This document shows positions 1-64,000 of a stretch of 64,000 nucleotides of DNA, piece by piece (position 1 is the first letter of the stretch; the number at the start of each line of letters is the position of its first letter). Source of the DNA: Isurus oxyrinchus (Eukaryota); assembly GCA_026770705.1 (NCBI GenBank), contig JANJGN010000041.1:4650001-4714000 (forward strand), read 5' to 3'. Made by a program: the position numbers and the translations under genes. The notes below the pieces were generated by a model. It was given only the letters and a program-made list of their open reading frames with translations, had not been told where the DNA came from and searched no databases.

Positions 1-602
1 ATGACAGTGCTTACGACTAAATGAGAGATTTAGGGCTATCAACATCAGTGGATTTCATCAGAAGTTTTCTTCTCAATATAAGCATTGCAGTGGTTGCCCT
101 AAAGAAAATATGCTAAAGAAAAACATTAAAGCTAAATGGACAAAGGATTGTCAAAGCGCTTTTGAAACATGAAAACTGTACTGACCAGTGCAACTGTTTT
201 AGGGGCATCAACTTGTGTAAAGCCTTTTGATGTTAGTGAGTGTTGGCTCAGTTGTACCACAGGGCGGCGAAATGGGGATCGAACGGCCAACCAGTTACTT
301 CGCTGGAAAGATAAATTATTGCCAGAGGTAATACCACGGTGTGAGAAGGATACTCTGAATTTAGTGCTGGCTATCAAACATTTATCGTATAGTTATGAAT
401 ACATTCTGCAGATATGGTTTTGAATACTGACTGGGTTCCTTTATCCGTTCTGGCAAAGATTCAAAACAATGATCTGCGACTATTTTGGTGGGGTTCAATG
501 ATCCCTTATAAATTAAAACTCAGCCATGTAGCGGGGAGTTACAATATAATAGCAAATGCTTTATCAAGCGCAAATATGGCAGGAGAACAATATTGTGAGT
601 AA
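1..602 (+). mobile_element. Ty3/Gypsy LTR-retrotransposon pol remnant (RT connection + RNase H C-terminus), frameshifted
   Basis: Joined frames read ..MLKKNIKAKWTKDCQSAFE..KTVLTSATVL..CEKDTLNLVLAIKH..NTDWVPLSVLAKIQNNDLRLFWW..YKLKLSHVAGSYNIIANALSS. This matches the Gypsy RNase H pattern EKE.LA..AL.HF / TDHxPL / H..G..N..ADALSR. Confidence 0.75.
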
Positions 603-2017
603 TATGGACTTGTATAGAATATGATTCTTATGGATGATTTTTGTGTATTTAATGTAAGTGCATTGTTAGAGCTATTGTAAAGCTGTGCAAGTATTTTAGC
701 TGTAGCGATGAGAGGAGATGGTAAGAGCACATGCAAATTCCTCTTCAAATTAACTTTTAATTTATTTTTCTTTTGCGAGTGAATTTATGGCAAGCAAAAA
801 TAATTTTAAGTAAGTTACATTTGTATTTGAAGTGTAAAGCCTGCGTCTGATGTCAGTTTGGAGTTTTGCGAAAATCAGCTGGGAAGACTGGTGCCCTCTA
901 TGAACGCTTGCATTTTACCGAGGTTTGAGGACGATTGCATTGAAGACATTGCCCACCAATGAGATTGGTCATTAAGTGAACAGAAAAAAAGAAGTAGAAA
1001 AGAAAACTGTGCTGTCCACTCGCAACAGGAGCTCAGAGAGAGAGATGCACAGAGACAGAGAGACAAGAGGGCAAGCACTTTTTAGCTTGAGTTGGTATGA
1101 AAATACGTCCGAGTAATGGCTGGAAGAAAAGGCCAAAGGCTGTCACTCACTGGACATGATGACAGATTATTACGAAACTCATGGATCATGCTCTAAATTT
1201 AAAGTGGTGGTGCATTTAAAGAGAGTTTTCTGGATATCTCAAGAGTGATACCAATTATGAAAGGCTTTCTGACGAATGTTGAGATGCCCACTGGAAAATA
1301 AACTTCTTTACCAAGGAAGGAGCTTTAGTTTTGCCCAAAATGCCTGGTACCTGTTCACTTGCGACAGATCTGGACCTGTAAATGTGTTCCTAGGATAGAA
1401 TGGATAGCGAGAGTTTCAAACAATTCGTTTGGTGTTTCTGTGTTGAAACATTCCCTCCCTTTTTGTTAATTGTAATATGTCCATGATTATTGTCAATTAT
1501 TTTTGTGTTACAGAGGCAAAGCAGACTCCTGTGAATTTGTTTGCCTAAGCAATCTCCACGCATTAAAATAAAATGTTTTTAATATTGCTCATCAAGCAAA
1601 GCCCCATTCTGCTTTGGAGTTCCATTGTTCCTCCCTCTCTGCTTTTAAAGAGGGCTTGAAGCACTTACAACCTTCCAAACCTCAGATAATACCTTGAGGT
1701 AGAATTAAATATAGTGGTCAGTCCGATCACCATTTGCATCGTTCCTTCCCTCAGTGAACTGCATACTCGCCATCCAGACCAGGTCAATGTTATAATTTAT
1801 AGTGACATAATAACTGTTGGATCAAAAGACGATCACAGAATCAATTTGTTCAGTGTGTAACTCATGTCAATCTCCATGGATGCTAATTGTGTCACTGGAC
1901 GATTTCCCTCTTCCATTAATAAAGGGCTCAGTACAATGCATTATGCAAAAGCGTTAGCAGCAGAATCGCATCCAGCAGTCACAAGGATCAACGGCCCCTG
2001 AGAAATCGAGTGCGAGT

Positions 2018-2185
2018 GATCAGAATCTGAGAACAACAGATTGTAATGTTACAACAATGGAGCAGTATAGGAGAATATTGAATTCGAATGTTGAAACAAT
2101 GAATTAGATTGTGAGGACAATATAATTGGATGTTACAACAATGGATCAGAATCTGAGAACAATATTTTGGGATGTGACAACAATG
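2018..2185 (+). repeat. 42-bp tandem repeat (4 copies, 21-bp sub-period), in frame with exon 1 of GPCR pseudogene A
   Basis: Units start at 2018, 2060, 2102 and 2144 and each ends in ACAATG. Translation: DQNLRTTDCNVTTM / EQYRRILNSNVETM / N*IVRTI*LDVTTM / DQNLRTIFWDVTTM. Confidence 0.85.
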
Positions 2186-2315
2186 GAAAAGACTTTATCC
2201 TCCGGACTTTACTATCTTTCTCAAGATTGGATATTGTTAGCTGATTGGAGCAATGGTGTTCTTGCCGTGATTCAAGTGAGTTATTACCCCATCCAATCCA
2301 TTGTTGGTGTCTCAG
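2141..2315 (+). pseudogene. Exon 1 of GPR139/GPR142-like pseudogene A (splice donor mutated GT>AT)
   Basis: Reads MDQNLRT...VLAVIQVSYYPIQSIVGVS then g|ataag, paralleling IEAIYYPILAAIGVP g|gtaag of the intact exon 1 at 51344-51413. Confidence 0.75.
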
Positions 2316-2589
2316 ATAAGACGCTCTATTCAGCAGTCCAATCCCTAAAGCACAGATAACTGCATTACCGTTACTATCTTTAACATTTATGCAACACTGC
2401 AGCCACATTCAACTGTTACCAGCATAAAGTCTGTTCCCTATCCAGAGTCTGCACTGCCCCCTGGCACAAATGTCGAAGCCTGAACCAAACTGTTACCCAC
2501 CTCCAAGCTCCGTTAATACTGATCTCATTTCTGAGCCCAGATCCTCTGCATTCTAAATTTTGTCTGCTACCAGTTCCTTTACACCAACC

Positions 2590-2880
2590 ACCATCACCCC
2601 TGCCTCAGTCCAACAGCAGAGTAACACGCCGCTGTGCCTTGGTTAAGGCCAGACTCGACTAATGTTAATCTCTCCACACAATTCCTGTTACAAACCTTCA
2701 AGAACCAGAGCCCACCAAAAACTCGAACGTCTGTCAGGTAACTTACACAAAATCCCATTTGTCCGTCATCCATGTGCTCACGGATCAACGTTGGTCGTGG
2801 GTCTGCAAGATCCTCAACTTCAATAATCCTAATCCTGTGATTATATCACTCCATAGCCTCACTCCTCCAATTAATCCAAT
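2590..2880 (+). mobile_element. L2-type LINE ORF2 C-terminal fragment, degenerate
   Basis: Resembles the L2 segment PCLS..AETL..A.V.SRLDY..(QNSAAR)..TK....I.PVL.DL.W....FKIL....SLH.L.P; carries stops and frameshifts. Confidence 0.55.
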
Positions 2881-3329
2881 TGCCAGTATCTGGTGCTTCA
2901 TGGTTGACAGGGGGCTTACATAGGTTTGATGAATGCCTTTAAATCTCGGCTTTTATCTTTCCACTGAAAGCCTGTGTTACTCATTCCAAGCTAGATATGT
3001 GTTGAGCAACAGTTGTAACCCTCTGCAGTTTCATTTGAATGAGCAAGGCAAAGCGGTTATAACTGATTAATTTCGTTGGAAAGTTCATTGCGGTGCTGTG
3101 GATCGTTTTCTAGGTGTTGAGCTGTGAGGGGCTGCGTACATTCAGGGTGGAAAAATGATTTCCCATCCCGGATCTGGAGGCTGCTGTTGCAGTACATTTG
3201 GATCTGCACGTTGACCAGCAAACGTAGCAGAGGGCGCAAAGAGTGAAATCTCTGTGAACATGGTGGAAGAGAAGTGGTGACCTGCACGACGCCTCCCGGA
3301 ATTTCCAGGAACACTAAGAAATCTACAAC

Positions 3330-4250
3330 GAACACAGGTGAAGTAAGTCTGATGCAGCGAGGAGTTGGCTGCATATATGTGTCACGTCCTTCAATATGTG
3401 CAGGAGCCTCACATCAGGGTGAGGGAGGTGCTGCCAGTGGCCGTTCAGGTCAGAGGATAATGGAAAGTTTCAAACAAGGAACAAATGACATGTTCATTTT
3501 TCAACAGAATTTTTTGTAATGATGTATCCAATACTTGAGAGGGAACATAAATGTTGGGAGAAGCATTTGCACCGTTGGGTCCCTCCAAAGGGAGAAGCAG
3601 GAAGTGTGGTCCCATGGCTTCCCAGGATAGCAGCATTCCGTTGGTGTACATGGCTCTGCCATGTCTCCATTTCAATTGGGACAGTTACAGGATATGAAAG
3701 GTTTCTCAGTCCTTTAACGTGCAGTTGATGTGCGGGTATGCACAGTGTGTCATGATGGTGACTGTCCCATATCCTCGCTGCAGACACGATACCTTCATTC
3801 TGAAGCAGTTGGTGATTTCCAACACATTCAGCTCTCCTGAGAGAACCATAATGTGGCTCTTACGTGATGAAAGCAGCCCCGCAGATAATTGGATCAACAA
3901 AACAAAACACACCCTCAATGCTCCCTGATGTCCAGCGAGCAAGTAAACACAACACCTGAAGAGTGACAGCAATGGAGCTGCACCGAACATTGTGAATCAA
4001 GCCGTGAGTGTGATGAAGCAATGCTTCGGATGCCGGAGCCATGCAGTGTGAGCACTCATTCTGGAGCGGGTGGTCGTGCTCATAATGTTCTAATTCTCTC
4101 TTCATATCATCACCATCATGAGGACATGGGCATTGACACCAGAAACCCGAGGAATACCACAGGAAGAGGAGTAGAGTACAGTTACGGTATACCCTGGAAG
4201 CATTTGAATTTGAGAGGTTGCCGGATTTGCTTCCTTAGACTCTAGTTCTG
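3330..4250 (-). mobile_element. PIF/Harbinger DDE transposase relic
   Basis: Minus-strand pieces GALRVCFV..SSRKSHIM..SAARIWDSHHHDTLCI..LLSWEAMGPHFLLLPL..ETFHYPLT follow the HARBI1 order GAIDCTH / NRKG.HS / ARYPGS.HD / LLGD.GY..LLTP / RF.CL. Heavily mutated. Confidence 0.5.
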
Positions 4251-5189
4251 ATAACATCGTATTCTGAGCTTGTTCGCAATGGAATGTCAATGTGTGGACA
4301 ATGGGAATCGGACAACATGTTTACAGGGCAGGGAGGCTATTAATGATGAAAGAAACACTTCAAAATAACATTCGTTAGGAAACATTTTGAGGTATTCGTG
4401 CAGTAAAAATGGCTAATTCGTGTTACATGTCATTGCATTTATTCACAAGAGAGGGTCAACCACACTGTCGATTAAAAGACAGATTTTCGCCAATTCCATT
4501 TGTCTTGAAGCAATGAGGAGAGAATTCTTCGGGTCTGCAACACTTTCAACGAACAGCTTAAGCATTGTAAATAATCTACCCGTGTATTTTATACTGTCGT
4601 ATTTATCTAATCGCATGTTACATATTTGGGTATCATATTTTATTATGTGTGTGCTTGCGATTTTTAGAGGCAAGTGTTCGTTATGTTTTTTTTTTATTTT
4701 GGACTTTGTAATAAATGAATGTTTACCCTTTCATTTGATGTTAACATTCCCAAGAACGCCTGTTTATGAGACTAATCTCGAAATTACATGAGTCGATGGG
4801 GGAATCTCTCTTTCTCATTAGTACATGATCTTCTGCTCGGCAGAGAGGTTGGGAACAAAGAAAAATCAGCCCATACCTTTTCTCTGTCATTTACCCAACC
4901 ATCACCGTTGGTTGCTCCCTTTCAACACCAGCTCCCCTGTCACTCCTGAGTTTTTCTCCCCAAAAATCTGCCTCCCCCGCCTCTCTTGTCTCCTCTGCCC
5001 CTACAGCTCTGTTCTTCTTTTATTCACTCTTACCTCCCTTCCACTGTGTCACAGACCTTCTTGGTTCTCCTTTCAGGACCATTCATTTCAATACATCAGA
5101 GGATGCTCGAACACATCTCAATAACACCACGATCTTGCTGGCAACTTTGATGCCAGAGTCACTCTCATTGTTTATTTCCCTGCTTTGCA

Positions 5190-6086
5190 CTAACCCTAAT
5201 CGCGATTATGATCCTCAAGCGCAAGAGGTGTGGTCTCGCCGATTGTGTTACCCATTACCTGGTTGCCATTGGCAGTGTCTGATCTACTTGTCATTATCCT
5301 TGACCTGACTTTGAGGCATATTCCAATTGTGTTAGATAAGTATTTTGTTTTCACGAAATCAATCCCCATGTTTAATATCCATGCCATCCTGCTTTATGCA
5401 GCCAATGACTGTTCTGTCTGGTTCACTGTTGCTTTCACCTTTGAGCGATTTGTGGGTATTTATTGCCTAAAGCTGAAAAGCAAATATTGCAGCGAAAAAA
5501 AACGGCAGCTCTGGTTTTTGGCACCGTGAATGTGCTGAGCTGTTCAAAGAACATTTTCTGCTGTTTTATGCTCACAGGTTAGTGTTGGCTCATAAACTTC
5601 CTCCGGTTTTGTGGTTACACAAAGGAAGTTCTGTTGTCACGGTTCAGGGTAAGAATCTACTTCACCCATCACATGCAAATACCGCGTGTCGCATTTGTGT
5701 GGATTGTGCTGCTCAATATTTTGACAGGAAGGTACATTTTACTGGCCAGCAGCGGACACCTGAGGCTCCATGCTCGCAAAAATTGGAAATCTCCCGGGGA
5801 ACAAGATATGGAGAGTCAAAATAAATCGATCATTTTACTGATCTAAACCAATTTCATACTGTTATGGGCAACGTAAATCGTTTATTCTATATGGACGCGG
5901 CTGTATGAATTTGGGGACAATTCTCTGTACCTGCCTAATATGGTTCTGGAATTGTGTTTCATGCTGCAGCTCCTGAGTAACTGCACAAAGACTGGGATTT
6001 ACACTGTGACCCAGCTGAAATTCACGGAACATATGTGGAGTATGGTAAACTATCCCTTTAATCACATTATTCAATTAGATCAATGA
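5190..6086 (+). pseudogene. Exon 2 of GPR139/GPR142-like pseudogene A
   Basis: Motifs RCGLADCVTHYLVA, SDLLVIILD, ANDCSVWFTVAFTFERFVGIYCLKLKSKYCSEK, DMESQNKSIILL and LQLLSNCTKTGIYTVTQLKF. Acceptor AG lost (ttgcac at 5185-5190); several frameshifts and stops. Confidence 0.9.
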
Positions 6087-6619
6087 TTAGACCATCCGAA
6101 TCTTTAGTATCTCTAGAATTATTCCATGTAATTTATCATTTCAAGAGCGAGGATGGGCCTTTCACTGGAGGGGATGGAACAATGGGAGATTCCTGATTTT
6201 TCACATTGAATTCCACATTTCCTGCGTGGGGTGGGTGATGGCACTGGGCTGCGAATGAATCTCTGCTTGCTTTTGGAACTTTCACCTTGATTTTCACATT
6301 TCTAGTGCGGGTAGGTGTCTGTGACAAAGCACAGTTTCAAAGCAGGGGCTTCACTCAGTAATATGTATTCCAGAAATCGAGTAGGAGCTCGCAGCATCTG
6401 GGCACGCTATTTCATTATTCCCGGTATTAATATTCAAGTAAATTGAAGTAAACTCTCTGGTGCCTCGCTGGTTAATTAGTGGAAGACATGTAACTGATTG
6501 GAACAGGCAGTTATCTCATGTTCCAAACTGAACTTATATCCTCTAAATTAAACAGGCCCATTCCCTAGAAAGTGATCAAATAATTCAATGTTCTTCCATT
6601 TTTCAAAAATTTAAAAAAG

Positions 6620-7575
6620 TTTGGCGTTATATATCCGTAACAGCTGGAAATGAACAAATGTCACCACAGTTTATGAGAATATATGGAGACTGAATAATCT
6701 CTGTGGATCTGTAAGCTTAACATCAGTAGCAGGGGAAATTCTGCAACCTATTATAAAACCTAATTGTTTTGAAAATAGTGGTAGCATGGGGGAGAGTGAG
6801 ATTTGGAAGAATGTGTGAATTTATCCACTTTGTTCAGAAAATCAGAAATGCAGGGTAGTTAATAAATGGTAAGTAGTGATGTCGAAATTGAGCTAAATAT
6901 CCTTCTTCATCAGTCACTAATAAACTATGTGTTGAAGGAAGCAATTAGAAATTCAAAAGGTGCCTTAGCATTTCAAGCAAATGAATTTGATTGCACGAGT
7001 AATAATATAATGTTGCAATTGCCTCAAACATTTGTGAGAAGGCAGCAGTATATTTTGCACAGTTTTAGCCAATTTAACCAAGGAAGGTTGTAGGTGTCTT
7101 CGAAGGATTGTAAGGAAAGTACTCCATGTTGATGACCTATGGAGAGAGTTTGAGGAGTTTGTGTCTATGTTCTCTAGAGTGTAGAAGAATAAGAGATGAT
7201 CTCAATGAAGCATACATATTTCTTACATTGTTCAACCGTTTAGACACGTAAATATTCTTGATACACTCTAGGTGTTCTAGATTAAAGACTCAGTCTCAGA
7301 ATATGAGGTAGAACATTTTGGACTGAGATGCGGAGGAAATCAGTCACTTATAGGGTGGTGAATCACTGGAATTCCCAACGCCAGTGGGCTGTGAAAGATG
7401 AGTCATTGAGCATGTTTAAAACCAAAATCGATAGATTTCTTGTTATTAAAGTGTGCACGGTTTTGTGGATTTTGCTAGGAAATTGTGTTGATGTAGGAGA
7501 ACCGCCATTATCTAGTTTAATGTTGGAACGGGTTAAACGGCCCAAATGACCTAGTCCTCTCGTTCCCTAATTCCA
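6620..7575 (+). mobile_element. CR1 LINE, internally deleted ORF2 fragments plus 3' tail
   Basis: Degenerate matches to CR1 segments (agcttaacatcagtagcagggg, tgtgaatttatccactttg, agggtggtgaatcactggaattc) and the tail ggcccaaatgacctagtcct. Confidence 0.65.
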
Positions 7576-8650
7576 CTGCCCCTTGCAACATGTGGAATCC
7601 CATTCAGTCATGTATTTTTTATAATTGTACATTCAAATATGCAGAAGAGTGAAGGGCGCTGTTCAAAGTCGTTTATTAAATGATGAATTATTTGAATGTG
7701 GAAATATTCACTTCTTGTACTGTCAGGCCAACAGGATTCGAATAAAGAGCAGGGCAAAATAGATGACCCTGGAGGCCAATACAGGGAAATAACATTTCAC
7801 TGTATTGATCCTATTGAGTTTAAGGCCAGCAGAGGCACCTCTGGTAAACAGGCTGCAGTCTGCGTTGAATTAGACAAATGAAAGAGTTTTCTAAATAGCT
7901 TGATTGGCTGCCAGCTGAACTGCCACATCTGTGGATCATAGTTACTCAATGGTGTTGAGTGTCTGAGGAAATATAAATAATAAGATGTTTTAATTCTGCT
8001 AAGAATTGCAATGGAATAAATCATATTTGTGTAATTAAACAGTTCCACTTGTGATCTTTTAGACCAGTGCTTTCTAATCGAAATCGCCTAAATGTCACAT
8101 ATGTGGCTATGACTACCTGATTTTATTTCTGTCTTTATTTTCTGAAAGCACTTAATGGTTTTACGCTATTAACCAAGGGGTCGGTCTGGGTGGATGCAAG
8201 AATCAGCTTGGACTGATGTGTCTCAGATCTTATTTACACATGGCATGTGAAGCTTGTTATTTTGAATAGCTTTCTGAAGTAAACTCATTCAGCACACCCC
8301 CTGCATTCCCATGAGTACACGGAGATCCTGTCCAGGGCTTGTTAAAAGTCAGTCGGATTCCATTTTTTTTAATTTTTGAAATGACATCAAAATGCATCGT
8401 TCACATAACTTATTAATGAATCAGTTGCAGAGCTGGACTGTTGCGCTGGTGTTGAATTGATGGTGCTCATTGTTGTGCTTTGTTTCAATACTTATTTTCC
8501 GCTCAACTCTCAACATGTTATAAATCTCTCCCCATCATTGAAGAGGACAATTTAGCGCATCTTCACACTACTGAAATGGATCAGTGAGATACTTAACCCT
8601 CCTTCTCGCACACGCACAACGTACTACCAGCCTACCCCAACCCATACAAG

Positions 8651-8655
<5 letters not shown>

Positions 8656-8683
<28 letters not shown>
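8656..8683. repeat. (CA)n microsatellite
   Basis: About 14 CA units read directly. Confidence 0.95.
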
Positions 8684-10599
8684 CTCCAATTAAAGGGTTA
8701 CAATGATAGAGTCTGGATTGTCCTTCATTGATCAGGCTGATTCGCTTGCCGGTGAATATGATAAATGGCATTCCGTTCCTATCTCGCGACATTTTTCAGG
8801 TCGGAACTCACTGTCCTAGCTGAGCGAAACAGCTATCAGCGATGGCAGCCATGAGGGGTCATGGCGAGTTACATAAATAAACCATCTGATGTCAGCAGCA
8901 CGTAGTTCTTCCCTTGAGATCAAGCAGGCTCCAGTGAATGCAGCCGAGCGTCGTTTTTGCTATAATTCATTCATGAGATGCGGGAATCAAGTGAATAGTA
9001 ATTGGGGTTAGAGTTTTCTGTGATCCCAGCTGATGTTGTCAAGTAACAATTCAGACTTCAGAATGCAACATGGATTGATAGGCCATTTCATATCTTTTAT
9101 AACCCTTAGAGGGTACTTATTTAAACAGATTCACAATTATCTGACCTTGCTGTGTTATTTTTTAAACAAAAGATTTAAAAAAATACTTTGCACAAGCATT
9201 GACTATTTTCCATTCGGCAACAAACACTTTGCATAGGTTTCAACACAGGCGCCAAGATTTAAGTGGCTGAAGATCAGAGTAACCCTTTTATCACTGCAAC
9301 AATTACAGACCAAAGACTCTTGTGAAGAGGATCCACTATTTCCACATTCAGGGTAAAGCTAGTTCAGTTGCAATGACTGCTCTTTGCCAGTGGACTTCTG
9401 AACATTCGCCGAACATATTCTGCAATTGGTATCCCCGTTGGGATGTCCATGAACTAACTGTAAATTCACTATTGTTTTAAGTTCAGGGCAACGTATTTGA
9501 TTTTCTTAACTATCTGGGATCATTTGTAACAAGGCAGAGTCGGAGATATTTTTCTTGCATTGACTAAGTTGTTTCCTATTTATAATTAACTAAAACTGCT
9601 TCTCTCCTTGTCTCCATATCACTGTGGGTCTCCTTCTAATACCCTGCTGCTAAAAAAAGCACAGTTTATATTTATCTACCATTTATTTTTGTTGTAACTT
9701 CATTAAATTATCTCTTTGCTTCAATAAATATTAAAACAATATTAAAAATGCATATATGCAAACAGGTCCATAGGTCTGCAGCCTTAGTCTCACAGAAACT
9801 TAAACTGAAATACAACCTAGGTTTCAAAACTGCTTAACGCACAGGAGTAAAAAAAAATAATTAAATTAAACGTAAAGCTATATCTTTTTCCAGAACCCAC
9901 AAAAACAAACAAAACTCAATTAAAATGATACTTGCGCCAAACATAGGTGTTAAAGATTTTCAATTAAATCTCAAAGTTGGAATGTTTATTTTTTTAACAA
10001 TGAACCCTCGATTGAGCCTAACTTATCACATATGAATTGGTATAATTGATTAGTTAAGTGGAATTCTTTAAGTGTGATGGTAAAATAACATAACGGGAAT
10101 CAGAAAACGAAGTTGGGAAATGTGCGATTATCCAAGGACCTCAGATTCCTTGAAGCCTGACAGCAAAGTGAAGTCTCTCTTCTCTTTCAGAAAAGAAGTT
10201 TAGTTGTATCTCCAAACCATGACACCACTGACGCAATTGTCAAGCTGTGCCAATTTACAACTCAGTCTCCAAATTGCGTTTCTAACTTTATTCCCACTTT
10301 TGTCCATGACTCAGAAAGAGATCATATTACCTAATCCGACTGGTTATTGTGAGGCCAGACCACTTTTGTACACCTCGCATGTGAGTTACAATCTGAGGAA
10401 AATTATTTATTACTTCATCAGTCCTGAAAATGTTGCATTCCATTTTTTTTAAATGACATATTTCCTCCAGATACGGATTACAGGTGTAGATGCAAGTCAC
10501 ATCTTCTTATGAATAATTCAAAGTATCTCAAATAACTGGCATACAAATCATTTCCATGGATACTAAAGCAATTAGCAATGCATGTTGATAACGGTTCCT

Positions 10600-12200
10600 A
10601 CCAAAATGTCAGGCAAGGAATGTTTTCCTTTTAACAAATAGCTCTTCAGTCCTACAGATACAGTAAATTATTTATTGTTTGGTGAGCGATAAGATTTTAT
10701 ACTAAATTCATGGAGATGAATTTAATATTTTTTTCTTTATCTTCCAAATAATAAAAACACATTAAAACCACTTCCAAAACAATTGGGATTATATTTCTTG
10801 CTCTCTAATCTACAGAGGCGATTGCAGCATCCATATAATTTTGCGAGATGAAGTTTAATGCATTTATTATATCTAAAACCAGCTCTTTCAAAACTCTTGG
10901 ATTTCGTTAACTTTCAGTCCCGTTGATTTCTTCAGTATGAAACATTCTTTTCTTCAGATTCACATTCTCACCAGTCCCTTGTTGTCTCCTATTTCTGAGA
11001 TTGTTATTTCTCCCTTCCTCCATGAAGAGAGACAAAAAATTATGGCTATTTTCCATTCTGTTTCCTTTTTCCCCGTTATAAATTCTTCTTTCACTTCCTG
11101 CTATTTTCACGGTTATTATTTTCCTTTTCCATGCAACCATTGAATTGTCTTCATTGTTCTCGACAACGTAGCTTCAAACTTGATTTTCTCTTTTTATCAC
11201 TTTTTTTTTACCTTTCGTTCCTCTTTGCCGAATTCTAAATATCTTCCAATGCTCAGGGTTATTATTTATTTCTCAAATTTATGCTCCTCTTCCTTTTATT
11301 TAAAAGAATAAATAAGGACTATTATTTGCCTTGGATGGATTAGGCTTCTTGCTGTGTTTTTCTGCACCTCAAATCAATGTTTAGTTTTTGTAAACAAGTA
11401 ATTTATTGTTTAAATCGATCTTTAAAACCATTCCTTGTCTACCGTCATATATTTTAACGTAATTCCCCATATGCAACAGTAAATTGTCGCTTATACCTTC
11501 GTAGTTCTCTATGGTTTGACTTATGACCCTTGTTCCGGCTTGCATTACATCACTTTATACGCAAATATAGAATTTTATCATATTATTGTCACGCTCTCTT
11601 AATGCTCTTTTCTAACAAGAATATTAATTAGCCATTACTCAATGCAAAAACCAGAGGTGAACTCTCCATTCCATAGTTAGTTCCACAAAGCACTGTTCCA
11701 GCCCAGTAAATCCTTATATTGCCGTCTCTCATCATTACTGCATTATTTTGTTACATGCATCACTATTTTCCTTTTCTATACCTCTCCCTCCATTAGCAAT
11801 ACTGTTTGGTGCCTCCCATTCCCACCATACTTCTCCCCCTTTTTTTTTGCTGCACCCAAACTGTTTTTGCTTCTTGATATTAAGATCTAAGATCCACTCA
11901 TCATTGTACCTCATCCTTTATTAACAGCGCTTCCCACCTTCCTTATTTTTTGCCCATTCTTGCAAAGTGTTGAAAACCCATGAGCAATCAATTCCAAGGC
12001 TTGATCACCTGCAGTTAGATCTCTGAAAAGGCAAAGAAAAATAGCATACCTGTTTACTTCTATTTGCAATGTCATTCGTCTACATTGCTGGGAATGTTGT
12101 GTGCATTCATGTAGAGTGCATTTAGTTATGTTTTTTTTAAATTAATTTCACAACCTATTGCTGTATCTGCTTGTGTGCTCGAAATTTAGTGTGCCCTGTC
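10600..12200 (-). mobile_element. CR1 LINE relic (endonuclease/linker region)
   Basis: Reverse-strand CR1-like segments such as aattttatcatattattgtcac and ttgatcacctgcagttagatctctg; no intact ORF. Confidence 0.55.
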
Positions 12201-12289
12201 CATCCCTACAACAATCAGAATTTTGAACCAATACAATAATGAGCTTCTAAAGAGTAAATATTTAAACTCAGACGAATGGATCCATTCGA

Positions 12290-12860
12290 AAAATGACATT
12301 TTGTGTCCCAATTAATAACGGAATTCCATGTAACATCTAAATTACGACGTGTAAAAAACATTTTAAAACTGATATATCTTTAAATACTCCTTAGGTGAAT
12401 TGTTTTAAAATATTCTATAACTGACATTTCTTAAATGATGTGCAACTCAATTTTTTGAAAGACAACGTGAGTGATGTTTCTGAAACAATTCATGAATGGC
12501 AATTTCCAAAACATGAGCTTTTGCTGACTATTTTTTCCAAAGACTTATTTTTGAAAAGAAACGCATAATTGGCTTCTTGAAAAATTAAGTAACTGATATT
12601 TTCGTAACAGACTTTAAATGGCGTTTCCAGAAATGCCACATTACTTTTTTACAAATAAACTATAACTCGATTTTTGGAAAACAATCCATTACTATTTCTT
12701 AAACAATCTAAAATTGATATTTTTTGGAAATAATATGACCTCCTTGAAGCATTAAACAGCGCATATTTCTGAAGCATTCGGTGACTGACATTCTCTAACT
12801 GACATTTCTGAAAGATTGTAAACCTGACCTTTGTTCAAACACCCGGAAACTGTCACAATT
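12290..12860. repeat. Degenerate AT-rich tandem repeat (~28-bp period, core aactgacatttctgaaa)
   Basis: Recurrent variants: aaactgatatatcttta, taactgacatttctta, taactgatattttcg, taactgacatttctgaaa, aacctgacctttg. Confidence 0.55.
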
Positions 12861-12861
12861 T

Positions 12862-24456: not shown

Positions 24457-26500
24457 ACAAACCCTTGTTCGCCTTGTGCGAGTTCGAGTGTGTGCTCACG
24501 CTCTTGATTGGCAAACCGGTTTTCATTTTTACATGGTGATCGACCTAAACAGCATCTACACAGCATTTCGGACAGAACGCAGATTTGGCAAAATATACCA
24601 TGAGCCAATTTTCTGGACAGTTCTGGTTATCAATATCACCTGTGATCAACGGCCATTTCCGCCATCATTCTGTCTTCATCCACCTTGTGAGCATCGAAAC
24701 ATTTACCCAAAATAGCGCATCTCCTTGTGTATCCAGGGCACTTTACTGAAAAAACAGACTTTAGAGACGGCGGCAGCAGAATTTTTCAAAGGTTTCGTAA
24801 ATCGCTGAGGCCGACGTACCTGACATCCCGCCCACGATTGAGCATCCAGGGATAACTGAGGACGACACCTTCCAGGCAGGAAGACAGCTCCATCACGCTT
24901 GTACCCGATGCTGCTCTAGCCTGAAGTGGGCTTGAGCTGGCCAGACTGTCAACCAAAATGTACATGATGTGTTTCGGTGAGCTTCAAACTGGCAAACCCC
25001 TTAAAGAAATAACATTTGAAGGCAGGTGGGTTACCATTGCTGCAATAAATATGAAAAATAAAATCTTATTTCAAGAGATAGTCATTTAATCGCCCCCTCC
25101 CTTTCATTCAGGTCATGCCTGATTTTTGACTTCACTTATATTATGTGCACACTTCCCTTGAGCACATAAAAAATCAGAGCCATAAAGTAGCAACCTTGCA
25201 TGCAGTCTCCTGTAAAGAAGCGTAAAAACAAAGTTTCACCAAAAAGCAACACATCAAATGTTTGCCCCCTGGTAAAATACCCTAATTCACCTGAACTTTT
25301 GACCACCAAAATGTGCCTGGATTTGGAACGCCGCTGTATAATCTCTTCAGAAGACACTGTGCATGATGCTGCAATAAACTATCCGATTTCAAAACAAGTT
25401 TGACAGCAGCCTGAGACATGGATGGCTTGTTCCTCACAACTAAGAGGGTCTGTCCCTAGTGAGATCTGCAGATGTGAAAAATGAAGGCCTGGCGAGAAAA
25501 CTGGTCAATTTTCACAGAAGCCAAATTGTTCAAAAAATGCGGGCCTGAAAGCAACTGTGGAAAGAAAGAAAAAGTTTACTTTCCGTGTCCATGGGGCACT
25601 TCTTCAAAACGTTCATTTGTCAACTTTGTTCGAACGTGTTTGCATATGTTGCCTTACGCAGACTATCCTCACCGCATTTCTGCACCCCTCTTTAGGCAGT
25701 TAACATTCAGTCTGAAATGAAAACAGCCTTGTGGAAACCATATCCAATAGCCTCGGATAACATTGCGTCAAAACACGCTGTCCATATGTCGCCTCTGCTC
25801 CCCTGTTTACATCCCATTCTTCTGGTCCATACATCTGCGATGACAGGATTCAAACTATTCAGCATTTTTAACACTTCCATCGAGCGCCTTGGCCAATTTC
25901 TGTGGTGAAAACTCACCATGAGAATTCAAGATATTTGTTTTTCTCCATTTTGTATTGTGCCACTTTGCGTCCATGGATCCTGCAGCTGCACTAAGTCGTA
26001 TTCTCTGATGAGGGACCAAGAAAGCCTGCAAATGCAGAGAGCAACGTCCGGTGATTCTGAAACGTTGCATCTGACAAGTTTAGTTACGCTGCTGAGTGGA
26101 CATGCATAAAGACACGTCTTCCTTTACCAGTTACATATGATGTTTTGCATCTGACACAATGATTTGTTTGTTTGGATTATGAAAATGGAGCGGGGTGTGT
26201 ATTTGCAGGAGATAGGCATCTGAAGCCAATGGTCAACTGGAATTCCATGCAAATTCTTTGCGAGACTGAACGAGTGACAAAATGAGCAAAAGAGCCGAAG
26301 AAGAAGCATCTGTGCCTCGGGGCAACGGGAAGAAATGACGCCATGTAGTGATTTTCAAGAAAGAAGATGCATCCCGTTTCAAGCAATGGAAGTTAACTGT
26401 CTGCATTGTGCAGACAAACTGATGAACTATCGCTTCAAAATGAAAATCTCAGTGCAAATTTATATCTCACTGGCTCCTTTGGAAAGCATCAGCCGGCCTC

Positions 26501-26567
26501 TCCTCATTAGTAATAGTGGTGTGTATCCCCGCCTGTCACACAGGAGAAAGGGGTTAATTCCCCTACG
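26501..26567 (+). tRNA. tRNA-Asp(GTC) pseudogene, 3' acceptor strand lost
   Basis: tcctcattagtaatagtggtgtgtatccccgcctgtcacacaggagaaaggggttaattcccctacg retains the GTC anticodon loop; has an indel and a truncated end. Confidence 0.85.
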
Positions 26568-29219
26568 AACATTGTGTGTGGTGGAACGCCTGCTCGCGCT
26601 TTGCATTCACAATCCGGTTTTCATTTCCACATAGTGATCGACCTAAACAGTATTTCTGACAGGAGGCAGATTTCACAAAGTACACCATGAGCAAGTTTTT
26701 TGGGCAGTTCTGGTTATCGGTATCGCCCGTGATCAACAGCCATTTCCACCATCATTCTGTCTTCTTCCATCTTGTGAGCGTCAAAACATTTATCGAAAAC
26801 ACTGCATCTCCATGCGTATCCAAGGTACTTTACTTATAAGACTTACAGACTTTAGAGATGGCGGCAGCACAAGTTTTGAAAGATTTTGCGATAATCGCTG
26901 AAGCCGACGTACTTAACATCCCACCCACGATTGAACTCCCAGGGCTAAGTGGCGATGACAAATTCCAGGCAGGTCCATAGCTCCTTGTCTTCTGTACCCG
27001 ATTCTGCTAAGGCATGAAGTAGGCTCATCATGGCCAGTGTCAACTGAAATGTACGCAATGCATTTTAGTGAGATCCAACGTTGCAAATTCCACAAAGAAT
27101 TAACATTTGAGGGTATGCCAATTTCCATTACTTGCAATAAAAAGGAAACATAGAATCTGATTTCAAGAGATGCTCATTTAATCACCCTCACCCTTCTCAC
27201 ACGTCATTCCTGAATTTGTACACTTCCCTTGACTACATAAAGTTCTAGGCGAATAAACAGCAACCTTGCATGTAGTCCTCTAAAGGCCAAGGTAATCATC
27301 CGTGAAAACAAAGTTTTGGCAAAAATCCCCTGGTTCTGTCAGCAACGCATCAAATCTTTGCCGACTGGTAACTGACCCTAAATCAACTGAAGTTCTGACT
27401 CCAAAATATGCCCATATTTTGAGCGCCGCTCTATAACCTCTTCAGAATTCACTGTGCTTGATGCTGGAATAAACTATTGGATTTCAGCTTCGCCAGCAGC
27501 CCGCGTCATGCATGGCCTCTTCCTCACAACTAAGAGGTTCAGTCCCAAGTGTGGCACGCAGATGTCAAAAAGTAAGGCTGGTTGAGAAAACTGGTCAAGT
27601 TTTGCAGTAACCTAAATTTTTAGAAAAAATTCTGCTGGCTTGAAAGCATCTGTGGAAAGAAGGAAATGATTTACTTCCCGAGTCCATGAGGCACTTCTCC
27701 AAAACCTTCATTTGTCAACTTTCTTCGGACATGTTTGCATAGGCTGCCATACGCAGGCTATCCTCACCGAATTTCTGCACCCATCTTTAGGCAGTTAACA
27801 TTCATTCTGAAATGAAAACAGCCTTGTGGAAATCCGATCCAATAGTATCGGATACAATGCATCAAAACACGCTACCTACATTTAGCCTCTGCTCCCCTGA
27901 CATCATCCCCTTCTTCCTTACCTACCCTGCCCTTTCTTATCCTGTTCTGCTGTGAAAACACATCCACAACAATTTTATTTGACGGAAATGCTCCTGGAAC
28001 TGACCGAGGTACTAAATCCTTGTCAGTGGCAAACTGACGCTATGAATTAAATAACAATATAAATTAGATCATGCAGGTGAGATAGACTGAGGTCTGGGCT
28101 CCCACAAACAACAACTCAGATTAGTTCAAAGCTCTGCAACCCAGCCACATCTAACTGCATCCAACAGTAGAAAAAAACGAAGGAGTAGTGCTATACAACT
28201 GTCCCCATTTTAAATATTGCAGGCTGGGGTGGCTAGTCACTGACTGCCTCCAACCTGAAATGACAACGTCCATCTCGTCTGCTGTGCTCTCCAAAAAACA
28301 ACATGGAAGCCAATATTTAGCTTTCACTCCACGAGATGGCACGTATCGGCTGAAAGGACTGGGTGCAGCATCCTGAGAATATTCCATATAATGTCCCCTC
28401 AGACTGGCAGCTCTTTGCTCACACCTTGCTGAACAGTGTTACGTAGGATTGCCTGTTTGCTTCATATCTGCTGGAAAACGCTTCCCACCCGCACCACTCA
28501 TCTACGCGTTGTAAGGTACAGTACAAAAGTTGGAAGGTTTAGCAGTTTTGATAGCAAATTGTGCGACCGTCGTCTGGTACGGTCCTCCAAATACTCACAG
28601 CTTCTGTAGTATGGATCACAGCCGGAACTTCTTGTTCAGAGGGAGGAACAACAGTGTCTCCTTGAATACCTTAACAACACCTTGTTTAGATTTAAGAACC
28701 TTGCCTCTGATTAGAACACATCACTTTGAAACGTAATGCATCATTCTTACATATTATGCCTACTCTTTGTTAAGGGCACCTCCCCGTTAAGGTTTTCAGT
28801 TGGCACCTTTCACTTACTTTCCGAACTGAGGCGCAACTTCTGTCAGACAGTTTAACAATAACCGATTTGATTATTTAACAAACCACAATCGGCTGAACTA
28901 TGAAATGTTTAGCCATCTGGGCAGAGTTGTGTGGAAAGTTGAGAGAGAGAGAACGAGAGACACTACAAAAGAAGGAAAGAGAAGGAGCTGGAGGGAGGAT
29001 CGAAGACAAGCTACCTGCAATGCAAGCAGATTGGCAATAGAAATAACTAAATGGTAATGTGAGGAATAATAAAGAATTTTACACAGAGAACTTTTAGAAA
29101 TTTGGATGCATTGTCTGATATTGACGTAGGGCAAATTGCAACTCATGTGCTCTAGTTTTGCTTACTAACGATTTTGTGCATGTCTTTATGTAAAACTTAC
29201 AAAAAATCTAAAGTTAGTA

Positions 29220-31900
29220 GATCGACCGGCTCTTCTTTATCAACTTAGTTATTTATATCCTCAAAAAGTGCCACCAGGTGGGTAAAACATAATTTCCCTT
29301 TCCGAAATCCATGTTGCCTTTTCCGAATACTACAAGTATTATGTAGCTATCCTGTTATCACATTCTTCCTTATAAATTCGAGCTTTATTCCTAGTGTTAG
29401 TGCAAATATGAAAGGACTGTCGTGTTCCCTTTCCTCTCTAACTCCTTTCGTAAATAATACGGTTACGTTTGCCACCTTTCAATCTCTACAGCTTCCTGAG
29501 AATTTTGAATGGTCGCCACCAATGCATCTGCTATCTCGACCGCCACTTCTTTTCTGCCCTCCTGGGTATGGATCATTGGGCCCAGGGTGACCATGCACTT
29601 TAAGCACCATTAATTTCCCCAATACTTTTTTCTCAGTTGAATTAAAATCTGGCAGATCCTCTTTCAATCTATCCCCCTGCTTCTCAATCATTTCTGGGAT
29701 GGTTTTGTATTTTTCTCCAAGATGACAGACACGAAGTATTAGCTAACTTTCTCTGTCATTTCCTTACTACATGAAATAAACTCTCCTGACTTTGTTTGCC
29801 ATTGAATATATATTTAATTCTATTAATAGTTTCCTTTATTTTACACACAGAAGCACTTGAAAGATTTATTTTATCTTTCTGGCTGGTTTATTCACACCTT
29901 GAATTTTCCCTTTCTGATAATTTTCTTGACTTCCTTAGCAGAATTTTAAAATGATCCCGAATCTCTGACTTACTCTTTTTGATAGAGGTTTCGTCCCTCC
30001 TATAACTCTTCCCCGGACTCCTGTTCATTACATTAATATGTTTCTGTTGTAAACGATGGAAACGTTGCTGATATGTTAACCATTGAATGTCCAACTCCAT
30101 TCCTTTCATAAAAAATTGACAATCCACCATAGCCTAACACTCCCCGCCCCCACCCCCGAATTTCTTAACACTCTGTTTAGATTAAGACCCTTGTCTCTGA
30201 TTGGAAGTCGGCACATTGAAACTTTATATTACGCTCACTCCTTCCAAAGGGCTGTTTTAAATCAAGAGCATCAATGAGCAATGATCAGTTGCCCAAGGCT
30301 TCATCTGAAATAAGACGTTCACTATTTGCCGTTTCAACGTGCTGCTCTAGAAAACCATCTCGCAAATTTTTCTAAGAATTCGTTCCCCAAAACATTAGAA
30401 GGATTTTTTTAACCCACTCTAAATATACAGTGGAATCCCCGACGGTTAGAGTTCTGCCCTTCATACAATCATCTCTAATGTAATGATATGCTGGCAGATT
30501 TACATTACCACTGCAGCTTGGTGGAATATAAACAAATCACTGCAATGTTTTCTAACCACTGCTTTCACTTAGTTGCACCCAAACTGATTATACACTTTGA
30601 ACTTCACAATATCAGTCATTTCTCAGGAGAGTACCAATGCCCGCTTTTATCACCAGAGCTACCCCAATAATTTTTCCCAGCTTCTTGTTCTTCCAGAATG
30701 TTACATGCACTAGGCTATTAATTTCCCAGCATTGGTTTGCTTGCAGCCACGTCTCTGCATTGTCTATCAGATCAGACATATAAATTTCTATTTTAGATTA
30801 GCAGTCACGTGTTTTCATGCGAATGTTGCAGGCATTCAACATCAGAGCCCTTAATTCAGTTTTTTATTACCGTTTTTGCAAATACTGTCCCTGCATCCTC
30901 ACACGCCCCTAAACTTGCAATTAATTCTCCTTCCTTCCATTAACTCATAACATTCACCTTTATCCCTTCAATGATATATTGTCTTGCCATTTCCATTTTA
31001 CTCATGCCAACTCACCGAGATGATCTCTTCACCCTTTGATTATTTAAGGAACCATCTCTACTTCCTTACCACTGCATCCCGCTCAAAACCTGGGCCCAAC
31101 ACGGTTAAAGTCTAGACTGCCTTAATGGTAGAACTCCCACTTGCTCAGTACTGGTGCCAGTGCGAATAGATGGGCACTCATTTATCATATAATATTTTTT
31201 CAGACACCTATTCATCTTCCTAAATATATTCACCTTACACCAATTTTTACATCCCACCGGTAATAGGCATAGATTTTTAACGTATTTTTCTGCGGTTTAA
31301 CCTCTTGTCCATCTCCCCCGAATCGCTACGTGGAAATTATTTCCTGGTTGTCCCAAAGTTTATTTGTACTTACATAGACAACGGCCCAATTAATCCAGTC
31401 CCTCCTACGGGAAGCTTCTCTCCAGTCTGAGCAGTTCTCTCAAAATTTAGTAGCTTGAAGGTAAACCTGCAGCCTGCACTCATGCTACCAATTGCAGGGA
31501 ACACAACATATCACCCTGACTACAATGTCGCCTATCACTAGTATATTCCTCTTCGCTCCACCCATTCGAAAGTCATTCCTCACCATTGTTTCATGGTCAG
31601 TCCGCTCCTCTACCTTGCAGTCGTCCCCATTCACACAGGTTGCTAGCACTTCATATCTGCTGAAAAGGTCATGGGCCAAGGCTCTTTAAGGTTTCGATGC
31701 TGTGTCCCCTTATCTGCCGGACATGCACTCACCCTCCTGTTCCTGGCCATTAATGAATCTGTCATTCTCTCTAACATACAGGGAAATGACTGTCTTCTGG
31801 AGCAAAGTGTCCAAGCAACATTTGCACCGCATGCCTCCCCAGAAATGCCTGACCGTTACCACATAATCCAACTCAATGCATTGCATCGATATTTATATGC
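29220..31900 (-). mobile_element. CR1 LINE relic including ORF1 (esterase-like) and the 5' part of ORF2
   Basis: RNILVIGDIVVRVI resembles CR1 ORF1 VVIGDSIVRG. KVLGKLMVLKVHGHPGPNDPYP resembles ORF2 VL.KL..LK..KSPGPD.LHP. QHGF..GK-like segment near 29300. Confidence 0.75.
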
Positions 31901-32289
31901 TGCTATAATGGCCCACCACAATCCTGCCACTGCTTACAACCATACTCATTTAATTAGCCAAATAGTTAATACCTTACAGAAATACGTTCCCACAATGTTG
32001 CAACCAGCTATTTTGGTGATGAGCAGGAAAGCTGTCCAATGACTGGAGGCTGGCGAAAATAAGAAAAGAAACACGTCATTATCTCAGATTCCCAAATTAC
32101 CATCGGAACCAAATTCTCATATCCTTACTCAATCTACATCTGTCTCAGATTTAGCTGCGTATCCTCATGTCCCATTTGACGTGCACTTTAAACAACCATG
32201 TGTTTTTATAGAACATCTAATGACTCACCAGCTACCTCAGCATTCTCTTATGACAGTTAACATATGTTAAGGGAAACTACTTGCAGTGA

Positions 32290-32700
32290 CATGGTGCCTA
32301 TTTGCCGTTGCAATGCCCCAGAATGAAGCCACCGTGCATAGGATTCCGTGAGAACCACAGGATGGTTTGTACATTCTGCATAGTTGCTATGGACATTGCA
32401 TCTGCACCATTTCTTCGGCCGGATCTGAAATATTTGAGGCTTGTACACTTCTCAATAAAATCCTCAAAAAAAGAAACCATACTGCCACCATGCTGTGTTC
32501 CCATTTTGAACGTGAACACAGCAAACATAGGATGTGGATTGTTAAAAAGATTTTTAAAATTCGAAACCTGAAAATGCACGGAATTTGGTGAAAGGTGACC
32601 AAAGGAAATTACCGCTGATTACTGCTGTCTAATGCCATCAAACAGTGGTTAGATCACTTCTCCAACAATTGAAGCTGCACTGAAGGTATGAGGAACAAAC
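32290..32700 (-). mobile_element. Possible second Harbinger transposase relic
   Basis: AASIVGEVI*PLF.. and AECTNHPVVLTES weakly resemble HARBI1 S.IV.EV..AL and PGS.HD.FILRES. Confidence 0.3.
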
Positions 32701-35189
32701 AGCAGATTTGTTTGATATGTATACAATCATCCAACGTTGTAGATCTGTCTAATTGTATTCGGTTTTCGTTTCGTCCTCAGAGTGACAACATCTAAGTGAC
32801 TTGGGTTGCCTTTTCTGAGATTCACTTAAGACTTAACAACGCTGTGGCTCCGCAGTTACATGCAGGTTAGACGGAGTTAAGACAGCAGATGTGCATCCTC
32901 AAGATGGCCCGTCTGTAAAATCCAAGAATTCCTTGCTGGCCGGATTTGATAATTGGTACCTTTTCTATGTAGTAAGAGCAGAATTGACACCCCTTTCCTA
33001 AAACACAGCATTGAGCTTGCAGCTGGTGGCAAACCAAATTCCCGGTCTGCCATCCGCCGGGACAATATTGAAAGTCGTGAACTGATCCGTTCCTATGAGG
33101 ATCAGAAGGTCAATCAGTGAGTCTGGGGACACCTTTACATTTCCCTGGAGTGACTGGTTACTGGGGGGGAAGACATCCTGCAGCTACACCTACATCAGAG
33201 GCTTTGTTTAACCACCACTTCCCCCCCGCCCCACAACTGCTCAGCCCAATTGCCCTTGCAATCCGGTCCCTCTGGCCCTTCGAACACCCACACACACAAC
33301 CATAACCCCCAACTTCCTGTCTCCAATGCTCCTCACTGGACAGTTTGGACAAGACGCAGGCTGTCCATTGAGCGTTCAAACAAAAAAAAGCTCTTTTCAT
33401 TTGATAAACATTGAAGGTTGCGCTTCAGTGAGAGGGTGAAACGGGCCAAGAAAGGCCGTTTACTATCTTTGTTCCTGTTTGGCATTGAAATTAATTTAAA
33501 GTTGCCGGTTGTGGTTAACACGGAAACAGCTAAGCTCAGTTGCTGCCAATTCCATTTAAAGCGCAATATTCTTCCCGCATTATCTGTAGGCACCTTGCAT
33601 GATGTTTGTGTTTAGTGGACTGGCTGGCATACAGTGTTAGCCTGCCCGGTGACTCTCCTGTCATGGTGATGGAGCAGAGTCTGTTGGAACAGCTCACAGA
33701 AGATTCGACTGGAAATATAACAGAGAAAGAAGGGTTTTCAATGCAGCAGGGGTGAATGATGCCACTTCACCCTCCTGTGCTTTCTCCCTATAAGAGATCC
33801 TCCTTTGTACCTCCGACTCGTCCTCTAAGGAGACACCTAGCAAGATGCCAATAACCAGATTGCCCAGCCATGAACCCTAGGAACTGACCAGTGTGCTCAA
33901 GGAACAGAGCACTCACAATTTTCAGTTGATGTCCATAGGAGGCACTGTCTTAAAGTGCCTGACACAAGATGTCACCTCAGGCAAAACTACGCTTAACCTC
34001 GAGGTTTGCTTATGACGAACATGGACACGAAGTGAGCATCGCCATGAACAAAACACACTGACAGAATTTTTTTTTTAGTCAAATGTAAAAGTCAGTAACA
34101 TTCACACTTGCACCCCTGCACACCATCACATACACAAGCAGGGACACAAAAGGTGTGTTTAGTGAAGGGACTGCGCTCCGTATTGGAAAGCACTTGAAAA
34201 AAATAGAGATAGAAGGAGTGAGACTAGAAAGGCTGAATGAACCGAGTGGATTCCTCGAATCCATATATCTATGATTATGAAACATTTTAATGTAGTGGTT
34301 GCAGAGTGAAGGATTGCGCTAGCCATGATGCATATAAATACAGGTCTTAAGAAAGAGACAATCGCCAGGAAAAGTCAAAGGGAATTCAGGAATGTTTATT
34401 GCCCCGGAGAGGGCTGAGAAAGTGAAAGTCACTACCACAGGGAGTACTGTGGTGTTTTCGTAAGCTGTATTTAAGTGAAAGCTAAGCACATTCTGGGGAC
34501 AGAAACGGACGGACATCCTATCTGGTTATGCTTTGAATGGGCAGGCTGTCCATTGCTGAGTGTCGAATATAACTGAGTTCTGTCGTAAAACTGCATGGGT
34601 AGGTTTTAATCAACGTTTGCAGGGAGCTGATAACTGGGCGATTTGTTAATAAAGCACGATTACGGATGCTGGTCCTGCTGCCACAGGGGAAGTGAGGGAG
34701 GGGATTGAAGGCACCATATCACCCTACTGTCCCTCTCTCCATCTATAGCTGGTGCTGCTTGGCCTCACCCCACTTTCCCGTTTCCACGAAAGAACAAAGG
34801 ATAAACTCCCCCGCCCCCGTCCCCCATCACAGCAGTTTGCCCCTGACCAAGGATTCTATTGCTCTAGGTGCAACATAATCGATTATTGCAGAACTGCCTC
34901 TGTCTTGGGTAATGTGATTTTGAGACAGTGGCTTCATCACTGTTAGCAAAAGACCTTGTGTCACGCTAAACTGCCGTTTTATGTTAAGGTTCAGCCTTGT
35001 CTACAGCGGAACATCATCAGTGTCCACTCAGCAGCCTATTTGAGTTCCACCATAATACCTGATCTCTCCCCATGAGGACATAGCTCCCATTTCTGTGCAA
35101 TAATTTCGGTTCGATTTGGACGGTGCCTCCTGCCCAGACCTTCTTCAACGAGTTTATCATATGGACCAATAACTCCTCATGTGAGGAGT

Positions 35190-36520
35190 TTGTTTTTACT
35201 CATTCATGGGATGGAGGCTTCGCTGACTGGGGGAAATGTACTGTCCATCCCTAGTTGCACTTGAGAAGGAGGTTTTGAGCTGGCTTCTGAGCGGTTGTGC
35301 TCTCTACACTATACCTACACCCACAGTTAGTATAGCGGGTGGTGAGGGGAGAGGTTTGTCGTACCAAAGGACACTGACCCAGCGACTGTTAAGGAACACT
35401 GATATCCTTCCAAGTTAGGATGGTCCGTAACTTAGGGAGGCGATTGAAGATTGTCTTGTTCCCTACTATCTGCTGATCTTGTCCTTCGAGGGTGAAGTGG
35501 CCGTGAGCTTGGTAGTTGCAGTCGAAGAGGACTTCGTAACATTGTGCAATGCATCTTATATGTGGTACACACTGCTGTTGCTGTGTGTCGGTGGAGGAGG
35601 GAGTGAATGATGGGTTTCGCATGATAATCAATTGGGTTGTTTTGTCCTTCATTGTGACGAGTTTCTGGAGTGTCTTTGGAGATGCCTTCAACCTCGAAAG
35701 TGGAGAGTATTCCGTCAAACTCCTGACTTTTGCCTTATAGGTAGTGGGCAGTCTTTGGGGAGTCAGCAAGTGCATAACTGCCCAGGCGATTCCTGGCTTC
35801 TGATCTGCTTTTGTAGCCACAGAACCGATATGACTAGTGCAGATCAGTTTCTGGTTAATGGTGGCCTCCTGGATGTTCATAGAGGGGTTATTCAGTTATG
35901 GTGATTTCATTGATTGTCAAGGGGCAATGGTTAGATTGTCTGTTGCTGTAGATGGTCATTGCCTGGAACTTTTATGATGTGATTGTTCCTTGCAGCTATT
36001 CAGCGACAGGCTGGATATTTTCCAGGGCCAGTATATCATTGTCCTGACACGGTGTTTCTTCCAACTAACCATCCCTCCCTCACGCCACGCTCATCATCCC
36101 CTCCTTGGAGGATGAGAAGAGCTACGTTATTCCCCAACACTTCGGCAGGAGAGTAATACCCCGCCTGGTGTTAGGGGCCACAACATCCCGACCAGGTCGT
36201 GCTAAATTTGAACCTGGGCTGATTCATTATCTGTGGAATCGTGAATGTTCCTGAACATTGTGCAATCATGAGTGAACAACCCCACTTCTGACTATATGAT
36301 GGATGGACGAACATTGATGAAGCAAGTGACACTGGTTCGCAAACGGGAATTACCCTGAGGAAGTCCTGTATCGTTCCATCTTCCTTTCTGCCTACCGCAA
36401 GTTTCCAATTCATGCCAATTTTGTTCCAGCTCATTGAGGCCAACCTCAGTCAAATGCTGCCTTTATGTCAAAGGCACTCATTCTCACCTCACCGCTGGAA
36501 ATAGCGTTTTTGTCCCATTC
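35190..36520 (-). mobile_element. Non-LTR retrotransposon (CR1/L2 superclade) RT C-terminus and 3' tail
   Basis: Minus strand IDQKL-like..HLLTPQRLPTTYKAKVRSLTEYSPLS..ASPKTLQKLVTMKDKT. The 3' tail (tcattcatgggatg..ttgagaaggagg) is shared with 50820-51090 and 55470-55730. Confidence 0.75.
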
Positions 36521-37479
36521 TTTTCATACTTTGTTATATAATGACTAACCGAAACACTTCTAAATGTTATATTTAATACAAGATGATTTGTGGCTGTTGT
36601 GGAAGTACATGCCAAGCCTGACAGAGAACATGGAGAAATAAAGAGTGTTCATGGCCCGTACCTTGCAGTGCTGGTAATGGTGAAATCTCTGAATGTCACC
36701 TGTATGAAGATTGCAATGAAACAGATATTCTGTTGAGCTCACCGAAGCAAAAAGGCCAGAAGTGGCAATGTGTCGGATTCAACACTCCACCAAAATCTTT
36801 TGAGGAAGATGTTCAGCTGATTGCTCAGGACTTATACAAAAACATACGTTGCTTATTTCGGGTGGTTCCTATCATGTTGTAAGGCTGCACAGGAGACCAG
36901 ACCTTTAAGCCATCAATCTGCCAACATCTCTGTCTTACCACGCTCCCATCCAGTCCTGCACTCAGACAACTTTAGCTATTCCCCAGATTATCTTGATCAG
37001 TCACCCCATTACAACTCATCACCGGTAGCTTCCAAGGCACCCTAGCACCCGTAACACTCCTCTTCACCCCATCAACACTAAATTTCCGATTCCCCATGAT
37101 GTCTTAACGTACACAATTTTCACCCATCAACCCTGCCTCTCTTGTGTCCACACCGTTATTCCTAGGCTGGTTGCCATCATGCCCGGATAATCCCATGAAC
37201 CCATATCTTCACTCATGAAACGTTTTGCCTCAATTGCCTCAGCTTCCCCAATCAACACTAGCTCCTCCCTCACCTCGCGTTACCCCATCATCCCTGCTAA
37301 CCGCATAACCTCTGACTTCCACCCTCAAACCGTCTTTTCTTCTCCAATATCTTCCCCTTAATTGTTCCAGCCATCCAGCTTATCATCAACCGTTTGATCG
37401 ATCAGGTAGCATGATTCTGAAATGTTCAATAAGTCCTGACACCAACTTGGAAATTTGGTATTGTACATTCATCTTACAT

Positions 37480-38070
37480 TCCGTTAACATTTGCAGAAAT
37501 TGTGATCTCTCCTAATTTGCCACTGGGCAAAAGGTGACTATGGCAGTGGCAAGGCTGGTTTCCCCAGCCTGATATTTCGACACTTTCTGATTGTTTTCTC
37601 ATAAAGTGTTTCGTTTCTTGAACTCCACCGCCGTGTTTAATGCCAACACTATCAGCCACTGACTGTTCTGCCTGATCCACAGTCACTCGCACCATTGAAA
37701 GCTCTGTAGCTATTTGTTGCCAAAATCTGAAATGTAAATATTGTGCTGGAGAAACAGGGGCTGAGGTTCGGTTAATAGTGACTTTTTTGGGCTGTTCAAG
37801 GAACATTTCCTGATACTTATTGTTAGCAAATGAGTATTGGCTGACGATATACACACGCTCTGGTATGTGACAATAAATGACCTGCATTCTCGGGCCTGGA
37901 GAATAATCGAATTCCTCAATCACATTCTAAACCTGGAGAGGCCATTTGCCCTGCTCTTGCTGTTCAATACTTTCACTGTCAAGCACAGGTTACTGACCAG
38001 CAGAAGTAGCAGGAGACTCCGGGCTGTCAGAAAGATGGAAAATCTAAAGGAACCCAACATTTTACTGTTA
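37480..38070 (+). pseudogene. Heavily decayed exon 2 of GPR139/GPR142-like pseudogene C
   Basis: SATDCSA*STVTRTIESSVAICCQNLKCKYCAGET..AWRIIEFLNHILNLERPFALLLLFNTFTVKHRLLTSRSSRRLRA..MEN aligns with TM3-ICL3 of the other copies; has deletions and stops. Confidence 0.85.
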
Positions 38071-38799
38071 TCCTCTCAACCAATTGCATCAATTAATGGA
38101 CAACTTTTGCCCTTTATTCTCTGTGGTGTCAGATGTTGGATGTGTTGTCCAGTTTTATATGTCCAGACAATTTTGGTCAAATATTTGGTTTCATTCTACA
38201 GCTCCTGAATTGATGCACAATCATTTGCATTTATATTGTAACTCAAAATATCTTGTGATTGCACTCGAAGAATGTGCTCGGATATGATTAAAGTAACTGA
38301 AAAGCTGTTCGTGGGCAGCATTGTCTCATTTTATTTCAGGATTTGAGCGTGTGGTGTGGCTTGCCAGCAAGGCAAAGGAGGAATCGTGAGATGGTCACAA
38401 ATGGTAACATTGTCTGTTGAACAATTAGCATTTACAACATGAAGATACGTCCCTCCGATCAGACATCATAGTCTTCAGAATAACAGCACACCAATTGTAC
38501 CTACCAGCAGCATCACCCATTGTACCCAGCAAACCGCCCCCCACCTACTCCACCCTAACAAGCATTTGGCCAGCCCACATATCCATCACAACACATCCCA
38601 CAATTGTCACTTGCAGATGTTGCACACATTTTGGGATGTGAGTAGGTGAATTACGTACCACAGTGCTCCCAGAGCCCGGCCTGGTCTTGTAGCAAAAATA
38701 GTATTCGCTTTACTGATGAACATGAACGATAAATGTGACAGTGATTTTGCATAAGGGGTCTTTGTCTTTGTTAACTCTCCCCACCAGCCTCCAAGCATC

Positions 38800-39380
38800 T
38801 GGCCTCAAACATTTTTACCCTGCATTGCCTTCTCTCTCAGCTGCTTTCCAGGTTTCCCCTTGAAGAGTTTTATAAAGTTCACTTGAACCAGCCCATCACG
38901 TAGCAAGTTCACATTCTCACGATTCTCTGGACATGAGGTCTCTCCTGAATTCCCTTTTGGATAACTTGCTGATTGTTGGACATTGATGACCATTTAGTTG
39001 TGTCCCTCCCCACAAGTGGAAATATTCTGTATGTATCCAATCACTCAAAACGTGTGCATTTTAAACACCCCTATTGTACCATCGTGGAGACTTGTTTGCA
39101 CTTTTCCAGAGAGAAGAGCAACAGCCTAAAAGCTCCTCTTGATATGTATACCCGCACATTCCTGGCATCATCCTTATCAATCCTCTCTGCGCGAGTGTCT
39201 CTATATTGCTTTTATAACCACGCATGTTGACCATGCGCTACTGTCTAACCTTGGTCAACAAATGTTTTAATCAGGTTCAACACATCCTTCCGATTTTTCT
39301 ATTCTATCGCCTAAAACATGATGCCTTTGGTTTGGAATTTTTCAATTCCCTGTAAACATATAGGTCAACTTGTAGTGATT
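38800..39380 (-). mobile_element. CR1 3' fragment
   Basis: Reverse CR1 3' features (FIKLFKGKPGKQLREKAMQG; gtccctccccacaagtggaaa; tccagagagaagagcaacagcc). Confidence 0.55.
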
Positions 39381-40899
39381 GATGGATTTTTACTCTCAAC
39401 TCGCTGTTTACATCTACACCTTCGAGAGGGAAGAGGAAAGAAGATGTGCTTCGTTTCCTTGTGTCACTGTGATCAGTTCTGGTCAGCAGGGACATTTAAG
39501 GGTATATGTGTTGAACGAGGGACCAGTAGTGAAAGGGGTGCTGCAGGGCAGCAGTTCGGCATGTGAATAGGAACACATGTACAAGCCAATTCCCTTAGCT
39601 GGTGAGGCAGGTTTCATGGCCCTTTCCTGTAGGCGATGTGGAAGCTTGAACTGAAGCGCCAGTTGAGCCCTCATTTAGTGGCAGGCGACATATTCTTGAA
39701 AAGCATTTAATCCAGCTCCTCAAAGTGACATCACTTAAAATAGCGATTGTTTGTGCTGCTATGCAATTTTGGGCGACTTTTAGAATTGTAATGGATGACA
39801 TTAGTGGAGACTGTGTAAGTCCACAATAATTAAAATGCTATTATTTGTTGTTTCTGTAAAGGGTCCCACACTGAAGTGATGGGTTTGCATTTGGAGAGGT
39901 TTCTAAAGTTTATGGGCTAAAATTGGAGTGATGGTGTTCAGCCCATATCAGACAACTGTCACGTGCACGGAGGAACATGCTTGCAGTCCGAAATAGATTC
40001 CTCCTGTTCCAATCAATATCGATCTACGGTGGCTGCTTTGAAATATGCTCACCTCCATTATGTTCAGTTCTAATGAAGAGTATCTGTGCACCAGTTATAT
40101 CATTGTGACTCTGAGGTGCCCAAGATAAAATGTGGAAAGCTTTGTTCTTGGTTCCTGGATTTCTGGTGCTCTGCTAGCACAGATGCTGTTTAATTGAACT
40201 GAGAAACTATTATGTAGTTAGTAATTACATACACCCAATGAAGATTTTCTCCACTTTGAGCATGATAAAGAGGCAGTCACCAAAGACAGGTACTTGTAAA
40301 CCAACAAAAGGACGATATGTGTAATGAGTGAACAGGTGAAGGTTTAAAATAATTGCTAACGATTTATTAGATAACAGCCAATCTGCAGAGAAGAGGGTCT
40401 TTTAGCCCATTGAGCATCTCCTGGATCTTTGAAAATACTGCTGAATACTACCCACTCAATCACTTCACTTTCCCATTGCTCTGTCGTCGTTTTAATTTCC
40501 GTTCAGATACCTCCGCAATGCCTAATTGGTGATACAACATTGCACCTTCCTCCATTACCCTTTCAGGAATCACCTTACAGGTCACATGGACAGGTTGTGC
40601 AGAAATACTTTTCCCACATCTTCCATTGGGTAATCTGCCAATTACCTTCAATGCGTTTCACGTGATCATCGCAAATCTCACACTGATTGTCACTATTGGA
40701 AGAAACACAGATATCTCCGTTGGGGCCATTATTGATCATATGGCAAGCAGCAGCGAAACAGATACCTGGTTATTAACTGGCTGATGAGTTTTGATGCTTG
40801 AAACATTAACGACAGTAACTCATTATATGTTCAGAGCTCTGGGACAGCACAAAGACGGCAATGGCCTACAGGAATTTACACATTTCACACGTTCATTTT

Positions 40900-41990
40900 C
40901 TGCATGTTCCCTCATCTCCCTCTCTCTCTCTCTCTGTTTGGCTCTCTGTGTGTGACGCTGTCCTTTTCTCTCCCTATCCCCTTCTTGCTCAGAGTCTCTT
41001 CCTCTCTACTACCTCTCCCTGTCACTCTCTCGATCTGCATCTCCCTCTCTGCGCTCTCTCCCTCTTCCTTCACTCACTCTCCAGCTCTCATTTTTTCGAT
41101 GATTCTCTTTTCCTCTGTCTCGCTCCTTTCGTGTTCCACCATTTATTTTATTCTTCTTGCTTCATCTTATTCCCCATCTTGCTTTCACGCTGTATCTCAG
41201 TCTCTCTCTTCACTTATAATTCACTTAGCCAGGATAGGTATATATTTCTAATTTTAGCACTTTTTCTTTTTGATGCATATTTGCCTCTTAAACGGAACTG
41301 CGCTGTCAAGAGTCGCTATGCTCCCTGGCAGCGTTCAGCAAGGTCCGCGGAATGAGTTGCCCCTGAATATGAAGCAGCTTTTCACACTGCCCCTGATGGG
41401 TAAAACACAAACTGCAAATACTATCATGTACCATCATTTTAATGTGGTAATTATATTCAATTCTATGAGCGGAATAAATATACACTGATAAGTATACGTA
41501 CTCAAATCTGTGACAATTTTAACGAGGCTATGAAAGTTTTATCATTCAAGGGACGTGAGTGACGCTGATTCGGCCATTACATTTTATTCTGCATCTCTAT
41601 TTAACCTTGAGAACCTGTTGGTCAACTGCCTTCCGGAACACTGCAGTACAACAGCCGTGAAGTTTAGGAATTTGCCGTCATGGGCCTGTAAAACGTCCGT
41701 GGTGGAATTTCCTGGCTCTGTTTTCAGCAACAGAAACAGTTTTCTTCATCGGGCCACTTTCTCTGTAAATAGGCCCAAAGAGTTTTTCACAATTATATGA
41801 GTTCACGCAGAGATACAGCCCCCTCCACACTTCTAGCCCCTATGTAAACTCTCATCCTCCACCAAACCGCAAAGAATCCAGTTTTCTCCCCCACACTGGT
41901 GCCTCTTGTCTTACCGAAATTGTTCCCCATTTCTTTTCCAACCCGCAGTGCTATTTATTTCCGCTTCCCAGAGCCTCGATCACACTAATC
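40900..41990 (+). repeat. ~1-kb dispersed repeat copy 2 (inverted paralog of 13900-14880)
   Basis: Same ordered motifs as copy 1: a CT-rich 5' part, then a conserved core containing ctgaatatgaagca. Confidence 0.8.
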
Positions 41991-42230
41991 TCACACTGTC
42001 TTAAGGTTGCATGGGCAAGGTGAACCGAATGGCCTGTTGTGCCGAAATCACTGCCAACATCCCTATTTCAATGCACCCCAATGTGGGCTTTAGCTGGAGT
42101 CTAACGTGGGGAGGGTAAAATTTTGAAGGTGTCAGAATGCATTGTGTCTACAAGACTTTGCATGTTCACTGGTTGAATTTTGTTTACCATGGATATTTGG
42201 AGCACTTTGCCAATCTGTTAAATATTTGCT

Positions 42231-42580
42231 TGTAACACAGATCTGACCAGTTTAGGCAGTTGCCATTCTGTCTGATTTTATTGAACAAGGTGTGAGGATC
42301 TGGAATTAATGAACCAGCCCAGGATAGGATCCAGCTGCTCAAGGCCCGTGTGTGTGGACATTACTTGGACCGCCCACTCCTGTGTCTCCTAATTTCGCTC
42401 ATTCCAATCGGTAAACACCGCAGGCTGGGGCCGTGCTAACTTTGACCAATGGGCGACAGGAGGCTCAGGTACAGGTCACGATCGTTTATTCGAGCAATTG
42501 CTAGGAGAGGACCATCTCAAGGCATCATGAGATAGCACGTGGACCAACTGCAAGCATGCAGCATAATTTACATATTACTG
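42231..42580 (-). mobile_element. Putative 3' LTR of the env-bearing element
   Basis: On the minus strand it starts TGTAA (42572; alternative start ~42579) and ends GTTACA (42231). It has two CCAAT boxes, a GGGCGG box and AATAAA (42277-42282) about 45 bp before the end, and lies downstream of the env relic in the same orientation. Confidence 0.6.
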
Positions 42581-43039
42581 ATCCTGTGAAAAAAAAATTC
42601 AAATCCAATGCTTGTCAGAATATATGTTATATCATGCATGCTCTTTCACCCCGTCAGAGACCTCTCCCCCTATCCTGGCTGGGACCATCTGTCCTTTCCT
42701 AATCGTTTGAAAAGAGCATTTGGTATATGTTGTTGTCATCCTCTGTTTCCAAAAAAGGCTCCCAAAGCCTTTCTGTTGTTTGCAGGCTCTAAAGCTGTGC
42801 AAGGTTCATCTGGTAACTTTAACTGTTAATGTGCTTGATAGTACTGGCTGCATGGTGATTTTGAGGAATTCATTCCCTTTCAATTCATTTTCGCTGCATT
42901 TCCCCTAATAATCCCTGCTTTCGGATCTGCACCTCGCCCAGGTTTTCCAAAATCACTTGTACTGTCCGTCCCTTTATGTACCGCAACCCATTGATACTGG
43001 CCTGACATCCACCTTTGCATGTAAAACGGCACTGGTCAG

Positions 43040-44385
43040 ATCGGCTGTATCATCTGGCCCTTCACCTGAGGCCACGGAATTGCTAAACCTCTTCTCCACC
43101 TGTTTATACTCCCCAGCTCCTCTTTTGTAACACTTTAGTCATGATGAATCACGTATGTTAAATATATAACTGGAATCAGCTGAGACAGAAGCAGGGCATG
43201 GGAAATAATCCGAATCCACAGGTGCATTTACACATTGGAGTCCCAATTCTACCGTCAACACGAGGAGGAATCTATCTGCTCAATAAACTCTTTTGAGGAT
43301 CTAAACTGATGCTGCAGTTTACAGTAAGTTCTGTAGAACTGCTGAGCTTGTCTCCGAATCGGTGTTGGTGCTGTGCTATTTATTGGAATTTTATACGAGA
43401 ACTGATTCAAATACCGTGTCTGGTTACGGTTAAGGCTTTGCATGACCTGAGAAGGAGTCGTTACTCGCTTGTATATTTCGATCAATTGTACCTTTCCCAC
43501 GCTTGCTGGCTCCTGCAGGTATTGGTACGCCAATTCATTTTGTATGGGGCACATCCTCGTGCTCCCATACTGGATCATTTGCTGCCACATGGTGATACAA
43601 TATCTCCTTTTCCACATGTATGCAACATGGATCGATTCTTTTGCATCCCATATAGTTTCAACTGTACAATTTTCAGTTGCTTTAAATCCACAATTTGCTT
43701 CCTCCATCTCAAATATGTATGTGTGCATAATAAAGCAGTGCTCTCGATATCACACTCTTGTAATGTTGTGCTAACTATATTAGCTTCTATGTCTACTGTC
43801 TATGGCAGAATGTCATGGTATCTAACATAACAGATTCCCCACATCACTCCAATATTTTCTGCTCAGTAAAACCTTCTGCCTGGTGTTGACTTAGATATAA
43901 CAGGCATTGTCTTATTGATATAAGACAATGCCTGTTAGCACATTATTATTGACCAAACATTCAACATTCATTCTATAAACACGTGTTAGACCTCTGAGCT
44001 GGCAACCTGTCAAGTCATGATCTTTATTTCGTGAAAGATTAAATATATGTTCATTAGTTACGCATAAAGTAACTACCTCTTCATTAATCTGTTTTAAATT
44101 CTCTCGGGCTTGTTCCAGTGTCCAGGGTCCATAGGTGCTGCAGACAATGTTCTGCGTGCTTCACCTGAACTATGTTTTCCTATCCAGATCAGTTTATTGA
44201 TATTCCCCGCATTCCCCTTCCAGCATCGTAGCTAGGCTATGAATTAACTGTATCATGACATGACCTGTATTAAACTGGGTGTTTTGAATTCACTGTCCCC
44301 ATTTAAAATTTCCATAAGCATGGAGGTCAAAGACTGGTCATTCTGGTCGACAGTTTACAGGTCAGTAGAGTTAACCCTGATTCTT
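43040..44385 (-). mobile_element. Decayed envelope gene of an endogenous LTR element, paramyxo/pneumovirus-F-like (lokiretrovirus-type) class I fusogen
   Basis: Joined frames: VNSTDL*TVDQNDQSLTSMLMEIL..IQLIHSLATMLE..VCSTYGPWTLEQARENLKQINEE..GCQLRGLTRVY..LTGIVL/TMPVI..Y*AENIGV..VRYHDILP..LQECDIESTALLC..NCGFKATENCTVE..VAY..RYCIT..CPIQN..QAQQFYRTYCKLQHQFRSSKEFIEQI, then a Trp-derived stop cluster and hydrophobic LWIRIISHALLLSQLIPVIYLTYVI. Confidence 0.65.
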
Positions 44386-44389
44386 TTGC

Positions 44390-45960
44390 AATGAAGCATT
44401 CTGAAATTTCTCCCCATTTAAATAAAAAGTCGCCTTTTTATTCTTCCGAAGAAAATGTATAACCTCACAATTATCCATGTTAAACAATATCTAGCAAATT
44501 TTCTCCCATTCTCCTAACCTGTACATATCCATTTATAAATATTTATATCTTAATTACAACTTACTTTCACACCTATGTTGGTTTCAGCTGCAATTTTGGA
44601 TACAGTGCCTTCTATCCCTGAATCCAAGTCATTCATAAAGATTGTAAAAAATTTTCCCCAATGACCGAACCCTGTGGAAACACATTATTTACAGCTTAAA
44701 AAAAAACAGAATTACCTGGAAAAACTCAGCAGGTCTGGCAGCATCGGCGGAGAAGAAAAGAGTTGACGTTTCGAGTCTTCATGACCCTTCGACAGAATTC
44801 TGTCGAAGGGTCATGAAGACTCGAAACGTCAACTCTTTTCTTCTCCGCCGATGCTGCCAGACCTGCTGAGTTTTTCCAGGTAATTCTGTTTTTGTTTTGG
44901 ATTTCCAGCATCCGCAGTTTTGTTTTGTCTTTATTTACAGCTTGTCATCCAAAAAAGACTCATTTATCCAGACCCTGTGCTTTCTGTTAGTTAGCCAATC
45001 CTCCATCAAAGCTAACATATTACCCATCACTCCGTGTGATCTTACCTTGTGTATTAATCTTTTGTGCGGCTCCTTATCAAAGAGCTTCTGGAAGTCCAGA
45101 AATACAACATCCACAGGATCTCCATTATCCACTTTGTTTGTCACATCTTCACAAATTACCCAAACATGGTTTATTCTTCATAAAACAATGCTGACTCTGC
45201 TGGATTGTATTTTCACTTTACAAATGCCCCATTAGTAATTCCTCAATAATGGATTGCAAGAATTTCTCAAAGACTGACTTTAAACTGGTCCACAGTGTTC
45301 TACTTTCTGCCTGCCCCAAACTTTCTCAATAAGGAAGTCGTATTAGTATTATTCAAATCCACTGTAACTTTTTCCGGAATCCAGGGAATTTTGGAATATA
45401 ATTACAACTGCATCCACTACCTACGCTGCCACATCGTTTAGGACCCTTGGATGTAGGACAACCGGCCATGCAGACTTCTCACATTTTGATCGAAATAGGT
45501 TGCTCAGTACCTTTTCTCTAGTTTTGGTAATTTTTCTCACTGTGCTCTACATGTTACGATTAGGGTGGCACTAGTTTCCTCCACCGTCAAAATTGAGGCA
45601 AAATATTTAGGCAAAAAATAAAGTCGCATTTCTGTGTTCACCACTGTTAACTCCCCAGTCCTGCACTCCATGGGACCAACATTCAATTGAACTACTCTAT
45701 GTCCTTTTATATACTTGTAGAAGCATTTGATATCAGTTTTTACATTTAATGATATTTTTCCTTTGGTCTTTATGATTTTTAGTAACCCTATCTTCATCTT
45801 TATATTGTTCCCAATCTTCCAGCTTGTCACTGACCTTTGCCATTTGGTATGCCTTAGTTTTGGATTTTCTGTCACCTTTAACTTCATTGTTTAGCCATAG
45901 ATGATTTTTCCCCCTCTTACCATCTTTCTTCTTCATTGGAAAGATTGTTTTCTTTAGTTT
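44390..45960 (-). mobile_element. CR1 LINE ORF2 (RT) fragment truncating the env relic
   Basis: TNKVDNGDPVDVVFLDFQKLFDKEPHKRLIHKVRSHGVMGNMLALMEDWLTNRKHRVWINESF and NVKTDIKCFYKYIK..NVGPM. Confidence 0.9.
44698..44930. mobile_element. Penelope pLTR-derived palindromic insertion (two perfect 96-bp arms, 44702-44893) with 13-bp TSD
   Basis: Centre GACAGAA|TTCTGTC at 44797/44798, arms exactly complementary. TTATTTACAGCTT occurs at 44685-44697 and 44931-44943. Confidence 0.92.
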
Positions 45961-46504
45961 TGCGATTGTAATGCGGCATTGTTGATAATGGTATTTGGAG
46001 ACATTTATGTGACTGAATGTGTTGTCCAAGTCGATTATCAGTTTGCACATTTAATGCAGCAAAGAGCTGAGGGTTTTAAGCCAGGTCGAGGGAAAATGTA
46101 CCCTTGGCTCCAGGTCTGGCCAATCAGTTTTGACTTATTTTTCCAGTTTTTCTGCTCTTCCCGGTAAATTAGTGATGCTTTTGTTCCTGTTGCGAGGAAA
46201 GTGTTATCTTTCAAATTGTATTATTTGTTCCCCGAAGCAAATGGCAGCGAGCGAGTTCCTGGACGTCATATCTGACCCGATGTTAAGGGGATTTGCAAGT
46301 GAAATTTCCAAGTTTATTCGTCTGAAATACATGTGTACGTAAATTCAATGCGTTTCTATGTTTGTTTTTAATTCACAATGACATCTTTCTGCTTCACAGT
46401 GGCCTTTATCAATGATCCAACAGCAGATAGTTGTTGCAAGATGCACTTTTATTACAGCCCTTCATGTTCAAATCTTTCTATCTATCCATCCAGCCATTAT
46501 GTAA

Positions 46505-46798
46505 CTAAAACTTAAACATAAATACCTGGAAAAATTCTGCAAATCAGAGAGCATCAGTGGAGAGGAAGACAATTAAAGTTTCGAGTCCGTATGACAGTGA
46601 TCACTGGCCTTAGATCCAGCTGTACCTGGCCCAAACCCCTCACTTAGAACACCTTATATTTCACCTCCTTTCTATTTTTCCATAGTTCTGTTAAAGGGTG
46701 AATGAGCTCGCAACGTTAACTGTCTTTCTCTCTGCAGATGCTCTCAGACCTGCTGAGATTCTCCAGATATTTTTGCTTTTCTTTTGTATGTCCAGCAT
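46505..46798 (+). mobile_element. Older Penelope 3' end with inverted pLTR copy at its 5' side
   Basis: 46505-46597 resembles the reverse pLTR (cctggaaaaattctgc..gtttcgagtccgtatgac). 46598-46798 is the forward 3' end (agttctgttaaagggtg..cgcaacgttaactg..cagacctgctgag) and runs into the gap. Confidence 0.75.
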
Positions 46799-47347
46799 NN
46801 NNNNNNNNNNNNNNNNNNNNNNNNNNNNNNNNNNNNNNNNNNNNNNNNNNNNNNNNNNNNNNNNNNNNNNNNNNNNNNNNNNNNNNNNNNNNNNNNNNNN
46901 NNNNNNNNNNNNNNNNNNNNNNNNNNNNNNNNNNNNNNNNNNNNNNNNNNNNNNNNNNNNNNNNNNNNNNNNNNNNNNNNNNNNNNNNNNNNNNNNNNNN
47001 NNNNNNNNNNNNNNNNNNNNNNNNNNNNNNNNNNNNNNNNNNNNNNNNNNNNNNNNNNNNNNNNNNNNNNNNNNNNNNNNNNNNNNNNNNNNNNNNNNNN
47101 NNNNNNNNNNNNNNNNNNNNNNNNNNNNNNNNNNNNNNNNNNNNNNNNNNNNNNNNNNNNNNNNNNNNNNNNNNNNNNNNNNNNNNNNNNNNNNNNNNNN
47201 NNNNNNNNNNNNNNNNNNNNNNNNNNNNNNNNNNNNNNNNNNNNNNNNNNNNNNNNNNNNNNNNNNNNNNNNNNNNNNNNNNNNNNNNNNNNNNNNNNNN
47301 NNNNNNNNNNNNNNNNNNNNNNNNNNNNNNNNNNNNNNNNNNNNNNN
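46799..47347. other. Assembly gap (549 N)
   Basis: Run of n; ORFs spanning it are artefacts. Confidence 1.
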
Positions 47348-50300
47348 TCTCTTGCTCTTTCAGTCATTCGCTCCATTTGTCACGAGCAAATTTGTCTCTT
47401 GTGTACATCACTCTCTTCAAATCAATCTATCATTTGAATGCCTGTCTATCTGTGCATCTATGTGTCTGTCTAACTGCCTGTCGGTCTGTCTAACTATCTT
47501 GATCATTATTTCTCCTGGCAATTCGACATGAGAGTGTACGGCAAAATATATATATATATTGTGAGTGTGATATCACGTGTGAGATTCGATCACGTCTATA
47601 CTTTCACAATCGATTGCCAAATTCTGCAAAAATCTCTGTTCAGGCAGAATAGATTAAAATTGCCCGCGCTTCCTTGACATTAGGTTTCTTGACTCTGTTC
47701 TCCACAAATTCTGAAATCACTGGATGATTCCTCGATTTGGTTATGCAGAAGGTTTGTTATTTTGTTCACAATCATGTTGTCAAACGTATCCTTTCACGTG
47801 GCGGGAATGTGGTTATATGGGCCACAAGTAATTGATCGATCCAAATTGCCCGTGATAAGGTGGAGGTGCATTACATTCCTGAAATTGTTTCTTTCATCTG
47901 ATTGACGTCAGTAGCATTCCCTCAGTACCTAGAATGAAGTCAGTCAGGCTCAGTGTGAATTCAGATGACTGAGGACTCCAATTCTGGACCTACATGTGCT
48001 TCCACCGTGGGACACATTTTTTTTACACTAACGAGTGCCCAGGTTGGTCCAATTCTCCTTGCCAGGCCTCAGCCCTTCCACCACTCTTTTGAGTCACGAA
48101 GCTGTGAAGCGTTTTTTGATTTGATGGACCGCGTTGTGCCATGCTGAGAGACTGGCAGCATTCTCCTGCCACTCACTGCTGTTAATGACTCCGTGCTTTA
48201 GGGAAACCTGGAGAGTAGCCATACAAATTTCTCCTTGGCAACCCCTTGGACGAGGACTGCTAAGTGGCAGATGCAGTTATGGACAGGCAACCCTTTCCTG
48301 ACAAATGTGCCCGACGACCGTCATATATCTGCCACATTTGTGCACGAATTTCACTGGAGTCCAATACAGCTTTGCCCCGGTCCCCACTCCTACATCCCCA
48401 ATTCTACATCGCCTGAAGCCAGCCTGTGAACCCCATATTAGAGCACCAGGTTTGCAGTGCGCTGGGTGTAGGCTTCATATGGCACAGCCACACCACGTTG
48501 CTTTTAGCAAGGTGGTATCAGGACCTCATGTACTGGGAACCAGATTGGCCTTGAGATTTCAGGCATTCTTTAGTGGAGCTTCCTGTGCTCACCAAGTGTG
48601 GCATTTTGGTACATAGGCATATTCCACATGAACTGCAAGACCTACCCAGGGAACCGGGCCTCTAATGAACATATTTCCGAAAGCAGGCATGCAGCACTTT
48701 GCAAGATTATCGGTTTTGCGGATTTTGCCCTGCCTACAACAGTTGGAAATGGTTCACCGGCAGTGAGGGTGGAAATTTTCATTGGCTTTCTATGAGGCTG
48801 AAAGAATATGCAAGTCCTGCACTGACATCAAAGTGAATTAAAGCAAACTGCTTGGCAGGCCTTGATCTACCATCTGAGGATTTGCAGAACTCAGTGAGTG
48901 AAGCCTGTCATGTGCCGAACTTGTTTTTGTCAGGCGGTATTTAATTTGCCCATCCAGTTAGTGGCCTTGGAGTGCATGCTGCCCAATTATCAAAACTTCC
49001 GCAATGAACAGAGGGGTGCGTTATTCAAAGGGGCTCTGGTATCTTGGAGCACATGACCAGCAACGGTTTTTAACAGCATCTCTATCCTCAGTTATATTGT
49101 CAATTGAAAACATTCTGAGTTTGCAGCAAAGCGCTCGCACGCAGCTGACTTCCTCCGTGTACTGACATATGAAAGGCCATTGGTCCGTGAATACGACTTC
49201 CCTCTGTAGCTACCCAGTAGCATCTCTGCAAGGTTTTATACTTGGCTCTTTGAAAAGGCTGCCAGTGGTCCTGAAATGAATGTGTAATCCTGTGTCAAGC
49301 TCTTTGACCGCATTCTTAGACAAACATCGACAAATATATGACAAACAGAGCTGGAGATATTAAACAGCCTTAAATGGTGCCACAAGTGGCATGAAATGGG
49401 TTCACACTGAGGAACCACTTGTGCATCGCTCTGATTATGAGGCCATCGTCATGAAGTGAATGACACTGATCATCTGCTCAGGGCTGTTGCATATTCATGG
49501 CTGAGTTGGATGCTTTACTGACCAATAAGGGAGACTAGGATCATGAGGATGTATGTGTGTGCTGTGAGGGAGGTGACTGAGCGGGCCAGCGGAAGTTGCT
49601 GGTTGGGGGAGAGCAGGCAGGATAGCGGGGCTGAGGCCACGTTCGGATAAACCATGAATTTTCCGATGTGCAGAACAGGCTCAATGAGCTGACATTTAAC
49701 TATTCTGTTTTAGGGGTTTGTTGAAATGCAGCCCACACCAAAACAGCAGGCGCCATTGATTGGGTTTCATTGTAATCAGAGTTTCCATCTGTCTAAATAA
49801 TACATTTCAGGGCGAGGCGATTTCAGTGCGGAATGCCTTCCCAGCGATGTGCTATATATATCCCATTATTTTATTCAAAACATTGTTTTTCATTCACTTC
49901 AAGCATCACTCTGGATGGAGTATGTGTGTGGGAGGATTGGATGGCACGGGGAAGCGTTACTGAGGCTGGATAGGGCTGGATTGTCTTGAACGCATTATGT
50001 TGAAATATTTCGGTTGGGAATACAAAAGCCTTCTCCATACACTTTCTATTGCACATCAGGTCACCACCAATACCAACCTCCCAGGCCCTACGGTTGTGTT
50101 TATAATTTCCAGTCATAATGGTGTAGATTAATGTGCAACGAAAGCGAATGCCAGTCAAGTCACCGACCAAAGTGTCAGTGCCACAGGAATCCACAAAGCG
50201 ATTTGGGCAGTGTATGAGTTCCATCTGGAAGCTTAAATGTCAAGGACAAACATCACACATGTGCCCCGTTGGAACATGGAATGTGTCCCGAAACACATGA

Positions 50301-50819
50301 CAGTGGTGGACATCTGAAATTTCCCCCATTACCTCTGCTGGCAAATCAGGCCAATTGAGTTTCTTAAAATTATTTTGATCTAAATTAGTAACGATTTGAT
50401 TCCCAACATCGCTATTCAGGTCAATCACTTCCCGCCGTGACTGTCCAATACGGCTCGTTAAAATATAACCCCTTCAGATTTTTGACCGCACACATCATTC
50501 CAAAGTTCGACTTTTCACTTCGATAAGGTTCCTTTCAGAAGGAGAGTGACTGACGTAACCTGTTTGTTCAATGACTGAAATTAATTAATTTCTTTAGGGG
50601 ACATGAATGTGCTCATGGGGATTTATCTGCTGTCTACATAACTGTTTCTCTGAATGTCACATTTCTTGTTTCGCAAAAGGTTCAGTGCATCTGTTTCGAC
50701 AGGAGTTAGCTCTTCTAACAGTGGGTATAATTTATTGTACTTCTTCAGATACCAGGGCCATTTAGAGACACATTCTCGAAGCTCTCGTTTTCCGACTAAC
50801 AATGTAAATTTCTGTCTTT

Positions 50820-51090
50820 ATTTCCATTCATGGATGAGGGCAGCACTGGCAAGGTCAGCATTTATTGCCCATCTCTAATTCCACTTGTGAAGCAGGTGGT
50901 GAGCTGCTGCGGTCCTTGTGCTGTAGTTACATCCACGGTATTAGTAATTTGACACAGGGACAGTGAAGGAACGGCGACATTTTTACCAAATCTGGACGAT
51001 GAGTGGCTTGTAGAGGAACATTCAGCGAGTGGCTTTCCCATGTTCATGTTGCCTTTGTCTTTCCACATCGTAGCGGTCGTGGTTTTGATT
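50820..51090 (-). mobile_element. 3' tail fragment of the same LINE family as 35190-36520
   Basis: ccattcatggatgagggcagcactggcaaggtcagcatttattgcccatctctaatt..gacagtgaaggaacggcgac. Confidence 0.7.
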
Positions 51091-51343
51091 AGTTAACTAA
51101 TGGGCTGCATTTTAGGTAAAGGTAGCAACTTTTCTCTGATCCCTGTTGCGAATGCTATCTTGTCAGTTTCAACATGATGCTCTAGAACAATTAACGTGGC
51201 ATCTCTTCCGAATCTCTTGTGTTTGTAACGTGTTTCCCTTATTTCCCTGCGATGAATTTAAAAAGAGGATTTCTACGTTTCAGCTCCCAAGTTCATTCCA
51301 TCTTGTGCATCCATCTCTGCAGGAAAGACATCTCCTCTTAAAG

Positions 51344-51413
51344 ATGGGAGAACTGATACTTCATCAGATAGAAGCCATTTATTATCCTATTCTCGCGGCT
51401 ATTGGCGTTCCTG
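51344..51413 (+). CDS. Exon 1 of an intact GPR139/GPR142-like class A GPCR
   Basis: aagATGg start context; encodes MGELILHQIEAIYYPILAAIGVP; canonical phase-1 donor G|GTAAG at 51413/51414. Confidence 0.8.
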
Positions 51414-52094
51414 GTAAGAACCTAAACACAACCATTACCAGTATAAATTAATGTTGACGTTCTTCTCAAAGGACGGTTCCAATAATATATGAATAGTTTA
51501 TTTAATGTTGGGCAGTCATCGAGGAAGGGATGTATGTTTAACCATAATGTTAACAGGTTTCTTCCTGTTGGTCTATCATTCACTCCGTGGTCCCCAAAAC
51601 TGACACCGTATTCATGCTTTAGGGAATGCCTTGTGGGCTCTGCAATAATTATCAAAATCAAGTCCAAACCGAGTTTGAACTGGTAGAAAACACCATCTAT
51701 TAAAATCTGTGCAGAGGCAAATTCGTATTCTGAAAAATTATGCATGAAATACTTCAAGTCTTTGCCAGTGCTTTTCCTCCATTTTCCAATATTTAAAAGA
51801 AAGGGACCCCTTCAAATCAAATAGTTATTGACACAGCGATACTTGTACAAATCTGTAGGCAGAGACGATTTCTGGAAGTCCTGGTGAAAAAGGTTAGTGC
51901 GTGTGCTGAAGACATTTGATGTCTAAATAATTTGTCTGTTGAAATACATGCATTTCTACAGCCTCATTTATCGAACCTAATGAATGTACATTTGGTGTAC
52001 TCACTGAAGTACCGCAAAAGGTTAAAGGCAATTTTTGGTCGGGAAGCTTGCACCAGCAGCAAGTTGACAATGACCGAATGATCCGTTTTGTAGG

Positions 52095-52355
52095 CTTTGG
52101 GAGATGTTTAAATAGTGGTCAGGACATAAGGGGCTACGACAATATTGTTCTTTAAAATAGGGGCATGGAATATTTGACGTTTACCTTGTGCAATGATCTG
52201 ACATCTGTTCTGAAAGTTACTACTGCCGATAGTGCAGAACTACTTCACTACGGCCACTGGAGCATTATCCCAGAATTTTGTTTTCAATTACTGATGCATG
52301 ACGTAAGTAATCAAACATCTATCTCAGCATGGAGATTGCTAACTCAGACATAAGT
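52095..52355 (-). mobile_element. Deu-domain tRNA-SINE (SacSINE1/AmnSINE-like), degenerate
   Basis: aaatagtggtcaggaca..aaataggggcatggaatatttgacgtttacc..gccgatagtgcagaactacttcactacggccactggag matches the reverse DeuSINE as I recall it. Confidence 0.6.
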
Positions 52356-52577
52356 GGTCCGACTTCTGAACATCTATGCACCCCGAGTAGTTGTCACATT
52401 CTCATTATTCTGCTCACATCAATTTCTAGCCATCCACTTCCTGCTGTTGAAAACGCTGCTTCCAAATCTAACTGATTTACATTGAGGATTGGAGTGGATT
52501 GATATTAAGCATTGTCAGAATACCCTGCTGCCTTTGGAAACGCACTTTGCCAGGTTACATGGTGGCAATGAGAGGGA

Positions 52578-53000
52578 TATAGGAGCATAGGAAATACGAG
52601 TAGAATTTGACCATTTGACAACACTAGGGTGCCCCATTACGAAAGTATATCTTAGCTGAAATTATGCCTCCACAGCATTCCGTGCACTATCTTAAATGTT
52701 TGGATGCAGTTAATATTGCGAAATCGGTTCACTGACACCTTCAGTATACTCAATGAATGCCCATGTGCCGAAGATGCAGTACATAATTTCGAACATTTAC
52801 CCTTCCCTGAATGACGAATTCTTCCTAATCTCAGTTCTAAATGCAAACGTCTTATCCTGATTTTGCTTTTCCTGGTTTTAGACACAACCGCCAGGTGAAA
52901 TATGCATGCAAGATCTACATCACCACAACTTATCAGAACGATGAATTCTGCAGTGAGGTCTCTTCTCATTTCCCAATGCTTCAGAAAGCAAAGGATATGG
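52578..53000 (-). mobile_element. CR1 3' end fragment
   Basis: ataggagcataggaaatacgagtag..gaccatt.. and ttcttcctaatctcagttctaaatg are typical of the reverse CR1 tail. Confidence 0.6.
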
Positions 53001-55469
53001 CTCGTCAAAATCTCCACATAGGACAATACCAGATAAATCCCAGTAATCCAACAAGTAATCTGTTCAAAATTCCTTGTCGCAGAGTTACACCAACACCTAA
53101 TGAAACCTACACCAAAGAAGCAGAATGGAATGTTTGACCAGCACCACAAACATTACCATCAACACTCCACATGACAATTGCAAAGTTGGGGATACTCTGG
53201 TTTGGGGTTACAAATTATTGTTGCACAAATCAGCTAAAGCTGATTATCCACAGTGCCTCCTGAATGCCCACTTTTGAGTTGTTAATCAATGTGAAATCTA
53301 CCCCAATTAGCACAATGGTTGTCTCACGCAGTATGATGGAGGGAAGCCCTGATGTGAGGAGGAATTATTCTGCACAAGGACCGTGCTTAACCCTATCAAT
53401 CCTTTAATGGACAGATGCACATGTGGTGGGTAGCTTGTTGGAGCGAATTCACTTAGATTTTTGCATCTGGTTGGTTCCTTCGTCATCTGCTAAAATCCAG
53501 TCTAGAAGTTATCTTTTTACCTCGGCCAGCTCGGCCATTATTAATTCTACAGATCCCCTCTTACTCACAGATATCGAGGTGCCCTTTGTAAAGCTTTTTT
53601 TCTTGTCAATCTCCAAAACGTGGGCCTTTGAAGACCATCGATTCATTCGCTACACAGCAGGAGGGGACAGTCATTGTCCATATGGTACGTGACGTCATTG
53701 ATTTCATTTCAGTACCACGTGCTCTCAAGGATATTTAAAATGATGCAAACTGAACGTGTTGCAAAATGCTATTTAGGAATGCAATAATACAGTTGAGCGA
53801 TATCGAAAAATTCGGTGGATATTTCACCTTTTAGATTAGATTATTTCACTCAGATTTTTGCTGATGATTCATATGAACTTTAAAGCAGTAAGAGGAATTA
53901 TCATATATAGAAAAACAGCATGAATAATTAAGTTCACGGAATGATTGCAAATCAAACAGTCTGCTGTGTCCTGGATTAAGTCAATATTCTTGAATTCTAT
54001 TGGAACATAAGGCATCAAGAAAGTTATAGAGTATCCCATCACACTCCTGATTTGTGCATTTTAGATGGAAGAAAGATTTTAGAGAGTGCCTTGCTCACCA
54101 CAGCATTCTCAGATTCTGACCTGTCCGTTTAGTCACAACTTCTTGTCAATGTTTTGTCCAAATACATTGAATATGGGGGCTTAAGCGATGGTAACGTGAT
54201 TAAAACGCAAGTGTATATGTTGGATGATCTTTTGGTGCAGGTGTTCATTGGCTGTCAATTTTCTGCGCCGGATATTACCTGTCATTTTTTCAGCACAAGT
54301 CTCGCTATTACCCAGTTTTTGATGTAAATGGGCATGGATTTCAACAGCATCAATTTTGTCGCAAATTGAACATTGAACAATCATCAGTGGACACAATCCC
54401 CTCCCAATACCCCACCCCCTCCCCACTACACCAAATACTCTTCTGTGTTTAAAATGCAGAAAAGTTCATTGATGCAGCAGCTTAATATGGCTGTGCTCAG
54501 GACACTGCCCACAGGCTCTCGTCTAGTGATGTCATGGGGCTGACATAAATCAACTGGAAAACAAAAGAAAAATGTAAAGAAATAATATTTTCGCTTGGTA
54601 TGACTTCAAGCAGTGGAGAACCGGCTCTTTAATCTTATTGACTATAATTCTTATAGCCCTCGTTGATACGCTAGTGTAATGACTGTTCTCCTGATCTAAA
54701 ACACAGCCCCTCTCTCCTCACCACATGAGCACAGCACTTTTGAACATGTTTAGACCAAGGCAGAACGGAGATTTGGAGCACGCACAAAGCAATAATTGAG
54801 TGTCATTGTGCAGTTTACCGCTGAGCATGTGGTGATAAGAAGCATTGCCCATGATACTTTTTAACACTTTGGTTATGATGAAATGTGGGCCGATGGGGCT
54901 GTAATTAGAATGCTAGGCTTTGTCGTGGTTTTTTTTTTTGTGGATATGTATACCAGTGAAAATGCTCACACTTTTGTTTCGATGCCAGTGTTTTGGATGC
55001 ACCATACCTGCTTCGATAGGAAGGCTTATTCAGGAGCACTGATTTCCCATCCTCTTGGCTTTATCTAAAATCACCCATAGCCTTTGCATCATACAGATCC
55101 TTCTGTCATTCCATAAATTCATGTGCTGAGAATCACATTGTATGAAGACTGGAAATTGTGATGCTTGTCACCCCTAGGAGGAGGCCGGGATGGTTCATCC
55201 ACCCGTCAATTCAGGGTGAATGCGGCTGCAAATTCATGTATATGCTGCGATGCACTGTGCTACAGATTCATTGCCGATGGGGACATTGTTGGAGAGCCAT
55301 TGAGTTGCAAAATGTTCCACCACCATTAAAGTCGACTGTGACAGGACTTCAGATCTGAGCTATCGTTATTTGTTAGGGGGATCAATGAGTCCAGTATTTC
55401 TCATACTGAACATGCTGTTTTGCTTGCAACTCGGCCTGTCTTACAATGCACCAGGTTAAGCTGTTTTGT

Positions 55470-55730
55470 TAGGTAGGATCGCTGCTGCCTTGGACATACG
55501 AAAGATGTTGGCTGGGTTCTTTTGTTTGTGCACATGACCCCGCAAGCCTGGAAGGACAAGAGCAGAAGAGGCATGGGAACGCTGTTAATTATAAATCCTT
55601 TCCAAGTCACACACCAAGGTGACTTAGCGATTTATCACGGTTCCTTGACTGTCACTGGATGAAAAATCTGGAAATCCATCGCTTGTAGCAAAGTGTCTGC
55701 ACCCGCTTCACAAGGACTGCAACGCTAGAA
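55470..55730 (+). mobile_element. LINE 3' fragment (same family as 35190-36520)
   Basis: gaaggacaagagcag..gcatgggaac..tccaagtcacacacc..gttccttgactgtcactgg is the reverse complement of the tail at 35.3 and 50.9 kb. Confidence 0.6.
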
Positions 55731-58700
55731 AAAAAAAACATTTTCAAGAAGAATTAATGAAAACGGAAATCAAATTAGTCATCTTGTCAATATATTCAAA
55801 GAAAAGAAAATGTTGCAAGATGACCCAATGATGAATACTGATATCATTTTTGAATTGAAATTACGGCCCTGGCTGCTTCTTTTCTTCCAATTCAACAAAA
55901 ATGAACTAAAAAATGCATGTTTAAATGTAAATTATTTTACGATAACACTGGCCCCTAGCTGAGAATGTATATTTCAAATGAACTCCTGAATATCCAAATC
56001 TTTAAAAAAATGATTGGCTCCAATTGTCGTCCGCAAGTTGGAGCCACCCCCCACCCCAACCACGTCACCCCCAAAACCCCAAAACCCCACCACCCACCCA
56101 CCTCAAATATGCAGAATTTTCACAAAGATCAATAACGTACGTTGCTTATAATGACATTCCGTACATAAATCTCCCCAGTTGCAGATGGAGAACGGGCGGG
56201 CCCACCTTTTACCAGTTACTAATTAGCAAGTTATTAAGATTGTGAACGAGACAATTGTATGTTTTCTTGATTTATGCTCTGCACTTGTCATGGCCCAGAC
56301 GAGAGAGAAAAGAATGTTTCTGGGCAGCTACCATCAGGCGAGAATCGCGCAGAAGAGTGGTTCTGCCTCCGGGACCATGATTAAATGTAGCAACAGATTG
56401 TGCTGGGGAAGATGGCAGCGAGGTCATGTTTACTTTTCAGATTTTTGATTCTTGCCTGAGCTTTCAACAAAAAAACATTTTTTGGAAAAACAGTTTCTGT
56501 GAGCAGGTGGTCTTGAGCTTGCAACCAGACCGACTTTCTGTTCGCAGCATTACACTCTGCCACATGATGTTCAGGTTTTCACTGCAGATGGGACGGGGAG
56601 CCCATTTTGCATCACTCATTGCTTCCTCTCCGTTGGAATTTAATGAATTGTGGAGCGGGAGGTGGTCTAAGTGAGGGTCAGTATAAAATGTTCTAATTTT
56701 ACATTTCTCCAATCTCATGCTGCCGAGAACCGTAAAATCCAGAACACGGTCTACTTATTGTACTGTTTCTTGATGCTCATATATGACGATTAACGTTCTG
56801 AGCCTGCACCGCAGGATTTGTCTCGCATATCTAGTTTAACTTCTGCTATCGAAACTGCAGCAACGCGTCATAACCACAAACACTATTCAGTGGATCACAC
56901 TCGCTGGTGCATTCGCCACAACATTCACAAGTTGACTGAAATAAATTAGTTCTTAGGTTTCTGTCTTGAATGAAACATATGGCACAGAAAATTGTTAATT
57001 TGTACTTACACTGCGAATAGAACTTTGTTGTTAAAGTGATATGGATCTGGGACCCGGGAGGAAATTCCATCGCTCTGTAGTTCTTCAGACTCGGGTGTTT
57101 GCAGTAACGACACCAAGAAGCACATAAACCAAACAGCAAATTAATAACAGGTCAGGAGCAGAGTGCATTTGCAGATTGCAAGGGGTCATTCTGTGGCATA
57201 TATATTTTTTCATTTCTCTAGTTTATTTAGCAATGAATAACGTTGATAATATATTCGATGACTGTATACTTAATTTGCCAGGTAATCAATGGATAATGGT
57301 TTCGATAGATCACTATTTCATTCGGTAGATAATTGGATGGCTCAATCCAGGGCATTTCAAAGTTTAATTCGGAAGCAAATACTGGAAATATACTGATAAT
57401 TTATTGGACAACAGTTTTGATCTTTAATTTGTTCAAAGATTGACTGTTTCATTATATAACCGTTTAAATTACGGTATTTTATAAACTGCCCCTTATTCAC
57501 AGTGTCAACCAGTACAGTTTCAAGTGATGATAATTTGGCTAACAGTCTTTGGATAAATCACAATACTGCACGGATAATTATGTCACTCAGTTGAAAAGCA
57601 TGTCATTGTAGGAATATTATTATTTGGTTTGCTCAAACAATAACAGGTATCGGGTAAATGAAGGTTATTTTGCATTTTTGACATATGTTTTAAACTGGAA
57701 TTGTGTCAAAATAGCTTTGAATTCTAAAACTTCCATTCTTTCCAGTGCAGCCTACAATGTCAACAGAAACTCAAACTTTAATTTGTATCCATTGCCTGTC
57801 ATTTTCAAAGCTGCTTGTGATTACCTTTGACAGCTCCATTAAGTCAATTAATGTTGATGTTTGCATGCGAGTTAGAAAATTGTGCATCGGAGGCTGCCAA
57901 CTGGACTGCGTTTTTAACAGAAATAGACATTTTTGTGTGTGTATCGTTAAAGCTTACCAAATTGCAAACTGATTTAAAAATGTAAAAAGCTATTTATATT
58001 TATCCGACTAATTCGCCTTATTCATTCAAAGTTCATCTAAATCATTAACCAACATTGACTGAATTAATATCATTCAAAATGTTAATTCACCACCCCTTTT
58101 ACAGACGTTCAATGCATTGTTCTTTCCCTGAGTTCAAGTTTGCGAAAACTCTACGTTCAGTCTGCACCATGTTGCAGAGCCTTGAATACACCTGGTAAAC
58201 GAATTAACTCTCTATCTACTTATACAATTATTGTGGGAATGTTTTCCATTATCTAATGTGTGCCTCCCGAATCTAATCGGAGATTTCAATCGGAAAGCTA
58301 TTCTGCACCTTTACCAGATCCATGACATCTTATCCTAGACCATCGCCAACAGAACTATATAGAAAATGTCGGCAGCGATCCGATGACATACTTTCGAAGA
58401 TAATTCAGGCTAGATCATTTAACTTGCTTCGAAATGCAGACAATAATTTAATAAACGTGCGTATCAAGTTATCACATATCTGGCAGCTACAAATTAGTTC
58501 ACTGAGATTCACTAAGAAAATGTATTCTTCAGAATTCAAATGGAACTTCACTTATTAAGCAACAGAAATCATGATGCAACCGTGATTATCTGAAGCTCAC
58601 GTCAATTTTCCTTGACTTATATACATCATTTAGTTTAATCAGTATAAATGTTTTGAATTAATCTTCAGCATTCTAATGCAGCATTGAATAACTTTGCTAA

Positions 58701-59818
58701 TTCACTAAAAATGTTCCTGCATTTTGAAGAAAAAAGAAATATGCATTTTATAGCCGATCAATGATTGGAAACTCTGCCCTGTCTACTTGAAAGCAAAAAG
58801 CCAGTTATGACCTCACCAGAATCAAATCTTCGAATTGCTCATTAATATTGCTCTGCAAGCAATGTGCCCTTATGGCCAAAAAATCATGCCAACTCCATCT
58901 GATAACAATGTCACCGTTCCCATTCTGGCATTAAAGTGCCCTCTTGATCACGATGGGCTGCACCCATTCTGCATAGCAACTTTGCTTCGTTCTTTCTGCA
59001 AGGAATTAGCGATGCATTCACATGAAATTCTCCTCAGCATTGCCCAGCCAGCATATCAATCACACACATGATTGAGCAGCTCTCTGGAATAAAACGTCTC
59101 ACTGGGAACCTGCATAATACTGTCACTCTGTACTGATTTTCATTGTACAGCCACTATGACAACTCCTGTGTCAACTTGCATCAGGCCTTTCCGAATGCTG
59201 GTCTTTTATTGAGCTCAGTGACTATTCTTTGGCCCTGTGTGTTTACCTTTTCATCTTTACCCACACAAGCGTTCAGATTATGTTCGTGTCCCTGGGCAAT
59301 ATTTTACCCTCAAGCTCTAAGTCCTGTTGCACAGTCGTCCTTCCCACTACGTATCACAACTATAGGTCACCAGCACGCATTGCACCAGTACCTCTTCCAC
59401 AGTATAATTCCACATGGCCCAATTTCTATTTTGTGCATTTATTTCCCACTTCACATCGTAACAACACACATGGATTGGCTCTTTATACCTTTCATTTACC
59501 TTTTAATATTCAACATACCCAGCCGTTTGTATGCTTTCAAATTGTCCAATTCAAATTTGCTTTCAGCAAACTCAATCATAATTGCAGAATAGTTGTCCAG
59601 TTTACTTTGACATTCGTTTCAAAAGCAGAATTATGAACTGACGTTTCTCTTCCCTATCCATTTTCACTGGGTTCCGTTTACATTTAGAACATGGTCACGT
59701 CAAAAAGCAGGTTGTGCATATTTGGGTCAAATGGACGATCCTTTGCTGCAACAGGAAGAAGATTAATTATATTCATCTGTGTCATCAACCTCATGCTCTC
59801 TCTATCTCTCTCTTACAG

Positions 59819-60723
59819 TTAATGTTGTTGCCATTGTGATTCTTTCAGGAGGAATGTGTGGCCTCTCCAAATGTATTACCCATTATATGATCGCCATGGC
59901 TACGGCGGATCTCCTGGTTGTTTGTGCTCAAGTCATGTTGAACAATAAGCTGTATATGTATTTACCTGCTTCATTCTTGACCATGAGCACGGTCTGCCCT
60001 CTAACTGTGACATTGACTTATGCAGTCATATCAGCTTCTGTCTGGTTAACAGTGGGGTTCACCTTTGATCGTTTTGTGGCCATATGTTGTAAGAAGCTGC
60101 GAAAAAAATATTGCACGGAGACAACAGCAGTAGCTGTCATATCAGTGGTGAGTGTGTTGAGTTGTTTGATGAACATTCCCTGGTACTTTGCGTATGAACC
60201 TGCATATACAATGGACAATGTAAATCGTGGTTGTGTCCTAAAACTGACATTTTTCATTTCTGATGAATGGGCCGCATTTGCCTTGCTTAACATTGCCTTG
60301 ACCCCATGTGTTCCATTTATTCTAATTTTGTTGCTAAATTTTTGGACGGCAAGATGTATTTTGGCAGCCAGTAAAGTTCGCAGGGGTCTCCGCGGTTGCA
60401 ACAATGGAGAACATCACAAGGATACTGAAATAGAAAACCGAAGAAAGTCCATTGTTTTACTCTTCAGTATAACCGGTAGCTTTATATTGCTCTGGACAGC
60501 TCCAATTATATATATTATTTCTCTGCATGTAACAATCACATCGATTTCTGGGACAAACGAGATTGAGACAGTTAGTTTCATGCTTGGATTCCTCAGTTGC
60601 TGCACAAATACATTCATTTATGTGCTGACACAGGCTAAGTTTAGGGAGGAGCTGAAGAGAGGAATACAGTATCTTGTGAAACTGTGCGTTAAAATAGGCA
60701 AATTACAGCTGAAAACCCATTGA
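59819..60723 (+). CDS. Exon 2 of the intact GPR139/GPR142-like GPCR (spliced product 324 aa, 7TM)
   Basis: Polypyrimidine acceptor ctctctcttacag|59819 is phase-compatible with exon 1 (70+905=975 bp, open). Motifs: GVPVN (TM1), AMATADLL (TM2), FTFDRF (TM3), NIPWYF (TM4), PCVPF (TM5), FILLW (TM6), SCCTNTFIY (TM7), KFREEL (helix 8). Confidence 0.92.
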
Positions 60724-60908
60724 CCTTTACAGGAGGGCATAAAAATTTTGTGCTGAATGAGCTCATCTTAGCAATAGGCTTGTAACAAAGTTTAACACTC
60801 TGGATAAAATAATATCCTACTAAAGATGCATGTTTTGTCATATAATGTCGAATTAAACTACTTTTCACACTAAACTCTAATCAATGGTGAAATGTAAGCT
60901 GTGATAAC

Positions 60909-60930
60909 AATAATAAATAAATAATAAAAA
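60909..60930 (+). promoter_or_regulatory. Clustered AATAAA polyadenylation signals of the intact GPCR
   Basis: aataataaataaataataaaaa lies ~190 bp after the stop codon. Confidence 0.55.
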
Positions 60931-62549
60931 TATTGAACTGTCCCTGTTAGCGTTGCAGAGTTAGAAAGTTTGAATTGTGATACCAGGTCCTGACAGCCTC
61001 GTATTCATTGGAACAGCTGTTCCTATAAATAAAAGAACACCCAAAACAGTAGTTGCTGGATCTCTGATAACTCGACATATGTAACATAGACAAACGTCAC
61101 CAATTTCCTACAAATCACTTCTGACCCAAATAGTACATGGGGGAATTTTCAGAACAAGTTTCATGAAGTCTGACACCCTCCAAATTTCGGACAGTTGTAG
61201 AATGAGCTGCTTCCCAGATTTCCATATAACTCACATGATTTAAACAAGGAAGGCCTGCTCTTCACGTGTTTTGTGAAAGGATGGGAATTGGCGTAATTGA
61301 TCAATCACTCCCATGGTACATCGGGCTGAGCGACGGCTCTATATCTTGGATTCAAAACTTTTAAACTCAATTTCCCTACGATTCATTTGAAAGCGCAAAT
61401 AGCTCACACTTATTTTTTCACGATTTATGCGGCTACCTCTTCCCCACATGCTCATTCACAACACTCTCTATTTCATGTTATCGGGTGCTTTCACACAGAA
61501 AGCCACCAAATGGCTGTTGTCATAATTCTCGAATGTTTAAATATGTTTAACTTGATATCCACTCATAATTATAGCGAGTGACGCCTCAACCATGTATCAG
61601 CACGATTTCCCAGCCAAGAAACGGCTGATCACACCTGGCTCCAACATAAATTTCCTTCTTGGCTTACCTACACATGATGAATGTGAAAAAAATATAATGT
61701 AATTCTTCCTGTGGCATATACTTCTAATTTCTTTAACTTCAATGCCATTCATAGAATTGAACCATAGACGGGCAACAGCATAGAAGCAGCTCATTTCGCC
61801 ATTCTTTTCCTTATTGTCTCTGATAAGGAAGTTGCAACTGACAGCCACTGATAGAATAGAGGCACAAAGGTGCAAGTGCTTCGATGTTAGAACATGGCAG
61901 ACTGACCTGTCCCTCGGGTATGGATAATTGTGGCGACCGTGCCTGGCACCATGCTTTGGGGGAGGGTGGGGGGCGGCGGAATGTGTTGTGCGCTGTGGTG
62001 ACCATTGAAAGCGGGTGACCTTTCATATCTGGGTAAGTTTGAAGGCGTCTGTTTAAGTGACACAAATGAGCTGCCCCCTTCGTATTTAGGATTCTATGGC
62101 CAGCATGAGCAGGGACACTGGAAATGGAGCTATATTGCTCGGGTGCGGAGGAAATGCAAAGCAAAAAAGCAGGAAATGAAGAGACCCTGATATGTTCTCC
62201 AGAAAACTAGAAGGCTGTGAAAAATGTTTCGGCAAATCTGTAAAATATTCAATTAATGCACTTTAGCGAATGCAGCACCGAGTCTGTGGAAGAGGGAAAA
62301 ATCTACACAGGCTGATGAAATAGCAAATTCTTCTGATGCGCTTCCCAGTAAAGAATTAATATATGGTCCAACAAATTGGCGAGATACCCTATTCAACAAG
62401 AAGACGATGGACATTCCTTTGGGAAAGGGGCCTGTGAAAATATTGGGCAGTGCCTATGTCTTCCAAACGATGATGAGAACGAAACTTTTCAGAAGACTTA
62501 AACTCACTGGAGATTCCAAACGGAAAAATAGTTGAAACAAATTGCCTGG

Positions 62550-63520
62550 TTACATGAAAAATCTCTGATGCAGATTTATGATTCTGCTGCAATTTGTACG
62601 GCGCAGAAAACGCACGCAAATTATGCAAGGAATGCGGCAGAGTCTGGAAACATCACAATGACAGATTGCAATGTGATCGAAATACTTAAGGAGCATTTTC
62701 AAAACGCAACAAAATGAATTGAAACAAAGCGAATGTTCCCAGAATTGAAGGCACTGGATGATAAAAAAAAAACAGAGAGATAAATAAACAAAGTGAAGAA
62801 AGAAAAGGGCAATCCGCGTTCATAGATATTATAGCAGTCGTTCAGCTCCAGTAGATCATTTCTCAGAGTTTCGTTGAAAACCTGCAAGGCTTTATGAACA
62901 CATCAATGAATCTTTTCCGGGATTAATTGCCATTAGAGCAAAATTGGACTCTACCATACAAGGATATGCCCAATGCATCAAAACATAACACGCACTTGAC
63001 GATTTTCTTTGCTCTTCTATTAGAAATGAGATAATTTTGATAAAGGCGTTGCAGGTGAAAGAAATAAACGTTATTGTAATGGTACAGGCTGCAATAAACC
63101 TTGTGCTTATTCTATTCAGTACCCCGGGTCTGAGTGATGAAGATCAGATATTCCTTGTGTTCATTAAGTTGATCTGACTTCTGAAGATGTGAATCGAGTA
63201 GAGGATTTATTCATTTTATGCTGACTCAAGACAACAGTTGGCCAGGCCTGATGCTCTCAATGATGCGCCAGATAAGCTTGGCCTTCGCATCACTGACAGT
63301 AAGATGCAGGGACACCACAAACGGGTAAACATTAGGTGTCAGAAACGAGGCGTACAGGCCTGCTCCCTTCATCAAAAACCTCGAGGCTTGTTAACTCCAT
63401 GAGGCAACTCAACTTATCTCTGGTATTAGAAGTTATGGCAAAGTGCAGTGCTAAAACCATGACATTGATTCGGAATAGTGCACCGAAATTACATAATTAT
63501 TACAGTTTAAAATAGATGGC
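62550..63520 (+). mobile_element. Possible RTE-type LINE relic
   Basis: DKLGLRITDSKMQ resembles RT ..GL.IN..KTK, preceded by a degenerate DLDFADD-like segment. Very decayed. Confidence 0.35.
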
Positions 63521-64000
63521 ATATATTGAGAGCGGATGCTTTCTAAATAATGTGAAAGTCGTTGTCAGACTGCTGGTGGAATTTCGAGTGTAGAGTGGGA
63601 ATGAAATCTGTTACCAAACAGCTGAATTTAAATGGCATTGATTACACTTGCTGAAGAAGGTGAAAACTCAACCCTTAACATTAAGGCTCAGTCTACAATC
63701 AACGACAGAGTCGAAGCTTTCGAATTTTGCTTTGCAAAGGTTGAGTGGGACGACAGCATATTTGCATAAGCATTGTTCCCCAGACGATTCCATCTTTCGA
63801 AATGCAGTTTCAGGCTGCTTTCTCATTACGGCGAAATAGCGAAAATGAGAAGCAGGCTGCATAGCACTCTTAATAATTTAAGATATTATTTGCAAGAGCG
63901 GTTCTTTCATGAAACGTTGATGGGCCAATTTGTGAGTAGCTGGAAAACGGCAAATGGATCAGATATTGGTGGGAGTTGGTTTTAAGCCACCAAACAATGG

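What the first reader, a model, noticed from the sequence alone, without database searches (positions are those of the whole stretch)
2141..60723. Birth-and-death cluster of GPR139/142-like receptors: a candidate lineage-specific chemosensory or ligand-sensing repertoire
Seen: four divergent same-strand paralogs in 60 kb, with a short phase-1 exon 1 (found for two copies) and one large exon 2. One is intact, one has only two stops, one has both splice sites and its frame broken, and one is heavily eroded. Extracellular loops and TM5-TM7 differ strongly, while CSVWFTV.FTFDRFVAICC.KLK.KYC and EME.RR.S..LL are conserved. TM7 has NTxxY instead of NPxxY. Known: mammalian GPR139 and GPR142 are single-copy receptors activated by aromatic amino acids, and sharks have very few classical OR genes. 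Inference: tandem expansion with a high pseudogene fraction is how sensory or immune receptor repertoires behave, so this may be a little-studied chondrichthyan chemoreceptor family.
Basis: partly seen in the sequence, partly recalled or inferred. Interest (0 to 1): 0.75.

Follow-up and report, generated by a model that had tools for sequence, protein, structure and literature searches.

The report
Large hidden shark receptor repertoire
One intact and four broken receptor genes here belong to a family with dozens of different copies per shark genome whose predicted ligand pockets differ far more than the rest of the protein, so it likely forms an overlooked set of chemical sensors in animals thought to have few.

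Summary
The cluster is real and holds five same-strand copies, not four: one intact two-exon gene (324 aa; 51344-51413 + 59819-60723) and four broken ones. It is not GPR139 or GPR142: it is 23% identical to human GPR139, while catshark has true orthologues at 81% and 59% to mouse. It belongs to a large elasmobranch family (119 of the 120 best hits are shark or ray; at least 42 and 34 distinct members in two species). The nearest non-shark relative is an apparently single-copy amphibian and sturgeon gene. At equal overall divergence, 29 predicted pocket positions are 99% identical among amphibian orthologues but 52-54% among shark paralogues, whose G-protein side is better conserved. That pattern fits a many-ligand repertoire. 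Three window copies fall in three old subfamilies, so this is no recent tandem burst. NTxxY is not special, since GPR139 also lacks the proline. No expression data were obtained, so chemosensory versus immune or reproductive use is open. Ten paper searches found no description. The scan noted this family before, in a ray (e1-7813824).

The parts
2018..2187 (+). 42-bp tandem repeat (about 4 units, 14 codons each, DQNLRT..W/C.NVTT type with an N-x-T sequon) running into exon 1 of copy A; one unit holds stops
   Evidence: relatives P0147, P0233, P0244, P0246 carry 1 to 8 such units at the N-terminus
2141..2315 (+). Copy A exon 1, long-N-terminus subfamily; donor reads AT instead of GT
   Evidence: tblastn with P0147 E 3e-14, 55%; sequence
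5191..6080 (+). Copy A exon 2, pseudogene: acceptor reads AC, two frameshifts, three stops
15261..16165 (+). Copy B exon 2, pseudogene: intact acceptor, two in-frame stops (15512, 15953); exon 1 not found
   Evidence: (368 bits)
37493..38285 (+). Copy C, heavily eroded exon 2 relic (two frameshifts, five stops in the part read)
   Evidence: 45, 32, 19 bits; nhmmer E 4e-68
46148..46446 (+).
   Evidence: (E 1.7e-8), shuffle control
51344..51413 (+). Copy D exon 1 (23 codons + 1 base, GT donor)
   Evidence: 91% identical to P0001 residues 1-23; top score 57.7 in an exon-1 profile scan
51414..59818 (+). Copy D intron, phase 1, GT-AG, 8405 bases (splice inferred from homology, not from RNA)
59819..60723 (+). 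Copy D exon 2; with exon 1 an open 324-aa class A GPCR
   Evidence: Pfam 7tm_1 E 1e-18; AlphaFold2 pLDDT 91; fold matches

Best explanation
The window is an old, mostly decayed cluster of a large shark-and-ray family of class A GPCRs that is a sister lineage of GPR139/GPR142, and the family likely works as a repertoire of sensors for many different external chemicals that all feed one conserved G-protein signal. Shown: gene structure, fold, family size, deep subfamilies, pseudogenes, and a predicted pocket that varies between paralogues while the intracellular side stays conserved. Inferred: an ancestral single-copy receptor for one aromatic amino acid or peptide-like ligand (kept in amphibians and sturgeon) was amplified in elasmobranchs; each copy changed its pocket and kept its coupling face (Gq/11 or Gi/o by analogy with GPR139); copies are lost by stops, frameshifts and splice-site decay. 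Untested: ligands and the expressing cells, most likely sensory epithelia (nose, mouth, skin, gill or gut). The family placement and repertoire pattern are about 0.9 likely; the confidence given is for the whole statement, with external chemosensing.
For: Family size: 2197 of 3939 candidates at E<=0.001; of the 120 listed, 119 are named and all are elasmobranch, from 15 species, 49 Heptranchias and 36 Heterodontus (my tally). These stay 42 and 34 groups at 90% core identity, a lower bound and already at the level of the catshark V2R family (34 genes, PMC10116579). Outgroup: the salamander query gave 25 hits at E<=1e-25 among 1675 candidates: 20 amphibian clusters under 20 different species names, 1 sturgeon, 4 elasmobranch. 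Tree of 38 rows: 25 elasmobranch rows form one side (92/86) and join amphibian+sturgeon (94/96). Pocket test: mean pairwise identity at 29 pocket positions is 0.46 (49 Heptranchias), 0.46 (36 Heterodontus) and 0.99 (20 amphibians); at 110 intracellular-half helix positions 0.81, 0.81 and 0.80; 0 of 2000 random helix sets were as extreme. For pairs matched at 68-80% overall identity: pocket 0.54, 0.52, 0.99 and intracellular 0.89, 0.84, 0.77 (326, 238, 66 pairs). D keeps D2.50, C3.25, DRF, P5.50, F6.44, W6.48, N7.49 and Y7.53 and differs from its closest relatives in about half of the pocket positions but only 14-16% of the intracellular ones. Language-model neighbours include nematode Srw receptor clusters (a lead only).
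Against: No expression evidence in any tissue. Immune receptor families show the same birth-and-death and pocket pattern (recalled), so the sequence cannot choose the tissue. The catshark nose is reported to be all TRPC2/Go-positive microvillous neurons that rely mainly on V2Rs (PMC10116579, passages). The two key tree nodes fall just short of the starred level, the model was LG+G4 without mixture, and no true GPR139/142 row was in the tree. Pocket positions are generic class A numbers (recalled), placed by anchoring on conserved residues; pairs are not independent; the shark set was selected by likeness to D. For D itself, 27 of 36 coding differences from run contigs change the amino acid, against 73% expected under neutrality, so D may be under relaxed constraint.
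Confidence: 0.52

Rival explanations
1. Same family, but an immune or barrier-surveillance repertoire on leukocytes or epithelial sentinel cells that senses microbial peptides or metabolites, in the manner of formyl-peptide or MRGPR receptors.
For: Pocket hypervariability and high turnover fit a pathogen-driven family equally well. A broken SRCR-domain relic lies in the cluster. Catshark OR genes are reported highest in spleen and ampullae rather than the nose (PMC11979771 passage), so shark 'sensory' GPCRs can be used elsewhere.
Against: No row with 'receptor 139', GPR139 or GPR142 in the 4 supplementary files of a bamboo-shark liver, spleen and kidney single-cell atlas, whose marker table carries gene descriptions. 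This is weak: the file was cut when stored, and marker lists miss sparsely expressed genes.
Confidence: 0.22
2. The family senses self-made or conspecific peptides in internal signalling or reproduction (brain, gonad, oviducal gland, sperm), as the protostome relatives do for RFamide and Wamide peptides.
For: GPR139/142 are the deuterostome sister of the protostome MIP, proctolin, FMRFamide and myosuppressin receptors (bioRxiv 10.1101/2021.03.03.433790, passages). The top fold matches are peptide receptors.
Against: An endogenous ligand should hold the pocket fixed, as in the amphibian gene (0.99). Dozens of divergent pockets and four pseudogenes out of five copies would need a matching peptide family, and I know of none (recalled).
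Confidence: 0.12
3. Mostly neutral amplification and decay in a repeat-rich shark genome; D is a young pseudogene whose frame is still open by chance.
For: 4 of 5 copies here are broken. D shows 27 amino-acid-changing and 9 silent differences among the 36 coding rows of the 40 differences shown, out of 154. D departs from consensus at 5 of 90 strongly conserved columns, including R to G in the first intracellular loop.
Against: Neutral decay would erode both faces alike, yet the intracellular side is as conserved as among amphibian orthologues. 41% of 174 family rows have 5 or more such departures. 20 of D's 27 changes lie in the extracellular 41% of the exon (binomial p 0.0005), though the contrast with silent changes is not significant (Fisher p 0.13) and which contigs are laid is biased by conservation. 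My odds: about 0.1 for the family, 0.2 for D alone.
Confidence: 0.1
4. D is the shark orthologue of GPR139 or GPR142 and senses L-Trp/L-Phe.
For: Human GPR139 is the best sequence match among solved structures (E 7e-10) and has the lowest rmsd and highest identity among the 50 listed fold matches (7vug: Z 25.5, rmsd 2.5 over 250, 23%). Both are two-exon genes (PMC7318219).
Against: Catshark has reciprocal-best GPR139 and GPR142 at 81.3% and 58.7% to mouse (PMC13200729 supplement rows). D keeps 1 of the 6 GPR139 Trp/Phe pocket residues (W6.48); the others read T, Y, N, P and F.
Confidence: 0.01

Closest known systems
GPR139 (human; structures 7vug, 9m42) and GPR142
   Same: Class A fold, two-exon gene, no proline at 7.50, W6.48; best solved-structure match by sequence.
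   Different: 23% identity; 1 of 6 Trp/Phe pocket residues kept; separate true orthologues exist in catshark; single-copy and conserved against multicopy and pocket-variable; the shark family also lacks P6.50 in most rows (P in 5%).
Unstudied amphibian and sturgeon 'probable GPR139' gene (P0225, P0279-P0298)
   Same: Likely the sister and pro-orthologue of the shark family (tree 94/96); shares the TVAFTFDR..VCC.KLK..YCT and DPE..RR..S..LL motifs and an N-terminus of like length.
   Different: One cluster per species name; pocket 99% conserved, keeping F3.33, W6.48, K6.51 and N7.39 in the GPR139 manner; 26-30% identical to D.
GPR210A/GPR210B subtypes of Rinne et al. 2019 (PMC6504862)
   Same: GPR139/142-related subtypes in coelacanth, gar and a few fishes, absent from human (passage); probably include my coelacanth/teleost lineage (P0229, P0250), not verified.
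   Different: That paper's text has no mention of sharks or cartilaginous fish and reports no expansion.
Vertebrate chemoreceptor families OR, TAAR, V1R/ORA, V2R/OlfC
   Same: Works-like resemblance: clusters, pseudogenes, variable pocket, conserved coupling side.
   Different: Different GPCR branch: only Pfam 7tm_1 passes; expression in sensory neurons not shown.
Nematode Srw chemoreceptors and protostome RFamide/Wamide receptors
   Same: Same wider clade; Srw clusters among language-model neighbours (7 of 30 hits share that family set); srw as an expansion of peptide-like receptors used for chemosensing is recalled.
   Different: Independent expansion; invertebrate rows lie outside the chordate clade in the tree.

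Membership tests
Class A (rhodopsin-like) GPCR | 7tm_1 profile above cut-off | tested here: met
   68.2 bits against cut-off 30.5
Class A (rhodopsin-like) GPCR | Seven-helix fold with D2.50, C3.25, D/E-R-Y/F, P5.50, W6.48, N7.49, Y7.53 | tested here: met
   pLDDT 91, pTM 0.86; Z 25-27 to peptide receptors; residues present, but P6.50 and P7.50 absent
GPR139 orthologue | High identity to mammalian GPR139 (70% zebrafish, 81% catshark) | tested here: not met
   23%, 42 bits; references
GPR139 orthologue | Pocket E108, F109, H187, W241, R244, N271 | tested here: not met
   D reads T, Y, N, W, P, F
GPR139 orthologue | Conserved synteny | not testable with these tools
   No genome held; I identified no intact flanking gene in the window
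GPR142 orthologue | Single-copy reciprocal best match | tested here: not met
   Catshark has a separate GPR142 at 58.7% to mouse; D sits among dozens of paralogues. Indirect: no GPR142 sequence was available for direct comparison
GPR139/142-related clade (wide sense) | GPR139 is the closest characterised receptor; groups with chordate GPR139-like genes | tested here: met
   GPR139 is the top solved-structure hit for D, P0229 and P0225; chordate clade 98/94 against four invertebrate rows
GPR210A/B (Rinne 2019) | Orthology to the named coelacanth Ensembl proteins | not tested
   Ensembl ids could not be matched to my protein ids
Birth-and-death multigene family | Many divergent paralogues per genome, pseudogenes, subfamilies shared across species | tested here: met
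   4 of 5 copies broken
Birth-and-death multigene family | Recent local tandem duplication in this cluster | tested here: not met
   AU test rejects one clade of D, B and A, p 2e-47; DNA identity 53-65%
Odorant receptor, TAAR, V1R or V2R families | Family-specific profile match | tested here: not met
   Only 7tm_1 passes in Pfam; no TAAR or OR among the best sequence hits
Chemosensory receptor repertoire (functional class) | Pocket diversified, coupling side conserved | tested here: met
Chemosensory receptor repertoire (functional class) | Sparse expression in sensory cells and response to external ligands | not testable with these tools
   No RNA holder listed; catshark expression tables not readable

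The most novel reading that the evidence does not exclude
Sharks and rays have their own large chemoreceptor family, at least as big as their V2R set and unrelated to the four classical vertebrate olfactory families. It was built from a GPR139-like aromatic amino acid/peptide receptor that amphibians and sturgeon still keep as one conserved gene, and it has been hidden in databases under the label 'probable GPR139'. It would be a vertebrate parallel to the nematode srw expansion and would overturn the view that elasmobranchs smell with only a few dozen receptors.
Probability: 0.35. Interest if true: 0.92.

Novelty: new variant of a known kind. Interest (0 to 1): 0.77.

Why it matters
Published surveys describe cartilaginous fishes as poor in GPCRs (PMC8455134 passage) and as smelling with a small V2R set despite large olfactory organs (PMC10116579). 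A family with at least 34-42 distinct pockets per genome, outside the four surveyed families, makes that puzzle directly testable with existing catshark tissue RNA-seq. Whatever the tissue, it is a natural experiment: one conserved amphibian receptor against dozens of shark variants. It also points to an uncharacterised GPR139-like gene in Xenopus and salamanders that could be deorphanised.

Tried and rejected
No whole genome is held, so no genome-wide count of intact and broken copies and no synteny. RNA search: no RNA holder listed; two runs guessed to be RNA gave only 2 and 1 short partial pieces under 90% alike, no evidence either way. DNA runs X1 and X5 laid 241 and 410 contig records at >=82%, which suggests many related copies in organism A, but contig counts are not locus counts. 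The amphioxus query, meant to fetch true GPR139/142 sequences, returned 10 hits with none of them, so the trees lack these rows. GPR139 was not among the Foldseek rows listed; it appeared at rank 35 of 50 in the VIA re-alignment, where Z values are nearly tied. Exon 1 of B, C and E not found; a weak candidate at 35520 (score -2.1, no phase-1 GT) and a weak hit at 3724 (E 0.14-0.7) were rejected. Copies C and E were left out of the IQ-TREE run; in FastTree C joined the A-type subfamily (0.993) and E had a long, unplaced branch. Twelve other long ORFs gave no Pfam match; Rfam gave none. Paper searches found no description of the expansion; text searches for GPR139 in PMC11979771, PMC10620051 and PMC8455134, and for GPR in PMC10116579 and the manta preprint, gave 0. 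Supplements: PMC11979771 not readable, and its expression tables may decide the tissue question; files 13-24 of PMC8455134 were not searched; PMC10529500 held only 4,750 characters. The library lacks most subscription journals.


Full report
OBSERVATION. A six-frame scan found one long receptor frame at 59767-60720, and tblastn with it found three more copies on the same strand. Homologues located exon 1 of the intact copy D at 51344-51413, 91% identical to the first 23 residues of P0001. With exon 2 (59819-60723) it gives an open 324-aa protein across a phase-1 GT-AG intron; the splice is inferred from homology. Copy B has an intact acceptor and two stops, at 15512 and 15953. Copy A has exon 1 at 2141-2315 with AT at the donor, AC at the acceptor, two frameshifts and three stops. 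Copy C is heavily eroded. A fifth copy, E, covers TM1-TM3 at about 46148-46446: 26 bits against a best of 9.8 in 20 shuffled windows. So 4 of 5 copies are broken.

WHAT D IS. Pfam gives 7tm_1 only (68 bits). AlphaFold2 on exon 2 with a 102-row alignment gives a class A helical bundle, mean pLDDT 91, matching peptide receptors at Z 25-27. Human GPR139 is the best sequence match among solved structures but weak (42 bits, E 7e-10). In the structural list it has the lowest rmsd (2.5 over 250) and the highest identity (23%), at rank 35 of 50 nearly tied rows. True orthologues are far closer: human to zebrafish 70% (PMC7318219, passages), and catshark GPR139 and GPR142 are 81.3% and 58.7% identical to mouse (PMC13200729, two supplement rows). 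Of the six residues reported to bind Trp/Phe in GPR139, D keeps only W6.48. D is therefore not GPR139 or GPR142.

THE FAMILY. The protein search gave 2197 hits among 3939 candidates (this total includes distant GPCRs). Of the 120 listed, 119 carry names, all sharks or rays from 15 species, mostly labelled 'probable GPR139'; 49 are Heptranchias and 36 Heterodontus (my tally). These remain 47 and 36 groups at 95% and 42 and 34 at 90% core identity, which are lower bounds. The 50%-cluster library holds 100 representatives at E<=1e-30. I looked up 19 of them: 18 tie to elasmobranch names, 1 is unnamed, none is a chimaera. Ten distant hits included a salamander, a coelacanth, a teleost and amphioxus. 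The salamander query returned 25 proteins at E<=1e-25 among 1675 candidates: 20 amphibian clusters under 20 species names, one sturgeon and four elasmobranch. No amniote or teleost appeared, within the limits of a word-seeded search. In a 38-row IQ-TREE (LG+G4), the 25 elasmobranch rows form one side (92/86) and join amphibian+sturgeon (94/96); coelacanth/teleost and amphioxus groups lie outside. Neither node is starred, and no true GPR139/142 row could be fetched.

AGE OF THE CLUSTER. D groups with Cetorhinus and Heterodontus rows (100/99), B with Heterodontus and Mustelus (100/100), A with Heptranchias and Stegostoma (100/100). Forcing D, B and A together is rejected (p-AU 2e-47), and the five copies are 53-65% identical in DNA. 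The cluster thus samples subfamilies older than the split of these shark orders; what it shows locally is mainly death. Contigs of two DNA runs suggest many close relatives of D in a related organism, but they cannot be counted as loci.

REPERTOIRE SIGNATURE. I mapped 29 generic class A pocket positions (numbering recalled, anchored on conserved residues and the model's helices). Mean pairwise identity there is 0.46 among 49 Heptranchias and among 36 Heterodontus paralogues, and 0.99 among 20 amphibian orthologues. At 110 intracellular-half helix positions it is 0.81, 0.81 and 0.80. None of 2000 random helix sets and 1 of 2000 extracellular-half sets gave so large a gap. For pairs matched at 68-80% overall identity, the pocket is 0.54, 0.52 and 0.99 and the intracellular side 0.89, 0.84 and 0.77. 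Relaxed constraint alone would erode both faces. The amphibian gene keeps F3.33, W6.48, K6.51 and N7.39 in the GPR139 manner, while the shark rows vary at all of these but W6.48. Caveats: pairs are not independent, the shark set is biased towards D, 174 of 195 rows were kept for family-wide counts, and some of these are unnamed.

IS D WORKING? It keeps the core signalling residues and departs at 5 of 90 strongly conserved columns; 41% of the 174 rows depart as often or more. But of the 40 differences shown (of 154) between D and run contigs, 36 are coding: 27 change the residue and 9 do not, the neutral ratio. Twenty of the 27 lie in the extracellular 41% (p 0.0005), yet the contrast with silent changes is not significant (p 0.13). 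Diversifying selection and early decay are both open.

MECHANISM. Most likely each member binds a different small molecule or peptide in the orthosteric pocket and signals through a shared G protein. GPR139 uses mainly Gq/11, and the wider clade is proposed to descend from a receptor for peptides with aromatic C-termini (bioRxiv 10.1101/2021.03.03.433790, passages). External chemosensing is my best reading (0.52); immune surveillance 0.22; endogenous or reproductive peptides 0.12; neutral amplification 0.10. No expression was obtained: no RNA holder was listed and the catshark tissue tables were unreadable. A bamboo-shark immune-organ atlas lists no family member in its stored, cut supplement, which is weak evidence. 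The catshark nose is reported to be microvillous and V2R-dominated, with the presumed co-receptor v2r1 at only moderate frequency (PMC10116579, passages); that leaves room for another family but does not show one.

NOVELTY. The genes are auto-annotated in public databases. Rinne et al. 2019 named GPR139/142-related subtypes GPR210A/B in coelacanth, gar and fishes without mentioning sharks (PMC6504862, passage). Ten library searches and text searches in five shark or ray papers found no account of the expansion; subscription journals and several supplements were not seen. All papers were seen as listings, passages or supplement rows, none whole. An earlier unchecked note of this scan reports the same family in a ray and calls it restricted to sharks, rays and chimaeras. 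I confirm the elasmobranch expansion, did not see chimaeras, and add the amphibian and sturgeon sister gene and the pocket contrast.

VERDICT. Observation confirmed and extended; interpretation partly supported. New variant of a known kind (a receptor repertoire from a GPCR branch not known to be expanded in vertebrates). Interest 0.77.

Noticed in passing
window 2018-2187 and proteins P0147, P0198, P0233, P0244, P0246, P0252: One subfamily has an N-terminus made of a variable number (1 to 8) of 13-14-residue units, each with an N-x-T glycosylation sequon: a coding tandem repeat that would set the length of a glycosylated stalk.
   Followed up: partly
proteins P0225, P0279-P0298: An uncharacterised GPR139-like gene in 20 amphibians and sturgeon with a 99% conserved predicted pocket and N instead of D at 2.50; no amniote or teleost hit.
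   Followed up: partly
proteins P0229, P0250, P0264: A second GPR139-like lineage (coelacanth, teleost, one unassigned) lacking W6.48 and P6.50; possibly GPR210A or B of PMC6504862.
   Followed up: partly
window 22041-22253, - strand: Single SRCR-domain exon-like relic (Pfam E 1e-15) with a stop inside the domain; no other SRCR copy in the window.
   Followed up: partly
window 22400-27900: Block of about 2.1 kb in three tandem copies, 74-75% identical, with no codon periodicity in the differences between the first two.
   Followed up: partly
window 17000-19600 and 19950-21500: Degenerate 32-bp satellite (over 55 units, GC-rich) next to a 52-58-bp pyrimidine-rich array.
   Followed up: no
window 44698-44897: Near-perfect 100-bp inverted repeat with no spacer, made of a dispersed repeat that also occurs at 12860, 16260 and 46500-46790; its arms are 95-98% like the copy at 16257.
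   Followed up: no
window 46799-47347: 549-base run of N (assembly gap) just behind fragment E; the rest of that copy was not found after the gap.
   Followed up: partly
family alignment A1: The shark family lacks P6.50 (T in 71%) as well as P7.50 and has invariant N at 5.58, unusual for class A activation switches (the usual pattern is recalled).
   Followed up: no

What the first reader, a model, noticed from the sequence alone, without database searches (positions are those of the whole stretch)
42231..44385. Endogenous LTR element with a Mononegavirales-F-like envelope (lokiretrovirus-like) in a shark-type genome
Seen: not evident from the ORF track, but joining minus-strand frames gives ~430 codons in class I fusogen order. 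The order is post-fusion-peptide heptad (VNSTDL..QSLTSMLMEIL), helical region (CSTYGPWTLEQARENLKQI), LTGIVLTMPVI..Y..ENIGV, a Cys-rich block (QEC..LLC..NCG...NCT..YCIT..CPI), a second heptad, a Trp-derived membrane-proximal region, a TM helix and a short tail. A 3' UTR and a TGTAA...TTACA LTR with CCAAT/GC boxes and AATAAA follow. It lacks the CX6CC/immunosuppressive motif of gamma-type env. Known: lokiretrovirus Env resembles paramyxo/pneumovirus F; from memory they were reported in lampreys, bony fishes, amphibians and reptiles, and I cannot confirm a cartilaginous-fish report. Inference: this may extend that lineage's host range or represent a separate F-gene capture.
Basis: partly seen in the sequence, partly recalled or inferred. 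Interest (0 to 1): 0.75.

Follow-up and report, generated by a model that had tools for sequence, protein, structure and literature searches.

The report
Dead shark retroviral F-type envelope remnant
This is a broken piece of an envelope gene, likely the tail end of a long-dead endogenous retrovirus; its intact shark relatives are predicted to fold like measles-type fusion proteins, it is likely not a lokiretrovirus, and one relative is so well conserved across sharks that it is likely a tamed host gene.

Summary
The env remnant is real. Three minus-strand pieces (44172-43153) match, in order, a family of shark proteins. An intact relative's low-confidence model matches paramyxo/pneumovirus F and foamy Env: 11 of 11 chains at Z>=5. 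The copy is dead: 3 frameshifts, 9 internal stops, nothing upstream of the fusion peptide, and no gag or pol in the window.

The LTR is only plausible. TGTAA...TTACA pairs are common here (54 in 64 kb), there is no adjacent polypurine tract, and no second copy.

Lokiretrovirus membership is untestable without RT and is disfavoured: Env motifs differ by eye, and the published screen found 0 of 6 chondrichthyan genomes positive. A snakehead-retrovirus-related or other clade III carrier is likeliest but not shown here. The scan has already noted F-like shark ERV envelopes in other genomes.

By-catch: one full-length relative is 85-88% identical, without gaps, in Chiloscyllium, Scyliorhinus and Heterodontus, a candidate domesticated F-type env.

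The parts
44262..44375 (-). Putative start of the first heptad, just after the missing fusion peptide; 1 stop (44357)
   Evidence: Position-consistent in 3 of 5 relatives, not significant against shuffles
43921..44271 (-). env piece 1: heptad and helical region with CxxYG motif; stops at 44196, 44172, 44163
   Evidence: Profile hit 44172-43921, iE 3e-15; tblastn to P0003, P0008, P0012, P0015
43719..43907 (-). env piece 2 (other frame): beta region with ENIGV and start of the Cys cluster; stops at 43865, 43802
   Evidence: 34% to P0003 over 64 aa, E 3e-12; profile iE 4e-11
43135..43716 (-). env piece 3: Cys-rich block, second heptad, membrane-proximal region (stops at 43257, 43251, 43230), TM segment about 43221-43165, stop at 43137
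   Evidence: Profile iE 1.5e-35; hydropathy peak; alignments A1 and A5
42573..43134 (-). Probable 3' untranslated region, with purine run at 42671-42661 (alternative PPT candidate)
   Evidence: Sequence; diverged look-alike contigs in laid runs; function inferred
42231..42572 (-). Possible 3' LTR (TGTAA...TTACA, GC box, AATAAA 46 nt before the end); boundaries uncertain
   Evidence: Motifs present, but such end pairs are common and no partner copy is in the window
44376..46050 (-). Decayed CR1-like LINE ORF2 fragment abutting the env remnant; not part of the element; appears to lack its own 3' end
   Evidence: Weak RVT_1 hit, E 0.04; the CR1 label rests on recalled motifs
44698..44897 (.). 200-nt near-perfect palindrome: two head-to-head copies of a very high-copy short repeat inside the LINE fragment; not part of the element

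Best explanation
The stretch is a broken remnant of an envelope gene whose intact shark relatives are predicted to have the paramyxovirus-F-type (class Ib) fold, and it is likely the inert 3' end (env plus a possible LTR) of an old endogenous retrovirus that is likely not a lokiretrovirus. SHOWN: three ordered homologous pieces with 3 frameshifts and 9 internal stops; relatives in sharks with an RxxR/RxKR site before a fusion-peptide-like segment, a Cys-rich core, two heptads and a TM segment; no gamma-type motifs. PREDICTED from a relative's model: the F fold. INFERRED, working protein: it would have been cleaved by furin, inserted its fusion peptide and zipped the two heptads into a six-helix bundle, with the extra N-terminal ~180-residue region of full-length relatives likely binding the receptor. 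INFERRED, history: after integration the 5' part (5' LTR, gag, pol, front of env) was lost, likely by a deletion that also removed the 3' end of the neighbouring LINE. Diverged copies exist in this and a related species. The locus most likely does nothing today. The carrier is most likely a clade III retrovirus (snakehead-retrovirus-related or spuma-related); this last step is not shown here.
For: phmmer over 1.84e9 proteins gave 11 hits at E<=1e-3, best 1e-24. 8 of the 11 carry a name and all 8 are shark proteins; 3 are unnamed. Ordered profile hits and an independent match of the middle frame. For the P0007 ectodomain model, VIA-align found 11 of 48,161 chains at Z>=5: 10 paramyxo/pneumovirus F and 1 foamy Env; best Z 8.4 (rmsd 6.1, 182 aligned), first unrelated row Z 4.6. 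Foldseek on PDB: 70 matches at E<=1e-3, and all 33 rows shown are F or foamy Env. ESM Atlas features for P0015: 15 of 30 hits Baculo_F (0.94), 9 of 30 Fusion_gly (0.93). Furin-type sites in P0007, P0008, P0011, P0012, P0016, P0017. In run X1, 8-99 contigs differ at six listed positions in env/UTR/LTR, against 1-3 at the 11 listed positions in the downstream flank; ~83% look-alike env pieces occur in two species labels. Most chondrichthyan ERV RTs are clade III (2843 vs 2018 clade I; PMC11089739). An earlier scan note (unchecked) placed a shark provirus with F-like Env near the SnRV clade.
Against: The folds are of a relative that is about 24% identical to the window, not of the window's own protein. 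Both models are poor (pLDDT 39.7 and 44.9) and the Foldseek TM-scores to the query are <=0.31. The Atlas recognition score (1641) is below the tool's 2300 mark, so that hit is weak. Direct searches with the window protein found nothing in the word index (0 of 460), PDB sequences or Pfam. No RT is linked to any member of this env family in my calls. The one published SnRV-like chimaera ERV carries a gamma-type env by my reading of its sequence (PMC4422223 supplement), so an SnRV-like RT does not imply an F-like Env. Eight other listed positions inside the element show only 1-4 contigs, and flanks also have 83-86% look-alikes, so some copies may be segmental duplicates rather than separate insertions. 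The LTR is unproven.
Confidence: 0.55

Rival explanations
1. It is a lokiretrovirus remnant, extending that lineage to cartilaginous fishes.
For: F-like Env. By eye it shares with Loki Env a G-x-I/V-P motif, a Y-x-L/V..N-V/I-G motif and a four-cysteine cluster. The published negative screen used a lamprey RT query on 6 draft genomes and could not see env-only relics.
Against: 0 of 6 chondrichthyan genomes positive. By eye, the Loki Env proteins shown have about 4 cysteines after cleavage, an Ala/Gly-rich fusion peptide, almost no N-terminal extension and no Trp-rich membrane-proximal stretch; the shark family has about 10 cysteines, a different fusion peptide and a ~180-residue extension. Loki-Str Env hits PF00523 at 2.2e-7; none of the shark-family proteins did. 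No named bony-fish protein was among the 11 hits.
Confidence: 0.12
2. The carrier is a Ty3/Gypsy errantivirus-like LTR retrotransposon with F-type env.
For: The top Atlas set is Baculo_F, mostly arthropod envelope proteins. There is one Baculo_F hit below cut-off (P0005, E 1.1e-3). F-type env is widespread in invertebrate Gypsy elements, including tunicates.
Against: That preprint found no intact vertebrate elements homologous to the invertebrate ones. No invertebrate protein was among the named hits.
Confidence: 0.12
3. The carrier is an epsilon-like retrovirus with a walleye-virus-type Env.
For: WDSV and WEHV-1 Env are among the Foldseek hits (E 2e-5 and 1e-5; 5e-4 and 2e-3). They lack gamma-type hallmarks (PMC9967133). 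Clade I RTs are common in chondrichthyans.
Against: Those hits are no better than paramyxovirus or baculovirus F. The walleye Env proteins are 1159-1317 aa against about 750 here. The epsilon-like chimaera ERV in PMC4422223 has a gamma-type env by eye.
Confidence: 0.1
4. It is a stand-alone insertion of a negative-strand virus F mRNA made by a LINE, or a pseudogene of the conserved shark gene, and never belonged to an LTR element.
For: A LINE fragment abuts it, no gag-pol is in the window, and the LTR is unproven.
Against: Identity to any viral F is only 10-17% in the fold alignments. The relatives form several diverged sub-families in sharks. The window piece is closer to P0003/P0005 (83/83 support, long branch) than to the conserved gene. 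No poly(A) tail is seen at the 3' end.
Confidence: 0.11

Closest known systems
Lokiretrovirus Env (Wang and Han 2020, PMC7947760)
   Same: F-like Env of a vertebrate LTR element; basic cleavage site, fusion peptide, coiled coil, TM segment; shared four-cysteine cluster by eye.
   Different: The shark family has about 10 ectodomain cysteines after cleavage against about 4, a different fusion peptide, a Trp-rich membrane-proximal region, a ~180-residue N-terminal extension and no PF00523 hit. RT is not available here.
Foamy virus Env, class Ib (PMC11468914)
   Same: Same predicted core as F: Z 7.6, rmsd 3.0 over 115 residues to 8rm0_A.
   Different: Foamy Env has its receptor-binding domain inserted between the two subunits. 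In full-length shark relatives the F2-like strand and helix run straight into the cleavage site, and the extra region is N-terminal. The cartilaginous-fish foamy virus paper (PMC9972966) could not be read.
Paramyxo/pneumovirus fusion glycoprotein F0 (PF00523) and baculovirus/errantivirus F (PF12259)
   Same: Predicted fold and domain order.
   Different: 10-17% identity; no Pfam hit at cut-off; extra N-terminal region; genomic setting of a retroelement.
Snakehead retrovirus clade ('Huo', PMC6001957; CmiERV lineage I, PMC4422223)
   Same: Known in chondrichthyans; proposed as carrier of F-like shark Env in an unchecked scan note.
   Different: No RT here to test. The published chimaera member has a gamma-type env by my reading.
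percomORF and other co-opted env genes (named in PMC9967133)
   Same: For the relative P0007/P0016/P0017 only: an intact env conserved across host orders.
   Different: Those are gamma-type envelopes; this one is predicted F-type. Synteny and selection were not tested.

Membership tests
Class Ib (F-type) fusion proteins | Structural core shared with paramyxo/pneumovirus F | tested here: met
   For the relative P0007, on a low-confidence model: 11 of 11 chains at Z>=5 are F or foamy Env; 33 of 33 PDB rows shown. Carried over to the window by sequence homology.
Class Ib (F-type) fusion proteins | Basic cleavage site followed by a fusion peptide | tested here: inconclusive
   Present in six relatives; this part is missing from the window copy.
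Class Ib (F-type) fusion proteins | Two heptad regions around a Cys-rich beta core, then a TM segment | tested here: met
   Alignments and model secondary structure; hydropathy.
Lokiretroviruses | RT in the Loki clade, sister to Odin and outside canonical retroviruses | not testable with these tools
   No pol in the window, no genome held, no linked locus found.
Lokiretroviruses | Tether plus RNase H; CGIN1-like integrase | not testable with these tools
   pol absent.
Lokiretroviruses | Env with detectable sequence similarity to PF00523 | tested here: not met
   No PF00523 hit for the 2 window translations or the 16 database proteins. HMMER filters drop weak matches, and similarity is seen by fold and by Atlas features.
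Lokiretroviruses | Env motif pattern of published Loki Env | tested here: inconclusive
   By-eye comparison with 8 of 23 listed Env places: remote shared motifs, different cysteine count, fusion peptide and N-terminus. No computed alignment.
Gamma-type retroviral Env | ISD (QNRxxLD) and CX6CC | tested here: not met
   Absent in 18 of 18 proteins held.
Foamy virus Env | Receptor-binding domain inserted between the subunits | tested here: not met
   In P0007, P0011 and P0012 only about 20-35 residues separate the F2-like helix from the cleavage site.
LTR retroelement / provirus | Paired LTRs with TG...CA ends and target-site duplication | tested here: inconclusive
   One candidate LTR, no partner; end motif common by chance.
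LTR retroelement / provirus | Polypurine tract directly before the 3' LTR | tested here: not met
   For the proposed start at 42572, the nearest purine run ends at 42661; the true LTR start may lie there.
SnRV-related (clade Huo) retroviruses | RT grouping with snakehead retrovirus | not testable with these tools
   No RT; rests on an unchecked scan note and on clade III abundance.

The most novel reading that the evidence does not exclude
Sharks carry their own deep family of retroviral class Ib (F-type) envelopes, distinct from lokiretrovirus and foamy Env and bearing an N-terminal attachment module. This locus is one fossil of it. Another member (P0007/P0016/P0017) was domesticated before horn, carpet and ground sharks split and is kept intact as a host fusion or antiviral gene: an F-type counterpart of syncytins.
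Probability: 0.45. Interest if true: 0.72.

Novelty: new variant of a known kind. Interest (0 to 1): 0.42.

Why it matters
The locus itself is an inert fragment. It matters as evidence that F-type envelopes in vertebrate retroelements are not confined to lokiretroviruses and foamy viruses, which bears on whether class Ib Env is ancestral in retroviruses or was captured several times. Tying this env family to an RT would make that question testable. The conserved full-length relative would, if synteny and selection hold, be a domesticated F-type envelope in sharks. I found none such in print in the ten paper searches run, though the library lacks most subscription papers.

Tried and rejected
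Genome and direct searches. No whole genome is held, so copy number, paired LTRs, target-site duplications and a linked pol stay open. The window protein found nothing in the word-index search (0 of 460), PDB sequences or Pfam. The profile against PDB sequences gave only 7 chance-level hits (best E 0.17).

Looking for a linked pol. A search for longer pol-env fusion records found 0 of 1737. Four viral-contig scans and two metagenome scans found no relative. Pfam on 85 open frames of >=62 aa upstream and 68 of >=85 aa downstream found no gag or pol family at E<=0.01; shorter decayed pieces were not scanned. A motif scan gave only scattered chance matches and no YxDD.

Folds and features. The window's own protein was neither folded nor run through the Atlas, so fold and feature evidence rests on relatives. 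The Atlas hit for P0007 was 0.82, a lead only.

Sequencing runs. No RNA holder was listed. The guessed-RNA run X21 holds only diverged look-alikes over env and UTR, which says nothing on expression of this locus. Depth figures were not used as copy numbers.

Other. The Rfam MIR5048 match on the palindrome is far below gathering score (82 vs 160) and was rejected as a generic hairpin. The prokaryotic promoter scan is irrelevant. A second alignment of the 44376 frame to the CxxYG region (7 of 500 shuffles, one of 15 tests) was treated as chance. PMC9972966 is not held. By-sequence and by-place look-ups of earlier findings were blank, as were two word look-ups.

Full report
OBSERVATION. One frame of 44271-43057 was searched against 1,835,955,588 representative proteins and gave 11 hits at E<=1e-3, best 1e-24. 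Eight carry a name and all eight are shark proteins (Heterodontus, Heptranchias, Chiloscyllium, Pristiophorus, Mustelus); three are unnamed. The middle piece was out of frame in that query, yet it matches the top hit on its own (34% over 64 aa, E 3e-12). A profile of 12 database proteins hits three pieces in order (iE 3e-15, 4e-11, 1.5e-35) and nothing else in the six frames below iE 3.1. That profile was built from hits to the window, so only the order of the pieces and the middle piece are independent checks. The first piece (44375-44262) aligns just after the fusion peptide in 3 of 5 relatives, but not above chance. The copy has 3 frameshifts and 9 internal stops, plus a stop just after the TM segment. 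Neither CX6CC nor QNRxxLD occurs in any of 18 proteins held.

THE LTR. The motifs exist, but CCAAT occurs only reversed, there is no TATA[AT]A, and no purine run adjoins TGTAA; the nearest ends at 42661, so the LTR may start there. TGTAA...TTACA pairs 250-700 nt apart occur 54 times in the window. No partner copy exists in the window. AATAAA 46 nt before the proposed end fits an LTR but does not prove one.

SURROUNDINGS. Upstream lies a decayed LINE fragment (RVT_1 E 0.04; the CR1 label is recalled from motifs) that seems to lack its own 3' end. LINE insertions normally keep that end (general knowledge), so I infer a deletion. No gag or pol family was found in 85 upstream and 68 downstream open frames, and there is a 549-nt gap at 46799-47347. 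The window is a duplicated gene-cluster region (GPCR and SRCR frames). Of 24 runs listed, 20 hold part of the stretch, under two species labels; I laid 4 of them. Species A holds 99% pieces. Species B holds 95-96% pieces over env and the upstream flank, likely the orthologous locus. Both hold ~83% look-alikes. Six listed positions in env, UTR and LTR are crossed by 8-99 differing contigs in X1 and eight by only 1-4, against 1-3 in the downstream flank. This fits an old member of a multi-copy family, but flanks also have 83-86% look-alikes, so segmental duplication contributes. Contigs are not copies.

FOLD. The window's protein was not folded. The full-length relative P0007 (about 24% identical to the window over 203 aa, tblastn E 4e-11) was modelled whole (pLDDT 39.7) and as an ectodomain (pLDDT 44.9). 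Both models are poor. Even so, VIA-align against 48,161 chains gave 11 at Z>=5: ten paramyxo/pneumovirus F and one foamy Env, best Z 8.4 (rmsd 6.1, 182 aligned), first unrelated row 4.6. The tool warns that Z under 8 alone is weak; the point is that the top 12 rows are one family. Foldseek gave 70 PDB matches at E<=1e-3, with all 33 rows shown F or foamy Env, at low TM-scores. It gave 27 and 28 viral matches at E<=1e-3, including paramyxo, pneumo and baculovirus F, other negative-strand virus glycoproteins and walleye retrovirus Env, with foamy Env passing that cut only for the second model. Atlas features for P0015 point to Baculo_F (15 of 30 hits) and Fusion_gly (9 of 30), with a recognition score below the tool's mark. 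Pfam gave only one sub-threshold Baculo_F hit. Six relatives show a furin-type site.

MECHANISM. Shown: a broken gene lacking everything up to the end of the fusion peptide. Predicted: the F-type fold of its relatives. Inferred: the ancestral protein worked as a class Ib fusogen (cleavage, fusion-peptide insertion, six-helix bundle, as for F and foamy Env in PMC11468914), with the N-terminal extension of full-length relatives as attachment module; UniRef names P0007 'Ig-like domain-containing'. The locus is most likely inert.

MEMBERSHIP. Lokiretroviruses are defined by RT phylogeny and pol architecture (PMC7947760), which cannot be tested here. Their screen reported 0 of 6 chondrichthyan genomes, but it used RT. 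By eye, the Loki Env proteins shown (8 of 23 places) share remote motifs and a four-cysteine cluster with the shark family, but differ in cysteine count, fusion peptide, N-terminus and membrane-proximal region. Loki-Str Env hits PF00523; no shark-family protein did. I therefore do not file it as a lokiretrovirus, though it works like one at the Env level. Foamy architecture is not met. For the carrier I favour a clade III retrovirus, from the abundance of clade III RT in chondrichthyans and an unchecked scan note naming the SnRV clade; my reading before that note was 'clade III/spuma-related, 50%'. Against this, both env-bearing chimaera ERVs in PMC4422223, including the SnRV-like one, have gamma-type env by my reading of the supplement. 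A tree of 13 C-terminal pieces puts the window with P0003/P0005 (83/83, long branch), apart from the conserved trio; P0008, P0010, P0012 and P0013 were left out as too short there, aberrant or redundant.

BY-CATCH. P0007, P0016 and P0017 are full length, 85-88% identical and gap-free across three shark orders, one record per species, while other sub-families of the group are only about 21-42% alike. The split of these orders at roughly 200 million years is recalled. Domestication is my reading (about 65%); synteny and selection are untested. Earlier scan notes describe young high-copy shark ERVs with an Ig-like Env head, which is the rival; a by-sequence look-up of P0007 among those notes was blank.

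NOVELTY. F-type envelopes on retroelements are known (Loki, foamy, errantiviruses). I found no paper describing this shark family or a conserved shark F-type env in ten searches. The scan itself has 14 earlier findings holding the words lokiretrovirus, env, fusion, shark and endogenous, 8 of them shown. Two papers could already cover part of this: the cartilaginous-fish foamy virus paper (PMC9972966, seen only as a reference entry, not held) and a vertebrate-wide survey of retroviral gene co-option by Wang and Han (recalled, not seen). Supplements of the two bioRxiv preprints were not seen; the errantivirus preprint defers vertebrate elements to another report.

PAPERS SEEN. PMC7947760: parts 1-3 of 4 and supplement passages. 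PMC4422223: part 1 of 2 and all of supplement 1. PMC11468914: passages and section 10. Passages only: PMC9040795, PMC11089739, PMC10699275, PMC10435555, PMC13709493, PMC9967133, PMC6001957, 10.1101/2023.10.26.564294, 10.1101/2021.11.05.467493. All others: search listings only.

VERDICT. Observation partly confirmed; F-like env supported; LTR unproven; lokiretrovirus label not supported. New variant of a known kind, interest 0.42, most of it owed to the family and to the conserved relative rather than to this dead locus.

Noticed in passing
proteins P0007, P0016, P0017 (not in the window): Full-length F-type Env, 85-88% identical with no gaps over 734-754 aa in Chiloscyllium punctatum, Scyliorhinus torazame and Heterodontus francisci, one record each. 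Candidate domesticated envelope; a horizontally spread virus is the rival.
   Followed up: partly
protein P0005 (Heterodontus fbxo15 isoform X3): A predicted F-box protein isoform whose last ~140 aligned residues are the env membrane-proximal and TM part, 81% identical to P0003: an exonised env or a gene-model artefact.
   Followed up: no
fold hits: Walleye dermal sarcoma and epidermal hyperplasia virus Env and the Wenling thamnaconus filovirus glycoprotein rank among F-type matches, hinting that these too are class Ib.
   Followed up: partly
window 44698-44897: Near-perfect 200-nt palindrome made of two head-to-head copies of a ~105-nt repeat with enormous depth in laid runs; further copies at about 12858-12968, 16257-16363, 46503-46595 and 46686-46798.
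   Followed up: partly
window 59767-60720 (+); 5212-5526 (+); about 15430-15566: Open rhodopsin-family GPCR frame (7tm_1, E 1e-18), a weaker one at 5.2 kb (E 4e-4) and a third look-alike stretch: a tandem GPCR cluster.
   Followed up: no
window 22041-22385 (-) and 22.7-27.8 kb: SRCR domain exon (E 1e-15) beside tandem units of about 2.1 kb that are 63-83% alike.
   Followed up: no
window 17.0-19.6 kb and 20.0-21.5 kb: A 32-nt tandem array and a ~55-nt degenerate array.
   Followed up: no
window 41013-41982 vs 13910-14780: Old inverted duplication (72%) of the flank next to the putative LTR; it stops about 250 nt short of the LTR, so it gives no empty site.
   Followed up: yes
window 44119-44542: In the second species label one contig matches env at 95% up to 44382 and then runs on for ~960 unlike letters, while another contig spans the env/LINE junction at 81%. 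The history of the junction is unresolved.
   Followed up: partly
window 46799-47347: Assembly gap of 549 N upstream of the LINE fragment; lost parts of the element cannot be excluded there.
   Followed up: no
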